From assembly GCA_038062115.1 (NCBI GenBank), contig JBBTXS010000023.1, forward strand, positions 1 through 38,377: a stretch of DNA of 38,377 nucleotides, in the 5' to 3' direction. Below the pieces are notes generated by a model. The model was not told where the DNA came from. It worked only from the letters and a program-made list of their open reading frames with translations, and made no database searches. Source of the DNA: Patescibacteria group bacterium. Lineage in GTDB: Bacteria > Patescibacteriota > Microgenomatia > Levybacterales > UBA12049. How positions within the stretch are numbered: position 1 is the stretch's first letter; every line of letters begins with the position of its first letter. A program made the translations under genes and the position numbers. This document shows positions 1 to 38,377 of this stretch, in pieces.

Positions 1-336
1 ACTGCACTGACTCGTGCTATTCCTCCGAAGTCTGCTCTTTGTGTCCAGGTGTTTATGTTCGGATCATACCTCCAGAAATCTTTTTTATATGCACCATCCT
101 CTCCGTGTCCCGTACCAATATATCCTTTGCTCCCAATTCCAAAACCAACTGCATTGACTCGTGCTGTTCCTCCGAAGTCTGCTTTTTGTGTCCAGGCGTT
201 TATGTTCGGATCATACTCCCAGAAATCTTTTTTATATGCACCATCGTATCCCGTACCAATATATCCTTTGCTCCCAATTCCAAAACCAACTGCACTGACT
301 CGTGCTATTCCTCCGAAGTCTGCTCTTTGTGTCCAA
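1..336 (-). repeat. Tandem coding repeat (147/141-bp period) encoding Kelch blades
   Basis: ACTGCA(C/T)TGACTCGTGCT starts at 1, 148 and 289; encodes GFGIGSKGYIGTG..W.YDP...WTQ(K/R)ADFGG. Confidence 0.9.
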
Positions 337-881
337 GGTGGCGGAGTAGGAGTGGGTGTAGGGGTTGGAGTAGGAGTAGGGGTGGGGGTGGGTGGGTTTA
401 GTAAAAGCTGCGCTATTCCTACCGAGTCAACTATTATGTACCTAGTTTGGTTATATCCAGTCATAGCAATAGTTCCACCTCCACTAACGCCTCCAGTAAT
501 TACTGTAAAGAATAACTTTGTAACATTTGTATCTGGGTAAGGAGCAAATGTAATATTGTTTGGAAGAGTAGTAGTCTGAAGTGGATAAGAATTACCCGAA
601 CATACAACGTTTAAGGTATAGTTCGAACTTGCAATAGAAATCTCAACACTATAGCCATCTAGCTGATTTACGCAAACAGGTGGTTTTACCTGAGAATTAG
701 CTCGAGATTTTGCAAGCTGGATCGTAGTTACTAGCTCTTGAGTTGCCGCTTGCAGAGATTGCGACTGACTGTATGTTCTATACGACGCAATGCCAATTAT
801 AGATAAAAACGCAATGCTTGCAAAAACCACAATAAGCTCGATAAGGGTGAAGCCCTTTTTGATATTTGATATTTTGATCAT
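1..881 (-). CDS. Minor type IV pilin (FimT/GspH-like) fused via a Pro-Thr linker to Kelch repeats; 3' end lies outside the window
   Basis: Absent from the ORF track. Manual translation from ATG 881: MIKISNIKKG|FTLIELIVVFASIAFLSIIGIASY...NPPTPTPTPT...PPWTQRADFGGIARVSAVGFGIGSKGYIGTG...DFWEYDP; ATGA overlap with the upstream pilin stop. Confidence 0.9.
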   Translation of the reverse strand, partial: MIKISNIKKGFTLIELIVVFASIAFLSIIGIASYRTYSQSQSLQAATQELVTTIQLAKSRANSQVKPPVCVNQLDGYSVEISIASSNYTLNVVCSGNSYPLQTTTLPNNITFAPYPDTNVTKLFFTVITGGVSGGGTIAMTGYNQTRYIIVDSVGIAQLLLNPPTPTPTPTPTPTPTPTPPPWTQRADFGGIARVSAVGFGIGSKGYIGTGYDGAYKKDFWEYDPNINAWTQKADFGGTARVNAVGFGIGSKGYIGTGHGEDGAYKKDFWRYDPNINTWTQRADFGGIARVSA

Positions 882-1408
882 GGGTTTTTGAGAGTAAACG
901 ACCAATTATCATAAGGGGCTGTATCGTCGCACGGCGCAGTACTTGTTGTATCTTTCTGTGAATCACTAGTATTTTCTAAACAACCAATTAACTTATAAGT
1001 TCCAGCAGTAGGCGTGTATCTATAGTTAAACGGCACTGTATTTAATGGGTCGCAAGGAACACTCTGCATGTATACTGCTGCCCCATCTTGCCATGTTGTA
1101 CCGCACCCTGGTATTGAGGATGGATAAACACTTTTATCTGATCTATATATTTCAAGAGCTGCCTGAATGTTGCGAAGATCAGACTTTCTTTGCCCATCCC
1201 GCGCCCGACTCTTAACACCTACAAAATTTGCCACAAGAAATGTTGTTAGTATTCCGATTATTGCTATAACCACCAAAAGCTCAATTAGAGTAAACCCAGC
1301 ACCACTTGATCTACTAAGAGAGTAAGAATTAAATAGATAGTCCGTTTTTCTAGAATTACACAAGTGGTGCTGGGTAAATCCCTTTTTATAATTGAAAATT
1401 TTTTTCAT
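878..1408 (-). CDS. Type IV pilin / GspG-like pseudopilin with a 28-aa insertion in the leader
   Basis: GAG|FTLIELLVVIAIIGIL, ARDGQRKSDL..IQAALEIY, C-terminal Cys residues. Confidence 0.92.
   Translation of the reverse strand: MKKIFNYKKGFTQHHLCNSRKTDYLFNSYSLSRSSGAGFTLIELLVVIAIIGILTTFLVANFVGVKSRARDGQRKSDLRNIQAALEIYRSDKSVYPSSIPGCGTTWQDGAAVYMQSVPCDPLNTVPFNYRYTPTAGTYKLIGCLENTSDSQKDTTSTAPCDDTAPYDNWSFTLKNP
1295..1374. mobile_element. 80-bp MITE in a pilin leader (14-bp TIR, TAAA/TTTA duplication)
   Basis: TAAA(1291-1294) CCCAGCACCACTTG...CAAGTGGTGCTGGG TAAA(1375-1378). Confidence 0.9.
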
Positions 1409-1914
1409 GGCGTTACATTTCCACTTGACACTCCATAATTACAAACTCCTCCGCAAGCAGTATTGCTTAGTCCAATAAAACTTAGGCTAGAACACGCTTT
1501 TCCGCTATTGCAGGCTTGCGGATCTTCCTCTCTATCTAGATTACCATACATATAGTATGATTGTCCATCTATTTTTACATAGTAAATATAAGTTTTATTT
1601 TTGCTTGGATCTTTAGGCAAAATTTTAATATAAGGAGCAAAACTTTCCCCCCACTCAACAGTTCTTCCATCTAATCGAACAATTTTACAGTTATTAACGT
1701 CCTGTAAACAATCTCCAGGATTTGGCGGAAACTTCCCAAAATCCTCGTAATATTGTTTGATGGCTCTTTGAATTTGTGCAAGATCGGATTTCCTCTTGCT
1801 ATCATTTGCTTTTTGAATCTGTGTAATTGGATCGATTAAGATAACTGCTATTATTGTCGAAATCCCAATAATGCCGATGATAAGAATTTTGATAAGTGTG
1901 AAACCTTTTCTCAT
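1405..1914 (-). CDS. Type IV pilin / GspG-like protein (Lys instead of Glu at +5)
   Basis: Likely start ATG 1914 overlapping the pilD stop: MRKG|FTLIKILIIGIIG; KANDSKRKSDLAQIQRA; Cys-rich C-terminus. Confidence 0.85.
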   Translation of the reverse strand: MRKGFTLIKILIIGIIGISTIIAVILIDPITQIQKANDSKRKSDLAQIQRAIKQYYEDFGKFPPNPGDCLQDVNNCKIVRLDGRTVEWGESFAPYIKILPKDPSKNKTYIYYVKIDGQSYYMYGNLDREEDPQACNSGKACSSLSFIGLSNTACGGVCNYGVSSGNVTP

Positions 1915-2762
1915 CTTCCTTGCAATAAAAAAGGAAACACTTTTTGCAATATCACTTCTCCCCAAAATAATGCTATAAATGTTCCAATTACCAAAAATGG
2001 TCCAAAAGGTATTGTTGAACCTTTGAATTTTTTCTTCTTTCCCAAAATTAGTATTATAGAAATTACAGCGCCTGTCAAGAAAGCAACATATAAAGCAACT
2101 ACGGTTTTTGGAAAACCCAATATTAGTCCTATTAAAAATGCTAGCTTAACATCTCCAAAGCCCATGCCGCGTCCGCGAGTTGCTAAAAAAATTAAGAGAA
2201 AAAAGAGAAAAGACCCAAGAGCCGAAACGAGGGAAAGTATTAAGTAGTTAGTATTAAGTATTATGTATAAAATCGAAACTATAACTGCAGAATAAGTGAT
2301 TTTATCTGGAATAATTCCGTATTTTAGGTCAGCGAAAAAAACTACAATAAAGCTTGAGAAAATAAAAAGATAGAAAACCAACCCCAACGATTCACCTCCG
2401 AGGAGTCGCTCCGCCAAGTACCGTACGGTACCTGGCTCCGCAACACCTCGGAGGTGGAAAAAGGACTCCTCCGAGGCGAACGATTGCGTAAAAATAATTG
2501 CTGAAACAAACATTATTCCCGTTACAAGCTCCACTAGAGGATAGTAATACGAAAGGGGAACGCGGCAGTAGCGGCATCTAGCTTTTAATGAAATAAATGA
2601 TAAGAGGGGAATTAAGTCGTACCATCTAAGTGTTTTCTTGCAGGATTCACAATAAGATCTTCCGATGAGGAAAGATTCGTCTCTAGGCAGTCTGTCGATT
2701 AAAACATTTAAAAAACTTCCAACACCAACCCCTAGAACAAAGATTAGAAAAACTTCTACCAT
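1911..2762 (-). CDS. pilD: Prepilin peptidase (A24 family)
   Basis: GSFLNVLIDRLP, CxxC pairs, DLIPLLSF, FFADLKYGIIPD, GMGFGDVKL, IPFGPFL. Confidence 0.96.
   Translation of the reverse strand: MVEVFLIFVLGVGVGSFLNVLIDRLPRDESFLIGRSYCESCKKTLRWYDLIPLLSFISLKARCRYCRVPLSYYYPLVELVTGIMFVSAIIFTQSFASEESFFHLRGVAEPGTVRYLAERLLGGESLGLVFYLFIFSSFIVVFFADLKYGIIPDKITYSAVIVSILYIILNTNYLILSLVSALGSFLFFLLIFLATRGRGMGFGDVKLAFLIGLILGFPKTVVALYVAFLTGAVISIILILGKKKKFKGSTIPFGPFLVIGTFIALFWGEVILQKVFPFLLQGR
2391..2480. repeat. Family C palindrome, in-frame in pilD
   Basis: TTCACCTCCGAGGAGTC...ACACCTCGGAGGTG...GACTCCTCCGAGGCGAA; relatives at 17431 and 23647. Confidence 0.85.
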
Positions 2763-2780
2763 GTAAATAGAATAGCATAC

Positions 2781-3323
2781 TTACGGACACGTAGTTGCTC
2801 CTGCTGCGGGCGCGCTTGGAGATTCCTTGAATTTACTACTAGCAGAATCCCAACACCAAACAGCACCCGCGGGCGAATTATATAACTTTCCCCAAACCAC
2901 TGCCGAACAAGTTCCAGGATCACAAGTAGTGGAACGTTGATAATTATAATCTGTTCCATCTGGTTGCATGGGCAATGGATCTAGATCTTTGCTTACTACC
3001 AGATTTTGAAGAGGAGGACTGCTAACGTCTGGATATTTACCCTCATTTGTTGTAAGGTATGCTTTAAGAGCATGGACTATTTGACTCATATCTGTTTTAA
3101 CATTCGCCTCTTTTGCTTGATTAATATTTCTTAAAGGATTAACCGCTACAATAACCGCCATTGCCAAAATACCAATTATTACCATTACTACAAGAAGCTC
3201 AATAAGCGTAAACCCAGCACCACTTAAGTTTTTATTAATAGTATTGTCAAATAAATACATAAATATTTTTTTATTGAATAAGTGGCGCTGGATAAACCCT
3301 AATGTAGACAGTTTTATTTTCAT
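2781..3323 (-). CDS. Type IV pilin with a 28-aa insertion in the leader
   Basis: GAG|FTLIELLVVMVIIGILA..VAVNP; paralogous to 3842..4345. Confidence 0.92.
   Translation of the reverse strand: MKIKLSTLGFIQRHLFNKKIFMYLFDNTINKNLSGAGFTLIELLVVMVIIGILAMAVIVAVNPLRNINQAKEANVKTDMSQIVHALKAYLTTNEGKYPDVSSPPLQNLVVSKDLDPLPMQPDGTDYNYQRSTTCDPGTCSAVVWGKLYNSPAGAVWCWDSASSKFKESPSAPAAGATTCP
3213..3292. mobile_element. 80-bp MITE in a second pilin leader (TAAA/TTTA duplication)
   Basis: TAAA(3209-3212) CCCAGCACCACTTA...TAAGTGGCGCTGGA TAAA(3293-3296). Confidence 0.88.
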
Positions 3324-3381
3324 AACTCTAGTTCACAATTAGTACAACATAATTTATTATGCTTGTCAATATAAATAATAG

Positions 3382-3532
3382 CTGACATTACCCCAGTTTT
3401 GCCTCAAATTACTTATGTCATTGCGATCAGGCGAAGCCTGAGAAGCAATCTCTTTTTTCACAGTGGGATTGCCACGTCGTCCCGCTTCGCGGGACTCCTC
3501 GCAATGACAGGTACAAACTGGGGTAATGTCAG
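3382..3532. mobile_element. 151-bp MITE, 18-bp perfect TIR, 9-bp TSD, enclosing a family A palindrome (3416-3509)
   Basis: CTGACATTACCCCAGTTT...AAACTGGGGTAATGTCAG flanked by AAATAATAG at 3373-3381 and 3533-3541. Confidence 0.92.
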
Positions 3533-3540
3533 AAATAATA

Positions 3541-3640
3541 GTATATATTCAGTTCTTACCAATGAAGCTGTCATTTCGATCAGGCGAAGCCTGAAGCCTG
3601 ATCGCAATGACAATTCCTTTATCAAATCCTGAACGATTAC
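3541..3640. mobile_element. Degenerate MITE enclosing a shortened family A palindrome (3569-3612)
   Basis: Shares TATTCAGTTCTTACCAATGAAGCTGTCATTTCGA with the element at 15090; ends CTGAACGATTAC. Confidence 0.7.
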
Positions 3641-3683
3641 AAAATAAAAAAGAGGTGGGTGATTTTTATATTAATCTAGTAAA

Positions 3684-3782
3684 CCCCGCACCCCGAGCTT
3701 ACGCTCGGGGCATTAGGGGTTCGCTTCGCGGAAATAATCCATTCATCCCTGACCTTACGGTCAGGGCATTCTGGGTGCGGGG
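3684..3782. mobile_element. 99-bp intergenic MITE of the CCC..GGG/TAAA family with two internal hairpins
   Basis: TAAA CCCCGCACCC...GGGTGCGGGG TAAA; hairpins CCCCGAGCttacGCTCGGGG and CCCTGACCttacGGTCAGGG. Confidence 0.85.
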
Positions 3783-3841
3783 TAAAGCAATTGAGGACAA
3801 GATTTTTGATTAGCGAGGCTCATGGACACACACGATCGCTA

Positions 3842-4345
3842 CTAACATGTACTAGTTGCGAGTGTTGGTTGTGTAATAGTTGACTTTAACACACCATTCG
3901 TAGAATCCCAACAGAACCAAGTGGCAGCATACACATCAAAAAGATTACCCCACACTACTGCATTTGTGCCATTTGACCCATAACAATACTCAGCTGCCGC
4001 TCCTTGAGCCCCAGCAGGGTTTACAGAAGTACACGGTGTAGCTCCTGCCTGCTGTTTTGGCATGGTTTTGAGCTCCCCGGCAGTGAGAAGAACGATCAAT
4101 GTAGCAGGATAGGCAGGTGTCCCCGTTGTACCCGTTGAGGTGAAGTATATTTGCAGGGCATTTACAAGCTGACCCATGTCAGACTTAAGATTCGAATCTT
4201 TTGCTTGATTTATCTTCTTTACTGGATTGATAGCAACAATAATAGCTGCTGCTAAGATCCCTAAAACTGCAATGACTATTAACAATTCTATCAATGTGAA
4301 GGCTTTTTGGGGATTACTGAGTTTTAAATTAAAGAGTTTTTTCAT
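3842..4345 (-). CDS. Type IV pilin (candidate major pilin)
   Basis: QKA|FTLIELLIVIAVLGILAAAIIVAINP. Confidence 0.92.
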   Translation of the reverse strand: MKKLFNLKLSNPQKAFTLIELLIVIAVLGILAAAIIVAINPVKKINQAKDSNLKSDMGQLVNALQIYFTSTGTTGTPAYPATLIVLLTAGELKTMPKQQAGATPCTSVNPAGAQGAAAEYCYGSNGTNAVVWGNLFDVYAATWFCWDSTNGVLKSTITQPTLATSTC

Positions 4346-4463
4346 GTATAAAATAAATGATATATAATAAGTAAAACAGGGTTCTTAGAGTTTGTCAATA
4401 GATTAAAGTATATCAAAGTGCATAAAAAGCACAGGTTGTTAAATTAAATGAAACAATCGGTTT

Positions 4464-5672
4464 TTACTGAATCGAAGATGTGAGTTTGTAGATTGGAGTA
4501 ATTATCGAGAAAATTAAAAAACCCACTCCAACACCCAATGTAACCATAATAAGAGGTTCCATAGCTGTAGTTAGTGTTTTAACTGCCTGATCAATTTCGC
4601 CCTCAAAATACTCCGAAGCCTTAAGAAGTGTTTCGTCTAGTTTTCCAGTTTGTTCACCAACTTTTACAAGCTGAATAAGGATCGGAGGAAAAAGTGTATA
4701 AACAGACAAAGCGTCTCCAACAGTAACACCTTTCTCAACGCGCCTTGATGTATCTAATATTGCATTTTTAAAATGAACATTGCCAGCAATATCTGCCGTT
4801 TCTGCCAAAGACTCCACCACCAAGGTGCCGCTTCCTATTAAAAGCCCTAGAGTCCTTGAAAACTCAGCAAGTATTGTTTTTTTAATAATAGGAGCAAGAA
4901 TTGGGAGTTTTAAAACTAGGTTATCAATTAACATTTTACCCTCTTCGGTTTTACTCAAACGACGAAGTAAAAAAGAAAATAGAACTCCCGCGCCTAAAAT
5001 AATTGGCCAAAATGCAACAGTAAGGTGTGACATAGAAACCACTATTTTGGTAGCCAAGGGTAATTCAACGTTTAAGTCTTTATAAAGATCAGTAAGTTTT
5101 GGAATAACAAAAATCATCATTATAAAAACAACTACAATCATCATAATAACAACTATGGTCGGGTAGGTAAAAGCTGCCTTAATTGTGCCTCTTAATTTTT
5201 GCTCTTTTTCCAAGTTGTCTGCAAGGCGAATCAATGACTTATCCAAAAGTCCCGAGGCCTCCGAAGCCTTAATAATCGACACATAAACTGTAGAAAACAT
5301 ATCTGGATGCTTGAGAAGTGCCTTAGAAAAAGACAAACCCTCTTGTATATCGGTAATAACTCCATCTATTATCTCTCTCATTGCCTCGTTGGTAGCTTGA
5401 TTTTTAAGAATGTCTAAAGATTTGACTAGTGTCAGACCAGAAACTAGCATTAGAGACAGTTGCCTAGTAAAAACTAATATGTCTTTTCGTCTTACCTTAT
5501 TTGAAAAAAAGGGCAACATGCTAAGAAGTCTATTGTTTTCTTTTTTTGTTATTGTTATGGGGAAAAGCTCTTTGCTTCTTAAATAATATGCTGCATCTCT
5601 GATGTCGTTTGCTTCTATAATGCCAGACAATATTTTGCCCTCCCCTGTTACAGCTTTGTAAAATAACTTCAT
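4464..5672 (-). CDS. pilC: Type IV pilus platform protein PilC (GspF family)
   Basis: FTRQLSLML.SGL.L, YPTIV, GEQTGKLDE, EPLIM; 402 aa. Confidence 0.95.
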   Translation of the reverse strand: MKLFYKAVTGEGKILSGIIEANDIRDAAYYLRSKELFPITITKKENNRLLSMLPFFSNKVRRKDILVFTRQLSLMLVSGLTLVKSLDILKNQATNEAMREIIDGVITDIQEGLSFSKALLKHPDMFSTVYVSIIKASEASGLLDKSLIRLADNLEKEQKLRGTIKAAFTYPTIVVIMMIVVVFIMMIFVIPKLTDLYKDLNVELPLATKIVVSMSHLTVAFWPIILGAGVLFSFLLRRLSKTEEGKMLIDNLVLKLPILAPIIKKTILAEFSRTLGLLIGSGTLVVESLAETADIAGNVHFKNAILDTSRRVEKGVTVGDALSVYTLFPPILIQLVKVGEQTGKLDETLLKASEYFEGEIDQAVKTLTTAMEPLIMVTLGVGVGFLIFSIITPIYKLTSSIQ

Positions 5673-5683
5673 GTTAAATTTAA

Positions 5684-6751
5684 CTACCCTATCATTCTTA
5701 AAAGATAATCTTGGTGTAAAGCGTAGCTTTTAGCAGTCTCAAGGCTTATGCTACCTGCTAATACTAAAGAGGCGAGAGATGCCTCAAGAGTAATCATGCC
5801 AGCCTCCTGACTAGTTTGTATAACTGAATCTATTAAATGAGTTTTTCCTTCTCTAATGTTACTCGAAACCGCACTTGTTCCAATTAAAACCTCAACCGCT
5901 GGAATTCTGCCGCCCCCTATCTGTTGCAAAAGTCGTTGTGAAATAATACCCTTAAGAGTTGAGGCAAGTTGAATTTTGATTTGTGGTTGTTGCTCCGACG
6001 GAAAGGAATCTATAATTCTGTCTATGCTTTGTGAAGCAGAATTTGTATGAATTGTCGAAAAAACTAAATGCCCAGTTTCGGCAATTGTTATTGCTGCAGC
6101 CATAGTTTCTGGATCTCGCATTTCTCCAACTAGTACTACATCTGGGTCTTCACGAAGACAAGATTTAAGAGCCGAATGCCACGAATGGGTATCTATGCCC
6201 ATGGCTCGCTGAGATATGACACTTTTCCCAGGAGGATAAACATATTCAATCGGATCTTCTATTGTTAAGATATGACAGGAACGACTCAGATTAATCTCAT
6301 TTATAATTGCAGCAAGGGTTGTTGATTTACCGTGTCCTGTGGGGCCTGTTGCTAAAATAAAACCTTGTTTTAAATTCGCAAACCTATGAACAGTTTTGGG
6401 CAAGTGGAGATCTTCGATTGTACGAATGCTTGGCTCCAAAAATCTAAAAGCGCCCGATAAATATCCCCGTTGATAATAAAGATTAGAGCGAAACCTACCT
6501 AAATTTTTGCTGCTTCCGCCTTCGAATGTAAAGGAAAAATCTAGCTCCTTGTTAGCAAGCAACATCTCCTTCTGCGACGAATTAAGCAAAGAAAAAATCA
6601 TTGTTTCTATATCTTGTACAGTTAAAGGTTTATAGCTTGAAATATATGCTAGGGAACCATCAATTCTAACGGTTGGTGGAATACCTTGCAACAAATGCAA
6701 GTCGGATGCGTTGTTCTTTATAGTAACTGCTAATAATTCTTGAATGCTCAT
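5684..6751 (-). CDS. pilT: Retraction ATPase PilT
   Basis: ASDLHL, GPTGHGKSTT, TIEDPIEY, LREDPDVVLVGEMRD, AETGHLVFSTIHT, SNIREGK. Confidence 0.95.
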   Translation of the reverse strand: MSIQELLAVTIKNNASDLHLLQGIPPTVRIDGSLAYISSYKPLTVQDIETMIFSLLNSSQKEMLLANKELDFSFTFEGGSSKNLGRFRSNLYYQRGYLSGAFRFLEPSIRTIEDLHLPKTVHRFANLKQGFILATGPTGHGKSTTLAAIINEINLSRSCHILTIEDPIEYVYPPGKSVISQRAMGIDTHSWHSALKSCLREDPDVVLVGEMRDPETMAAAITIAETGHLVFSTIHTNSASQSIDRIIDSFPSEQQPQIKIQLASTLKGIISQRLLQQIGGGRIPAVEVLIGTSAVSSNIREGKTHLIDSVIQTSQEAGMITLEASLASLVLAGSISLETAKSYALHQDYLLRMIG

Positions 6752-6754
6752 ACG

Positions 6755-8494
6755 CTACTCCTGCGCTACTCTTATCACTTCTTCTATCGTCGTTATGCCT
6801 TGCAATGCCTTAAAATAACCATCTTGCTTCATTGTAATCATTCCATCCGTAATTGCTTCTTTTTCTAATGTCGCCGCATCCGGATGCTCTAATATTAGGC
6901 TAGCAATTTTATTAGAAACAGGCAATACCTCAAAAATTCCAATTCTTCCCAAATATCCAAGATTGCCGCATTCTTCACAACCTTTACCTCTATATAATTT
7001 TATTGTAGAATTACTTGGAAAAAGCTTGCCTAATACTTTTTGCATCTCCTCTATAATCTGTGGAACTGGAACATAAGATTCTTTACAATGTAGACAAATT
7101 CTTCTAACTATTCGTTGCCCCAACATTGCATTCATTGTGGATGAAAGCAAAAAGGGTTCTGCTCCCAAATCGATAAGACGAGGTAAGGCACCAGCAGCGC
7201 TTGATGTATGAAGTGTAGAAAAAACCAAATGTCCAGTTAGTGCCGCCTGCAAAGCAAGATCTGTTGTGTCTCTATCTCGAATTTCTCCAACTAGAATTAT
7301 GTTTGGGTCTTGTCGAAGAAATGAGCGAAGACCCGTTGCAAAAGTAAGCCCAACTGCTGGATTTATGCCAACCTGATTAATTCCAGGCAACTGATATTCA
7401 ACTGGGTCCTCAAGAGTCATAATATTTACACGAGTTGTATTAAGTTTTGACAAAATGGAATAAAGAGTTGTTGTTTTACCCGATCCAGTTGGTCCGCAAA
7501 CTATAATAATTCCATGCGGTCTTAACACCGCTGTTTCCAGATTTTTTAAAGATACTCCACCAAGCCCCAACTCTTCTAGCCCGGGAACACCACCAGTTTT
7601 CCTTAAAAGCCTCATCACGATTTTTTCGCCATGAACTGTTGGCAATACCGAAATACGAAGATCAACTTCTCTATCCATAATTTTAAAATTAAAACGACCA
7701 TCTTGGGGAATACGATGCTCGTCAATCTTCATTTCGGAAAGAATTTTTATTCTAGAGACTACTGCATCATGAACTCTCTTAGGAAGACTCAGCTTGTCGT
7801 AGAGTATACCATCTATTCTATATCTAACTCTTATCCTATCTTCTTCGGGTTCTATATGAACATCAGAGGCCCTACTTGTTACCGCATATTCTAAAATAGT
7901 TGAAACTATTTTGGCAACAGGTGCTTCTTTAATAATTTCTGGTATTTGGTTTATGCTAACCGTACGAACTCTCTTGCCAATTTCGTCTGACTCCTTTAAG
8001 GCTTTTCCCACCTCACCAATTATGTCTTGTTTGTATTCTTGATTAATTGCACGAGTTATATCTTGAGGGGATGAAACAAATGTTGCTATATTAAGTCCAG
8101 TTTTTTGCCTAACAAATTGCAACGCGTCCAGATCTACTGGATTGCTCATAGCAACAGATAATGTTTTTGTTTTTTCATCAAAGTTAAATGGTATTAGAGA
8201 AAAACGCTCAGCAATAACCCTTGGCACAAAACCTATAGCCTGTGGAGAAAACGAAGCCGATGCAAGAGAAATAAAAGGTATCCCCAGAAGCTTTGCTTTT
8301 GCCGCGAGAAGCTTTTCATCTGTTATCAAGTTTAACGATTTTAATATTTCCTCGTAGGATAATCCCTGAGTTGCACTTTTAAGTTTAATATCCTCGAATT
8401 GTTCCGGGGTCAAGAGATGCTCCGAAAGCAATATATCAAGCAAAGTTTTATTTTCTGAATTTTCTGATGATAGATTAAGACCGGTTATTAGCAT
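6755..8494 (-). CDS. pilB: Assembly ATPase PilB (GspE family)
   Basis: ASDVHIEP, RIPQDGR, GPTGSGKTTT, LRQDPNIILVGEIRD, tetracysteine motif. Confidence 0.95.
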   Translation of the reverse strand: MLITGLNLSSENSENKTLLDILLSEHLLTPEQFEDIKLKSATQGLSYEEILKSLNLITDEKLLAAKAKLLGIPFISLASASFSPQAIGFVPRVIAERFSLIPFNFDEKTKTLSVAMSNPVDLDALQFVRQKTGLNIATFVSSPQDITRAINQEYKQDIIGEVGKALKESDEIGKRVRTVSINQIPEIIKEAPVAKIVSTILEYAVTSRASDVHIEPEEDRIRVRYRIDGILYDKLSLPKRVHDAVVSRIKILSEMKIDEHRIPQDGRFNFKIMDREVDLRISVLPTVHGEKIVMRLLRKTGGVPGLEELGLGGVSLKNLETAVLRPHGIIIVCGPTGSGKTTTLYSILSKLNTTRVNIMTLEDPVEYQLPGINQVGINPAVGLTFATGLRSFLRQDPNIILVGEIRDRDTTDLALQAALTGHLVFSTLHTSSAAGALPRLIDLGAEPFLLSSTMNAMLGQRIVRRICLHCKESYVPVPQIIEEMQKVLGKLFPSNSTIKLYRGKGCEECGNLGYLGRIGIFEVLPVSNKIASLILEHPDAATLEKEAITDGMITMKQDGYFKALQGITTIEEVIRVAQE

Positions 8495-8501
8495 TACTTT
8501 T

Positions 8502-8531
8502 ATAATAGGTAAAAATAGAATATAATGTCAA
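8502..8531 (-). promoter_or_regulatory. Sigma70-type promoter of the pil operon
   Basis: TTGACA (8531-8526), 18 bp, TATTAT (8507-8502); ATG 7 nt downstream. Confidence 0.55.
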
Positions 8532-8562
8532 GGAGGCAAGCTTAGCTTGCCGACGAAAACCC

Positions 8563-9228
8563 ATGCACTCTTTTATAATCGTCTCCAAAAACAAAGAAAC
8601 TGCACTCGATTTTGCAAATTCGGAGTGTAAAAAAAATCAAATAGACAAATTTGATTTCGACTTACTTACTTTCCAAAAAGCAATTGGAATAGAAGACATA
8701 AGGAATTTCCAAAAAAAAATATATTTAAAACCTATAAAAAGCAAAGAAAAAGCAATTACCATTGAAGCTTACAATGGCATAACAATTTCGGCGCAAAACG
8801 CACTTTTAAAAATACTTGAAGAACCACCTTTCAATACTATTATATATATAACTATTCAAAATAAAAATCTTTTGCTGCCGACTATTTTATCACGCTGCAA
8901 AATTATAGAGTTTAAAGATAAGTCTTTTGAACTTTCTCAACAAGAAACTACTGACTATCTTAATATCTTAATATCTCTCCCCCAAAAACCAATAGGGGAG
9001 AAATTATTGCTCGCTCAAGATGTTACAAAAAATAAGGGAGACGCGGTGCGTTGGCTAGAAAAGATGATTATTGTTACAAGACAACAACTTCTAGAAACGC
9101 AAAGCAAAAAACTTTCAACTTCACAGTATCTTAACATCTTAAAATCTCTTCAAAATACCCACACCATACTCTCAACTACCAACGCCAACCAACGCCTAGC
9201 TCTCGAGATCCTTTTCTTGAATCTATAA
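8563..9228 (+). CDS. holB: DNA polymerase III delta'-like subunit (short form)
   Basis: IGIEDIR, AQNALLKILEEPP, LLPTILSRC. Confidence 0.85.
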   Translation: MHSFIIVSKNKETALDFANSECKKNQIDKFDFDLLTFQKAIGIEDIRNFQKKIYLKPIKSKEKAITIEAYNGITISAQNALLKILEEPPFNTIIYITIQNKNLLLPTILSRCKIIEFKDKSFELSQQETTDYLNILISLPQKPIGEKLLLAQDVTKNKGDAVRWLEKMIIVTRQQLLETQSKKLSTSQYLNILKSLQNTHTILSTTNANQRLALEILFLNL

Positions 9229-9271
9229 CTGTATATCAAGTTAATATTCAAACTCAACTCGTTTTTTTACT

Positions 9272-9456
9272 TGTCAGACAAGAATAGAAATGTCCTATTT
9301 AAGAGACACAATAAGTTACATGGTTTGTCATCCCGACCGTAGCGATAGCGGAGTGGAGGGATCTGTTTGACCTGAGCCTGTTGAGAGAGATTCCTCGACT
9401 CCGTTTCACTGCACTCGGAATGACAAAAAAGCGGACATTTCTATTCTTGTCTGACA
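9272..9456. mobile_element. 185-bp MITE with 24-bp perfect TIR (TGT..ACA), enclosing a family A palindrome (9326-9425)
   Basis: TGTCAGACAAGAATAGAAATGTCC...GGACATTTCTATTCTTGTCTGACA; no clear TSD. Confidence 0.88.
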
Positions 9457-9669
9457 TACCCATTTCATGTTTTAGATGAAAAAAGGAGTAAAATAGAAGA
9501 AATTGAAGTAATTATGGATAATTTACGTGTTTATCCTACACTGCTCCCAAGAAATACTGCAGAAATGTAAGTGGCTGGGAATTAGAAATTGTTCCTGGCA
9601 TAGAACATTTATCCTATCCATGGTAAAATACTATTTGCAAACCGTTACATAATCAAATCTAATTATATT

Positions 9670-11157
9670 GTGATTACAAACAAACTTAAAAAACTATTTT
9701 ATTTTCCAATAGCATCCTATTTCAAATTTTTTGCCCAAATTAGATTAACGCGTTGGAAGCCGAGAATTATTGTGGTAACTGGTTCGAGTGGCAAAACAAC
9801 ATTACTGCATCTTATAGAATCCCAACTTCAAAATAAAGCAAGATACTCTCATTTTGCAAATAGTAGCTATGGAATTCCGTTTGATATTTTGGGATTAAGA
9901 CGCAAGAACCTAACATTAGACGAATGGCCATATCTCTTTTTGGCTGCTCCTTTTAAGGCATTTAAAAAAACTCCAAAGGAAAAACTATATATTGTCGAAG
10001 CAGATTGCGATAGACCTTATGAAGGAAAATTTCTAGCGAATTCATTAAGACCTGAGATTACACTATGGACAAATGTCAGCAGAACCCATACAGCGAATTT
10101 TGATTATCTTGTAAAGAAAAACGAATGTCATTGCGAGGAGGAACGACGAAGCAATCTCACCAGAAAGAGATTGCCACACCAGTCTGCGGACTGGTTCGCA
10201 ATGACAAAGAATAGAAAGAGAAAAACTACCTTTAAGGTTGAAGAGGCGATAGCTCACGAGTTTGGATACTTTTTAGAAGAGACCAAATCTCTTGCTATTA
10301 TTAACAGCGACACTAAGCTAATTAAGCAGCAGTTAACAAGATCAAAAGCATCGGTCAAAAGTGTAACCCAAAAAGGTCTTACCGCCTACAATGTTTTTAA
10401 AGACCATACCGAGTTTAAAATTAATGGGGAAATTTACTCAATTAACGCTTTGCTTCCAAAAGAATCATCTCTTTCAATCCAAATGACCTTAATCCTTCTT
10501 GATTATCTCAAAATTAAACCCGACAACTCATTCTCCAAATTTAGCCTTCCACCTGGAAGGTGTAGTTTGTTTAAGGGAATCAAAAATATTACTATAATAG
10601 ATAGTTCTTATAACGCAACGCCAGATGGGGTTAAGTCTATACTTGAGATGTTTAACCTCTATCCTAGCAATAAGAAATGGCTAGTTTTAGGGGATATGAT
10701 TGAACTTGGCAACGAAGAGCAAGAAGAACATGAGAAATTGGCCGATGTAATTAATTCGATTAAATTAAATAAAATTATATTAGTTGGGCCTAGACTTTCA
10801 AAATATACCTATCCAAGACTAAAGGAACAGGGATTACGTATTTATTCTTCGAGCGATCAGGCGAAGCCTGAGAGTCGAGAAGTCTTATCAGAAAATAGTT
10901 CTCGACAAGACGGGTACCGTACGGTAACCCGTCAAGCTCGAACAATAAGAAATCCTGTAACTGAAAAGTTTATAATGCCGAAAGATGCATTAGATTATTT
11001 AGGCAAAAATTTACAGGGCGGTGAAACAATCTTATTTAAGGGAGCTAGATTTCTAGAGGGTATAATAGAACACTTATTACTTAATAAATATGATATTAAT
11101 AACTTATGCCGAAGAGAATTAGTTTGGCGAGAAAGGCGAAAAAAATGGGGAATTTAA
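9670..11157 (+). CDS. murF: Mur ligase (MurF-like) with two in-frame insertions
   Basis: VTGSSGKTT, PGR, IIDSSYNATP, LVLGDMIELG, ILFKG. Confidence 0.85.
   Translation: MITNKLKKLFYFPIASYFKFFAQIRLTRWKPRIIVVTGSSGKTTLLHLIESQLQNKARYSHFANSSYGIPFDILGLRRKNLTLDEWPYLFLAAPFKAFKKTPKEKLYIVEADCDRPYEGKFLANSLRPEITLWTNVSRTHTANFDYLVKKNECHCEEERRSNLTRKRLPHQSADWFAMTKNRKRKTTFKVEEAIAHEFGYFLEETKSLAIINSDTKLIKQQLTRSKASVKSVTQKGLTAYNVFKDHTEFKINGEIYSINALLPKESSLSIQMTLILLDYLKIKPDNSFSKFSLPPGRCSLFKGIKNITIIDSSYNATPDGVKSILEMFNLYPSNKKWLVLGDMIELGNEEQEEHEKLADVINSIKLNKIILVGPRLSKYTYPRLKEQGLRIYSSSDQAKPESREVLSENSSRQDGYRTVTRQARTIRNPVTEKFIMPKDALDYLGKNLQGGETILFKGARFLEGIIEHLLLNKYDINNLCRRELVWRERRKKWGI
10126..10206. repeat. Family A palindrome (81 bp), in-frame in the Mur ligase
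   Basis: TGTCATTGCGAG..GAAGCAATCTC..GAGATTGCCAC..CGCAATGACA; peptide CHCEEERRSNL...WFAMT. Confidence 0.92.
10842..10948. repeat. Family D palindrome with two nested mini-hairpins, in-frame in the Mur ligase
   Basis: TTATTCTTCGAGCG..AGTCGAGAAGT..AGTTCTCGAC..GCTCGAACAATAA. Confidence 0.9.
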
Positions 11158-11861
11158 ATAAAGCATTAATTATCCATGGTTGGACTTATTCCCTAGAAAA
11201 ATATAAAAAAATTGCAGAAGTTCTTATTCTTAAAGGGCTGCAAACCGACATTCTTAAGGTTCCGGGACTTACAGAAAAAATAGATAAACCTTGGAATCTT
11301 GATGATTATATTGACTGGCTTAAAAATAGAATAGATAAAGAAAAAGGTAAAGTTGTATTGATTGGACATTCGAATGGGGGTCGCATTGCTGGAGCATACG
11401 CAAGCCTGTACCCCCAAAAATTAGCTTATTTAGTTTTAATAGACAGCGCTGGAATTTCGCACGATGAATTCCACGTTAAATTACGACTTTTATTTTTTAC
11501 CACTCTTGCTAAGATTGGCAAGAAAATAGGCTCGTCGGCAATACTTAAAAACTTATTGTATAAATTGACTGGAGAAAGTGATTACAATAATGCTACTGCC
11601 GATATGAAAAAAACTATGACAAATCTTGTTAAATCGGATTTGTCGTTTTCCTTAAATAAAATTAACACTCCAACGTTAATTATATGGGGAGAATTGGATA
11701 AAGTTACTCCCTTAAGTGATGGAAAAATTATGCACAAGTTTATAAAAAACTCAAAATTATATATTGTAAAAGGAGCAAAGCATGCGCCCCATTTTACCCA
11801 CACAGAAGAAGTCGCAGAAATCATATCAAGGAGTATCCTTGCGCAAGGATACTCCTTGTAA
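11145..11861 (+). CDS. Alpha/beta hydrolase
   Basis: IIHGW, GHSNGG nucleophile elbow, WGELDKVTP, H-A-P-H; ATG 11145 preferred over 11106. Confidence 0.9.
   Translation: MGNLNKALIIHGWTYSLEKYKKIAEVLILKGLQTDILKVPGLTEKIDKPWNLDDYIDWLKNRIDKEKGKVVLIGHSNGGRIAGAYASLYPQKLAYLVLIDSAGISHDEFHVKLRLLFFTTLAKIGKKIGSSAILKNLLYKLTGESDYNNATADMKKTMTNLVKSDLSFSLNKINTPTLIIWGELDKVTPLSDGKIMHKFIKNSKLYIVKGAKHAPHFTHTEEVAEIISRSILAQGYSL
11827..11858. repeat. Perfect 32-bp palindrome forming the hydrolase C-terminus
   Basis: CAAGGAGTATCCTTGC|GCAAGGATACTCCTTG. Confidence 0.9.
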
Positions 11862-11866
11862 ATACC

Positions 11867-14245
11867 ATGAATATTTTTAATTCTTTGGGGTCTAACTATG
11901 ACTGGGCTTTTGTTCTAAAGGCTTTATTTGTAAGAAACAAAGCTTCTTTTAAATCTAACCTCAAAGCATTTCTAGAAAAAAAGTATGGCGGCAAAGCAAT
12001 CTTAGTTTACAAAGGAAGAGAAGCTATAGGACTTGCTCTAGAAATTTTAAATTTTCCAAAAGGAAGCTTTGTTGCAATAAATGGTTTTACATGTTACGCA
12101 GTTTACAAAGCAGTAAGTAACAAGGATTGCAATGCATGTATTTTAGATTTGGATAATAGCTTGGATTTAAACTTTACTCCCGAACTTTTACAAAAAAAGC
12201 TAAAAGAAAATCCCAAGATAAAGACAGTAATTATACAAAACACTTTAGGTTATCCTTGCAATATAGAAAAAATTGCCAAAGTATGTCGCGAAAATAATAT
12301 TATTCTTATAGAAGATTTAGCTCATAGTGTAGGAACAAAATATCTAAGCGGAAAAGAGGCTGGAACAATTGGAGATTTTGTTGTCTTATCCTTTAGCCAA
12401 GATAAAATTATAGATGCCGTATCTGGGGGGGCATTAATAATTAGGAATAAGAAATATCAAGATTACTGTTATTCTTCGAGCGAAGTGAGCCGCGTCAGAC
12501 GCGGCGAACGAAGTCGACTCTCCCACGCCTTGCTCGGGATCGCTCGAACAATAAGTAAAAAACAACAATTACTCGACAGACTTTATCCTTTATTTACCTT
12601 TATAATCCGAAAAACATATCCAATAGGTCTTGGCAAGTTGCTTCATTTTTTACTTAAAACCTTCAACCTTCTCTTAAGACCCATGAATGAAGACTTCTAT
12701 GAAAGATACTCTCTCCCCAATTGGTATGCATATTTAGTATTAGATGCTTTTAATAAACTTTCGAAAAACTTAGAGCATCGAAAGAAAATTTCCACTATAT
12801 ACAATAGTATACTCGACAAAAAAATAACCTCTGATCATGTAAATAAAAATATTCCTCTTTCCTCTAATCTCCGTTGTCCTATTTTTGTGGAAAATAGAAA
12901 AGATTTGATAAACTATCTTAAAAAAGAAGGAATTCATGTTTCTGATATTTGGTATGATGATGTTGATAAAAATCTGCCAAACGCTCAAATTGCAGCAAAT
13001 ACAATTCTCAATTTACCAACACACAGAAATGTCTTAGAAGAAGATGCAAAAAATATTGCCCAAAAAATAAACCATTTTATTCTTCGAGCGAGTCCCGACT
13101 TACGTCGGGACGAGTCGAGAAGTATTTTAGCAAATAGTTCTCGACTCACTCCGTTCGCTCGAACAATAAACTCTAAAGAAGAATGGGAATCTTTTTTAGC
13201 CTTGCATCCAGAATCTAATTTTCTCCAATCTTGGCATTGGGGAGAATTCCATCAAGCGCTAACGAATAACATTCAAAGAACCGGATTCTACGAAGGTAAT
13301 AAGCTTGTCGGCGTGATGCTATCGGTTGTTGAGAAAGCAAAACGAGGACGATACTTAACAGTTCCTGGCGGGCCTATTATCGATTGGCAAAACCCAAATC
13401 TTGTAGACACATTTGTTAAGAAAATTAAAAATATCGCTAAAGAACAAAATTGTGTTTTTGTTAGAGTCAGGCCTCAACTTGAATCCTCTAAGTTTTCTAA
13501 AAGTTTGTTTAAACGATATGGATTCATCAATGCACCAATGCACCTACATGCCGAATTAACCTCGCAACTAGATATTACAAAACCAGAAGATGAGCTACTT
13601 AAAGGTATGAGAAAAACAACGCGTTATGAAATCAAAAAAGCAATAAAACAAGGAATAAAGGTAACGGTTTATTCTTCGAGCGAGGTCGACGCTTCGACCG
13701 AGTCGAGAAGTCTAAACGACATTAGTTCTCGACAAGCTCGAACAGTAAATTTTACTCGGTCTCTTATAAAAGAATTCTATGACCTCCAAATGGAAACCGC
13801 AAGAAGGCAAAAATTCGTCCCTTTCTCTTACAATTTTTTGTATGAACAATTTAAAGTTTTCGCCGACACCAAGCATGCGCTTTTGTATAATGCGAGGTTT
13901 AATAGCAAACTATTAGCGCAAGCTTTTGTTATTTTTTATGGCAAAGAAGCAGTATACCATTACGGAGCAAGCACCGATGAAGGCAGAAGATATCCGGGAG
14001 CGCACCTAATCCAATGGGAAGCGATTCTTGAAGCTAAAAAACGGGGAATGACTCGGTATAACTTTTGGGGCGTTTCGCCAACCGATAAACCAGATCATAG
14101 ATTTTCTGGGCTATCTCTTTTCAAACGCGGCTTCGGCGGGCAAGACTTCGAATACCTCCACGCCCAAGACTTAATAATTAATAAACCAAAATACTTAGTA
14201 AATTATGCGATCGAAACTATCCGAAAAAAGCTAAGAAATGTTTAA
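11867..14245 (+). CDS. Fusion of a DegT/DnrJ-family PLP aminotransferase and a FemAB/FemX peptidyltransferase
   Basis: IEDLAHS, SFSQDK, ILNLPTH; then FLQSWHWGEF, RKTTRYEIKKA, LIQWEAILEAK, YNFWG, FKRGFGG. Confidence 0.88.
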   Translation: MNIFNSLGSNYDWAFVLKALFVRNKASFKSNLKAFLEKKYGGKAILVYKGREAIGLALEILNFPKGSFVAINGFTCYAVYKAVSNKDCNACILDLDNSLDLNFTPELLQKKLKENPKIKTVIIQNTLGYPCNIEKIAKVCRENNIILIEDLAHSVGTKYLSGKEAGTIGDFVVLSFSQDKIIDAVSGGALIIRNKKYQDYCYSSSEVSRVRRGERSRLSHALLGIARTISKKQQLLDRLYPLFTFIIRKTYPIGLGKLLHFLLKTFNLLLRPMNEDFYERYSLPNWYAYLVLDAFNKLSKNLEHRKKISTIYNSILDKKITSDHVNKNIPLSSNLRCPIFVENRKDLINYLKKEGIHVSDIWYDDVDKNLPNAQIAANTILNLPTHRNVLEEDAKNIAQKINHFILRASPDLRRDESRSILANSSRLTPFARTINSKEEWESFLALHPESNFLQSWHWGEFHQALTNNIQRTGFYEGNKLVGVMLSVVEKAKRGRYLTVPGGPIIDWQNPNLVDTFVKKIKNIAKEQNCVFVRVRPQLESSKFSKSLFKRYGFINAPMHLHAELTSQLDITKPEDELLKGMRKTTRYEIKKAIKQGIKVTVYSSSEVDASTESRSLNDISSRQARTVNFTRSLIKEFYDLQMETARRQKFVPFSYNFLYEQFKVFADTKHALLYNARFNSKLLAQAFVIFYGKEAVYHYGASTDEGRRYPGAHLIQWEAILEAKKRGMTRYNFWGVSPTDKPDHRFSGLSLFKRGFGGQDFEYLHAQDLIINKPKYLVNYAIETIRKKLRNV
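12469..12554. repeat. Family D palindrome, in-frame in the DegT domain
   Basis: TTATTCTTCGAGCG...CGCTCGAACAATAA; peptide YSSSEVSR...IARTI. Confidence 0.88.
13076..13170. repeat. Family D palindrome at the DegT/FemAB junction
   Basis: TTTATTCTTCGAGCG...CGCTCGAACAATAAA; peptide ILRASPDLRRDESRS...FARTI. Confidence 0.9.
13668..13749. repeat. Family D palindrome, in-frame in the FemAB domain
   Basis: TTTATTCTTCGAGCG...GCTCGAACAGTAAA; peptide YSSSEVDASTESRS...QARTV. Confidence 0.9.
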
Positions 14246-14248
14246 TAT

Positions 14249-14305
14249 TACTGTTTAGTTATATCTATAACGATCCCGTATTGTTAAGATATCTACACAT
14301 CGGTA
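14249..14305 (+). repeat. Family B 57-bp palindrome, left flank of RAYT
   Basis: GTTATATCTATAACGATCCCGTATTGTTAAGATATCTACACATCGGTA. Confidence 0.88.
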
Positions 14306-14326
14306 AAAATGTGGTTCACTAAATAT

Positions 14327-15001
14327 ATGGCGCAACGAAAAACTATACTGGCAACCAATGAAATCTATCATGTTTATAACCGTGGTGTTGAGAAGAGACC
14401 AATATTTTTAATCAAACGAGATTACGCAAGATTTACTGAAACAACAAATTACTATCGTTTTGCAAACTGCCCTATGAGATTTTCATACCTCAAGCTACTT
14501 CCACATGAAGAAAAAGATAATATTTTCAAAAGATTGGAGAGCGAATCAAAAAAACTAGTTGACATCTTTACCTTCTGTTTTATGCCAAACCATATACATT
14601 TTTTATTAAAACAATTAGTTGATAAAGGAATTTCTAAATTTATGGCAAAGATTACAAATGCTTTTAGCCATTATTTTAATACTCGACATGATAGGATTGG
14701 TCATCTTTTTCAAGGGAATTTTGGCGCAGTAAGAATGGAAACTGACGAACAATTAATTCACGTGTCTAGATACATTCATCTTAACCCTGTCTCTTCTTAT
14801 TTAATCGAGATTAAAGATCTTCCAAACTATGAATACTCATCTTATCCTGAGTACATAAACGGTGCTTCTGGCTTTACTAATACAAAAGAGGTGCTTTCTT
14901 ATTTTAAAAATAAAGATGAATACAGAAAGTTTGTTGAAGATCAAACAGACTATGCTCGAAAACTGGAAAATATCAAACACTTAACATTAGAACAAGCCTA
15001 A
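14327..15001 (+). CDS. REP-associated tyrosine transposase (Y1 HUH, IS200/IS605 TnpA superfamily)
   Basis: YHVYNRG, FMPNHIHFLL (HUH), GHLFQG, RYIHLNPV (catalytic Tyr), YSSY; flanked by palindromes; start 14327 or 14309. Confidence 0.9.
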   Translation: MAQRKTILATNEIYHVYNRGVEKRPIFLIKRDYARFTETTNYYRFANCPMRFSYLKLLPHEEKDNIFKRLESESKKLVDIFTFCFMPNHIHFLLKQLVDKGISKFMAKITNAFSHYFNTRHDRIGHLFQGNFGAVRMETDEQLIHVSRYIHLNPVSSYLIEIKDLPNYEYSSYPEYINGASGFTNTKEVLSYFKNKDEYRKFVEDQTDYARKLENIKHLTLEQA

Positions 15002-15014
15002 AAACACCTAATTA

Positions 15015-15072
15015 TACCGAAGTGTTATATCTATAACGATCCCGTATCGTTAATGTAGCTATACCCTCAGTA
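15015..15072 (+). repeat. Family B palindrome, right flank of RAYT
   Basis: TACCGAAGTGTTATATCTATAACGATCCCGTATCGTTAATGTAGCTATACCCTCAGTA. Confidence 0.88.
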
Positions 15073-15089
15073 AACAGCTACAGATTGGG

Positions 15090-15212
15090 GTAACTATTCA
15101 GTTCTTACCAATGAAGCTGTCATTTCGAGCGTAGCGAGAAATCCCCAGGGGATTCTCACGGCTACTTCGTAGCCTCAGAATGACATTCTGTTGGGAACAA
15201 CTGAATACTTAC
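15090..15212. mobile_element. 123-bp MITE with 14-bp TIR enclosing a family A palindrome (15118-15185)
   Basis: GTAACTATTCAGTT...AACTGAATACTTAC (1 mismatch). Confidence 0.85.
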
Positions 15213-15256
15213 AATTGCGACTAGAAATTTTAAGAAGTTTTTGCTAGAATTGATAA

Positions 15257-17263
<2,007 letters not shown>

Positions 17264-17267
17264 CCCA

Positions 17268-17623
17268 TGTCATGCTGAACTTGTTTCAGCATCTCGAGTG
17301 AAACGAGATCCTGAAATAAATTCAGGATGACAAAAAGTACCGAAGTGTTATATCTGTAACGATCCCGTATCGCTAGTATATCTACACCCACATCACAAAC
17401 TCCTGCTCGAGCGGCTTTTTGTGCCTCTACATCCACCTCGAAGGAGTCCTTCGGCCACCTTCGAGGTGTTACGAAGGGATGTACCAGACGGCGCGTCCCG
17501 AAGTGACTCCTCGAACCGGAAGAAGCTTAAAATTGTCATTGCGAGGATCAGGCTTTGCCTGAGACGAAGCAATCCCAACCATTTGAGATTGCCGCGCGAA
17601 ACGTTGTTTCGCTCGCAATGACA
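17268..17623. repeat. Intergenic cluster: family A (17268-17332), B (17338-17389), C (17431-17520), A (17534-17623)
   Basis: Each unit matches copies elsewhere in the window. Confidence 0.9.
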
Positions 17624-17638
17624 ACCCACATTTTCTCC

Positions 17639-17667
17639 TTGCTAAACAAAGCAAATTTTCATATAAT
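17639..17667 (+). promoter_or_regulatory. Sigma70-type promoter of hppA
   Basis: TTGCTA, 17 bp, TATAAT. Confidence 0.65.
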
Positions 17668-17679
17668 ATCATTATAATT

Positions 17680-19695
17680 ATGGACTTATCTTTTATAGTA
17701 AACAACGCTATTTTAGTCAGCGTTGTGGCTGGGTTTCTTTCGATTGGCTATAGCATTTTTCTTACCCTAAAGGTTTTATCAAATCCTCGCGGCGATAAGA
17801 AAATGAATGACATTGCCGATGCAATCCAAGAAGGCTCCACGGCGTATCTAAAAAGACAATATTTTATCGTGGCTGTAATTGGTTTAATAATTTTTGCTCT
17901 CCTGTATTTTATGTTGGGTATTGCTTCAGCCGTCGGATTTGCCATTGGTGCTATTTTTTCTTCTATCTCTGGTATTGTTGGGATGAGTGTTGCTGTTCGA
18001 AGCAACGTTAGAACAGCCCAAGCTGCCAAAACCGGACTATCAGCTGCTTTTTCTTTGGCTTTTAAAGGCGGAGCAATTACCGGTCTTATGGTTGCCGGAC
18101 TTGCGCTTCTTTCTGTTAGCGGATTTTATTTTATGCTCACAAAAATCGGAATAAACAGCCTACAACCCTTAATTGCGCTTGGCTTCGGTGGATCGCTCAT
18201 TTCGGTATTTGCAAGACTAGGAGGAGGAATATTTACAAAAAGCGCAGATGTTGGAACAGACATGGTTGGAAAAATAGAAAAAGGAATTCCAGAGGATGAT
18301 CCAAGAAATCCAGGCGTTATTGCGGATTTGGTAGGGGATAATGTAGGAGATGATGCAGGCATGGCAGCAGATCTATTTGAAACCTATGTTATAACTATCG
18401 TTGCCGCAATGATTTTAGGAGATCTAACTTTTAAAGAAAACCAAGAGGTTTTAATTTATCCTTTATTAATAGGCGCTATCTCAATTGTTGCCTCAATTAT
18501 TGGAACAGGCTTTGTGAAACTTAGAGGAAAAAGCATAATGGTTCCTTTATATCAAGGTTTAGGCGTATCAATAGTAGTCGCCTTAATTGGCTTTTATTTG
18601 TTAACCAACGCTCTTTTTCCGTTGGGACTTAATGGAATTCCGAGTATAAATCTTTTTTATACTTCAGTTATAGGGCTTATTATAACAATTGGGATGGTTG
18701 TTATTACCGAATATTACACATCCAAAAAATTCTCTCCTGTAAAAACAATCGCCAATGCCTCTACAACTGGACACGGCACTAATGTAATCGCAGGGTTGGC
18801 AGTATCTATGAAATCAACCTTAGGTCCAATTCTTTTAATATCTGCAGGAATTCTAATCGCGTTTAATTTAGCCGGTCTTTATGGAATTGCAATTGCGGCA
18901 GTATCTATGCTTTCTTTAACGGGAATAATTGTTGCAATTGATGCTTTTGGCCCAATTACTGATAACGCTGGTGGAATTGCTGAGATGGCAGGCTTAGATA
19001 AAAAGGTAAGAGATGTAACCGATCCTTTGGATGCAGTTGGAAATACCACAAAAGCAGTCACCAAAGCATACGCAATAGGATCTGCCGGTCTTGCGGCTTT
19101 AGTGCTGTTTGCAAGCTATACGCAAGAAGTAAAATTAACTTCATTTTCGCTTTCCGACCCAATGGTAATTATCGGACTATTTATTGGGGGAGCATTGCCG
19201 TACTTTTTTGGGGCGCTAGCAATGGAGGCGGTTGGCAAAACAAGTGTTGCGGTTGTTAATGAAGTAAGACGCCAATTTAAAGAAATTAAGGGAATTATGA
19301 CTGGCATGTCAAAACCTGAGTATGGGAAATTGGTAGATATTGTTACTAAAGATGCGATAAAACAAATGATATTTCCTGCTCTTATTCCGGTTGCAGCGCC
19401 AATCCTGGTTGGATTTATCTTAGGACCAATAGCGTTAGGAGGACTTTTGGTTGGAAGTATTATTACTGGACTATTTGTGGCAATCTCTATGACAACTGGA
19501 GGGGCTGCGTGGGATAATACCAAGAAATATATTGAGGAGGGGCATTTAGGAGGCAAAGGAAGTTTTGCACACCAAGCAGCAGTCACTGGGGATACAGTTG
19601 GTGACCCGTATAAAGATACTGCCGGTCCGGCTATTAATCCAATGATTAAAGTTTTAAACATTGTGGCGCTGTTAATAGCTTCGTTTTTAATATAA
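17680..19695 (+). CDS. hppA: Membrane-bound pyrophosphatase, K+-independent H+-pumping type
   Basis: [40 protein letters not shown] (Lys signature), [14 protein letters not shown]. Confidence 0.95.
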
Positions 19696-19703
19696 ATTAA
19701 AAA

Positions 19704-19789
19704 TGTCATTTCGAACGAAGTGAGAAACCCCCTTAGTTTTGAGAAAACTCAATGGGATTTCTCAGTCGCTTCGCTCCCTCGAAATGACA
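19704..19789. repeat. Family A palindrome between hppA and gyrA
   Basis: TGTCATTTCGA...TCGAAATGACA. Confidence 0.88.
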
Positions 19790-19796
19790 GCAAAGT

Positions 19797-22358
19797 ATGG
19801 ACATAGGAAAGTTACAAAAAACAGAAATAACTTTAGAGATGAAGCGGGCGTATCTTGATTACGCAATGTCTGTTATAGTATCGCGAGCTTTGCCCGATGT
19901 AAAAGACGGGTTAAAACCGGTACACCGAAGAATTCTTTTTGCAATGCACGAGATGGGCTTAACCCATACAGCAAAATACGCAAAATCTGCAAAAGTAGTT
20001 GGAGAAGTAATGGGAAAGTATCACCCTCACGGAGATATACCTATTTATGATGCATTAGTAAGACTCGCGCAAAACTTTTCAATGAGATACCCGCTAGTTG
20101 ATGGACAGGGAAATTTTGGCTCTATGGATGGCGACCCGCCAGCCGCAATGAGATACACGGAGGCACGCTTAGCCGCCATAACTTCCGAAATGCTATTTGA
20201 TTTGGATAAAGAAACCGTAAATTACATAGATAATTTTGACGCCACTATCAAAGAGCCAGTTTTTCTTCCGGCAAAACTACCCAATCTCTTGTTGATGGGT
20301 TCAGAGGGTATTGCGGTTGGTATGGCAACTAAGATTCCTCCCCATAACCTAGCAGAAGTTATTGATGCCATTGTTTACATGATTGGAAAGACGAAATTTG
20401 ATACACCGCTCTCTGTCATTCCGAGCCCCGCTAAGCGGGGCGAGGAATCTCTTTCATCAAAGAACGGTGAAAAAGATCCCTCCGCTCTCCCGATAAAATC
20501 GGGATCGGTCGGGATGACATCGCATATAACCGTCGACGAACTCCTGCAGTTTATCAAAGGCCCAGACTTCCCAACAGCAGGTGCTATATACGACATAAGT
20601 GAAATAAGAAATGTTTACACTACTGGACGAGGCAGAGTGTTAATAAGAGGAAAAGCAGATATTGAGGATATTGGAAACGGAAAATCCGCGATTATTGTTA
20701 CAGAAATTCCTTATCAGGTAAATAAAGCCTTACTGGTTGCGCGCATTGCCGAGCTAGCTCGTGAGAAAAAAATCGAAGGAATCTCTGATCTTCGCGACGA
20801 ATCAGATAGACATGGAACAAGAATAGTTGTTGAGCTTAAAAGAGACGCTATACCTAAAAAAGTACTAAATAATTTGTTTAAACACACAAGTCTCCAAACA
20901 GTATTTTCTGCTAATATCGTTGCTTTGGTTGATGGAACACCTCAGACACTTAATCTTAAAACAATTCTTGAAGAATATTTAAAGCATAGATATCAGGTAG
21001 TTAGAAGACGCTCTGAATTTGAATTACGTCAGGCAAAAGCACGATTACATATTTTAGCGGGCTTAAAGATTGCTGTTGACAATATTGATGCTGTAATAAA
21101 AACCATACGTGGGTCAAAAGACCAAGAGGATGCCAAGAAAAATTTAATAGAAAAGTTCAAGTTATCAGACCTTCAGGCAACAGCAATTTTGGATATGCAG
21201 TTAAGACGCCTGGCTGCATTGGAAAGACAAAAAATAGAAGACGAATATGAAATGGTCAAAGAAACAATTGCTTACCTTGAAGATTTACTAGCCCATTCAG
21301 AAAAAATCCTAACAGTTATAAAAAATGAACTCGCAAATCTTAAGAATAAATACCAAGACGCAAGGCGAACTAAAGTCTTCAAAAGCAAAGTTGGGGAATT
21401 TTCCGACGAAGACCTTATCCAAAACGAACCAACCGTAATAACTCTGACAAATACTGGATATATAAAACGCCAAAGTCTAAATAGTTTTCGAGTCCAGCAT
21501 AGAGGCGGCAAAGGAGTAAGAGGAATGACCACTAAAGAGGAGGATGGTATTTTAAATATTCGCTACGCGCAAACCCACGACAATATCTTGTTTTTTACAA
21601 ATCGAGGGAAAGTGTATCAACTTAGAGCGTTTGAAATAGCAGAGTCTCAAAGAACCAGTAAAGGTACTGCTGTTGTTAATTTAATCAATATAGAACAAGG
21701 CGAAAAAGTTGAATCGTTTATTACATACCGAAACGAATCTTCCACCAAACACGTATTTCTTACAACTAAAAAAGGCACCGTTAAAAAGACAAAAGTATCG
21801 GAATTTGAAAACATTAGAAGAAATGGGATAGTAGCAATAAAACTTGAAAAAGACGATGAGCTTGCTTGGAGCATGTTAACAGATGCAAATCAGGATGTAA
21901 TTTTAGCAAGTCACGATGGAAAAGCAATAAGATTCTCAGAGAACTCTATTAGATCAATGGGCAGGAACACAATGGGGGTAAGAGGAATAAGGTTGGACCA
22001 GGGTGACCTCGTTATAAGCATGGATGTGATAGATAAAAACGCCAAAGTGGATTTGTTAACTATTATGGAAAATGGTCTTGGCAAAAAAACATCTGTTGAT
22101 CAATTTAGAGGACAAAGAAGAGGAGGGAAAGGAGTAAAAGTTGCCAAAGTAACGCCAAAAACAGGAAAGGTTGCTTTCGCTCAGGTAATTCCAGCCAATT
22201 GCCAAAATGTAATCATAACATCCAAAAGAGGCCAAGTCGTAAAACTCGAACTTTCCTCAGTGCCGAGGCGTTCCAGAAATACGCAGGGGGTATTCCTAAT
22301 GAGATTCTCAAATAAAGCAGCCGATCATGTAAGTTCCGCAACTTGCATTGAAGAATAA
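19797..22358 (+). CDS. gyrA: DNA gyrase subunit A
   Basis: [30 protein letters not shown], GyrA-box QHRGGKG, pinwheel CTD. Confidence 0.98.
20414..20519. repeat. Family A palindrome, in-frame in gyrA
   Basis: TGTCATTCCGAG...GTCGGGATGACA; peptide [13 protein letters not shown]...SVGMT. Confidence 0.92.
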
Positions 22359-22377
22359 CGCCTGATATAATTTATAT

Positions 22378-23250
22378 ATGGATTCTGAACCAAAAGACTA
22401 CAGCAATCCCTTCATTGAGGAAAATGTTTTAGAAACAGTTATCGAGGATGATCCAGCAAGTGGATATAAAAAAATCCTTAAGCAATATCTTCTCAGACCA
22501 AGTTGGCCAGATTATCAAGAGGAAACATTCGTAGGACCTACCACCATGGATCGGAGGGTGCTGAGCTTAAGACAAGAGAAAATAACAGAAGTAGAACTGA
22601 AAAGAATACGTAATAATACTAAAATTTCTTTAGCGATCGGAGATGAAGGCATTGGCATAGTTTTTTCTCTAGTGCTTCCCGACAAAAAAGAGAGAACGAT
22701 CTTAACTACGGGTTTTGACAAGACAGGCAGGCTTTTTTCAGTGCTTTCTCACGCATTGCCTCGCCACCCTTTCCATCCACAAGAACAGCCGCAAAATAAA
22801 AACTCCGACGAACTTGAAAATCCTACCATAGAAATAGGAGGAAAAGATATAAGCATAAGGGATATTGCTAGAAGTCACGGAATGGATAATTTGGACGATA
22901 TAAAATGGGGAAATCCCATCGTCGCCGAATTTACAGACTTCGGTCCTACAGGATTTAGATACGATGTTTTACGTTCGGAACCAAAACAAACATCTCTAAC
23001 TCCTTATAATCAGGACTTTTCCTTAATGGAAAGAGAATTCAGACTGGAGCTAGAAAAAAAAACAGGTCTGCTGACGTTACGCCAACGACCATTAACACAA
23101 CCTTTCTTCACATGCACAGTAGCATTACCTTTTTCTATTTCTATGGAAAAAGTTACAGACCAATTAAAAGCACCTGGAAGAGAATGGAGAAATTTCTTTG
23201 ATCAAAATCGAATTAAGGCAGACTTTTCTCTTAAACAAAATGAAAATTGA
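22378..23250 (+). CDS. Hypothetical protein
   Basis: 290-aa ORF with no recognisable motif; extended -10 box upstream. Confidence 0.7.
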   Translation: MDSEPKDYSNPFIEENVLETVIEDDPASGYKKILKQYLLRPSWPDYQEETFVGPTTMDRRVLSLRQEKITEVELKRIRNNTKISLAIGDEGIGIVFSLVLPDKKERTILTTGFDKTGRLFSVLSHALPRHPFHPQEQPQNKNSDELENPTIEIGGKDISIRDIARSHGMDNLDDIKWGNPIVAEFTDFGPTGFRYDVLRSEPKQTSLTPYNQDFSLMEREFRLELEKKTGLLTLRQRPLTQPFFTCTVALPFSISMEKVTDQLKAPGREWRNFFDQNRIKADFSLKQNEN

Positions 23251-24121
23251 CGGAAGAAAAATTGCTGAAAAAATTTTAGAAGAATTAAAACTTAAAATTC
23301 AAAAACTAAACGCTATTCCTCACCTTGCCATAATTTTGATTGGCAACGACCCCGCATCAAAAACGTATGTCAAACAAAAAATACTAACCGCAGAAAAGAT
23401 TGGAATTAAAACCTCTTTATTTCAATATCCAAGTTCAGTCTCTATGAAAGATTTATTTGAACACTTAAATGATTTAAATCATTTAAATACGGTTCATGGA
23501 ATCATCGTCCAACAACCTTTACCTCCACACCTAAACCTTGAAAACATTATGCATGCAATCGATCCTAGAAAAGATGTTGATGGCTTTCACCCAAACTCTA
23601 AATTCCAATCTCCTATCGCTTTGGCGGTTTTTAAGATTTTGGGGGTAATCCGCGCAACACCTCGGATGGTGGCGAGGCAGCGACCTCGACTCCTCCGAGG
23701 TGGATTTAAGAAATGGTTAAACTCCCAAAAAATCGTTGTCATTGGCAAAGGAGAAACTGGCGGCAAACCAATAATTAATATGCTTAAACAAATGGGCATT
23801 GAACCAGTAGTAATTGATAGTAAAACCAAAAATCCAGAACAGCTTACAAAAAAAGCAGATATTATAATTAGCGCTGTTGGCAAACCGAATGCTATAAAAC
23901 CAGAAATGATAAAAAAAGGAGTTATCTTAATTGGCGTTGGACTGCACAAGGGAAATGATGGAAAACTCCATGGAGATTACGAAGAAGAAAAAATTAAAAA
24001 CATCGCCTCCTTTTACACCCCAATCCCAGGCGGAGTCGGCCCAGTCAACGTCGCAATGCTCTTGGAAAATCTAGTCACCGCAGCGGAAAATTTTTACTTA
24101 TCGAAATCTACCGAAGCGTAG
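23240..24121 (+). CDS. folD: Methylenetetrahydrofolate dehydrogenase/cyclohydrolase
   Basis: MKIDGRKIA, DPASKTYV, HGIIVQQPLP, KDVDGFHP, TPIPGGVGP. Confidence 0.95.
   Translation: MKIDGRKIAEKILEELKLKIQKLNAIPHLAIILIGNDPASKTYVKQKILTAEKIGIKTSLFQYPSSVSMKDLFEHLNDLNHLNTVHGIIVQQPLPPHLNLENIMHAIDPRKDVDGFHPNSKFQSPIALAVFKILGVIRATPRMVARQRPRLLRGGFKKWLNSQKIVVIGKGETGGKPIINMLKQMGIEPVVIDSKTKNPEQLTKKADIIISAVGKPNAIKPEMIKKGVILIGVGLHKGNDGKLHGDYEEEKIKNIASFYTPIPGGVGPVNVAMLLENLVTAAENFYLSKSTEA
23647..23706. repeat. Family C element (60 bp), in-frame in folD
   Basis: GCAACACCTCGGATGGTGG...GACTCCTCCGAGGTGGATT; peptide IRATPRMVARQRPRLLRGGF. Confidence 0.85.
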
Positions 24122-24165
24122 ATACATTAACGATACGGGATCGTTACAGATATAACACTTCTGTA
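24109..24165 (-). repeat. Family B 57-bp palindrome overlapping the folD stop
   Basis: TACCGAAGCGTAGATACATTAACGATACGGGATCGTTACAGATATAACACTTCTGTA. Confidence 0.92.
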
Positions 24166-24177
24166 TGCTTTTCCTCA

Positions 24178-24206
24178 TTGACACTAAATGTAATTTTGTG
24201 TAAAGT
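24178..24206 (+). promoter_or_regulatory. Sigma70-type promoter of the pyr operon
   Basis: TTGACA, 17 bp, TAAAGT. Confidence 0.6.
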
Positions 24207-24263
24207 AAAATCCCAGAGGTAAGAAAAACTCTGGTTTTTTTATGCCTTTAAAAGTTCACGGTT

Positions 24264-24351
24264 TGTCATTGCGAGGGAGTGAAGCGACCGAAGCAATCTC
24301 TCTCTATAAAACTGAGATTGCCACGCGAACTAAAGTTCGCTCGCAATGACA
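24264..24351. repeat. Family A palindrome in the pyrB leader
   Basis: TGTCATTGCGAG..GAAGCAATCTC..GAGATTGCCAC..CTCGCAATGACA. Confidence 0.92.
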
Positions 24352-24366
24352 CTTTTTAAAAAACTT

Positions 24367-25320
24367 ATGGATAAAATAAATGGCGACTTTAGAGAAAAAG
24401 ACATTATCTCCCTTGATCAATTTACGCAAAAAGACATAAAGATTTTGTTCTCCCAAGTTCCAAAGATGCGGACAATCGCATTAAAAGCAATGCCCTCAAA
24501 AATTATTGCTGGAAAAATCGTTGTTATACTTTTCTACGAACCATCAAGTCGCACATTTGGATCTTTTTCAACTGCGATAAAACAAATCGGCGGCCAAACA
24601 GTAGAAATCTTAAACCCCCAGCAATTCTCATCAGTTGTAAAAGGCGAAACATTCGAAGACACAATCAGAGTATTTGAAGCATACTCCGATGCAATTATAC
24701 TAAGACATCCAGAAAGAGGAACAGCCGCAGCCGCGTCTGACGCGGCAAAATGCGTGCCGATTATTAATGCTGGAGATGGGGTAGGAGAGCATCCAACCCA
24801 AGCGCTTCTTGACCTTTATACTATTTACGAAAAATTCAAAAGACTAGACAACCTAAACGTACTTGTTGCGGGAGACATGCTAAACGGCAGGACAGTACAT
24901 TCTTTAACAAGAGGCCTTGCCTTATATCCAAAAAATACGGTGTATCTGCTTTCCCCAGACGATCTCCGTTTATCTAGAAAAGACTATTCTAATTTCATAG
25001 GCCGCGGAGTGAAGCTTGTGGAAATAAACAGCGAAAATGACATTCCAAAAAACGCCCATGTTTGGTATTGGACAAGGGTTCAAAAAGAAAGATTTAAGAA
25101 TATAAAAGATTACGAAAAACTTAAAAATAAATTTGTTGTAAGTCAAAAGTTTTTAGAAAAGTATGCTGGAAAAAATACAATATTAATGCATCCTTTGCCA
25201 AGAGTAGGGGAAATACTAACTGAGGTTGATAATGATCCAAGAGCAGTTTACTTGCGATCTCAAATTAGAAATGGACTTTATGTGAGGATGGCGTTGTTGG
25301 CGTTGGTACTGGAGAGATAG
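24367..25320 (+). CDS. pyrB: Aspartate carbamoyltransferase catalytic subunit
   Basis: FYEPSSRT, KGETFEDT, INAGDG..EHPTQALLD, TRVQKER, MHPLPR; ATG 24346 lies inside the repeat so 24367 is preferred. Confidence 0.95.
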   Translation: MDKINGDFREKDIISLDQFTQKDIKILFSQVPKMRTIALKAMPSKIIAGKIVVILFYEPSSRTFGSFSTAIKQIGGQTVEILNPQQFSSVVKGETFEDTIRVFEAYSDAIILRHPERGTAAAASDAAKCVPIINAGDGVGEHPTQALLDLYTIYEKFKRLDNLNVLVAGDMLNGRTVHSLTRGLALYPKNTVYLLSPDDLRLSRKDYSNFIGRGVKLVEINSENDIPKNAHVWYWTRVQKERFKNIKDYEKLKNKFVVSQKFLEKYAGKNTILMHPLPRVGEILTEVDNDPRAVYLRSQIRNGLYVRMALLALVLER

Positions 25321-25323
25321 AAT

Positions 25324-25487
25324 AAATTCGAAGCACGAAATCCGAAATCCGAAACAAATTCGAATGACAAAAATACAAATTGCAAAAACTGTTTAGAGAA
25401 TTTGAAAATTTTCCGCCAAAGGCGGATCAGCCTCTGGCTGAGATTTTTGAAAATTGTTTCGAATTTCGATATTCGAATTTCGAATTT
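25324..25487. repeat. Heptamer-armed inverted-repeat element with a nested family E hairpin
   Basis: CGAAATC-type 7-mers on the left, ATTTCGA-type complements on the right. Confidence 0.8.
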
Positions 25488-25492
25488 TTATT

Positions 25493-26725
25493 ATGCTTGG
25501 TAAACTCATCTTAGAAGACGACTCAGAATTTAAAGGACAAAGTTTTGGTGCTCAAACAAGCACCGCTGGTGAGGTTGTTTTTTCAACTGGGATGGTAGGA
25601 TATCCGGAAAGTTTAACCGACCCCTCGTATCTTGGTCAAATATTAATTCTAACTTATCCTTTGATTGGAAATTATGGTGTTCCGGAAAAAAAATATTGGG
25701 AATCTGATAGTATTAAAGTATCTGGACTTATAGTTTCTAACTATATAGATACTCCATCTCATATTCAAAGTAAACAAACGTTAAGCGCTTGGTTAAAATC
25801 GGAAAAAATCCCAGCCCTAGAAATTACCGATACAAGGCTTTTGACTCAAAAAATAAGAACAAAAGGAACCATGCTTGGAAAAATCATCGTAGATGACCCT
25901 GAGCAAAGCCCTGCACCGTCTGGTGCGGGGCAAAATCGAAGGGTTGATGTCAACTTTTACGACCCCAACAAAGAAAACCTCGTTGCCAAAGTTTCTGTAA
26001 AAGTTCTCACAAAAAGTTCTCTACACAACTACCACACTACAGTGCGTGGTAGTTATGCAAGATCTATAAGAACTGGTTCTTTTAACAGAACTGTTCTTCT
26101 TATAGACTGCGGGGCAAAGAAAAATATAGAAAGATGTCTAATCAAAAGGGGGCTAAGAGTTATAACTGTACCATGGGATTTTGACCCATTTTCTAATGTC
26201 ATCGCGAGCGATCCGTCATCTGACGGAGAGCGTGGCGATCTCTCATTGCAAAAGAGATTGCTTCGTCGTTTCTCTCCTCGCAATGACAGATTAGGTTTTG
26301 ATGCCATTATTATCTCCAACGGTCCCGGTGATCCAAAAAAAGCTGACAAAACTATTCAAACTATCAAAAAAGCCGTAGGTAAAAAAATTCCAATTCTTGG
26401 AGTTTGTCTTGGCCATCAACTTCTAACTCTGGCTTTAGGCGGAGACACGCGCAAACTAAAATTCGGACACCGAAGTCAAAACCAACCATGTATTATGGCA
26501 AATTCTAATAGATGTTTTATCACTACTCAAAACCATGGGTTTGAAGTCTATAAAATTCCAAACGGATTTAAACCCTGGTTTGCCAACGCAAACGACGGCT
26601 CAAACGAAGGGATAATTCACGACAAACTTCCCATTATGTCTGTCCAGTTTCACCCAGAGGCAAATCCCGGACCAAATGATACAGAATGGATATTTGATTA
26701 TTTCCTGAACAGAATTAGGAAGTAA
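25493..26725 (+). CDS. carA: Carbamoyl-phosphate synthase small subunit
   Basis: GEVVFSTGMVGYPESLTDPSY, SNGPGDP, GVCLGHQ, QNHGF, VQFHPE. Confidence 0.97.
   Translation: MLGKLILEDDSEFKGQSFGAQTSTAGEVVFSTGMVGYPESLTDPSYLGQILILTYPLIGNYGVPEKKYWESDSIKVSGLIVSNYIDTPSHIQSKQTLSAWLKSEKIPALEITDTRLLTQKIRTKGTMLGKIIVDDPEQSPAPSGAGQNRRVDVNFYDPNKENLVAKVSVKVLTKSSLHNYHTTVRGSYARSIRTGSFNRTVLLIDCGAKKNIERCLIKRGLRVITVPWDFDPFSNVIASDPSSDGERGDLSLQKRLLRRFSPRNDRLGFDAIIISNGPGDPKKADKTIQTIKKAVGKKIPILGVCLGHQLLTLALGGDTRKLKFGHRSQNQPCIMANSNRCFITTQNHGFEVYKIPNGFKPWFANANDGSNEGIIHDKLPIMSVQFHPEANPGPNDTEWIFDYFLNRIRK
25897..25943. repeat. Nested short palindromes, in-frame in carA
   Basis: CCCTGAGCAAA[GCCCTGCACCGTCTGGTGCGGGGC]AAAATCGAAGGG; peptide PEQSPAPSGAGQNRR. 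Confidence 0.7.
26197..26288. repeat. Family A palindrome, in-frame in carA
   Basis: TGTCATCGCGAG...CTCGCAATGACA; peptide VIASDPSSDGERGDL...PRND. Confidence 0.92.
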
Positions 26726-26733
26726 GACGTATT

Positions 26734-26815
26734 TGTCATTGCGAGCGTAGCGAAGCAATCTCTTTGCGATTGGGATTGCTTCGTCTCCGCCAGCTGGCGG
26801 ATCCTCGCAATAACA
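26734..26815. repeat. Family A palindrome between carA and carB with nested TCCGCCAGCTGGCGGA
   Basis: TGTCATTGCGAG...CTCGCAATAACA. Confidence 0.9.
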
Positions 26816-26827
26816 CTTTAATAAAAT

Positions 26828-29800
26828 ATGAAAAATATGAAAAAAGTCCTCGTTTTAGGAAGCGGTGCACTCAAAATAGGAGAGGCTGGAGAATTTGATT
26901 ACTCTGGTTCTCAAGCAATCAAATCCCTAAAAGAGGAGGGGGTAAAAACCGTACTTGTTAATCCTAACATTGCGACCATCCAAACATCGAAATTCCTAAG
27001 CGACACTGTTTATTTCCTTCCAGTTAATAGTTTTTTTGTTGAGAAGATAATTGCAAAAGAAGAACCAGATGGAATTTTGCTGTCTTTTGGAGGGCAAACA
27101 GCTCTTAACTGCGGAATTGATCTGTATAAAAAGGGGGTATTGAAAAAAAATAAAGTTGAGGTTCTAGGTACTCCGATTTTAGGAATTATTTTGACAGAAG
27201 ATAGAAGTAAATTTGCAAATCATCTTCTAAAAATTGGCTTACCTATTCCAAAAAGTGGCGCTGCAAAAACCACAAAGAAAGCTTTAAAAATTGCACAAGA
27301 TATTGGATTTCCGGTAATGATAAGAGTAGGATTTGCGCTTGGAGGACAGGGATCGGGTGTGGCTCACAATAAAGAAGAACTTCAAGAAATCGTTAATCGT
27401 GCTTTATTATTTGCTCCTCAGGTCTTAATTGAAAAGTATCTGCATCATTATAAAGAAATCGAATACGAAGTGGTTCGCGATAAATACGACAACTGTATTA
27501 CTGTTTGCAATATGGAAAACATGGATCCTATGGGAATTCACACTGGTGAATCTATTGTTGTTGCGCCTTCCCAAACGCTTAATAATTTTGAATATCAAAC
27601 TCTTCGGAATGCCGCGATTAAAATTGTAAGAAGCCTTAATATAATAGGGGAGTGCAATGTGCAATTCGCCCTCAATCCAAATCCCAAATCCCAAATCACA
27701 AATTCCAAACAAATTCAAAATTCTAATGACAAGAATCCAAAACGTTTTGAACATTTGGATTTTGAAAATTCGAATTTATTTGGAAATTGGAAATTGGAAA
27801 TTGGAAATTCTCCTTTGGAGTATTACGTCATCGAAGTCAATGCCAGACTTTCCCGCAGTTCTGCTCTAGCCAGCAAAGCAACTGGCTATCCACTTGCCTA
27901 TGTTGCTGCTAAATTAGCAATAGGCGCAAATCTAACAGAAATAAAAAACAAAGTTACCCAGAAAACACAATCTTGTTTTGAGCCGGCTTTAGATTACATA
28001 GTGGTGAAAATTCCAAGGTGGGATATCGAAAAATTCAAAGGCGCTGATGAGAAAATAGGAAGCAGCATGAAGTCGGTCGGTGAAGTTATGGGAATTGGAC
28101 GAAGGTTTGAAGAGGCGTATCAAAAGGCAATAAGAATGCTTGATCTTGATTTTGAAGGCGCAACAAGCAAACTTCTTCTTAAAGACGGAAACTCTATCGC
28201 CAGCCTTCTTGAATTCCCAACTCCCAAACGCATTTTTGCCATAGCAGAGGCAATAAGGCAAAATATCTCAATTGAAAAAATCTATAAGCTTACAGGTATA
28301 GATCCATGGTTTTTGTATAGAATAAAAAATATTGTAGATGAGGAGAAAATGTTAATGTCATCCCGAGGAGTCCCGCTCAGCGGGACGACGAGGGATCCCC
28401 TGAAGTTCAGTATTATCAAATCTCATTTACTAATACTCAAGCGCCTTGGATTTTCCGATAGGAAAATCGGCGAGCTTGTTGGAACTTCAGGACTTGAAAT
28501 AAGAAAACTTCGCAAAAAATACGGCGTCACTCCCTCAATATTTAGCATAGATAGTCTGGCAGGAGAATTTGAAGCAAAAACTAATTATCTTTATCTTACC
28601 TATAACGGCAATCACCACGATATTAAACCTTTAGGCAAAAATGGTGTTGTTGTCTTGGGTTCAGGCCCCTATCGAATTGGATCATCAGTTGAGTTTGACT
28701 GGACAAGCGTTAATACAGCTTTGCGTCTTAAAGATGATAATAAGAAATCAATTATTATTAATTGTAACCCAGAAACTGTCTCAACCGATTATGACATTTC
28801 TGATAGGTTATACTTTGAAGAACTCACATTTGAGCGAATTGCAGATATATACGAGTTTGAAAACCCTTATGGCGTTATTATATCTGTTGGCGGACAAACA
28901 CCTAACAACAGAGCAGAGTCTCTAAAGGCTCAGGGATTTAATGTCTTAGGCACCGATCCAAAAAATATTGATAGGGCAGAGGATAGAAGTAAATTCAGTA
29001 AACTCTTGGATAAACTAAACATTTCTCAGCCCGCATGGGAAAAGGTGTCTACACTCAAACAAGCAATCGCCTTTTGCTCCCGCGTTTCATATCCGGTTCT
29101 AATTAGACCTTCTTTTGTTCTTTCCGGGACCCTAATGCGCATTTGCCACAATCAAGACGATCTAACTCGCATAATCAAAGAAACTGCAATTGTTTCAAAA
29201 GATTATCCCTTAACTATTTCTAAGTTTATAGGGGATGCCAAAGAGATAGAGCTTGATAGTGTTGCTAGCAATGGCAAAATTATTACCTCTGTAATATCTG
29301 AACACATAGAGAACGCAGGCGTTCACTCGGGAGATGCTACTATTGTATTGCCTCCTCAAAAAGTTTATATAGAAACTCAAATCAAAATCGAAGAAATAGG
29401 CAAGAAAATCGCCAAAGAATTAAGAGTTAGTGGCCCATTCAATATACAGTTTTTGGCAAAAGATAACCAAATACAAGTCATCGAAGTAAATCTTCGCGCG
29501 TCCCGAACTTTTCCTTTTATTTCGAAAGTAACAGGAATAGATTTGATAAAATTATCTGTCGATTCATTTTTTAGTCTCAATCACCGTATTTATTCTTCGA
29601 GCGAAGTGCGAAGCACGCAGTCGAGAAGTTCTCGATTCGCTAACGCTCTCTCGAACAATATTAACTTCGTCGCTGTCAAAGCTGCCCAGTTTTCATTTGC
29701 CAGATTAACTGGCGCTGATCCAATATTACACGTTGAGATGGCATCAACTGGCGAGGTTGCGTGTTTTGGAGAAGATTTAGAGGAAGCATTTCTAAAGGCT

Positions 29801-30235
29801 GAGCTTGCGGTTGGAGGAAAAATTCCAAAAAAAGGAATATTTGTAAGCCTTGGCGGAGAAGAAAATAAAATTAAATTCTTGGAATCTGCAATAAGTCTTA
29901 CGAAACTTAATCTTCCAATCTTTGCGACGGAAAAAACAGCAAAATTCTTAAAAAATCATGGTGTAATCACAAAACATCTTTACAAAATCCAGGAAAAAAA
30001 ATCACCAAATGTGCTTGAGTCTTTCCAAAACGGAAAAGTGGATTTGGCTATCAATTTAGTCGAGACTCAACTCCAAAAAGACGAAGGAGACCATTATACC
30101 ATCAGACGAGCGGCAATCGACCACAATATTCCTCTTTTTACCAACAGACAAAAAGCGCAGCTTTTTGTAAGAGCAATTACTTCGCTAAAGCTTGAGGATC
30201 TAAAAATTAAACCCTGGAGCGAATATATTTCTTAA
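26828..30235 (+). CDS. carB: Carbamoyl-phosphate synthase large subunit
   Basis: GEAGEFDYSGSQA, GIHTGES, IEVNARLSRSSALASKATGYP, GSSVEFDW, GVHSGDA, MGS domain. Confidence 0.98.
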   Translation: MKNMKKVLVLGSGALKIGEAGEFDYSGSQAIKSLKEEGVKTVLVNPNIATIQTSKFLSDTVYFLPVNSFFVEKIIAKEEPDGILLSFGGQTALNCGIDLYKKGVLKKNKVEVLGTPILGIILTEDRSKFANHLLKIGLPIPKSGAAKTTKKALKIAQDIGFPVMIRVGFALGGQGSGVAHNKEELQEIVNRALLFAPQVLIEKYLHHYKEIEYEVVRDKYDNCITVCNMENMDPMGIHTGESIVVAPSQTLNNFEYQTLRNAAIKIVRSLNIIGECNVQFALNPNPKSQITNSKQIQNSNDKNPKRFEHLDFENSNLFGNWKLEIGNSPLEYYVIEVNARLSRSSALASKATGYPLAYVAAKLAIGANLTEIKNKVTQKTQSCFEPALDYIVVKIPRWDIEKFKGADEKIGSSMKSVGEVMGIGRRFEEAYQKAIRMLDLDFEGATSKLLLKDGNSIASLLEFPTPKRIFAIAEAIRQNISIEKIYKLTGIDPWFLYRIKNIVDEEKMLMSSRGVPLSGTTRDPLKFSIIKSHLLILKRLGFSDRKIGELVGTSGLEIRKLRKKYGVTPSIFSIDSLAGEFEAKTNYLYLTYNGNHHDIKPLGKNGVVVLGSGPYRIGSSVEFDWTSVNTALRLKDDNKKSIIINCNPETVSTDYDISDRLYFEELTFERIADIYEFENPYGVIISVGGQTPNNRAESLKAQGFNVLGTDPKNIDRAEDRSKFSKLLDKLNISQPAWEKVSTLKQAIAFCSRVSYPVLIRPSFVLSGTLMRICHNQDDLTRIIKETAIVSKDYPLTISKFIGDAKEIELDSVASNGKIITSVISEHIENAGVHSGDATIVLPPQKVYIETQIKIEEIGKKIAKELRVSGPFNIQFLAKDNQIQVIEVNLRASRTFPFISKVTGIDLIKLSVDSFFSLNHRIYSSSEVRSTQSRSSRFANALSNNINFVAVKAAQFSFARLTGADPILHVEMASTGEVACFGEDLEEAFLKAELAVGGKIPKKGIFVSLGGEENKIKFLESAISLTKLNLPIFATEKTAKFLKNHGVITKHLYKIQEKKSPNVLESFQNGKVDLAINLVETQLQKDEGDHYTIRRAAIDHNIPLFTNRQKAQLFVRAITSLKLEDLKIKPWSEYIS
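27679..27809. repeat. Heptamer-armed inverted-repeat element, in-frame in carB
   Basis: AAATCCC AAATCCC AAATCAC AAATTCC...(GGAAATT)x4. Confidence 0.88.
28356..28398. repeat. Half family A element, in-frame in carB
   Basis: TGTCATCCCGAGGAGTCCCGCTCAGCGGGACGACGAGGGATCC; peptide MSSRGVPLSGTTRDP. Confidence 0.8.
29591..29660. repeat. Family D palindrome, in-frame in carB
   Basis: TATTCTTCGAGCG..AGTCGAGAAGTTCTCGA..TCGAACAATA. Confidence 0.88.
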
Positions 30236-30349
30236 TTTCTAATTACTAATTCCTAATTTATAAACAATGACTAATGTTAAAATGCCTAATGCCTAAAGGC
30301 TTTAATTATTGGAATTTAATTAGTCATTAGATATTAAAAATTAGAAACT
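30233..30349. repeat. Degenerate heptamer-armed element between carB and pyrC
   Basis: TAATTTC TAATTAC TAATTCC...ATTAGTCATTAGATATTAAAAATTAGAAA. Confidence 0.65.
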
Positions 30350-30351
30350 TT

Positions 30352-31476
30352 ATGCTTACCTTACATGGTCTTATTGATCCCCATGTTCATTTACGAGATC
30401 CTGGGCAAACGCAGAAAGAGGATTTTTATACTGGAACTGTAGCCGCTTTGGCTGGCGGATATACAACAATTCTGGACATGCCAAATAACAAAGTGCCGAT
30501 AACGACTCTTGCAAGACTTGAAGAAAAAATAGCTATTGCAAAACAAAAAATCGTCTGCGATGTAGGATTTTATTTTGGATCAACAGGGGATAATCTTGGC
30601 GAGTTTGAGAAGGTAAAGAATAAAGTAATGGGTCTTAAGCTGTACCTTAACGAAACTACCGGAAATTTAATAATTGATAAAAAGTTGTTGGAAAAGATAT
30701 TTATTAAATGGTCCCAAAGTATGTCACTACGTAGCGGCATACTTTCGACAAAAAATGTAAAACCGATACTTGTGCACGCCGAAGGAAAAAGAGTAGAGCA
30801 TGTAATAAATGTAGTCAAAAGTATAAAAATACCGACACATTTTTGTCACATAAGCCTTGCTTCTGAACTTAAGATAATCATAAAAGCAAAAGAAGAAAAC
30901 TTACCAGTAACCTGCGGCGTTACCCCTCACCACTTATTTTTAACAGAAAATGACATTAAAACACTTGGTCCTTTTGGCAAAATGAAACCAGCACTTAGAA
31001 CAAAAAAGGATGTAGCGTTTCTTTGGAATAATATTAATTTAATAGATGTTATTGAATCTGATCACGCACCACACACAATAAGAGAAAAAAATGTTCAAAC
31101 CCGGTTTGAACGAGGTAGACAAACCCAGTTTGTATCACCTTTTGGCGTTCCGGGGCTTGAAACAACTTTACCTTTACTTCTCACCGCAGTTTCCCAAAAA
31201 CGACTAACAATTGAGGATGTAATACGACTTTGCTTTGAAAACCCATCGCGCATTTTTTGCTCCAGCAAAAATTGTGATGCCACAATTGAGGTCGATTTAT
31301 ATAAATCATATACTATAGAAAATAAAAATTTATTTACCAAATGTCACTGGTCACCGTTTGACGGATGGAAAGTGAAAGGAAAAGTACAACGAGTTTGGAT
31401 TCGGGGAGTAAAAGTTTTCGATGATGGAAAAGTTTTAATAAAACCAGGATTCGGAAAAGTTCTTACCGAAGCGTAA
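30352..31476 (+). CDS. pyrC: Dihydroorotase
   Basis: LIDPHVHLRDPG, LDMPN, VHAE, CHIS, SDHAPH, GVPGLET. Confidence 0.95.
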   Translation: MLTLHGLIDPHVHLRDPGQTQKEDFYTGTVAALAGGYTTILDMPNNKVPITTLARLEEKIAIAKQKIVCDVGFYFGSTGDNLGEFEKVKNKVMGLKLYLNETTGNLIIDKKLLEKIFIKWSQSMSLRSGILSTKNVKPILVHAEGKRVEHVINVVKSIKIPTHFCHISLASELKIIIKAKEENLPVTCGVTPHHLFLTENDIKTLGPFGKMKPALRTKKDVAFLWNNINLIDVIESDHAPHTIREKNVQTRFERGRQTQFVSPFGVPGLETTLPLLLTAVSQKRLTIEDVIRLCFENPSRIFCSSKNCDATIEVDLYKSYTIENKNLFTKCHWSPFDGWKVKGKVQRVWIRGVKVFDDGKVLIKPGFGKVLTEA

Positions 31477-31520
31477 ATATGTTAACAATACGGGATTGTT
31501 ACAGATATAACACTCCTGTA
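31464..31520 (-). repeat. Family B 57-bp palindrome overlapping the pyrC stop
   Basis: TACCGAAGCGTAAATATGTTAACAATACGGGATTGTTACAGATATAACACTCCTGTA. Confidence 0.9.
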
Positions 31521-31524
31521 AATT

Positions 31525-32457
31525 TCATTTATTTCCACTATGAAACGCCTCATGGACCTCACGTAATTGCTTATTTGTGACGTGGGTGTAGATTTGAGTG
31601 GTAGATATATTCTTGTGTCCCAACATTTCTTGCACGCTTCTAATATCCGCACCGTTTGATAACAAATCTGTTGCGAATGAATGTCTTATAGTATGGACTG
31701 TGGCATCCACTGGCAAACGAGACAAACGAACATACTTTTTAACAATTCTCTCAACGCTTCTTGCCGTTAGCCTCATTTTCTCGCCATTATTTTCCTCAAC
31801 TACTCGTCCAGAATAGCGAATAAACAATGGCTTAAATTTATCTTTTCGCACATTTTGATACTTATTTAACCACATAGAAGCTCTTTCCGAAATAAAAACA
31901 ATTCTAGCTCTTCCTCCTTTTCCAATTACCCCAAACTCACGGCGCTCAAGATTTATGCTTTCCCGATTTAGACTGACTAGTTCCGAAACCCTAAGCCCCG
32001 TAGAAAACAATAGCTCTAAAATTGCCCTGTCTCTTAAACCTTCTTCTTTGGAAATATCTACACAATTTACTAATCTATCAATTTGCTCCTTTTCTAAAAA
32101 TTTTAAAGACCTGCTTTCTGTTTTTGGTAAATCAATCTTTGAAGGTTCTAAGGTTTTATGATCATTTTTTATTAAAAACCTCAAAAAAGATCTAAGCGCT
32201 ATAACATAATAATTTTGAGTAACCCTTTTTAATGTTAAACCTTTAGCATCAACTCTATTTGCCAAATAAACTCTGTATTTTCTTACAATTTGTAAGTCAA
32301 GATCAGAAATTGTTTTGTTAGGAAGGGACGCGGCAAACCATTCTGCAAATACTTTAAGATAATGTCTATAGTCTCGAATAGTAAGTTTTGAACAGTTTTT
32401 TTCTATTTCGAGGTATTCTAAAAATTGATCAATTAAAGCAGGCAAATTAGTATTCAT
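31525..32457 (-). CDS. XerC/XerD-family tyrosine recombinase
   Basis: RDRAILELLFSTGLRVSEL, GKGGRAR, HTIRHSFAT, QEMLGH, TTQIYTHV; ATG 32457. Confidence 0.95.
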   Translation of the reverse strand: MNTNLPALIDQFLEYLEIEKNCSKLTIRDYRHYLKVFAEWFAASLPNKTISDLDLQIVRKYRVYLANRVDAKGLTLKRVTQNYYVIALRSFLRFLIKNDHKTLEPSKIDLPKTESRSLKFLEKEQIDRLVNCVDISKEEGLRDRAILELLFSTGLRVSELVSLNRESINLERREFGVIGKGGRARIVFISERASMWLNKYQNVRKDKFKPLFIRYSGRVVEENNGEKMRLTARSVERIVKKYVRLSRLPVDATVHTIRHSFATDLLSNGADIRSVQEMLGHKNISTTQIYTHVTNKQLREVHEAFHSGNK

Positions 32458-32549
32458 AAAATCTTTTTTGCGATGCAAACGTTGCAAAATGGATAAACTA
32501 AAATATTATAACATATTTATTTTGCGACGCGCTAGCGTTGTAAAATGAC

Positions 32550-32670
32550 ACGAGTTTCGCACATTTGTCATTCCGTGCTTGACACGGAATCCATACAAAT
32601 AATTATTGGTATAGATTCCCGCTTTCGCGGGAATGACATGTAGGTATTCTACTAGAACTGCGAAGCTCGT
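32550..32670. mobile_element. 121-bp MITE with 12-bp TIR enclosing a family A palindrome (32566-32638)
   Basis: ACGAGTTTCGCA...TGCGAAGCTCGT; flanks AAATGAC / AAATGAA. Confidence 0.75.
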
Positions 32671-32704
32671 AAATGAATCAAGATTATGCGATGCAGGAAA
32701 CAAC

Positions 32705-33253
32705 TTAGGCGATTTCCGCAGCTTGTTGCTGCGGGGAGATCGACGTAGGAGTTTTGTAAATTGGACTTACGGAGACTATTAATCTGTATCCTAAACCATG
32801 TACTGAAAGAATAATACTACGCTTTGTGTCTGTATTTGACCCGAGTTTACCTCGCAATTTCTGCACATATTTCTTTACCAAATCATTTTTTGTGCCATCG
32901 CTCACCCCCCATATCCTTTTAACAATAGTCTTTTTACTTACAGTCCTACGTGCGTTTTTAACTAATAAATTAAAAAGTTCATTTTCTGTCCGAGTTAACC
33001 GTACGTTTCTAACGCTTTTATCAAGCTCTACTGAATCAAAACATTGATCCTCAGGATAGTAAACAAATCGACCTTGAGCAATACTATACGCAATTGGCGT
33101 AGGAAGGATATCATTATTTTCTACTGGAGGAGGATCCTCAAAACCCTCTTCTTTTAAACAATCAACATACCCCTTTAGCCTTTCCGCAAAGTTTTTTTGT
33201 TTTGAGCCGCTGGGGGCAATATCGCCTATATATCTAATTGCTTTTTCAAGCAT
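32705..33253 (-). CDS. OmpR/PhoB-type winged-helix protein without a receiver domain
   Basis: VRLTRTENELFNLL..NARRTVSK..I...IWG...LVKKYVQKLRGKL...ILSVHGLGY. Confidence 0.85.
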   Translation of the reverse strand: MLEKAIRYIGDIAPSGSKQKNFAERLKGYVDCLKEEGFEDPPPVENNDILPTPIAYSIAQGRFVYYPEDQCFDSVELDKSVRNVRLTRTENELFNLLVKNARRTVSKKTIVKRIWGVSDGTKNDLVKKYVQKLRGKLGSNTDTKRSIILSVHGLGYRLIVSVSPIYKTPTSISPQQQAAEIA

Positions 33254-33469
33254 ATGTATTTTTATTCGGATGGAGCATACTACATTCTTATTTTTTTCGC
33301 AAGTAGTAATTTATAAATCCTATAGTTAAATTGTGGGGACCAAAATTTATGGTGCATAAAACTGCGATAAAATTGTAGAGAAGCAAGATTAACTTTTTAA
33401 ACAGCAAACAATTTTTGCCAAAAATAAAAATGGTTTTGAAGCACTTCCCTAAAGGGCAGAAAATGAGAT

Positions 33470-33497
33470 ATGTCGCAAAAGTATTATTGTACGACAT
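33470..33497. other. Candidate dif-like Xer site (11-6-11)
   Basis: ATGTCGCAAAA GTATTA TTGTACGACAT; arms 9/11 inverted; about 1 kb from the xer gene. Confidence 0.5.
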
Positions 33498-34068
33498 AAT
33501 CATGCTCTCTTCTTTTCTGCTAGTTTTGTAAAAAATTGCATTATTTGAGAGAGATCTCCTAAACTAGAGAATTAAATGCTTACTTAAATCCCACGGAACA
33601 TAAATATGTCCTTCTCTCTTGTTAACAATAAATCACTAATACTTTTATAATATTCACGTCTTAAAGAGGGACTCTACTCCCTGTGGCTGGGAATATACCT
33701 TAATTTGGATTGATTTATCAATCTAAACTTTATATTTTAGCCTCAATTTTATGTAATTATTCATATGTGGATTTATCGTTCGTATTTTTTTCATTAGAAA
33801 CCGTTTACGAACCGCCATCACGCGGAGAGTGCAAAGCTCGCTCTTTGAGCCGCGCTACGAACAGTAGCTAAGGCGAAAGTAAGAGCTGGCGGAAGCTTTC
33901 GATTAGGCAAGAAGATAAGAGGGTTATCCAACATGAAAAGTTTCCTCAGATCCCGTGAAAATTAAAAGTTATTCACAATTAACATCCTATAATAATTTAC
34001 GCTCCCAAGAAAAAATATATCAAACTATGTCAGGTACTTCTCCACCCCACCCTAATTGACACGCTTTT

Positions 34069-34947
34069 TTATGTTCTCTTAAAGGCAAAAAGTATGAAGA
34101 CCAAGAACACTAATACGCCAACCCATATATACTCCCACATTATACTCTTAAATAATTTTTTTTCGAGCCAAACATGAGAAAGCCCAACGATAATATAGAA
34201 AAATCCAGTTAAAAAAAGAGCAATTACTGTTGGCAATATTGGCCAAAACCACAAGGCAGCAGCGACTTCAACTAGACAAATGCCAAGAGACAATATCCAC
34301 AAAGAGTTGGAAAAGAATTTACTCCCTAAACTGTACGTCCAAAGCGATTGAAGTATAAGAGGAAAAGAAAAAGCGAAAACTAGAATTAATGTGAAAAACA
34401 CGTTTAGATGCATTGAAAACACCACATTTGTAAGAAAAAAATAGGATAAAAGAGTAATTATAAAAGATACCGTGCGGGCTGAGGACAAAAGCGCGATAGT
34501 TCTAATCGAGGAAACAACAAAAATATTTACGCTTAAGAGTAATGAGTAAAACCCAAGAGCGTATAGTGAGGTCATTGTGAGTCGAGTTAAAAAACTAGCT
34601 GGAACTAAAAAATAAAATAATCCAAAAGAAAGACTATAAAAAAATGGAGCAATAAGTATTTGAGGAGAAAAATTATTTTTTAAATCTTTACCCACCGACA
34701 AAAAGAGCAAAATTATTGTAAAAAAAGAAAGAAAAAAAGCAATGTATAACCCAGATTTCCCAAGCATTTGTTCTGCCAAAAATAATAATGAAGACGAGCT
34801 AATAACACTTATTATAAATTTCTGCCTTTTACTAATACCAAAAAAAATCTTTTTAATCAGGCGAAGCCACGTCTGACGTGGCGAATGCCTGAGAAGCCTG
34901 ATTAAAATATGCTTTAAAGATAACCTTCTATTCTTATTGCTGAACAT
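34069..34947 (-). CDS. Multi-pass membrane protein of unknown function
   Basis: Many hydrophobic segments; overlaps the yebC stop; palindrome at 34851-34907 in the N-terminus. Confidence 0.8.
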   Translation of the reverse strand: MFSNKNRRLSLKHILIRLLRHSPRQTWLRLIKKIFFGISKRQKFIISVISSSSLLFLAEQMLGKSGLYIAFFLSFFTIILLFLSVGKDLKNNFSPQILIAPFFYSLSFGLFYFLVPASFLTRLTMTSLYALGFYSLLLSVNIFVVSSIRTIALLSSARTVSFIITLLSYFFLTNVVFSMHLNVFFTLILVFAFSFPLILQSLWTYSLGSKFFSNSLWILSLGICLVEVAAALWFWPILPTVIALFLTGFFYIIVGLSHVWLEKKLFKSIMWEYIWVGVLVFLVFILFAFKRT

Positions 34948-35665
34948 CTAAATTTGAATAAATTTTTTGTACATCATCAAGCTCTTCTAACTTATGCAAA
35001 AAATTGATTGTTTTGTCTAATTTTTCTTTATCAAAAATTGGCATCAGCACAATAGGCTTTCTTATAAGCGTAATCCCTAAAACTTTAAACCCCTTTTCTA
35101 TTAGTTTGTCTTTAACTTTTCCAGCATCTTGGGAATTAGCGTAAACCATAACTTTTTCATCTATATCTTCAATATCTTCTGCTCCAGCCTCAACTACATG
35201 CTCAAATATTTCCTCAATAGTTTTGGAATCTTTACTTACTTCTATGCTTGTTACTTGTCTAAACTGATAAGACACGGCTCCTGGTTGTCCAAAAGTTGCT
35301 CCTTCTTTATTAAAAAAACTTTTAATCTCACTTGTAGTCCTTTTGAGGTTATCTGTTGCCGCCTCAACTATTACACTAACTCCCTCCGCAGAAAATCCTT
35401 CATAAATTACCTCTTCAACTACGTTTTCCCCCTTTCCTGCTGCTCTATTGATTGCTCTTTCTATTGTTTCCTTTGGCATGTTTTCGGATTTAGCGAAATC
35501 TACTGCTAGTCTTAATCTGAAGTTGGAATTTACATTAGTATCCCCCCCACCCTTCTTTACTGCCAGGTATATGGCATTAGAAAGTTTGGTAAATGTTAAT
35601 CCGCGCTTAATGTCCATTGTCCCTTTTTGTCTTTTAATTGTGGCCCATTTAGAATGTCCGCTCAT
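34934..35665 (-). CDS. yebC: YebC/PmpR-family protein
   Basis: MSGHSKWATIKRQK, NMPKETIERAI, YEG, TDNLKRT, LEELDDVQKIYSN. Confidence 0.95.
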   Translation of the reverse strand: MSGHSKWATIKRQKGTMDIKRGLTFTKLSNAIYLAVKKGGGDTNVNSNFRLRLAVDFAKSENMPKETIERAINRAAGKGENVVEEVIYEGFSAEGVSVIVEAATDNLKRTTSEIKSFFNKEGATFGQPGAVSYQFRQVTSIEVSKDSKTIEEIFEHVVEAGAEDIEDIDEKVMVYANSQDAGKVKDKLIEKGFKVLGITLIRKPIVLMPIFDKEKLDKTINFLHKLEELDDVQKIYSNLDVQQ

Positions 35666-35690
35666 AACTAATTTATTATACCCTTCCATA

Positions 35691-35719
35691 TTGACTTTTG
35701 CAATAAAAAGGAGTAAAGT
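35691..35719 (+). promoter_or_regulatory. Sigma70-type promoter of the TPR gene
   Basis: TTGACT, 17 bp, TAAAGT. Confidence 0.5.
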
Positions 35720-35739
35720 GTATGACGTAAATTGTCATA

Positions 35740-36477
35740 ATGACACCATCAAAAAATCAAGCAATCCAAACTGCGCTCCTTGGAGATTGGCAAAATGCAA
35801 CCGCAATAAATAAAGCGCTTCTGAACCATAACCCAAATGATATTGAAGCCTTAAACCGTCTAGCATTCGCACTCACTGTTTTGGGAAAACTAAAAAATGC
35901 AAAATCTATTTACAAAAAAGTCTTAAGAATCGATTCTCTAAACCCTATTGCGTTAAAAAATATAAAACGTTTAACCTCAATTTCGCCTCAAAAGAAAATA
36001 AAAAACTTGGCGTTAACTACAGTTAATCATGCTTTTCTGGAAGAAACTGGTAAAACGAAAGTTGTTGCGCTTGTAAATGTGGCTCAGCCCAAAGTTATTG
36101 CAAGACTTACTGTTGGACAATCCCTAGTTATTTCTATAAAACGCTTAAAAATATTTATCCAAGACAAAGCCTTACAATACATTGGAGTACTACCAGATGA
36201 TATAGGCAAAAGACTTATCAAATTTATAAAAGGTGGAAATGAATACGAGGGATATGTAAAATCAGCAAATGATCACCATGTCATTATATTTATACGAGAA
36301 ATAAAAAGAGCATACAAATTTAAGGATCAACCATCTTTTCCTTATGCCACAGACAAAAGCTTAAATTTTGAAAAAAAGTCTCCTAAAGCAGTCCAAAAAG
36401 AAAATAAAGAAGATGAAAAAGATGAAAAATATTTGTTTGCAGAAAACGAAGTGTCCTTAAAAATTAAGTTTAGCTAA
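35740..36477 (+). CDS. TPR-containing protein
   Basis: NPNDIEALNRLAFA...AKSIYKKVLRIDSLNPIA. Confidence 0.8.
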   Translation: MTPSKNQAIQTALLGDWQNATAINKALLNHNPNDIEALNRLAFALTVLGKLKNAKSIYKKVLRIDSLNPIALKNIKRLTSISPQKKIKNLALTTVNHAFLEETGKTKVVALVNVAQPKVIARLTVGQSLVISIKRLKIFIQDKALQYIGVLPDDIGKRLIKFIKGGNEYEGYVKSANDHHVIIFIREIKRAYKFKDQPSFPYATDKSLNFEKKSPKAVQKENKEDEKDEKYLFAENEVSLKIKFS

Positions 36478-37266
36478 ACTATCTTTTCCAATCACTATAA
36501 CTATATCTGCTATTGCTTTTTTGTCTAATTTATTTAGTTTAAATCCTAGAATTTTACTTATTTTTTCAACTGTATAAGTTTTTTTACCAAAATACGAAAT
36601 TGTGGATATATTTTCATTGCTATCCGATGACGCAATTATAACAACATTTCCTCCCATATTAGTAATAAGTCTACCTAGTCTATTTCCAAGTCCAGTTACG
36701 TTGATCCCGTTGACAATTTTTATGCTAACATTTTCTTTTTCTATAATTTCGTCGCTAAAAAGTGGTGGAATAATTTTATCAAGACTTGAGACATTCTCTG
36801 ATGTAGAAATTTTTTTATCGTAAATATAATTTATTGGAAGTGTCTTTGAAAATAAGTAAAGTCTCAAAATATCTACAATGGTAAGATTGGTTCTTATGCT
36901 CTTGTAATTTAAAATGAACTTGAGCATCAAATCTGACACTTTAAAATCTTTTATAGTTAGAGAGCTCTTCGCTTCCCCATCGATTGGAATTTCCAAAAAT
37001 CTATTTATATTTAAACTTTTTGTGTCTCCTTCTATTTTTAATACCGATATAGATTGCGATTTTGGAGAAAAAGATATAATCTCCAAATCTTTGCCGTTTG
37101 TTACACTAATCGTGAAACGTGTTTTAGTATCGAATCTACTCTTGCTAACAATTAAAACTCCCTTAAAAATTAGAGATATCAGAATAACAATAAAAACAAA
37201 AGCAAAAAATTTGATAGCAATTTTGGTGTTATTTAATCCACCATCGAGTTTTTTTTTAGCTCTCAT
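36457..37266 (-). CDS. Membrane-anchored protein with a LytR C-terminal domain
   Basis: N-terminal TM; IKIVNG...GLGNRL, ADIVIVIGKD. Confidence 0.8.
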   Translation of the reverse strand: MRAKKKLDGGLNNTKIAIKFFAFVFIVILISLIFKGVLIVSKSRFDTKTRFTISVTNGKDLEIISFSPKSQSISVLKIEGDTKSLNINRFLEIPIDGEAKSSLTIKDFKVSDLMLKFILNYKSIRTNLTIVDILRLYLFSKTLPINYIYDKKISTSENVSSLDKIIPPLFSDEIIEKENVSIKIVNGINVTGLGNRLGRLITNMGGNVVIIASSDSNENISTISYFGKKTYTVEKISKILGFKLNKLDKKAIADIVIVIGKDSLAKLNF

Positions 37267-37272
37267 AAAGAG

Positions 37273-37413
37273 TTAGTAGCCGGGTTTCTTTTTAGAGATT
37301 ATCTCGGGCATAGAAATGATTGGGCTGCCAAGCCCTACTGAGGAAACATTTTTGATCGGCCCTTTTTTCTTCTTTTTCTTTTCGCCCTTAAAGTATCCAC
37401 CAAAACTTCCCAT
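37273..37413 (-). CDS. Small basic hypothetical protein (46 aa)
   Basis: MGSFGGYFKGEKKKKKKGPIKNVSSVGLGSPIISMPEIISKKKPGY; GAGGAG/GAGGT upstream; fills the gap between co-oriented genes. Confidence 0.55.
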   Translation of the reverse strand: MGSFGGYFKGEKKKKKKGPIKNVSSVGLGSPIISMPEIISKKKPGY

Positions 37414-37458
37414 AACCTCATCTCCTCGCATAATACTACCAAATCCCGAGGAAACAAA

Positions 37459-38298
37459 TCAAGAATGCTGAAGATCTCCCAAAAATTGCCTAAGTTGATT
37501 TGGCAATTCGCTCTCAAAGTAAATCAGCTTACCAGTTTTAGGATGATAAAAAGAAATTTTTGAAGCGTGCAAAAAGATACGGGGTAATATTTTTCTGTCG
37601 TTTCTTGCAGTTTTACGCCCGGCATACAAAGGGTCAGCAAATATAGAGTGATTCAAATATTTAAGATGCACTCTTATCTGATGCGTTCTACCAGTCTCGG
37701 GATAAAGCTCTAATAGCGTCAGGCTTTCATTTTTTATGTCACCTGCTCCTCTGTCATTCTGAGCGAAGCGAAGAATCTCATTAGATCCTTCGTTCTGCAT
37801 AGCAGAACTCAGGATGACACTGCGCAAAACTTTATACCTCGTTACCGCTTCTCTTCCTCCTGCTAGCACCCCAAACCTCTTCCTATTCCACGGAAGCCGT
37901 CCAACCGGAACATTAATTTCTCCTTCTTTAAACTCCACTTTCCCATGCACCAAAGCAATATAGGTTTTTTTTACTCTTCTTTCTTTAAATTGCTTTTGCA
38001 AATTTTCGAAAGATTGCGGATTTTTGGCAACCAAAAGAATTCCCGAAGTCTCCTTATCTAATCTATGAACTATTCCTGCTCTTTTATAAAAATCCGTCTC
38101 CTTCGTGTCATGCTGAACTCGTTTCAGCATCTCGTTTGAACAGGGATCCCGAAACAAGCTCGGGATGACAAGATGAGCCTCCACCCACTCCTGCACCGTC
38201 TTCTCCCCTACTGTTGTATCCGATCGATTAACTACAATTCCCGCTGGCTTATCCAAAACCAAAATCTCACTATCTTCAAAAATTATCCTTGGTTCCAT
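37459..38298 (-). CDS. RluA/RluD-family pseudouridine synthase with two insertions
   Basis: LDKPAG, VHRLDKETSG, TGRTHQIRVH, LHASKI. Confidence 0.95.
   Translation of the reverse strand: MEPRIIFEDSEILVLDKPAGIVVNRSDTTVGEKTVQEWVEAHLVIPSLFRDPCSNEMLKRVQHDTKETDFYKRAGIVHRLDKETSGILLVAKNPQSFENLQKQFKERRVKKTYIALVHGKVEFKEGEINVPVGRLPWNRKRFGVLAGGREAVTRYKVLRSVILSSAMQNEGSNEILRFAQNDRGAGDIKNESLTLLELYPETGRTHQIRVHLKYLNHSIFADPLYAGRKTARNDRKILPRIFLHASKISFYHPKTGKLIYFESELPNQLRQFLGDLQHS
37752..37819. repeat. Family A palindrome, in-frame in the RluA-family gene
   Basis: TGTCATTCTGAG...CTCAGGATGACA; peptide VILSSAMQNEGSNEILRFAQND. Confidence 0.9.
38106..38170. repeat. Family A palindrome, in-frame in the RluA-family gene
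   Basis: TGTCATGCTGAAC...CGGGATGACA; close match to intergenic 17268-17332. Confidence 0.92.
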
Positions 38299-38340
38299 AG
38301 TTGCTATTGTCGATATAATTGGTTATGACTGGGTCACAAT

Positions 38341-38377
38341 TGTCATTTCGAGCTTGCCGAGAAATCTCCTTCAACGA
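38341..38377. repeat. Family A palindrome cut by the window end
   Basis: TGTCATTTCGAGC..GAGAAATCTC. Confidence 0.75.

What the first reader, a model, noticed from the sequence alone, without database searches (positions are those of the whole stretch)
1291..1378. MITE inserted at the prepilin cleavage site that rebuilds the site
Seen: on the coding strand GGA TTTA|CCCAGCACCACTTG...CAAGTGGTGCTGGG|TTTA CT. An 80-bp element plus a 4-bp TTTA duplication adds exactly 28 codons. Removing it gives a normal leader, MKKIFNYKKG|FTLIELL. The terminal GGG encodes a new Gly(-1) and the duplicated TTTA restores Phe-Thr. The three uninvaded pilins use TTC-ACN at this site and so lack TTTA. Known: PilD cleaves G|F ahead of the hydrophobic helix. 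Inference: the added peptide is discarded with the leader, so pilin leaders are a cost-free niche in which a host protease does the clean-up. CCC..GGG ends with a 4-bp AT-rich duplication recall piggyBac/IS1380-type DDE elements. I do not know a description of this.
Basis: partly seen in the sequence, partly recalled or inferred. Interest (0 to 1): 0.92.

Follow-up and report, generated by a model that had tools for sequence, protein, structure and literature searches.

The report
Hairpin element inside pilin leader peptides
A small mobile DNA hairpin has landed exactly on the codons where a pilus protein's leader is cut off, and it rebuilds the cut site, so the extra peptide is probably thrown away with the leader; larger relatives of the element carry a nuclease gene that is read as part of the same leader.

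Summary
Pilin gene 878..1408(-) carries an 80-bp element (1295-1374) with perfect 14-15-nt inverted ends and TTTA on both sides. It adds 84 bp (28 stop-free codons) between Gly-1 and Phe+1, and its last codons (GGT GCT GGG) plus the second TTTA recreate G|F-T. A second 80-bp copy sits at the same site in pilin 2781..3323(-).

Contigs of a ~93%-identical relative lack exactly these 84 bases at both sites. A database ortholog has the predicted leader MKKIFNYKKG|FT.

The element belongs to a family of hairpins 23-111 bp long, all flanked by TTTA. There are 77 exact-ended copies in 29 of 245 genomes of the order, and 18 of them lie at pilin G|FT sites.

No DDE partner was found. Instead, about 300-bp versions with the same ends carry a stop-less GIY-YIG (Ssn-like) ORF that reads through ...SGAG|FT into different pilins. 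This occurs in 7 genomes and in 39 of 39 database proteins retrieved, with empty orthologous sites in two congeners.

Removal of the added peptide by PilD is inferred, not shown. The piggyBac/IS1380 link is not supported. I found no description in print.

The parts
1291..1378 (-). The finding: TTTA (1375-1378), 80-bp hairpin element (1295-1374), TTTA (1291-1294), inside pilin gene 878..1408(-)
   Evidence: A contig of run X9 joins window 1372 to 1287, skipping 84 nt (table 8, record 25).
1361..1374 (-). 5' arm of the element in gene orientation (CCCAGCACCACTTG), read as T-Q-H-H-L
   Evidence: Perfect inverted repeat of 14 nt.
1295..1308 (-). 3' arm (CAAGTGGTGCTGGG), read as ..S-G-A-G. Its last codon GGG is the new Gly-1.
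   Evidence: N_methyl profile matches residues 37-58.
878..1408 (-). Prepilin gene 1 (T2SS-G / type IV pilin-like, 176 aa). The ancestral leader MKKIFNYKKG is kept upstream of the element.
   Evidence: The ortholog P0003 has leader MKKIFNYKKG|FT and is 76% identical over the aligned columns.
3209..3296 (-). Second copy: TTTA, 80-bp element (3213-3292), TTTA, at the same G|F-T site of pilin gene 2781..3323(-). The two end mismatches would be G-U pairs on the sense strand.
   Evidence: In run X9 the joint 3208->3293 skips 84 nt, with 7 letters fitting either side (table 5).
2781..3323 (-). Prepilin gene 2 (180 aa) with leader MKIKLSTLG F IQRHL..NLSGAG|FTLIELL. An in-frame ATG lies inside the loop, 16 codons before Phe+1.
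1911..2762 (-). Prepilin peptidase (PilD type), the enzyme inferred to cut at the rebuilt site
   Evidence: Pfam A24_N_bact E 1.5e-30 and Peptidase_A24 E 1.7e-15.
3680..3786 (-). Intergenic 99-bp relative (ends CCCCGCACC..GGTGCGGGG) with TTTA on both sides. It is one of seven copies in the genome (six of 99 bp and one 44-bp deletion form).
   Evidence: Folds as single-stranded DNA at -29 kcal/mol, z -6.1.
1405..1965 (-). Uninvaded pilin-like gene (MRKG|FTLIK..), GGT TTC ACA at the site
3842..4345 (-). Uninvaded pilin, GCC TTC ACA at the site
3..905 (-). Uninvaded pilin-like gene (runs off the window), GGC TTC ACC at the site

Best explanation
Positions 1291-1378 hold a non-coding member of a family of mobile hairpin elements. 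Each element has a conserved 9-nt foot (YCCNGCRCC .. GGYGCNGGR), a loop of any length, and TTTA on both sides. It integrated at the TTTA formed by the Phe+1/Thr+2 codons (TTT ACN) of a prepilin gene.

Because TTTA is repeated and the 3' arm of the element reads GGT GCT GGG in that frame, every such insertion recreates ..S-G-A-G|F-T-L-I-E.

Shown: the ancestral start codon, the 10-residue leader and the 28 added codons form one open frame.

Inferred: translation starts at the old ATG. The neighbouring prepilin peptidase ignores the first G-F, which has no hydrophobic helix and no Glu+5 behind it, and cuts at the rebuilt site. The mature pilin is then unchanged, and the insertion costs only a longer leader.

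The family is most likely moved by, or descended from, about 300-bp versions whose loop is a stop-less GIY-YIG nuclease ORF. This ORF resembles the single-domain, hairpin-binding ssDNA nuclease Ssn. It occupies the same pilin site and is translated as a giant leader. That link rests on shared ends, a shared target site and one clear deletion derivative. It does not rest on any loop homology of the window copies.
For: Insertion and mobility:
- Exact 84-nt absences at both window sites in contigs of a relative about 93% identical (record 25, and joint 3208->3293).
- P0003 has the predicted leader.
- The G000:C6 copy is 77/80 identical to window copy 2, against 55/90 and 19/30 in the flanks.
- P0121, an ortholog of pilin 2, carries the loop type of copy 1.

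Family:
- Twelve longer elements plus a series down to 23 bp in this genome, all with direct TTTA..TTTA.
- 77 exact-ended copies in 29 of 245 genomes, with 0 for the reversed control pattern.
- 18 of these lie at TTT-ACN-YTN-RTN-GAR pilin sites. By my count of those rows, that is 13 of 21 C-type copies.

Tolerance and selection at pilin sites:
- 18 of 18 pilin-site copies keep an ATG-started open frame to GAG|F. Ten of the 12 not lying behind a GIY-YIG ORF add a multiple of 3 (P = 5e-4 against 1/3).
- Shuffled loops are stop-free in only 25% (copy 1) and 13% (copy 2) of trials. The inverted loops carry 3-4 stops.
- The N_methyl/TIGR02532 profiles match at the second site, and pilD lies 500 bp away.

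GIY-YIG link:
- Seven genomes have TTTA + left end + ATG..GIY-YIG..SGAG|FT fused to different pilins. The old leaders are still upstream in three of them.
- The orthologous pilin sites are empty in the congeners G180 and G189.
- The hairpin end lies beside the ORF in 8 of 9 close-subfamily loci, against 1 of 21 distant GIY-YIG loci (p = 1.3e-5).
- 39 of 39 database proteins retrieved with the junction are such fusions.
- The 62-bp element of G109 keeps 28/29 nt of the GIY-YIG 3' end, with 0 of 300 shuffles scoring as high.
Against: - No protein or RNA data: no RNA run holds the stretch, so use of the old start and cleavage at the second site are not shown.
- Copy 2 has an ATG inside its loop that could give a 16-residue leader instead.
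- The loops of the two window copies show no significant similarity to GIY-YIG elements or to each other (z <= 1.6 and 0.2).
- 21 genomes have hairpins but no close GIY-YIG homologue, among them G037 and G162 with 8 copies each.
- GIY-YIG nucleases hydrolyse DNA and are not known to join it, so the integration chemistry is unexplained.
- Four pilins of this genome with an available TTT-ACN are empty.
- Genomes of one order are related, so the statistical tests across them overstate the case.
Confidence: 0.8

Rival explanations
1. It is a classical MITE of a DDE transposon. Under this view TTTA is a true 4-bp target-site duplication made by staggered cuts, and the GIY-YIG ORFs are passengers.
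For: Terminal inverted repeats, direct TTTA on both sides, and empty sites that differ by element plus 4 nt. Copies fall into sequence subfamilies, such as seven near-identical copies of the 99-bp type.
Against: The only PF01609 match in the genome is cut by a contig end and its visible end does not resemble the element. Members of 23-26 bp consist of little more than two 9-nt arms. Stems co-vary beyond the core rather than keeping one sequence. The 99-bp subfamily has one orientation relative to the asymmetric TTTA in 7 of 7 copies. In 23 of 26 copies the base after the right TTTA equals the first base of the element (my count). Only PF01609 and PF01797 were searched, so other transposase families are not excluded.
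Confidence: 0.1
2. The old start is no longer used. Translation begins inside or just before the loop, so the element supplies a new leader, and the upstream MKK..G-F stretch is untranslated or makes a dead-end peptide.
For: Copy 2 and the C6 copy have an in-frame ATG 16 codons before Phe+1. Several frame-shifted pilin-site copies must start inside the loop: G000:C8 (MDNQ..), G224 and G158.
Against: Copy 1 has no ATG in its loop. Ten of 12 copies are in frame with the old leader and nine of those ten are stop-free through it. In G012 an 82-nt insertion is in frame with the upstream ATG only in the shifted frame, which fits a compensating 1-nt change in an A-run.
Confidence: 0.12
3. The hairpin is kept for a function of its own in pilin genes: a transcription or translation attenuator, or an invertible on/off switch.
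For: The hairpin is very stable: -17 to -18 kcal/mol as ssDNA, z -5.3 to -6.5. The two arm mismatches of copy 2 would be G-U pairs on the sense strand. Inverting either loop would introduce 3-4 stops. Minimal family members are followed by T-rich tails like terminators.
Against: A close relative lacks both copies. The same hairpins lie in unrelated places, some directly after stop codons in the orientation that puts the T-tail on the wrong strand. No strand-changing joint at the arms is among the rows shown, but only contigs were laid and 13 rows were not shown.
Confidence: 0.05
4. The invaded pilins are inactivated genes on their way to decay, and the open frames are recent accidents.
For: The genome has many pilin paralogs, so single losses may be tolerated.
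Against: 18 of 18 pilin-site copies keep a usable frame. The FTFIELILY pilin behind the GIY-YIG element is intact (163-170 codons) in two genera whose GIY-YIG proteins have diverged to 67% identity. The mature part of pilin 1 is 76% identical to the empty ortholog, without stops.
Confidence: 0.04

Closest known systems
Ssn nucleases and their hairpin repeats (NTS/SRM) (Chenal et al. 2025, PMC11893778; I read the abstract and sections 6, 7, 8, 10, 12 and 17)
   Same: A single-domain GIY-YIG protein of about 90 aa, with its gene flanked by its own short hairpin repeat, which is also scattered over the genome. The repeat is directional because of non-palindromic flanking bases. The authors note that the repeat-gene-repeat layout looks like an insertion sequence.
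   Different: The pilin hairpin does not match the published SRM search motif. The ORF here has no stop codon and is fused to prepilins. Insertions with exact empty sites are seen here, whereas the paper only hypothesises mobility. In Neisseria the repeats are rarely inside genes (2% according to the paper). Membership of cd10448 could not be tested. The protein is 39% identical over 66 aa to a GIY-YIG of this genome that is flanked by NTS-like repeats.
Rickettsia palindromic elements (RPE), as summarised in the MITE review PMC10969869 (passages seen)
   Same: Palindromic elements inserted in frame into protein-coding genes, adding a peptide without destroying the gene.
   Different: RPEs are about 150 bp, stay in the mature protein and have no preferred processing site. 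Here the element targets a cleavage site and rebuilds it, so the added peptide should be removed.
Inteins, self-splicing introns and IStrons (recalled; an IStron paper, PMC4227781, was seen only in a search listing)
   Same: A selfish element, often carrying a nuclease gene, that sits in a conserved coding sequence and is made harmless by removal after transcription or translation.
   Different: Removal here would be done by a host leader peptidase at a site that the element copies, not by self-splicing RNA or protein.
REP elements with RAYT, and IS200/IS605 (recalled; also discussed in PMC11893778 section 12)
   Same: Hairpin-based repeats with a fixed flanking tetranucleotide and a strict orientation.
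   Different: The only Y1-transposase gene of this genome (window 14309..15001) is flanked by a different hairpin repeat. No Y1 gene carries the pilin-type ends.
SPRITE, a terminator-like repeat of Streptococcus pneumoniae (name seen in the abbreviation list of PMC10969869; details recalled)
   Same: The minimal 23-26-bp family members look like intrinsic terminators: a GC-rich stem followed by a T-rich tail.
   Different: Several lie in orientations in which they cannot terminate the adjacent gene. The family extends to 111-bp and about 300-bp coding forms.

Membership tests
MITE (non-autonomous derivative of a DNA transposon) | Terminal inverted repeats, small size, no ORF of its own, several copies | tested here: met
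MITE (non-autonomous derivative of a DNA transposon) | Target-site duplication shown by comparison with empty sites | tested here: met
   The 84-nt difference equals the 80-nt element plus TTTA at both window sites. The same holds for G187 against G189 with the GIY-YIG form. Whether TTTA is duplicated at each event or carried by the element cannot be told.
MITE (non-autonomous derivative of a DNA transposon) | An autonomous element with the same ends that encodes a transposase | tested here: inconclusive
   No DDE or Y1 gene has these ends. The coding form with the same ends encodes a GIY-YIG nuclease, which is not a known transposase.
IS1380 / piggyBac-like DDE elements | DDE transposase gene bounded by CC..GG ends with a 4-bp duplication | tested here: not met
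   There is one PF01609 match in the genome, at a contig edge with an unrelated end. Only PF01609 was searched. Other DDE profiles were not.
Ssn / SRM system | Single-domain GIY-YIG protein of about 90-100 aa | tested here: met
   Pfam GIY-YIG E 1.4e-17 over 210 nt. Tyr, Tyr, Arg and Glu positions are conserved in the alignment of 8 pilin-linked ORFs, except for one Tyr-to-Cys change. Here, however, the ORF runs on into a pilin.
Ssn / SRM system | Membership of CDD family cd10448 | not testable with these tools
   No CDD library was available. The nearest solved structure is 1zg2_A, UPF0213 protein BH0048, E 9e-4. The NCBIfam match is below cut-off.
Ssn / SRM system | Gene flanked by its own hairpin repeat | tested here: met
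   8 of 9 close-subfamily loci against 1 of 21 distant ones.
Ssn / SRM system | Repeat fits the published SRM degenerate motif | tested here: not met
   The regex built from the motif printed in the paper gives 29 hits in the genome. None falls in window copy 1, copy 2 or a minimal element.
Ssn / SRM system | Site-specific cleavage of single-stranded DNA next to the hairpin | not testable with these tools
   This needs a biochemical assay.
Type IV prepilin (class III signal peptide) | Gly-1, Phe+1, Glu+5, hydrophobic helix, and a prepilin peptidase in the genome | tested here: met
   pilD lies at 1911..2762.
Type IV prepilin (class III signal peptide) | Cleavage at the G|F in front of the helix | not testable with these tools
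   Inferred from the established substrate rules of PilD-type peptidases (recalled). There are no protein data.
REP / RAYT | Y1 (HUH) transposase gene flanked by the repeat | tested here: not met
   The single PF01797 gene is flanked by a different repeat.
Rickettsia palindromic elements | In-frame palindromic insertion in ORFs | tested here: met
   This is a likeness of behaviour only. No sequence relation was tested or claimed.

The most novel reading that the evidence does not exclude
A family of GIY-YIG (Ssn-like) hairpin transposons has specialised on the one codon pair that all type IV pilins share. The element lands on TTT-A of Phe+1, and its 3' arm encodes S-G-A-G. Its nuclease ORF has no stop codon, so the nuclease is made as a giant prepilin leader. 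The host prepilin peptidase then releases both the nuclease and an unchanged pilin. This would be a third way, beside introns and inteins, for a selfish gene to live harmlessly inside a conserved gene. The 80-bp insertions of the window would be its non-autonomous offspring, moved in trans.
Probability: 0.35. Interest if true: 0.93.

Novelty: new variant of a known kind. Interest (0 to 1): 0.85.

Why it matters
- It shows a new way for mobile DNA to hide in a coding region. The element copies a host protease site, so the host removes the inserted peptide.
- It gives natural evidence, with exact empty sites, that hairpin repeats linked to small GIY-YIG nucleases really do move. The Ssn paper could only suggest this.
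- It reveals a class of GIY-YIG::prepilin fusion ORFs that databases label simply as 'GIY-YIG nuclease family protein'.
- For annotation, long odd pilin leaders of the type GFTQHH..SGAG|FT in Patescibacteria can now be read as insertions.
- For pilus biology, these natural constructs test how long a leader a prepilin peptidase can handle: 38 residues here, and about 85-130 in the fusions.
- Patescibacterial pili are thought to serve DNA uptake, and Ssn acts on incoming single strands in Neisseria. A functional tie between the nuclease and the pilus is therefore worth testing.

Tried and rejected
1. Derivation of the window loops from the GIY-YIG element. A 14/17 match I saw by eye did not survive testing. 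Local alignments of both loops against seven GIY-YIG elements or tails gave z <= 1.6, and copy 1 against copy 2 gave z 0.2. Only the short element of G109 is a clear deletion derivative.

2. DNA-uptake-sequence idea. Single ends are not over-represented outside the pairs. Most of the 150 loose matches are noise, so I dropped this.

3. Terminator idea for the minimal hairpins. Several copies sit right behind a stop codon but with the T-rich tail on the opposite strand, or between co-directional genes. It is not a general explanation.

4. The Y1 (RAYT-like) gene in the window as partner. It has its own, different flanking repeat.

5. The DDE gene at G000:C7. It lies at a contig edge and its end is unrelated.

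6. RNA evidence. No RNA holder of the stretch was listed. All runs laid were assembled contigs, so rare excision or inversion products could not be seen.

7. Literature. Searches found no paper on a mobile element in a prepilin leader or on GIY-YIG-pilin fusions. The searched library lacks most subscription journals.

Supplementary files were not opened. The supplementary data of PMC11893778 (lists of Ssn homologues and SRM-rich genomes) may show whether Patescibacteria were covered.

9. No structure or complex prediction was run. Nothing in the report depends on one.
Full report
**What is there**

The window begins with a type IV pilus / pseudopilin cluster on the minus strand. It holds pilT (5684..6751), pilC (4464..5672), five pilin-like genes and a prepilin peptidase gene (1911..2762).

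In pilin gene 878..1408 the coding strand reads GGA TTTA, then 80 bases, then TTTA CT. The 80 bases begin and end with a perfect 14-nt inverted repeat, or 15 nt if the adjoining A and T are counted. The core-end pattern occurs once in the window, against 0.00 expected from 100 shuffles.

Element plus one TTTA is 84 nt, giving 28 codons without a stop. The product is MKKIFNYKKG-FTQHHLCNSRKTDYLFNSYSLSRSSGAG|FTLIELL... The N-terminal methylation profiles of Pfam and NCBIfam align to residues 37-58, which is the second G|F.

Pilin 2781..3323 carries another 80-bp element (3213-3292) with TTTA on both sides at the same codon position.

**It is an insertion, and it has moved more than once**

I laid assembled contigs of four groundwater runs on window 600-3600. 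One run from another study (X9) holds a relative about 93% identical.

- Its contig joins window 1372 to 1287, skipping 84 nt.
- Another of its contigs joins 3208 to 3293, again skipping 84 nt, with 7 letters fitting either side (tables 5 and 8).

Both pilins are therefore empty in that relative, by exactly element plus TTTA.

The protein database holds an ortholog (P0003, 149 aa, 76% identical over aligned columns) whose leader is MKKIFNYKKG|FTLIELL. This is the form predicted by removing the element.

A third pilin of the same genome (G000:C6) has a copy that is 77/80 identical to window copy 2. The 90 nt downstream are 55/90 identical and the 30 nt upstream 19/30.

P0121 is an ortholog of pilin 2 from another organism. 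It carries at the same site a loop of the copy 1 type. The same site has thus been hit independently by different family members.

**The family**

In the 1.04-Mb genome (35.9% GC, 36 contigs), script scans found a graded series of hairpins sharing a 9-nt foot, YCCNGCRCC .. GGYGCNGGR. Sizes run from 23 and 26 bp (a foot plus a 5-8-nt loop) through 44, 68, 80 and 96-102 to 111 bp. Each member is flanked by direct TTTA..TTTA, read as TAAA..TAAA on the other strand, and never by the mixed form.

Beyond the foot the stems differ between subfamilies but stay complementary.

One subfamily (foot CCCCGCACC; six copies of 99 bp and one 44-bp deletion form, one of the 99-bp copies at window 3684-3782) is near-identical in sequence. 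It has the same loop orientation relative to the TTTA strand in 7 of 7 copies.

In 23 of 26 copies that I could score, the base after the right-hand TTTA equals the first base of the element: T-type copies with TTTAT, C-type copies with TTTAC (my count).

As single-stranded DNA the window copies fold at -15 to -18 kcal/mol, with z -4.0 to -6.5.

Across 245 genomes of the same order, an exact-ended pattern with loops of 4-100 nt gave 77 matches in 29 genomes. The reversed control pattern gave none. Adding the pilin codons TTT-ACN-YTN-RTN-GAR behind the pattern still gave 18 matches in 12 genomes. By my count of those rows, 13 of 21 C-type copies and 5 of 56 T-type copies are at pilin sites.

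In this genome 4 of the 11 exact-ended copies lie on the 8 pilin sites that offer TTTA, out of 23,369 TTTA sites. Under uniform choice the probability is 4.5e-12, and it is still 6e-9 if only TTTAC sites count.

Other copies lie:
- directly behind stop codons (TAA-A is TTTA on the other strand) and in spacers;
- in G037, as in-frame 27- or 30-nt additions in long ORFs, one of them gatA-like.

**The pilins stay usable**

All 18 pilin-site copies keep an ATG-started open frame that ends in GAG|F.

Twelve of them do not lie behind a GIY-YIG ORF. Ten of those add a multiple of three (P = 5e-4 against one third), and nine of the ten are stop-free through the old leader. The families inherit their lengths, so these events are not all independent.

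In G012 an 82-nt insertion is in frame with the upstream ATG only in the shifted frame. This fits a compensating change in an A-run.

For the window copies, shuffled loops are stop-free in 25% and 13% of trials. Inverted loops would carry 3-4 stops.

Five of the 10 uninvaded Phe+1 pilins of the genome use TTC, against 16.7% TTC genome-wide (P = 0.015). This is a weak hint that losing the TTTA protects a pilin.

Four pilins with TTT-ACN are nevertheless empty.

**The partner is not a DDE transposase**

The genome has one PF01609 match, cut by a contig end and with an unrelated visible end. It has one Y1-transposase (RAYT-like) gene, at window 14309..15001, which is flanked by its own different hairpin repeat.

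At G000:C8 a pilin-like gene (FTFIELILY..) is preceded by two elements in tandem:
- a 102-bp hairpin element;
- upstream of it, an element of about 303 bp with the same left end, whose loop is a GIY-YIG ORF.

I searched the order with that ORF. One subfamily (63-78% identical) was found in nine genomes.

In seven of these genomes the ORF starts right behind TTTA + CCCAGCACCAC.., has no stop codon, and reads through ..ELKKRIG..SGAG|FT into pilins of at least five different kinds. In three of them the old short leader (for example MITQRG|F and MRKAFSILKSTAG|F) still stands in front of the left end.

The orthologous pilins of two congeners are empty:
- G180, compared with G182;
- G189, compared with G187, where both genes lie behind pilD and the difference is element plus TTTA.

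The hairpin end lies beside the ORF in 8 of 9 loci of this subfamily, but beside only 1 of 21 more distant GIY-YIG genes (p = 1.3e-5).

Eight of the nine genomes with the subfamily have hairpin matches, against 21 of the other 236 (p = 1.2e-7). Two caveats apply: related genomes are not independent, and in six of the eight one of the matches is the hairpin next to the ORF itself.

A database search with the junction region returned 39 proteins (clusters at 90% identity). All 39 are a GIY-YIG C-terminus followed by ..GAG|FTxxE.. pilin sequence. Some carry the source name 'GIY-YIG nuclease family protein', from Patescibacteria and Uhrbacteria records.

The 62-bp pilin-site element of G109 retains 28/29 nt of the GIY-YIG 3' end, with 0 of 300 shuffles reaching that score. 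Short elements can therefore arise from the coding form by internal deletion.

The loops of the two window copies show no such homology. Their tie to the GIY-YIG form rests on the shared foot, the TTTA flanks and the shared target.

**Comparison with what is known**

The nearest described system is Ssn (PMC11893778). Ssn proteins are single-domain GIY-YIG nucleases of about 94 aa. They bind a directional hairpin repeat (NTS/SRM) as single-stranded DNA and cut a few bases upstream. Their genes are usually flanked by the repeat, and the authors remark that this looks like an insertion sequence. I read the abstract and sections 6, 7, 8, 10, 12 and 17.

This genome also has NTS-like repeats: 29 SRM matches, one of which fits the NTS consensus exactly. 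It also has other small GIY-YIG genes that sit inside such inverted repeats.

The pilin hairpin does not fit the SRM motif. Its GIY-YIG is 39% identical over 66 aa to one flanked by NTS-like repeats. The nearest solved structure is a UPF0213 protein. Membership of cd10448 could not be tested.

In-frame palindromic insertions are known from Rickettsia (RPE; review passages), but those stay in the mature protein.

I found no paper on mobile DNA in prepilin leaders or on GIY-YIG-pilin fusions.

**Verdict**

Shown:
- the insertion;
- its exact boundaries;
- repeated independent hits on the prepilin cleavage codons;
- regeneration of G|F-T;
- preservation of a translatable leader in every case;
- a specific association of this hairpin family with a stop-less GIY-YIG ORF at the same site.

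Inferred:
- that PilD cuts at the rebuilt site and discards the added peptide, or releases the nuclease;
- that the GIY-YIG protein moves the elements.

Unexplained:
- the joining chemistry;
- the fifth-base rule;
- why C-type elements are found almost only in pilins.

The proposed DDE relationship does not stand.

Noticed in passing
window 14309-15001 (+), with repeats near 14258-14288 and 15024-15053: A 230-aa Y1 (IS200-like / REP-associated tyrosine transposase-like) gene lies between a FemAB-like gene and gyrB. It is flanked on both sides by the same ~30-nt repeat containing a short hairpin. This is a separate repeat/enzyme pair from the pilin element.
   Followed up: partly
window 2393-2456, inside pilD (1911..2762, -): A 64-nt GC-rich palindrome lies in frame inside the prepilin peptidase gene, coding ..HLRGVAEPGTVRYLAERLLGG... 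Contigs in runs X1 and X8 join 2281 to 2504, skipping 222 nt = 74 codons. This may be another in-frame palindromic insertion. Similar palindromes lie at 17434-17468 and 10912-10929.
   Followed up: partly
window 3375-3640: The spacer between two pilin genes is a nest of other inverted-repeat elements (arms 3375-3399/3515-3539 and 3416-3432/3596-3612, ends TGTCATTGCGA..). Summed contig depth there reaches 150-605 against about 30 nearby, so these repeats are common across the community.
   Followed up: no
G000:C16:2539-2763, C16:16237-16464, C7:38870-39203, C8:46255-46476: Other small GIY-YIG genes of the genome each sit inside their own inverted repeats: three of the TGTCATTGCGAG type, and one whose flanks closely resemble the published Neisseria NTS consensus (TGTCATTCCCGCGAAAGCGGGAATCCAG; it matches all but the first and last-but-one positions). 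The C7 copy is itself split by another small element.
   Followed up: partly
G000:C4:62600-62780 (also G180:C4:269143 and G199:C56:5031): At the GGAGF|IG Rossmann motif of an epimerase-like gene, a 96-bp family member separates a frameshifted old 5' end from a new ATG..KKILVTGGAGF start that lies inside the 'loop'. The gene's own G-A-G-F codons coincide with the right arm of the element. The arrangement seems conserved in three genera.
   Followed up: partly
G037 loci L001, L009, L014, L020: Minimal 23-26-bp hairpins plus TTTA add 9-10 in-frame codons (..[TI]Q[HR]..GAGF) inside long ORFs of 495-824 codons. One of these resembles gatA.
   Followed up: no
all family copies scored: The base after the right-hand TTTA equals the first base of the element in 23 of 26 copies (TTTAT with T-type, TTTAC with C-type). 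The direct repeat is therefore effectively 5 nt, or else the target choice co-varies with the hairpin foot.
   Followed up: partly
window 1-540 (part of pilin-like ORF 3..905, -): The C-terminal part of this pilin-like protein has a (PT)n linker followed by tandem ~47-residue repeats (WTQ[KR]ADFGG..GFGIGSKGYIGTG..YKKDFW.YDP).
   Followed up: no
proteins P0006, P0010, P0024, P0035, P0063: Other long 'leaders' called on pilins contain translated pieces of different repeat families and end in ..MT..G|FT. The real starts are probably the downstream Met that lies at the end of the repeat.
   Followed up: no

Follow-up and report, generated by a model that had tools for sequence, protein, structure and literature searches.

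In-frame insertion of palindromic repeats in housekeeping genes of a small groundwater bacterium

Palindromic elements inserted in frame were confirmed in housekeeping genes of a small groundwater bacterium (~1 Mb genome; assembly 85% complete) that is probably affiliated with the Microgenomates group of the Patescibacteria. Within the window, the whole 38,377-nt stretch of DNA that was analysed, 22 candidate in-gene palindromes were examined and their coordinates, folding energies and copy numbers tabulated, with gene identities assigned by Pfam and folding scores (z) expressed relative to coding windows of equal length. Inserts were considered robust when they were missing from orthologs and either formed a strong hairpin or repeated elsewhere in the genome. 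On this basis 17 of the 22 candidates are robust in-frame inserts, each missing from 10–29 orthologs, with strong hairpins ranging in z from -3.4 to -7.7. A preliminary description had placed the number at 20 or more; the five weaker candidates are two PyrC segments, which are weak palindromes, and two pilin-leader hairpins and one membrane-protein hairpin, which are palindromic and remain candidates only as insertions.

Genome-wide, a strict scan for terminal repeats recovered 86 elements compared to none in a shuffled genome, and 76 perfect 9-bp stems occurred inside ORFs compared to 23–30 in codon-shuffled controls, values that exclude chance, with the in-gene counts being rough because genome-wide ORF calls are crude. 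Self-comparison of the genome identified 195 repeat intervals (1.7% of the genome), and the commonest 12-mer occurred 76 times. The terminal motif of the main family, family A, was present in 102 copies, compared to 0–17 in 60 genomes of the same family, and was wholly missing from 37 of the 60. Many phyla, and also viral contigs, nonetheless contain the family-A architecture, and the expansion seen here reads as a lineage-specific burst.

In the family-A design, a 12-bp outer stem is combined with an 8-bp inner stem and a pair of variable hairpin arms. An alignment of 56 copies drawn from many phyla shows this design, the inner stem not having been imposed by the search. In the alignment the arms vary in sequence and keep the hairpin, and alone they fold just modestly better than shuffles. 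Families A, B, D and E all have many dispersed copies with common ends, and small hairpins recur as modules in different families (one 14 times, another 8 times). No Rfam family matches the main element, and no target-site duplication was established for the elements. As had been described, the main families also occur between genes (coordinates without strand). Family-A elements are centred in a larger palindrome (3416–3513 in 3375–3539) within an intergenic cluster (3364–3640) that ends in a short family-A copy (3569–3611), nested in the middle of a palindrome with 29-nt arms (9271–9457), and nested in another palindrome (15089–15216). A full element (17532–17623) has a family-C palindrome directly upstream (17434–17513), and further copies lie between hppA and gyrA (19704–19790), between carA and carB (26729–26819), and directly upstream of pyrB (24262–24351), where the first ATG of the pyrB ORF falls within the terminal repeat. 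The intergenic set is completed by a copy of the family-A subfamily of the second RluA insert (17267–17334; an 83% identical pair), a composite palindrome of a family-A subfamily (32547–32678), and a family-E AT-rich palindrome with a family-D double hairpin at its centre (25316–25489).

The strongest hairpin (z -7.7) belongs to PilD, in which a family-C insert, a GC-rich nested palindrome (2388–2476, minus strand; eight other genome places), lies between the two peptidase A24 domains and is present in none of 24 orthologs. The Mur ligase carries a full family-A element of 34 residues (10120–10221, plus strand; z -3.8; 14 other places), common to none of 16 orthologs, one of which holds a different insert at the site, and, from family B, an element that contains two mini-hairpins nested within it (10825–10959, plus strand; z -4.3; 16 other places); 13 of the 16 orthologs have an empty second site, and three hold other inserts there. 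Family B also supplied the insert in DegT (12464–12558, plus strand; z -3.5; missing from the 22 orthologs compared), that in FemAB (13667–13759, plus strand; z -3.8; present in none of 29 orthologs), both bridged by contigs from runs X4, X5 and X6, and the element at the junction of the two (13076–13172, plus strand; z -6.8), bridged by contigs from X4, X6 and X7. The junction element takes the place of the DegT stop codon, resulting in a single 792-residue DegT-FemAB ORF; in all 12 relatives the two are separate ORFs with a stop, mostly in different frames, a comparison indicating that a family-B copy fused DegT to FemAB by removing the stop codon.

In GyrB, a family-D double mini-hairpin (15854–15895, plus strand; z -5.9; 10 other places) has a 90% identical intergenic copy at 25409–25447; eight of ten orthologs lack any insert and two carry other segments. 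The family-A insert of GyrA, about 36 residues (20411–20521, plus strand; z -6.2; 14 other places), is carried by none of 29 orthologs and falls in a loop of variable length, for which the Bacillus subtilis GyrA structure 4ddq_A has ~4 residues compared to 47 in the query. The FolD insert, from family C (23654–23710, plus strand; z -6.3; two other genome matches), lies between the two FolD domains in a region of variable length among the nine orthologs compared. RluA holds a family-A element (37732–37824, minus strand; z -4.5; 11 other places) and a family-A subfamily element (38104–38173, minus strand; z -4.9; 23 other places), both missing from the 29 orthologs compared; the second site is variable, and both are also occupied by other elements in orthologs. 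In other genera, different palindromes occupy these loops, at both RluA sites as well as in CarB and at the second Mur site. Hairpins with insertion as a candidate only occur in the leaders of two type IV pilin genes, with 15-bp arms in pilin 1 (1290–1380, minus strand; z -3.1), for which ortholog alignment is poor across the long leader, and a similar hairpin in pilin 3 (3208–3300, minus strand; z -2.5), and in the N-terminal part of a 292-residue membrane protein (34846–34908, minus strand; z -4.5), where a nested hairpin with one other genome match aligns ambiguously to just three orthologs. Insert-bearing genes are full length and are conserved on either side of every insert. PilB, PilT, PilC, HppA, PyrB, Xer and YebC have no insert of at least 5 residues relative to orthologs (one ortholog in the case of HppA), as initially described.

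The three CarA inserts are missing from orthologs (20 compared). Insert 1 (25892–25945, plus strand; z -6.9) is a clean 48-nt block in otherwise colinear sequence, missing from five close relatives (74–77% identity) and also from human CPS1. Insert 2 (26021–26062, plus strand; z -4.1; one other genome match) is common to four of the five closest relatives, where it is conserved as protein, and is an older palindrome. Insert 3 is a 92-nt family-A element (26195–26290, plus strand; z -5.5; 22 other places) at a polymorphic site: among six sequences (this genome and five relatives) one is empty, three hold one 92-nt family-A element in which the variable arms differ at constant total length, one holds another family-A subfamily and one a family-C element. 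The clean block and the polymorphism suggest recent gain. Across 21 sequences, query included, the alignment columns of the catalytic Cys, His and Glu do not vary, in agreement, for CarA, with the earlier claim that catalytic motifs are intact. All three inserts coincide with pLDDT <50 in the predicted structure (residues 152–162 for insert 1), which is a weak sign of exposure since the model was built from a shallow set of 21 sequences (mean pLDDT 71.9) and is also of low confidence at conserved residues 45–96.

CarB likewise carries three inserts missing from orthologs (29 compared). Insert 1 is a family-E AT-rich palindrome of about 44 residues (27677–27812, plus strand; 20 other genome places) with 44-nt arms that are 75% complementary and a z of only -0.8, and the human CPS1 alignment breaks here, at query residues 285–330. 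Insert 2 is half a family-A element (28353–28405, plus strand; z -5.9; bridged by X6 and X7 contigs) and insert 3 belongs to family B (29585–29650, plus strand; z -3.4; bridged by one X6 contig). At least 10 extra residues are found at site 1 in five of the 29 orthologs and at site 2 in three, and three of these segments start and end like family-A copies. Solved distant homologs lack the segments of CarA, CarB and GyrA. The weak palindromes of PyrC (30721–30762, plus strand, z -0.2; 31096–31140, plus strand, z -2.0) are real extra segments relative to most of 12 orthologs; for the second, which has one other genome match, nine orthologs have no segment and three have others. The low-copy inserts, namely the second of CarA, both of PyrC, and those of the membrane protein and FolD, with only 1–4 other genome copies each, may be copies that have decayed or may have been invented locally.

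In the conserved enzymes, all 19 inserts are in frame and free of stops, in line with the initial statement that no gene is frameshifted, and translations place family A in all three frames. Intergenic family-A copies (n = 59), by comparison, are open in only ~32% of frames (1.9 of 6), and their lengths are spread over the three residues modulo 3 (19, 16 and 24 copies). The insert peptides are hydrophilic (GRAVY -0.9, compared to -0.17 for the host proteins) and enriched in Arg (2.9x) and Ser (2.5x), and look like exposed segments. Inserts make up 464 of 5609 residues across 11 core proteins, such that about one residue in 12 of these proteins appears to derive from repeat DNA, if the inserts are translated. 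The preservation of frame and absence of stop codons point to inserts that are translated and tolerated. The preliminary description proposed a multi-family invasion generating new protein loops; several families are indeed found in frame, and the new loops are what we infer from them.

A RAYT-like Y1 (HUH) transposase gene (14309–15001, plus strand; Pfam Y1_Tnp, 43 bits), the only Y1 transposase match in the genome, had been put forward as the candidate mobiliser. Its protein scores 48.5 bits against NCBIfam REP_Tyr_transpos, below the cut-off of 80. The gene is flanked by copies of a REP family 13–14 nt upstream (14258–14298) and 13 nt downstream (15014–15061), with further copies directly past gene ends (17338–17385, 24109–24166 and 31464–31523); the ~12 copies are all extragenic and distinct from families A–E. 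Of the 60 same-family genomes, 28 have a Y1 gene, and 14 of these contain the family-A motif, as do 9 of the 32 that lack one; a genome with no Y1 match holds 17 copies of the motif, and another, with nine Y1 genes, holds one. Y1 presence and the motif do not clearly track one another. With its own extragenic REP family and no clear tracking with family A, the RAYT is unsupported as mobiliser of the in-frame families. No transposase flanked by the family-A terminal repeat was found in the 85%-complete assembly.

The explanation we regard as likely is a burst, in this lineage, of several families of short (40–136 nt), non-autonomous, nested palindromic repeats, of which, inside genes, only in-frame copies survived selection. 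The elements land both between and inside genes. They would move in the form of DNA, perhaps as cruciforms or as hairpins of a single strand, and selection would keep those in-gene copies with a length that is a multiple of three and no stop in the host frame. Persistence would be expected in variable surface loops, inter-domain linkers, gene ends and cleaved leaders, where the ribosome would read the inserts as hydrophilic, Arg/Ser-rich peptide segments. Older in-gene copies would drift from the family consensus, one copy deleted a stop codon to give the DegT-FemAB fusion, and different elements in other lineages occupy the same permissive or preferred sites.

It is improbable that the elements are instead kept for a function as an RNA or DNA signal (transcript stability, pausing, recombination or DNA uptake): the conserved architecture of the main family across phyla and arms that vary in sequence yet remain hairpins would fit such a role, but Rfam offers no match, the arms alone fold little better than shuffles, a copy number of 102 here against none in 37 of 60 related genomes is typical of selfish bursts, and the use of three frames in unrelated enzymes speaks against a shared role in coding or regulation. 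About equally unlikely is that some or many of the palindromes arose in place, for example by template switching during replication, which produces perfect hairpins, or by gene conversion from other copies, with no mobile insertion. This would suit the near-unique inserts (one match each for CarA insert 2, the second PyrC segment and the membrane protein; two for FolD), the recurrent hairpin modules and the orthologous 92-nt elements with differing arms, but families A, B, D and E are dispersed in many copies with common ends, CarA insert 1 is a clean block, and a single CarA site that is empty or holds three unrelated elements among close relatives fits better with insertion.

That the inserts go untranslated, either excised from the mRNA or bypassed by ribosomes as in T4 gene 60 and Magnusiomyces capitatus, is very unlikely. 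Bypassed hairpin-forming mobile blocks in essential genes are a precedent, in the part of the source consulted (PMC5009743), and the inserts here are strong hairpins; the mitochondrial blocks described there break the frame, however, and a filter for frame and stops on the in-gene copies set against unfiltered intergenic copies would be expected solely under ribosomal read-through. Among relatives, moreover, CarA insert 2 is conserved as protein. An assembly or binning artefact, in which repeats were wrongly spliced into genes, has a negligible probability. Repeats attract mis-assembly and the summed contig depth spikes at repeats in all four runs, but nine inserts (DegT, the junction, FemAB, all three of CarA, the second and third of CarB and the first of PyrC) are spanned without a differing letter by contigs that come from two independent studies and extend 31 nt or more into either flank, every insert keeps the reading frame open, and relatives from other samples hold related inserts at the same sites.

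The burst of in-frame palindromes resembles several known systems. As in REP/REPIN systems with a RAYT, a lone Y1 gene has on either side a copy of one short palindromic repeat whose remaining copies sit directly past gene ends, and family A, with its two inverted hairpin halves, recalls the REP doublet. RAYTs generally follow a single-copy rule, unlike the up to nine such Y1 genes in relatives; further, the REP family here lies outside genes and differs from the families found in frame, the protein falls short of the curated RAYT cut-off, and no link was found between Y1 genes and family A. Like MITEs, as far as the sources consulted describe them, the elements are non-autonomous with terminal inverted repeats and can form translational fusions within ORFs, in-frame examples being intragenic ERIC, Coxiella QMITE1 and Anabaena MITEs (PMC10969869, PMC5896051). 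The elements here differ in that no parental insertion sequence sharing their ends was found in this genome and no target-site duplication was established, and in their frequent insertion in genes, which is occasional in MITEs. The Magnusiomyces capitatus mitochondrial blocks (81 positions in 12 of 15 genes, in the part of PMC5009743 consulted) and the T4 gene 60 gap share mobile, hairpin-forming blocks at high density in essential genes; there the frame is broken and ribosomes skip, whereas here the kept, stop-free frame points to read-through.

There is also a likeness to the Rickettsia palindromic elements (RPEs), as had been proposed: here too the proteins gain hydrophilic segments, which in this genome are missing from orthologs and solved homologs. 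In the part of the source consulted, R. conorii has 44 RPE copies, nearly half of them, from three of ten families, within ORFs, and the added peptide segments are judged compatible with the fold (PMC10969869). Both systems comprise several short palindromic families in frame in unrelated housekeeping genes of a small genome. The elements here are shorter (40–136 nt compared to ~150 bp), nested in one another and probably unrelated in sequence; family A uses three reading frames, and so yields no single conserved peptide, and its architecture spans many phyla. By this comparison, the phenomenon is RPE-like, with several families, at a far higher local density (17–22 in 38 kb) and in a phylum other than that of Rickettsia.

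The extra in-gene palindromes reported in the preliminary description were largely borne out when orthologs of each host gene, fetched from same-family or same-order genomes, were aligned to the window proteins. The GyrA segment occurred in none of 29 orthologs (loop length there, 0 to ~50 residues) and eight of ten GyrB orthologs were without any insert. CarB inserts 1–3 were each missing in most of 29 orthologs and CarA inserts 1–3 in most of 20, with CarA insert 1 missing in all 20. The segments were likewise missing for Mur inserts 1 and 2 (both in most of 16 orthologs), PyrC segments 1 and 2 (most of 12), DegT insert 1 (most of 22), the FemAB insert (29 of 29), RluA insert 1 (nearly all of 29), and the PilD insert (24 orthologs); the FolD insert and RluA insert 2 lie in regions of variable length in all relatives. 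Distant homologs, a comparison proposed at the outset, were taken from solved structures and also lacked the segments: human CPS1 has gaps at all three CarA inserts and at CarB inserts 2 and 3, with the alignment breaking across CarB insert 1, and Bacillus subtilis GyrA has ~4 residues at the insert compared to 47 in the query. Most inserts fold far better than same-length coding windows, and most have further genomic copies. The description did not extend as well to PyrC segments 1 and 2, weak cases with extra segments but poor hairpins, nor to the two pilin leaders and the membrane protein, where a hairpin was seen and insertion was not established by ortholog alignment. No insert of ≥5 residues was found in PilB, PilT, PilC, HppA, PyrB, Xer, or YebC, all previously described as insert-free.

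These proteins are part of a gene set for which Pfam agrees with the earlier naming: four pilins, PilD, PilC, PilT, PilB, the Mur ligase, the DegT-FemAB open reading frame (ORF), a Y1 transposase, GyrB, HppA, GyrA, FolD, PyrB, CarA, CarB, PyrC, Xer, YebC, and RluA. The window is an entire contig (C23) of a 1.04 Mb genome (36 contigs, 85% complete, ~37% G+C), and its DNA was present in groundwater metagenome runs. The pyrB-carA-carB-pyrC block (24346–31476) is patchy across the order (CarB in 42 of 121 genomes searched) and was not adjacent to gyrA in the relatives fetched. At 3–905 (−), a gene reaching past the contig end encodes a pilin-like protein with an N-terminal methylation motif, a Pro-Thr linker, and tandem ~47-residue repeats, the DNA of which is 92–96% identical. 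In the pilin hairpins (1290–1380 and 3208–3300), a 15-bp stem pairs the codons of the conserved cleavage-site motif with an upstream inverted copy, and these could be a regulatory or recombination structure rather than an insert. The pyrB ORF has its first ATG (24346) within a family-A terminal repeat (element at 24264–24351), a few codons ahead of the starts of its orthologs; the element may thus have added seven codons to the ORF, or may merely adjoin the real start.

The inserts are not an assembly artefact, a possibility that had been flagged for checking. Contigs of four metagenome runs (X4–X7) from two studies were aligned to window positions 11800–31600; X5–X7 come from a different study than the one that probably yielded the assembly. 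Single contigs from both studies crossed inserts without a differing letter. DegT insert 1, the junction, and FemAB were bridged by X4 (11828–14195) and X6 (12450–14220), the FemAB insert and the RAYT-like gene by X5 (13264–15030), all of CarA by X4 (25458–26760), CarB insert 2 by X6 (28303–29034) and X7 (28151–28530), and CarB insert 3 with PyrC segment 1 by X6 (29280–30968), each with 0 differing letters. Contig depth, summed over four groundwater runs, rose 10- to 50-fold at repeat positions (15766–16426, 17088–17748, 25020–25680, 26342–27002, and 27664–28324), which indicates that the same repeats are abundant in other community members.

The termini of one palindromic family supply the most frequent 12-mers of the genome (top 12-mer, 76 occurrences). 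A strict scan for two 14-nt ends matching as inverted repeats 30–140 nt apart returned 86 elements in the genome and 0 in a shuffled genome, and comparison of the window to the genome marked all intergenic copies and several in-gene copies. Five in-frame families were distinguished. The main one, family A, has 12-nt terminal inverted repeats, a length of 60–110 nt, several subfamilies, and a build of two stems (outer, 12 bp; inner, 8 bp) with two mini-hairpin arms. Family B spans ~70–135 nt; family C is GC-rich (in PilD, in FolD, and at 17434–17513); family D is a double mini-hairpin (in GyrB and at 25409–25447); and family E is AT-rich with 37–44-nt arms. A separate REP family surrounds the Y1 gene. 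Small GC-rich hairpins are reused as modules across families (one 14 times, another eight times), many with a GAA loop closed by a C-G pair, a type that is unusually stable in single-stranded DNA. Isolated variable arms were only modestly stronger as hairpins than shuffles, and no covariation is claimed. Family-A copies are nested centrally in larger palindromes at 3375–3539, 9272–9456, and 15090–15214, and elements occupy the exact centres of these and of a further palindrome at 25324–25487; given this nesting, elements may land preferentially at hairpin tips. All three frames are used in reading family A (Mur, GyrA/CarA, and CarB), as first described, and two in reading family B, for which the census (26 termini, six complete elements) is too small for frame statistics. 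Scanning the window against Rfam (E up to 1) yielded only two chance-level matches and no known RNA family. No name for family A was found in Rfam or in the searched open-access literature, where its terminal motif as a string matched unrelated primers only, and the open-access main texts searched held nothing relevant on palindromic or in-frame elements in the Candidate Phyla Radiation/Patescibacteria.

Judging from reading frames, the inserts are probably translated. Each of the 19 inserts in conserved enzymes preserves the reading frame and is free of stops, in keeping with the original view that no gene is frameshifted, whereas intergenic family-A copies are open in just ~1/3 of frames and have lengths in all three classes modulo 3, such that by our arithmetic only about one in ten random insertions would survive. 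A filter on frame and stops makes sense only if ribosomes read through the inserts, and it argues against their being spliced or bypassed, processes that tolerate frame-breaking blocks, as an account of bypassing describes (PMC5009743). Translational bypass blocks of the byps or gene 60 type, which disrupt the frame or carry stops and are skipped, are unlikely on this basis. Strict family-A copies in crudely called ORFs had no length bias modulo 3 (10, 10, and 7), but element borders and ORF calls are too rough for this test and reliance was therefore placed on the ortholog alignments. The inserted residues (464, or 8.3% of eleven proteins) are hydrophilic, with Arg and Ser abundant. All three CarA inserts fall at segments with pLDDT <50 in an AlphaFold model of the protein, as does the conserved stretch 45–96, the latter because the alignment is shallow. 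The columns of the Cys, His, and Glu that we take to be the CarA catalytic residues are invariant, consistent for this enzyme with the earlier statement that catalytic motifs are intact.

The history of individual sites was explored by DNA comparison with five metagenome contigs encoding CarA (74–77% identity). Insert 1 is a clean 48-nt block in this genome only, and comparison of filled and empty sites gave no unambiguous target-site duplication. Insert 2 is common to four of the five relatives at ~90% identity and is thus older and inherited. At the site of insert 3, one relative is empty, this genome and two relatives have a 92-nt family-A backbone, the fourth relative has another family-A subfamily, and the fifth has a family-C element. 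The three 92-nt copies have exactly the same length with different mini-hairpins in different arms, and the identity of the element between relatives is equal in direct and reverse-complement orientation (72 and 73 of 92), which fits a direct and an inverted arrangement alike. The CarA of one close relative (metagenome contig L382) has two further inserts that this genome lacks: one, of nine residues, follows the conserved HIQS motif, and the other, of 14 residues, is within the amidotransferase domain. More distant genera have other palindromes in the same loops, as is the case in other genera for the second Mur site and both RluA sites. Extra segments of ≥10 residues occur at CarB site 1 in five of 29 orthologs and at CarB site 2 in three of 29, and three of the CarB extra segments in orthologs start and end like family-A copies. 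The reused positions are either preferred targets or the few places that tolerate an insert.

A family-B element also accounts for the DegT-FemAB fusion ORF (11867–14245). In all 12 relatives that have both genes, DegT and FemAB are separate ORFs and DegT has its stop codon, with FemAB in another frame than DegT in 11 of the 12. Here, the element replaces the DegT tail and stop, resulting in a single 792-residue ORF, and the translation showed no in-frame start codon from the element up to where FemAB conservation begins.

A stringent self-comparison of the genome identified 195 repeat intervals (1.7% of the genome), 38 of them deep inside ORFs (30 of 763 long ORFs). As this comparison recovers just four of the ~20 in-gene inserts of the window, in-gene copies are more diverged and are probably several times more numerous than it shows. 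ORFs contain 76 perfect 9-bp stems with GC, compared to 23–30 in codon-shuffled controls; eight of the 76 fall in the window, which seems to have ~3-fold the genome-wide density of such stems. The terminal motif of family A was counted 102 times here, compared to ≤17 times in each of 60 same-family genomes and none in 37 of the 60, constituting a family-A burst in this lineage. An exact search for both 12-nt ends 50–80 nt apart, in a set with one genome per species, matched at least 120 stretches, with ~0.1 chance matches expected by our arithmetic; the phyla among the matches listed were Bacteroidota, Chloroflexota, Planctomycetota, cyanobacteria, Proteobacteria, Nitrospirae, Verrucomicrobia, Firmicutes, Omnitrophota, and Patescibacteria. 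The same search of IMG/VR returned 40 viral-contig stretches. In 56 aligned copies, the inner 8-bp stem was conserved though not imposed by the search, and the arms between the stems were variable hairpins. Among the matches listed, long open frames hold just ten of 126 such copies, suggesting that frequent in-gene residence is special to this lineage.

The RAYT-like Y1 (HUH) transposase gene in the window (14309–15001, +), earlier proposed as a candidate mobiliser of the inserts, gained no support in that role. It is the single Y1 gene found in the genome; its protein matches Pfam Y1_Tnp above the cut-off, has REP_Tyr_transpos as its best and only NCBIfam match (48.5 bits, below the cut-off of 80), and has its nearest named homologs in Candidatus Levybacteria and Daviesbacteria. 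Together with the groundwater habitat, this one protein suggests that the organism is a Microgenomates-type member of the Patescibacteria. REP copies lie 13–14 nt from both gene ends, and the REP family (~12 genomic copies, five in the window) is entirely extragenic, mostly just past stop codons. This is the classical picture of a REP/RAYT system, a Y1 gene flanked by its own extragenic repeats, and it applies to the REP family and not to families A–E, to which nothing links the gene. One family-A copy is situated 116 nt downstream of the Y1 gene. Among 60 relatives, the family-A motif was present in 14 of 28 with a Y1 gene compared to nine of 32 without, and Y1 gene counts (0–9) did not clearly track motif counts. 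RAYTs are habitually single-copy, whereas relatives G018, G143, G006, G007, G008, and G011 have 5–9 Y1 genes of the same type per genome. The other transposase genes are few (RVT_1, 1; DDE_Tnp_1, 1; rve, 2–4; TnpB and IS110, 0), and in this 85%-complete assembly the DDE_Tnp_1, rve, RVT_1, and Y1 genes are not bounded by family-A ends in their 600-nt flanks, and no parent insertion sequence was recognised among them. With no transposase gene tied to families A–E, no mobiliser is assigned; because of the hairpin-in-hairpin build, an enzyme acting on folded single strands is plausible, though speculative. A joint reading, which we regard as possible if rather doubtful, would have family A as an unnamed pan-bacterial mobile hairpin/cruciform element, with two freely exchangeable mini-hairpin arms, that spreads between phyla, possibly on viruses. 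Under the same tentative reading, family A would be moved by an enzyme acting on folded DNA, would repeatedly target the same codon-level sites, and would be a major source here of new protein loops and the gene fusion, at a density unreported in cellular genomes.

To our knowledge, in-frame palindromic invasion of housekeeping genes has been regarded as a peculiarity almost unique to Rickettsia, and the same phenomenon is now present in an unrelated, uncultured phylum. The inserts offer a natural experiment on where gyrase, carbamoyl-phosphate synthase, Mur ligase, and other enzymes can accommodate 10–45 extra residues. They also call for caution, as repeats may have shaped the protein lengths, domain calls, and ‘fusions’ seen in such genomes, and they point to a widespread element family whose ends do not bound the transposase genes of this genome.

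In terms of known systems, family A resembles MITEs in its 12-nt terminal inverted repeats and differs in that no parent insertion sequence with the same ends was found in this genome. Going by the portions of a review that treat them, the nearest known parallel is provided by the Rickettsia palindromic elements (RPEs), which take in-frame insertion to an unusually high frequency; whether other prokaryotes do likewise is left open in those portions (PMC10969869). The initial interpretation of an RPE-like, multi-family, in-frame invasion accordingly stands, apart from the role given to the RAYT. As in Rickettsia, repeated palindromic elements have dispersed genomic copies and, in several families, lie in frame in unrelated housekeeping genes whose orthologs lack them. 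Sequence homology of families A–E to RPE-1 to RPE-10 is unlikely, judging by the different phylum and lengths. The single conserved peptide in a fixed frame expected of an RPE-like family is absent here, family A being read in three frames and family B in two. Further differences are the phylum, the element build, the nesting, the higher local density, the reuse of sites with different elements across genera, a resulting gene fusion, and a site that is empty, filled, or replaced depending on the close relative.

What the first reader, a model, noticed from the sequence alone, without database searches (positions are those of the whole stretch)
3209..3296. Second pilin with a same-length leader insertion but a diverged interior
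Seen: again 80 bp plus TTTA (GFIQRHL...LSGA|GFTLIELL). The end encoding SGAG is intact, while the other end has two mismatches. The interior differs from the first copy except for YLF at the same offset. The paralog at 3842..4345 has no insertion. Inference: independent insertion or conversion between pilin leaders, with selection on frame and on the end that supplies Gly(-1).
Basis: partly seen in the sequence, partly recalled or inferred. Interest (0 to 1): 0.8.

Follow-up and report, generated by a model that had tools for sequence, protein, structure and literature searches.

The report
Nuclease-linked hairpin insert in pilin leader
An 84-base hairpin-ended mobile element sits in frame in the leader of a type IV pilin gene, its end re-creates the leader cleavage site, and it belongs to a widespread, apparently undescribed family linked to a small GIY-YIG nuclease.

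Summary
Pilin ORF 2781..3323(-) carries 80 nt bounded by 13-nt inverted arms and flanked by TTTA on both sides (3209..3296). The frame stays open and the pilin-proximal arm encodes S-G-A-G before F-T-L-I-E-L-L. Pilin 878..1408(-) has a same-length element with an unrelated interior.

It is an insertion. A syntenic metagenome relative (L305) has both orthologous pilins with short leaders and no element. A second ortholog (L306) keeps the same leader, MKIKLLTSG|FT, uninterrupted. A 52/54-identical interior sits in an unrelated pilin on another contig.

The same arms bound a 270-324 nt unit encoding a small GIY-YIG nuclease, always at a prepilin cleavage site. The nuclease ORF often reads in frame into the pilin. 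Short copies include clear internal-deletion derivatives. Arms lie near 11 of the 11 closest nuclease homologs and 0 of 69 others.

Across 89 public elements the pilin frame is open through 74, against 26 and 31 in control frames.

Best reading: a hairpin element of the Ssn/SRM kind that targets the Gly-Phe-Thr codons and is erased from the protein by prepilin peptidase. Mobility enzyme and cleavage are inferred. Arm asymmetry is weak (84% vs 74%, n.s.).

The parts
3293..3296 (-). Upstream flank TTTA in gene sense: the old Phe codon plus the first base of the next codon, preceded by GGG (Gly) of the old leader MKIKLSTLG
   Evidence: Ortholog L306 has the same leader running straight into TTTACG.
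3280..3292 (-). Leader-proximal arm TCCAGCGCCACTT, with 2 mismatches to the family consensus; both pair as G.U/G.T with the other arm on the sense strand
3226..3279 (-). 54-nt A+T-rich interior, open in the pilin frame, holding an in-frame ATG (MYLFDNTINKNLSGAG); 52/54 identical to the element in the G000 contig C6 pilin
3213..3225 (-). Pilin-proximal arm AAGTGGTGCTGGG, read as (N)-S-G-A-G; it supplies the new Gly(-1)
3209..3212 (-). Downstream flank TTTA: Phe(+1) codon and first base of Thr(+2) of the mature pilin
2781..3323 (-). Type IV pilin/pseudopilin gene 2; the N-terminal methylation motif sits at residues 36-57 instead of near the start
1291..1378 (-). First copy: TTTA + 80-nt element with perfect arms + TTTA in the leader of pilin gene 1
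   Evidence: (I14). The L305 ortholog has an empty site.
878..1408 (-). Pilin gene 1 (MKKIFNYKKGFTQHHLCNSRKTDYLFNSYSLSRSSGAG|FTLIELL)
1911..2762 (-). Prepilin peptidase (PilD-type, Peptidase_A24), the enzyme inferred to remove the enlarged leaders
   Evidence: A24_N_bact E 1.5e-30, Peptidase_A24 E 1.7e-15.
3842..4345 (-). Closest paralog of pilin 2 (36% identity), with an ordinary short leader and no element

Best explanation
The 84 inserted bases are a short, non-autonomous (MITE-like) member of a family of hairpin-ended mobile elements. The long form of the family carries a small single-domain GIY-YIG nuclease gene. The family inserts at the GGN-TTT-AC(N) codons (Gly-1, Phe+1, Thr+2) of type IV prepilin genes in CPR/Patescibacteria bacteria, and TTTA stands on both sides of the element. 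Because the two arms are complementary, the pilin-proximal arm always reads S-G-A-G. This places a new Gly(-1) directly before the original Phe(+1). The old leader, the element and the new SGAG are translated as one long leader, or translation starts at an ATG inside the element. The neighbouring PilD-type prepilin peptidase then cuts at G|F, so the mature pilin is unchanged. In the long form the nuclease is made as the N-terminal part of the prepilin, or is translationally coupled to it, and would be released by the same cut. Shown here: the insertion, the empty orthologous sites, the family, its link to one GIY-YIG clade, the target site and the frame bias. Inferred: that PilD cleaves these long leaders; that the GIY-YIG protein mobilises the hairpins, probably by acting on the folded single strand as described for Ssn nucleases; and the chemistry of insertion.
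For: (1) Empty sites. L305 and L306 orthologs lack the 84 nt, with the leader running directly into FTL.
(2) Recent spread. The copy-2 and C6 elements differ at 3 of 88 positions, while their flanks diverge sharply at the TTTA borders. The pilin bodies are unrelated beyond the N-terminal helix.
(3) Distribution in G000. Every arm with at most 1 mismatch lies in one of 4 pilin leaders, out of 13 pilin-like ORFs.
(4) Patchy occurrence among kin. Exact arm pairs were found in 2 of 61 related genomes and 3 of 401 genomes sampled from the class, G000 included. All 10 elements found this way, with no flank required, sit at prepilin cleavage sites.
(5) Nuclease link. G000 contig C8 and G209 carry arm, then the ATG of a GIY-YIG ORF, then arm, at a pilin. 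Of the 80 best relatives of that nuclease, arms lie nearby in the 11 closest and in 0 of the other 69. The 13 arm-linked nucleases form one side of a branch with SH-aLRT 95 in a quick tree and come from at least 5 CPR phyla.
(6) Deletion derivatives. L005/L284 (132 nt) and L235 (76 nt) keep only the first and last codons of the nuclease ORF.
(7) Frame. 25 of 26 elements are open. In one search the figure is 74 of 89 against 26 and 31 in control frames, and for elements of 60 nt or more it is 37 of 52 against 4 and 2.
(8) Old leaders. Gly-Phe codons stand left of 70 of 89 elements, and 39 of 89 have a recognisable orphan leader M..GF.
(9) Flank variation. TTCA/TTCA occurs at 2 loci where Phe is TTC, and CAAA/CAAA at a non-pilin target.
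(10) Fusion ORFs in public data. 46 of 51 hits carry PF01541, and 16 of these also carry pilin Pfam domains. In the alignment of 39 of them, GAG|FT..E is nearly invariant while the pilin bodies do not align.
(11) Nuclease intact. The catalytic-type residues are invariant. The AF2 model gives a GIY-YIG fold at pLDDT 95-98, a disordered linker at 84-129, then a pilin helix and beta domain. Foldseek neighbours are UPF0213, HIGLE, Slx1 and I-TevI.
(12) A PilD gene lies between the two invaded pilins.
Against: No excised, circular or empty form was seen in the organism's own population. Only assembly contigs were available, and none joins across an element. No transposition or homing activity is known for this GIY-YIG clade, so the nuclease could be a passenger. 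Interiors of the two window copies show no significant likeness to the G000 nuclease element: local scores are matched by 22 of 300 and 115 of 300 shuffles. Flanking 4-mers are equal in only 59 of 89 elements. A true target duplication is therefore not separated from an element that carries its own TTTA, as in IS200/IS605-type insertion. The large sets were gathered with exact arms plus TTTA(C), which favours pilin contexts, and their members are related, so the P values are overstated. Cleavage of 37- to 130-residue leaders by PilD is untested. 15 of 52 longer elements are not open and must rely on an internal start. The element was not found in viral contigs, so no vector for spread between phyla is identified.
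Confidence: 0.75

Rival explanations
1. The inverted repeat is mainly a cis-regulatory mRNA hairpin of CPR pilin genes that controls translation or stability by pairing the 5' region with the SGAG codons. It is conserved for that role rather than because it is mobile.
For: The sense strand folds into a continuous 15-bp stem: -29.2 and -32.0 kcal/mol, z -5.4 and -5.1, with 0 of 200 shuffles as good. Both mismatches of copy 2 are G.U on the sense strand but A.C on the antisense strand (-21.5 kcal/mol). Family-wide there are 17 sense G.T pairs against 9 A.C pairs, plus 7 compensated pairs. In many 98-108 nt elements the stem encloses an internal ATG and a leader-like peptide.
Against: Orthologs without the hairpin exist. 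Most pilins in G000 (9 of 13) and in relatives lack it. Orphaned old leaders and duplicated Gly-Phe codons stand to the left of the elements. A nearly identical copy sits in an unrelated pilin. There are nuclease-carrying and deletion forms. The 17 against 9 bias is not significant (P=0.17). A side effect on expression is not excluded and is compatible with mobility.
Confidence: 0.1
2. The nuclease-pilin arrangement is a domesticated functional unit. An Ssn-like single-strand nuclease is made with, and released from, prepilins so that pilus and DNA-uptake biogenesis is coupled to processing of incoming DNA. The short hairpins would be its recognition sites.
For: The nuclease ORF runs in frame into the pilin in 9 of 13 loci, and 46 fusion ORFs exist in public data. 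The nuclease is under strong conservation. Ssn of Neisseria modulates natural transformation (PMC11893778: abstract and sections 7, 10, 12 read).
Against: The pilin partners are unrelated to each other. Occurrence among relatives is patchy. Deletion derivatives and empty sites point to selfish spread. No co-conserved partner genes were seen.
Confidence: 0.1
3. The 80-nt segment is an invertible ON/OFF switch (phase variation) flanked by inverted repeats.
For: Inverting the interior would put stop codons in the pilin frame in all 4 G000 elements.
Against: No contig with a strand change was seen at either element in 4 runs. No inverted copy was seen anywhere. The nuclease is co-oriented with the pilin in all 13 loci. 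No recombinase gene was identified next to the elements; only the ORFs of 1-8000 were read, and later window ORFs were listed without translation. The empty orthologous sites are not explained.
Confidence: 0.03
4. The long leaders are an old inherited feature of one pilin lineage (a single invaded ancestor, or gene conversion only), with no ongoing mobility.
For: Both window elements have the same length and share the Y-L-F block.
Against: The orthologs of both pilins in L305 are uninvaded. The closest paralog is uninvaded. Identical arms occur in pilins of at least 5 CPR phyla with unalignable bodies.
Confidence: 0.02

Closest known systems
Ssn nucleases with their Ssn-related motif (SRM/NTS) hairpin repeats (PMC11893778; abstract and sections 7, 10, 12 read)
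   Same: Both have a small single-domain GIY-YIG protein whose gene is bounded by its own hairpin-forming inverted repeats, an arrangement the authors call identical to an insertion sequence. Both have many short copies of the hairpin elsewhere. G000 itself has such pairs: a GIY-YIG paralog at contig C8:46258 flanked by GTCATTCCCGCGAAAGCGGGAATC hairpins.
   Different: The arm sequence is different: 0 of 11 loci have GTCATT[CG]C nearby. The paper reports NTS as rarely inside genes (2%), whereas these hairpins sit inside coding sequence, at one defined codon position of one gene family, in frame. The nuclease is often fused to the target protein. The arm-linked clade lies far from G000's NTS-flanked paralogs in the tree. 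Membership of cd10448 could not be tested.
REP/BIME repeats with RAYT transposases, and IS200/IS605 single-strand 'peel and paste' elements (recalled; also discussed in PMC11893778, section 12)
   Same: A hairpin-recognising nuclease gene is flanked by its hairpins. Insertion occurs next to a short fixed tetranucleotide (TTAC for IS608, recalled). Precise loss is possible.
   Different: Those enzymes are HUH/Y1 transposases, not GIY-YIG proteins. Their repeats are extragenic.
Rickettsia palindromic elements (recalled: Ogata et al. 2000, not read here)
   Same: Short palindromic mobile elements inserted in frame in protein-coding genes and translated with the host protein.
   Different: RPEs sit in many unrelated genes and remain in the mature protein. 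Here there is one target motif, and the insert lies in a part of the protein that is cut off.
Homing endonuclease genes, group I introns and inteins, including the GIY-YIG enzyme I-TevI (recalled; structural neighbour 1ln0)
   Same: A nuclease-linked selfish element occupies a highly conserved site of a conserved gene, and its effect on the product is erased after expression.
   Different: Removal would be by a host signal-type peptidase, not by RNA or protein self-splicing. There was no Rfam intron match. The element has inverted arms and short deletion derivatives.
MITEs such as Neisseria Correia elements (recalled)
   Same: Length of 36-130 nt, terminal inverted repeats, short flanking repeat, many copies, derived by internal deletion.
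   Different: The presumed autonomous partner encodes a GIY-YIG nuclease, not a DDE transposase. Targeting is strict to a coding motif.

Membership tests
Ssn / SRM system (cd10448 GIY-YIG single-strand nucleases with cognate hairpins) | Small single-domain GIY-YIG protein of about 100 aa | tested here: met
   Pfam GIY-YIG at residues 1-70, E 3.1e-16. The domain of about 80 residues is folded at pLDDT 95-98. It is often extended by fusion to a pilin.
Ssn / SRM system (cd10448 GIY-YIG single-strand nucleases with cognate hairpins) | Gene flanked by its own 20-50 nt hairpin-forming inverted repeats | tested here: met
   Arms lie near 11 of the 11 closest homologs and 0 of 69 others. Complete mini-hairpins of 35-46 nt lie downstream of the gene in several loci.
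Ssn / SRM system (cd10448 GIY-YIG single-strand nucleases with cognate hairpins) | Repeat matches the NTS/SRM consensus | tested here: not met
   GTCATT[CG]C was found near 0 of 11 arm-linked genes. The arms are CCCAGCACCACTT / AAGTGGTGCTGGG. Only a core regex was used, not the paper's full degenerate SRM, which is in supplements I could not see.
Ssn / SRM system (cd10448 GIY-YIG single-strand nucleases with cognate hairpins) | Placement in the cd10448 clade | not testable with these tools
   No CDD is available here. The nearest solved sequences are the UPF0213 proteins 1zg2 (E 8.9e-4) and 1ywl. G000's NTS-flanked paralogs are on a distant branch.
Ssn / SRM system (cd10448 GIY-YIG single-strand nucleases with cognate hairpins) | Site-specific cleavage of single-stranded DNA only | not testable with these tools
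   This needs a biochemical assay.
MITE / non-autonomous inverted-repeat element | Terminal inverted repeats | tested here: met
   13-15 nt arms, perfect in copy 1. Arms are exact in 53 of 72 and 47 of 56 anchored sets.
MITE / non-autonomous inverted-repeat element | Target-site duplication | tested here: inconclusive
   Flanks are equal in 59 of 89 elements: TTTA/TTTA 57 and TTCA/TTCA 2. CAAA/CAAA is seen at L035. The data are also compatible with an element that carries its own terminal TTTA.
MITE / non-autonomous inverted-repeat element | Empty orthologous site | tested here: met
   L305 for both window pilins, and L306 for pilin 2.
MITE / non-autonomous inverted-repeat element | Longer partner with the same ends, and deletion derivatives of it | tested here: met
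   Units of 270-324 nt with a GIY-YIG ORF. The 132-nt and 76-nt derivatives keep both ORF ends.
MITE / non-autonomous inverted-repeat element | Partner encodes a known transposase | tested here: not met
   The only ORF is a GIY-YIG nuclease. No transposase family of that fold is known to me (recalled).
Type IV pilin / pseudopilin (class III signal peptide) | G|F-T-L-I-E N-terminal methylation motif, with a prepilin peptidase in the locus | tested here: met
   N_methyl E 7.8e-7 and 4.3e-7; TIGR02532 above its cutoff. PilD gene at 1911..2762.
Type IV pilin / pseudopilin (class III signal peptide) | Short leader (usually fewer than 30 residues; recalled) | tested here: not met
   Leaders are 37 and 38 residues in the window and 129 in the G000 C8 fusion.
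Group I intron or intein with homing endonuclease | Self-splicing RNA or protein module | tested here: not met
   No Rfam family reached its gathering score in the window, L016, L029 or L013. No intein domain appeared in the Pfam scan.

The most novel reading that the evidence does not exclude
This is a new kind of selfish element: a GIY-YIG-driven hairpin element that homes to the prepilin cleavage-site codons. Its insertion would be erased at the protein level by the host's own prepilin peptidase, a functional counterpart of inteins and introns that borrows a signal-type peptidase. Its nuclease would be made as a PilD-released N-terminal domain of a pilin precursor.
Probability: 0.4. Interest if true: 0.9.

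Novelty: new variant of a known kind. Interest (0 to 1): 0.8.

Why it matters
It would add a third route, besides RNA splicing and protein splicing, by which a mobile element can sit inside an essential-type coding sequence without harm: placing itself in a leader that the host cuts off. It gives the newly described small GIY-YIG hairpin nucleases a concrete, testable case of mobility, with defined donor, target and empty sites. It explains oddly long pilin leaders and 'GIY-YIG nuclease family' proteins with pilin tails in CPR genome annotations. It also touches the pili that these ultra-small bacteria are thought to use for attachment and DNA uptake (recalled). The exact 13-nt arms shared across CPR phyla are a marker of gene flow between them.

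Tried and rejected
Population variants. The look-up of sequencing runs listed 12 DNA runs kept as contigs and no RNA holder. Laying 4 runs showed no contig joining across either element and no strand change. The joints 1307->1358 and 1307->1362, with 6-12 other letters between, have short sides (21-23 nt). I read them as other mini-elements of the community, not as excision. Raw reads were not available.

Ortholog search among 40 related genomes. The best pilin-2 relatives were only 38-42% identical, so no orthologous site could be judged there. The metagenome scan solved this.

Origin of the window interiors from the nuclease gene: not supported.

Arm asymmetry: 84% against 74%, P=0.20. Sense-strand wobble bias: 17 against 9, P=0.17. 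The 96 elements may count two G012 elements twice, because identical arms also occur in named records.

Viral contigs: 0 stretches with both arms. The 4 hits to the pilin-proximal arm plus TTTAC lie in unrelated ORFs without the other arm.

Rfam gathering search of the window and three loci: 0 matches.

Careful tree: not finished in the time allowed, so a quick tree was used.

Literature. Searches found no paper describing nuclease or hairpin insertions in pilin leaders. For all hits except PMC11893778 I saw the search listing only. For PMC13278184 I read passages, and it concerns a different pilus. Supplements of PMC11893778, which hold the SRM definition and homolog lists, were not seen and may bear on membership.

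Complex prediction of PilD with a prepilin was not run, because an enzyme-substrate pair was judged not worth a job.

Full report
What is there. The window is contig C23 of a 1.04-Mb, 35.9% G+C genome (G000). Its first 8.5 kb is a type IV pilus cluster on the minus strand. It holds several pilins, a PilD-type prepilin peptidase (1911..2762), and ORFs at 4464..5672, 5684..6751 and 6755..8494 that I did not scan and take by eye to be PilC-, PilT- and PilB-like. Pilin ORF 2781..3323 reads MKIKLSTLGFIQRHLFNKKIFMYLFDNTINKNLSGAG|FTLIELL. On the DNA, 3209..3296 is TAAA, a 13-nt arm, 54 nt, the complementary arm, and TAAA. Pilin 878..1408 has the same 80-nt layout at 1291..1378, with perfect arms (I14). 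The interiors of the two copies agree at 23 of 54 positions, no better than composition allows (P=0.066), apart from a shared Y-L-F block. The arm motif is over-represented in the window: 6 hits against 1.22 expected.

It is an insertion, and a recent one. A metagenome scan with mature pilin 2 found two close orthologs. L306 (78% aa identity) has the leader MKIKLLTSG followed at once by FTLVELL. Its first 31 bases match the window's ATG..TTTA at 25 positions, counted by eye. L305 (92% aa identity) has MRKKLQVVNIKG|FTLIELL. L305 is syntenic with the window over about 1.8 kb at 80-87% DNA identity. It also holds the ortholog of pilin 1, with leader MMEIKKSG|FTLIELL. Both window elements therefore arose, or were kept, after the split from that lineage, as two events. 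Within G000 a third copy sits in a pilin on contig C6. Its 88 bases differ from copy 2 at 3 positions, while identity collapses at the TTTA borders. The two pilin bodies align only over their first 49 residues, whereas the nearest paralog of pilin 2 (36% identity) is uninvaded.

The family and its nuclease. A fourth G000 pilin (contig C8) is preceded by an arm, the ATG of a 95-codon GIY-YIG ORF, a degenerate arm, TTTA, and a second 102-nt element. All of this is in one open frame with the pilin. Exact arm pairs are rare among kin: 2 of 61 relatives and 3 of 401 genomes sampled from the class, G000 included. Where present, they are at prepilin cleavage sites. G209 has old leader MPKKGF, arm, full nuclease ORF, a 39-nt mini-hairpin, then pilin. 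G012 has a 132-nt element that keeps only the first and last codons of the nuclease ORF. Of the 80 best public relatives of the nuclease, the 11 closest all have arms nearby and the other 69 have none. In a quick tree the 13 arm-linked nucleases form one side of a branch (SH-aLRT 95). They come from Levyi-, Saccharimonad-, Buchananii-, Minisyncocc- and Komeilii-bacteriota. In 9 of 13 loci the nuclease ORF reads without a stop through the pilin-proximal arm (..KSGAG) into FT..E. or another N-terminal membrane helix. In the other 4 it ends in a stop and the pilin restarts inside a following element. The public protein collection holds 46 such ORFs with PF01541, and 16 of them also carry pilin domains. 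When 39 of them are aligned, the nuclease and GAG|FT..E are conserved while the pilin bodies do not align. The nuclease keeps invariant Tyr, Arg, His, Glu and Asn positions. It models as a confident GIY-YIG fold, followed by a disordered linker and a typical pilin. Its nearest solved folds are UPF0213, HIGLE, Slx1 and I-TevI.

Family-wide tests. Among 89 distinct elements next to a pilin N-terminus, lengths cluster at 35-46, 65-83, 98-108, 132 and 270-310 nt. The pilin frame is open through 74 of them, against 26 and 31 in the other two frames. For elements of 60 nt or more the figures are 37 of 52 against 4 and 2. Gly-Phe codons stand to the left of 70 of the 89, and 39 have a recognisable orphaned leader such as MKTNKKGF or MEKSRGF. 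Elements that are not open carry an internal ATG followed by a leader-like peptide ending in SGAG. Flanks are TTTA/TTTA in 57, TTCA/TTCA in 2 and mixed in the rest. One nuclease element, in a different membrane protein, has CAAA/CAAA.

Given a perfect leader-proximal arm, the pilin-proximal arm is perfect in 47 of 56. For the converse the figure is 53 of 72 (P=0.20). However, all 8 variant pilin-proximal arms keep a Gly codon at -1.

Structure of the nucleic acid. Both window elements fold into a 15-bp stem on either strand. In copy 2 the two arm differences are G.U pairs on the sense strand, giving -29.2 kcal/mol against -21.5 on the antisense strand. Across 96 elements there are 7 compensated pairs, 17 sense G.T and 9 A.C mismatches. 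This is suggestive of pairing but not significant.

How it most likely works. Shown: a hairpin-ended element family, tied to one GIY-YIG clade, occupies the Gly(-1)/Phe(+1) codons of prepilin genes and is kept in frame. Inferred from established pilin biology (recalled): PilD needs Gly at -1 and cuts on the cytoplasmic face. On that basis the arm-encoded SGAG lets the peptidase remove old leader, element and, where present, nuclease together, leaving the mature pilin intact. Inferred by analogy with Ssn nucleases: the nuclease recognises the folded arms in single-stranded DNA and cuts beside them. Ssn nucleases bind their cognate hairpin in single-stranded DNA and cut beside it, and their genes lie between such hairpins (PMC11893778, sections 7, 10, 12). 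Whether insertion makes a 4-bp duplication or places an element-borne TTTA after a target TTTA is open.

Comparison with known systems. The closest described system is Ssn/SRM. G000 itself has classical NTS-like hairpins (24 exact copies) flanking other GIY-YIG paralogs, and one of them lies in frame in yet another pilin leader. The present clade differs in arm sequence, in its strict coding-site target, in the in-frame rule and in fusion to the target protein. Six full-text searches found no description of it.

Caveats. The large sets were gathered with exact arms and flanks, and their members are related. Only contigs, not reads, could be laid.

Noticed in passing
window 2393-2456 (inside the PilD gene 1911..2762, - strand): An in-frame 64-nt palindrome of another repeat family (arm CACCTCCGAGGAG; 3 exact and 16 one-mismatch hits in G000). 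It lies between the two Pfam domains of the prepilin peptidase. The syntenic relative L305 does not align there and is about 51 nt shorter.
   Followed up: partly
window 3375-3640, and 24264-24351: Nested hairpin repeats of the GTCATTGCGA.. type fill the spacer between pilin genes. They resemble the NTS/SRM repeats of Ssn nucleases. Contig depth there is 10-20 times that of the flanks in four metagenome runs, as expected for a multi-copy repeat.
   Followed up: partly
G000 contig C9, about 32830-32941 (+): Another pilin has an NTS-like hairpin (GTCATTCCCGCGAAAGCGGGAATC) in frame in its leader: MIKIHSLKPFVSFPRKRESSPRSSRGSIKSRMTSG|FSLVELIL. A second hairpin family therefore also lodges in a pilin leader.
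   Followed up: partly
G000 contigs C8:46258, C16:2542, C16:16461, C7:39078-39200, C12:90505: Five further small GIY-YIG paralogs. Three are flanked by GTCATT-type hairpins. The C7 gene is itself interrupted by such a hairpin. The C12 gene lies between two tRNA-like sequences.
   Followed up: partly
window 3-905 (- strand): A long pilin-like ORF (MIKISNIKKG|FTLIELIVV) with a (TP)n linker and C-terminal tandem repeats (..YKKDFWEYDPNINAWTQKADFGG..) that run off the window end.
   Followed up: no
L023 975-1135 (Komeilibacteria record): Four pilin-proximal arms in tandem, each followed by TTTAC (..ARKSGAGFTLLARKSGAGFTL..). This is an array of partial elements before one pilin. The stretch contains masked bases.
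   Followed up: no
L111 (G002): A pilin with a 50-residue leader ending LSGAG. It contains a ..YAPSFAKATEGKKASEDK.. stretch and has no exact leader-proximal arm. It may be a decayed or different element.
   Followed up: no

Follow-up and report, generated by a model that had tools for sequence, protein, structure and literature searches.

The window, that is, the whole 38,377-nt stretch of Patescibacteria DNA analysed here (contig JBBTXS010000023.1), contains six shells, each of which encloses a pair of hairpins between terminal inverted repeats (TIRs). The first, S1 (3382-3532, 151 bp; no strand is assigned to this or the other elements and pairs), is a MITE of the IS4 family with a perfect 18-bp TIR and arms of 35 and 24 nt. 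It sits upstream of a pilin-like gene and is flanked by a 9-bp TSD (left copy 3373-3381 on the forward strand, right copy 3533-3541). Because the right TSD copy contains the first base of the neighbouring element at 3541-3640, S1 was likely inserted later than this neighbour. Its core (3416-3509) is an Ssn-type (CGTC/TGTC-tagged) head-to-head hairpin pair and shares 92% identity with one of the free pairs (C8:32886). The neighbour is a single-copy, recombinant IS66-type MITE with an imperfect 8-bp TSD, composed of a damaged left arm of the lineage found at 15090, a shortened core (3569-3612), and the right arm of a sister IS66-type lineage. S3 (9272-9456), a MITE of the IS1202 family (ISTde1-like), has TGT..ACA ends, a perfect 24-bp TIR, arms of 55 and 32 nt, and a core at 9326-9425; this copy lacks a TSD, and sister copies have TSDs of 14-16 bp. 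The IS66-family MITE S2 (15090-15212, 123 bp; 22-bp TIR with three mismatches; core 15118-15185) has a Y1 transposase gene on one side and gyrB on the other. It also has no TSD here and 8-bp TSDs at its sister copies. S4 (32549-32671, 123 bp; 13-bp TIR with two mismatches; core 32566-32638) is IS1634-like and has a 5-bp TSD (32544-32548 and 32672-32676). A member of a fifth shell family, S5, is truncated by the window end and represented by its left end and the start of its hairpin pair (38325-38377); elements of this family are about 110 bp long with TSDs of about 10 bp. A preliminary description of this DNA had reported shells around TGTCA..TGACA at 3382, 9272, 3541, 15090, and 32550. All five were located, each with a folding core, and only the last had to be widened by one base on each side. 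The cores of these five elements out-fold shuffled sequences (z between -2.6 and -6.5), and an Rfam search of the window gave no match. Near-full-length copies in the genome (at least 90% identity, window copy included) number six for the element at 3382, six for 15090, 12 for 32549, two for 9272, and one for 3541; the 9272 shell has three further variants of 161 bp each.

Other hairpin pairs in the window are free. One lies within a Mur ligase reading frame (10127-10205). Another (20415-20518) is in frame in a gene that is probably gyrA, judged by a motif, where it is a near-clean insertion relative to the shortest orthologs. A third (26198-26287) is in frame in the gene for the carbamoyl-phosphate synthase small chain, in a loop that is occupied by other hairpins in the genomes G171 and G006. 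Two pairs are intergenic (17269-17331 and 17535-17622), and further free pairs lie at 19705-19788, 24265-24350, 37753-37818, and 38107-38169. In the two genes examined for the insertion footprint, the net change was about 0-3 bases. Cores at least 85% identical occur both free and in unrelated shells, mostly with only 0-4 flanking bases in common, and the core is thus a discrete unit. Judged by its sequence, this "family A" core is a head-to-head pair of CGTC/Ssn-related hairpins, since it combines the CGTC/TGTC tag, a short stem-loop, and the head-to-head dimer, and hairpins of this kind also surround small GIY-YIG genes in this genome. Such genes are flanked by inverted core-type hairpins at C8:46249, C16:2527, and C16:16180; the flanking hairpins are of the Ssn type and also of a second type. 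The genome (G000) contains 29 matches to the SRM pattern versus 1-3 in shuffles, and 150 hairpin pairs versus 0-1 in each of five shuffles. A search for the identity of the element targeting the hairpins led to no assignment. The TGT..ACA ends had been likened to those of IS481/IS1202, which is correct as regards IS1202 for the 9272 shell alone; the TGTCA..TGACA ends of the cores are CGTC/Ssn hairpin tags. Reading the core as IS481-type ends was rejected, as the cores fold as paired stem-loops and free pairs lie in frame without a TSD-like gain in length.

The shells are multi-copy MITEs with family-typical TSDs that stem from IS4, IS66, and IS1202 elements, and the S4 shells were probably derived from IS1634. 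They are 100-185 bp long, have TIRs of 13-24 bp, lack a transposase gene, and are dispersed as whole units. The TSDs mostly measure 9 bp (S1), 8 bp (S2), 14-16 bp (S3), and 5 bp (S4), from which we infer that the MITEs are mobilised in trans by the parent transposase. For S1, the same TIR bounds a full-length IS of 1374 bp whose transposase belongs to the IS4 family (NF033591, 171.5 bits, cut-off 152). For S2, the 1508-bp element L123 shares the TIR and encodes an IS66 transposase (NF033517, 241 bits, cut-off 180). IS66 elements have GTAA ends and 8-bp TSDs, and S2 has both. The TGT ends and the TSDs of 14, 15, and 16 bp in S3 fit the ISTde1 subgroup, and the S3 TIR also occurs at an ISNCY transposase remnant in G000, a fragment that scores 134 bits with NF033594 (cut-off 250). 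The IS1634 elements found have ends similar but not identical to S4, and where IS ends do show the exact S4 TIR, the contig breaks off and the gene is missing; a search for a direct S4 parent with a transposase found none. In G000, which is 85% complete, no intact cognate IS4 transposase was detected, the DDE_Tnp_1 search returning only an IS1634 gene. Scans of viral contigs for S4 and S3 ends yielded chance matches only (12 and 8 stretches, respectively). Four public runs contained no empty-site alleles over window positions 2800-17800, but their contigs break at the repeats, which makes this negative result uninformative.

The arms of the MITEs match the parental IS ends until a few bases before the hairpin. 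For one parental IS4 end the cut point varies between lineages (27, 28, 34, and about 44 nt), as do the cores, and 63 arm lineages were distinguished among 152 elements. That parental ends are cut at different points implies many independent births. Chimeric shells occur at C22:14-125, C36:27659-27842, and 3541 in the window, and in L014; the C22 chimera, at a contig start, may be a mis-join. The elements at 3541 and 15090 had been regarded as copies of one composite because of their common left junction. What they share is limited to the left arm and some 10 bases of the core; the rest of the core and the right arm differ, so that the recombinant at 3541 is no evidence of copying as a unit, which is instead documented by the five other copies of the 15090 element. 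The more general proposal that hairpins hitch-hike on several IS families is borne out, because units of shell and core recur at many loci with family-specific TSDs. Its companion, the collapse of IS elements around an internal hairpin, describes the outcome well in that the arms match parental ends up to the hairpin, but the IS relatives were found without hairpins, which argues that the hairpin is foreign and arrived later.

In this genome 66 of the 150 hairpin pairs lie in shells. Conversely, a pair is present in 69 of 69 two-ended elements versus an intergenic background of 1.5%, which excludes the cargo frequency equal to background that had been named as refuting hitch-hiking; arm motifs flank a random position on both sides at a rate of 0.00175. 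The figure of 69 is a corrected count, because the energy filter misses AT-looped S4 cores (37 of 55 flagged versus 53 of 55 hairpin-cored on reading), and its arm motifs were adjusted after the hairpin flanks had been seen. Searches for TIRs and TSDs that are blind to the interior are therefore the fair tests. Such a search of G000 agrees and recovered seven end families with hairpin cores; 99 singletons and four core-less families had been left out before counting, the latter being two hairpin families flanked by TAAAC-like repeats and two tandem-repeat artefacts. In the genome G342, 39 of 39 elements from eight families had a hairpin core, and two other hairpin families also act as cores. 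Here 75 singletons and nine families were left out beforehand. Of the nine, five were artefacts of tandem or AT-rich sequence, one was a loose pair, one was a duplicate, one consisted of the bare cores of a single family, and one, of 57 bp, belongs to another hairpin repeat. Two surveys with end-pair patterns detected the hairpin-cored architecture in 10 and 4 of 301 genomes, and exact TSDs surround most de novo matches. Among 60 IS4-end matches in species genomes, all 19 closed short elements contain a pair, and none was seen at full-length IS4 elements (n = 3) or at IS ends at contig breaks (n = 23). Neither end of the full-length IS66 carries a pair, and the intermediate, an IS with a hairpin pair inside, was encountered in none of four full-length elements. 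Only two empty shells were found, both IS66-type (49 bp at C9:146719, and 146 bp), local, and without TSD. Nearly all miniature elements here, from at least seven end families, have their interior replaced by a hairpin pair. This suggests that hairpins likely help miniature transposons to form and then spread inside them.

The explanation we favour, with belief and doubt evenly balanced, is that these MITEs are two IS ends (of IS4, IS66, IS1202, or probably IS1634) with a foreign Ssn-type pair in place of the interior, likely copied as units by the transposase of the end family. They were likely born when a pair entered an IS and the interior was subsequently deleted as far as the edges of the hairpins. 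This account draws on the ends and TSDs, the unit copies, the hairpin-free IS relatives, the arms that track the parental end to near the hairpin, and the GIY-YIG-type cores; the birth step, in which the pair replaces the IS interior, is what we infer from them. The pair would be the gene-less form of a hairpin-nuclease-hairpin cassette and would be moved by that nuclease. According to PMC11893778, SsnA cleaves single-stranded DNA immediately 5' of a hairpin of this sort. If each strand were cut in single-stranded form at the base of the hairpin, deletions could run outward from there and end variously short of the TIR, and the transposase would amplify only those products with both ends kept and a total length that can be looped. 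Hairpin exchange and recombination inside shared half-hairpins may account for later swaps of cores and arms. Several observations speak against this explanation: the intermediate was not encountered, two empty shells exist, the length phasing is weak, and G000 yielded no intact cognate IS4 transposase. The almost clean insertion in the two genes examined also indicates that large deletions are not the usual footprint of free pairs, and as several hairpin families serve equally as cores the effect is not Ssn-specific.

Total element lengths cluster near 114, 124, 134, and 143 bp, and three S4 lineages total 124-125 bp despite cores of 72, 76, and 84 bp. This clustering weakly suggests helical phasing. 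With three doubtful lineages excluded and one reassigned to S4, the periodicity has p = 0.0016 on 60 lineage lengths, which are not independent, and p = 0.17 on unique lengths; the best IS66 period lies at the band edge, and the IS4 periodicity is not significant. Out of sample, p was 0.065 for 11 new IS66-type lengths and 0.017 after two later S4 lengths had been added, and the controls gave 0.25 (free pairs) and 0.82 (cores). A wider claim, which we advance tentatively and consider possible rather than probable, is that hairpin-specific single-strand nucleases are MITE factories: any DDE-family MITE here would be born when a nuclease-mobilised pair replaces an IS interior, and only lengths in helical phase would be amplified.

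Alternatively, the target may have come first. A deletion would leave a tiny, empty palindromic shell of 35-60 bp, too short to transpose, and a pair with a preference for palindromes would enter the middle of this shell, making it long enough to transpose as a MITE. Free pairs indeed go in cleanly and with sharp boundaries, in most families the two arms add up to only 35-60 nt, the 49-bp shell at C9:146719 is an example of the postulated size, and similar flanks were taken as "target palindromes" by Di Nocera et al. (2013, PMC3733652). However, none of the empty shells found has the arms of a filled lineage, compared with 69 filled ones, unlinked targets were not found in the 2013 study either, and longer empty deletion products, expected to be transposable already, are almost absent. 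Dozens of lineages would also have had to receive a pair in a 50-bp target that is rare and single-copy. We regard this scenario as rather unlikely. Selection could also act alone: if empty and filled MITEs both arise, foldable interiors might persist through host tolerance or transposase preference, for example as an RNA terminator or stabiliser or as a flexible hinge in synapsis. This would accommodate the use of any folded hairpin family as a core, the intergenic position of 47 of 50 shelled pairs (in an earlier, energy-filtered count), and the two empty shells that are local and lack TSDs. It is improbable, though: it leaves unexplained how a hairpin came to be placed within 13-60 nt of either end in such a large number of lineages, and the length clustering points to a duplex loop instead of an extruded hinge. 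Also improbable is the capture by IS ends of a whole hairpin-nuclease gene-hairpin cassette, with later gene loss leaving the pair in the shell. The core-type hairpins on both sides of small GIY-YIG genes, Ssn-type and second type, and the 223-bp IS4 element L098, with about 100 extra bases between its half-hairpins, would fit, but a TIR pair surrounds the nuclease cassette at none of 14 loci examined and the problem of capture is merely shifted one step back. Coincidence of common intergenic hairpins or mis-joined repeats, as one might suspect from the chimera 14 bases from a contig start and from public contigs breaking at these repeats, is refuted by the occupancy counts, the exact TSDs, and the recurrence in both surveys.

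Known systems resemble parts of this architecture. Bacterial MITEs such as Correia, RUP, and Nezha arise from IS by internal deletion (PMC3189936, PMC3733652). The elements here are like these classical MITEs in being shorter than 300 bp, mostly intergenic, and present in many copies, with parental TIRs, TSDs, and no transposase, but the interior of nearly every element is a foreign mobile hairpin pair, and 7-8 end families per genome and many separate births are involved. With the CGTC-tagged REPs (Di Nocera, De Gregorio, and Rocco, 2013; PMC3733652) the cores share the TGTC/CGTC tag, 8-9-bp stems, head-to-head dimers, and some copies in frame in genes. According to the main text of that paper, CGTC-1 dimers of Halothiobacillus always lie within a 41-bp palindrome with no empty target; flanks are treated there as insertion targets and links to transposase genes only as fortuitous, whereas here the flanks are IS ends with TSDs and parent families. 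The arrangement of small GIY-YIG genes with hairpins on both sides is shared with the Ssn nucleases and NTS/SRM repeats (Chenal et al., 2025; PMC11893778). Single-strand-specific cleavage next to a hairpin has been shown for other homologs in that study, the main text of which does not use the term MITE, describe pairs within IS ends, or show hairpin mobility; the nucleases here are predicted from their genes. S3 resembles the ISTde1 subgroup of the IS1202 family (bioRxiv 10.1101/2022.12.17.520857) in its TGT ends and in TSDs of 14-16 bp versus direct repeats of 15-17 bp there, a comparison based on ends and TSDs, but differs in being non-autonomous and hairpin-cored. In REPIN-RAYT systems, too, what moves is a doublet of inverted hairpins that corresponds to a nuclease cassette without its gene (PMC3189936, PMC3733652); here the predicted nuclease is of the GIY-YIG type, and the doublet has a second route of spread, which is DDE-driven and takes place inside MITEs. 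A search of mainly open literature, at the level of main texts, found no published description of hairpin-cored MITEs across IS families apart from a passing remark in 2013.

The findings join two open questions, the origin of bacterial MITEs from full-length IS and the spread of CGTC-type REPs, which have no transposase dedicated to them. Mobilisation of CGTC REPs by a broad spectrum of transposases has been proposed (PMC3733652), and the 66 of 150 pairs in G000 that were placed by DDE-type shells support this suggestion. The near-total occupancy over many separate births implies that MITE formation in these genomes is not plain internal deletion. If nucleases do act as MITE factories, the origin of bacterial MITEs would have a general and testable explanation, CGTC REPs would possess a second way to spread, and one selfish system would have been built from another.

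The shells named in the preliminary description, that is, MITE ends around a core, are all present (3382-3532, 3541-3640, 9272-9456, 15090-15212 and 32549-32671), and one more starts at 38325 and is truncated by the window end. They are dispersed MITEs whose TSD length is specific to each family, and the genome that contains the window as contig C23 (1.04 Mb, 85% complete) holds three shell families besides those with IS4, IS66, IS1202 and IS1634-like ends. The shell at 3382 has IS4 ends: its TIR also bounds a 1374-bp element whose transposase scores above the NF033591 cut-off. The shell at 15090 has IS66 ends, and a 1508-bp element encodes a transposase above the NF033517 cut-off. The ends of the 9272 shell match an ISNCY transposase remnant in this genome. 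Its sister copies share their TGT ends and the size class of their TSDs (14-16 bp) with the ISTde1 subgroup of IS1202, for which TGT ends and 15-17-bp direct repeats are among the features described (bioRxiv 10.1101/2022.12.17.520857). The shell at 32549 has ends like those of IS1634 and 5-bp TSDs; a parental IS carrying its transposase gene was looked for and not found. One MITE of this family is inserted within the IS1202 remnant of this genome (C9:127574-128477, locus L206).

The core of these shells, "family A", consists of two TGTC/CGTC-tagged stem-loops arranged head-to-head (TGTCA..TGACA), and the window shell cores fold with z scores of -2.6 to -6.5. This core is no IS481-type element. 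Instead, the pair matches the CGTC REPs treated in PMC3733652 and the Ssn-related motifs treated in PMC11893778, and the published SRM pattern has 29 matches in the genome versus 1-3 in each of five shuffles. Three intact small GIY-YIG genes in the genome are bordered by inverted copies of family A hairpins, and a fourth is interrupted by a MITE of the 38325 family (C7:38957-39270, L007). Because GIY-YIG genes carry inverted copies of the same hairpins as flanks, the pair looks like a nuclease cassette minus its gene. Nine additional pairs in the window are free of any shell, three of them in frame within genes. In the carbamoyl-phosphate synthase small chain, one and the same loop carries a different in-frame hairpin insert in each of three genomes (window 26198-26287; L372 in G171; L374 in G006). 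A second family of hairpin pairs, tagged TATTCTTCGAG, occurs in the window at 10843-10947, 12470-12553, 13078-13168, 13670 and 29591; in genomes G416 and G342 it borders a distinct small GIY-YIG gene (L247, L259) and also serves as a MITE core. Hairpins of a third family, CACCTCGGAGGTG, lie outside any shell in the window (2393-2456, 17436-17513) but act as MITE cores in other genomes (L151, L171, L191).

The pairing of these two kinds of selfish DNA, hairpin pairs and MITEs, is real and near-universal in the genome. There, 150 pairs were found versus 0-1 per shuffle, 66 with arms (shell sequence outside the core) on both sides, 8 with an arm on one side and 76 free. The preliminary description had proposed weighing the frequency of such cargo in MITEs against the intergenic background, and the two are not equal: all 69 two-ended elements contain a pair (recognised by script in 65 and by reading in 4), versus 1.5% of 22,521 random intergenic windows of equal length that contain a whole pair. 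The arm motifs behind the former count had been tuned on hairpin flanks, and the enrichment test was therefore repeated blind to the interior. In this genome, the TIR and TSD search yielded 160 candidates and 11 multi-member families, seven with IS-type ends and all seven cored (42 entries, including one duplicate and one mutated tag). In 949 kb of G342, from another family of the class, it yielded 142 candidates and eight families with IS ends, in which 39 of 39 elements were cored (24 Ssn-type, 13 second type, 2 third type). Across 301 genomes, end-pair patterns of the IS66 type occurred in 10 and those of the 32549 type in 4; all 16 IS66-type loci retrieved fold (z -2.2 to -10.2), and 11 of 11 matches of the latter type have a hairpin core. 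The only coreless shells found, in a loose TIR-first search of the genome, are two neighboring IS66-type shells that lack a TSD (C9:146719-146767, 49 bp; 147401-147546, 146 bp), with a lone end at 148073.

The core is foreign and discrete and has been gained or swapped many times, because the IS relatives are free of hairpins, the cut points vary, and closely similar cores occur both free and in unrelated shells. Sixty IS4-end matches in species genomes, sorted by reading, comprised 19 closed short elements (19/19 cored), 3 cored elements with the far end damaged or missing, 4 loci representing three full-length IS, 23 IS ends at contig breaks, 2 lone ends and 9 apparently chance matches. Within the stretches read, no hairpin pair was present in the full-length IS4 copies, the IS ends at contig breaks or the full-length IS66 element. 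MITE arms track the parental end as far as the hairpin, for 34 nt at 3382 and about 55 nt in one IS1202 lineage, and a single IS4 end is truncated at 27, 28, 34 and about 44 nt in separate lineages, each with a different core. Altogether, 152 elements represent 63 arm lineages; their cores belong to the three named hairpin families in 145 cases, to other folded types in 5, and are unfolded loose matches in 2. Cores at least 85% identical were found both free and in unrelated shells, commonly with 0-4 shared flanking bases.

Some elements are chimeras. The elements at 3541 and 15090 do share the left junction described for them, as the left arm of the former belongs to the 15090 lineage. Its core is shortened, however, and its right arm derives from a sister IS66-type lineage; this single-copy element is a recombinant rather than a unit copy of the 15090 element. 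The 3382 element likely inserted later, because its 9-bp duplication takes in the first base of the 3541 element. In further chimeras arms of different families are joined at the hairpin; one, at a contig start, may be an artefact.

Lineage lengths cluster at about 104, 114, 123-124, 134 and 143 bp, with 3 or 4 as the last digit in 29 of 60. A jitter test of this periodicity gave p=0.0016, but with unique lengths p was 0.17 and for IS4 the result was not significant; new lineages gave p=0.065 (n=11) and p=0.017 (n=13), and free pairs and bare cores had no period. Three lineages of the 32549 type total 124-125 bp despite cores of 72, 76 and 84 bp. Against the background of DNA looping and helical phase in the transposase complex, the clustering and the constant totals with varying cores weakly suggest that total length is selected via looping in this complex; our literature search found no paper on looping or helical phase for element length.

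Other repeats accompany these elements. A multi-copy element, collapsed and with hairpins close to each of its ends, is placed exactly behind the TGTCAT tag of pairs within MITEs of three shell families, at all four left junctions (contig ends C8:79800, C14:10414, C17:19403 and C31:48); right junctions lie at the ends of C2, C9, C13 and C21 (see also L207 and L208). A 570-640-base piece occurs in public contigs at about 4x local depth, and the element is possibly of the IS200/IS605 type or REP-targeting. A Y1 (RAYT-like) transposase gene (14309-15001) lies between 48-nt repeats (14258-14305, 15014-15061) that recur at 17338, 24109 and 31464. Two hairpin-rich families with TAAAC-like flanking repeats lack the Ssn-type core (3677-3786, 1296-1373, 3214-3291); they measure 110 bp (7 ends found) and 66-100 bp (7 copies), with two copies within pilin-like genes. 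Short tandem heptamer arrays, often in inverted blocks between genes, are abundant (25324, 27679, 27780 and many sites genome-wide). The small contigs C5 and C18 encode long cysteine-rich proteins unlike the remaining genome and may be binning contamination.

Observed are the structure of the elements, their copying as units, the hairpin-free IS relatives and the variable cut points; their birth may be pictured as follows. The hairpin pair would be moved by its own nuclease. Since SsnA cleaves single strands just 5' of a hairpin (PMC11893778), SsnA-like cutting would be expected to cause breaks at both outer edges of the pair. Deletions from these breaks could remove the IS interior, and the transposase would then amplify the surviving products. 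Entry of pairs into tiny empty shells is a serious rival to this deletion route, because no intermediate of the latter was seen and free pairs are inserted almost cleanly. Capture of a whole nuclease cassette by IS ends, followed by loss of the gene, found nothing in its favor at 14 nuclease loci.

All three components have been described before: MITEs, CGTC dimers and Ssn cassettes. In the literature searched, nothing came nearer than a remark made in passing that all CGTC-1 dimers of Halothiobacillus sit in a palindrome of 41 bp and that empty targets are lacking (PMC3733652). The account of the CGTC-1 flanks there did not recognise IS ends, whereas the shell flanks described here are IS-type ends.
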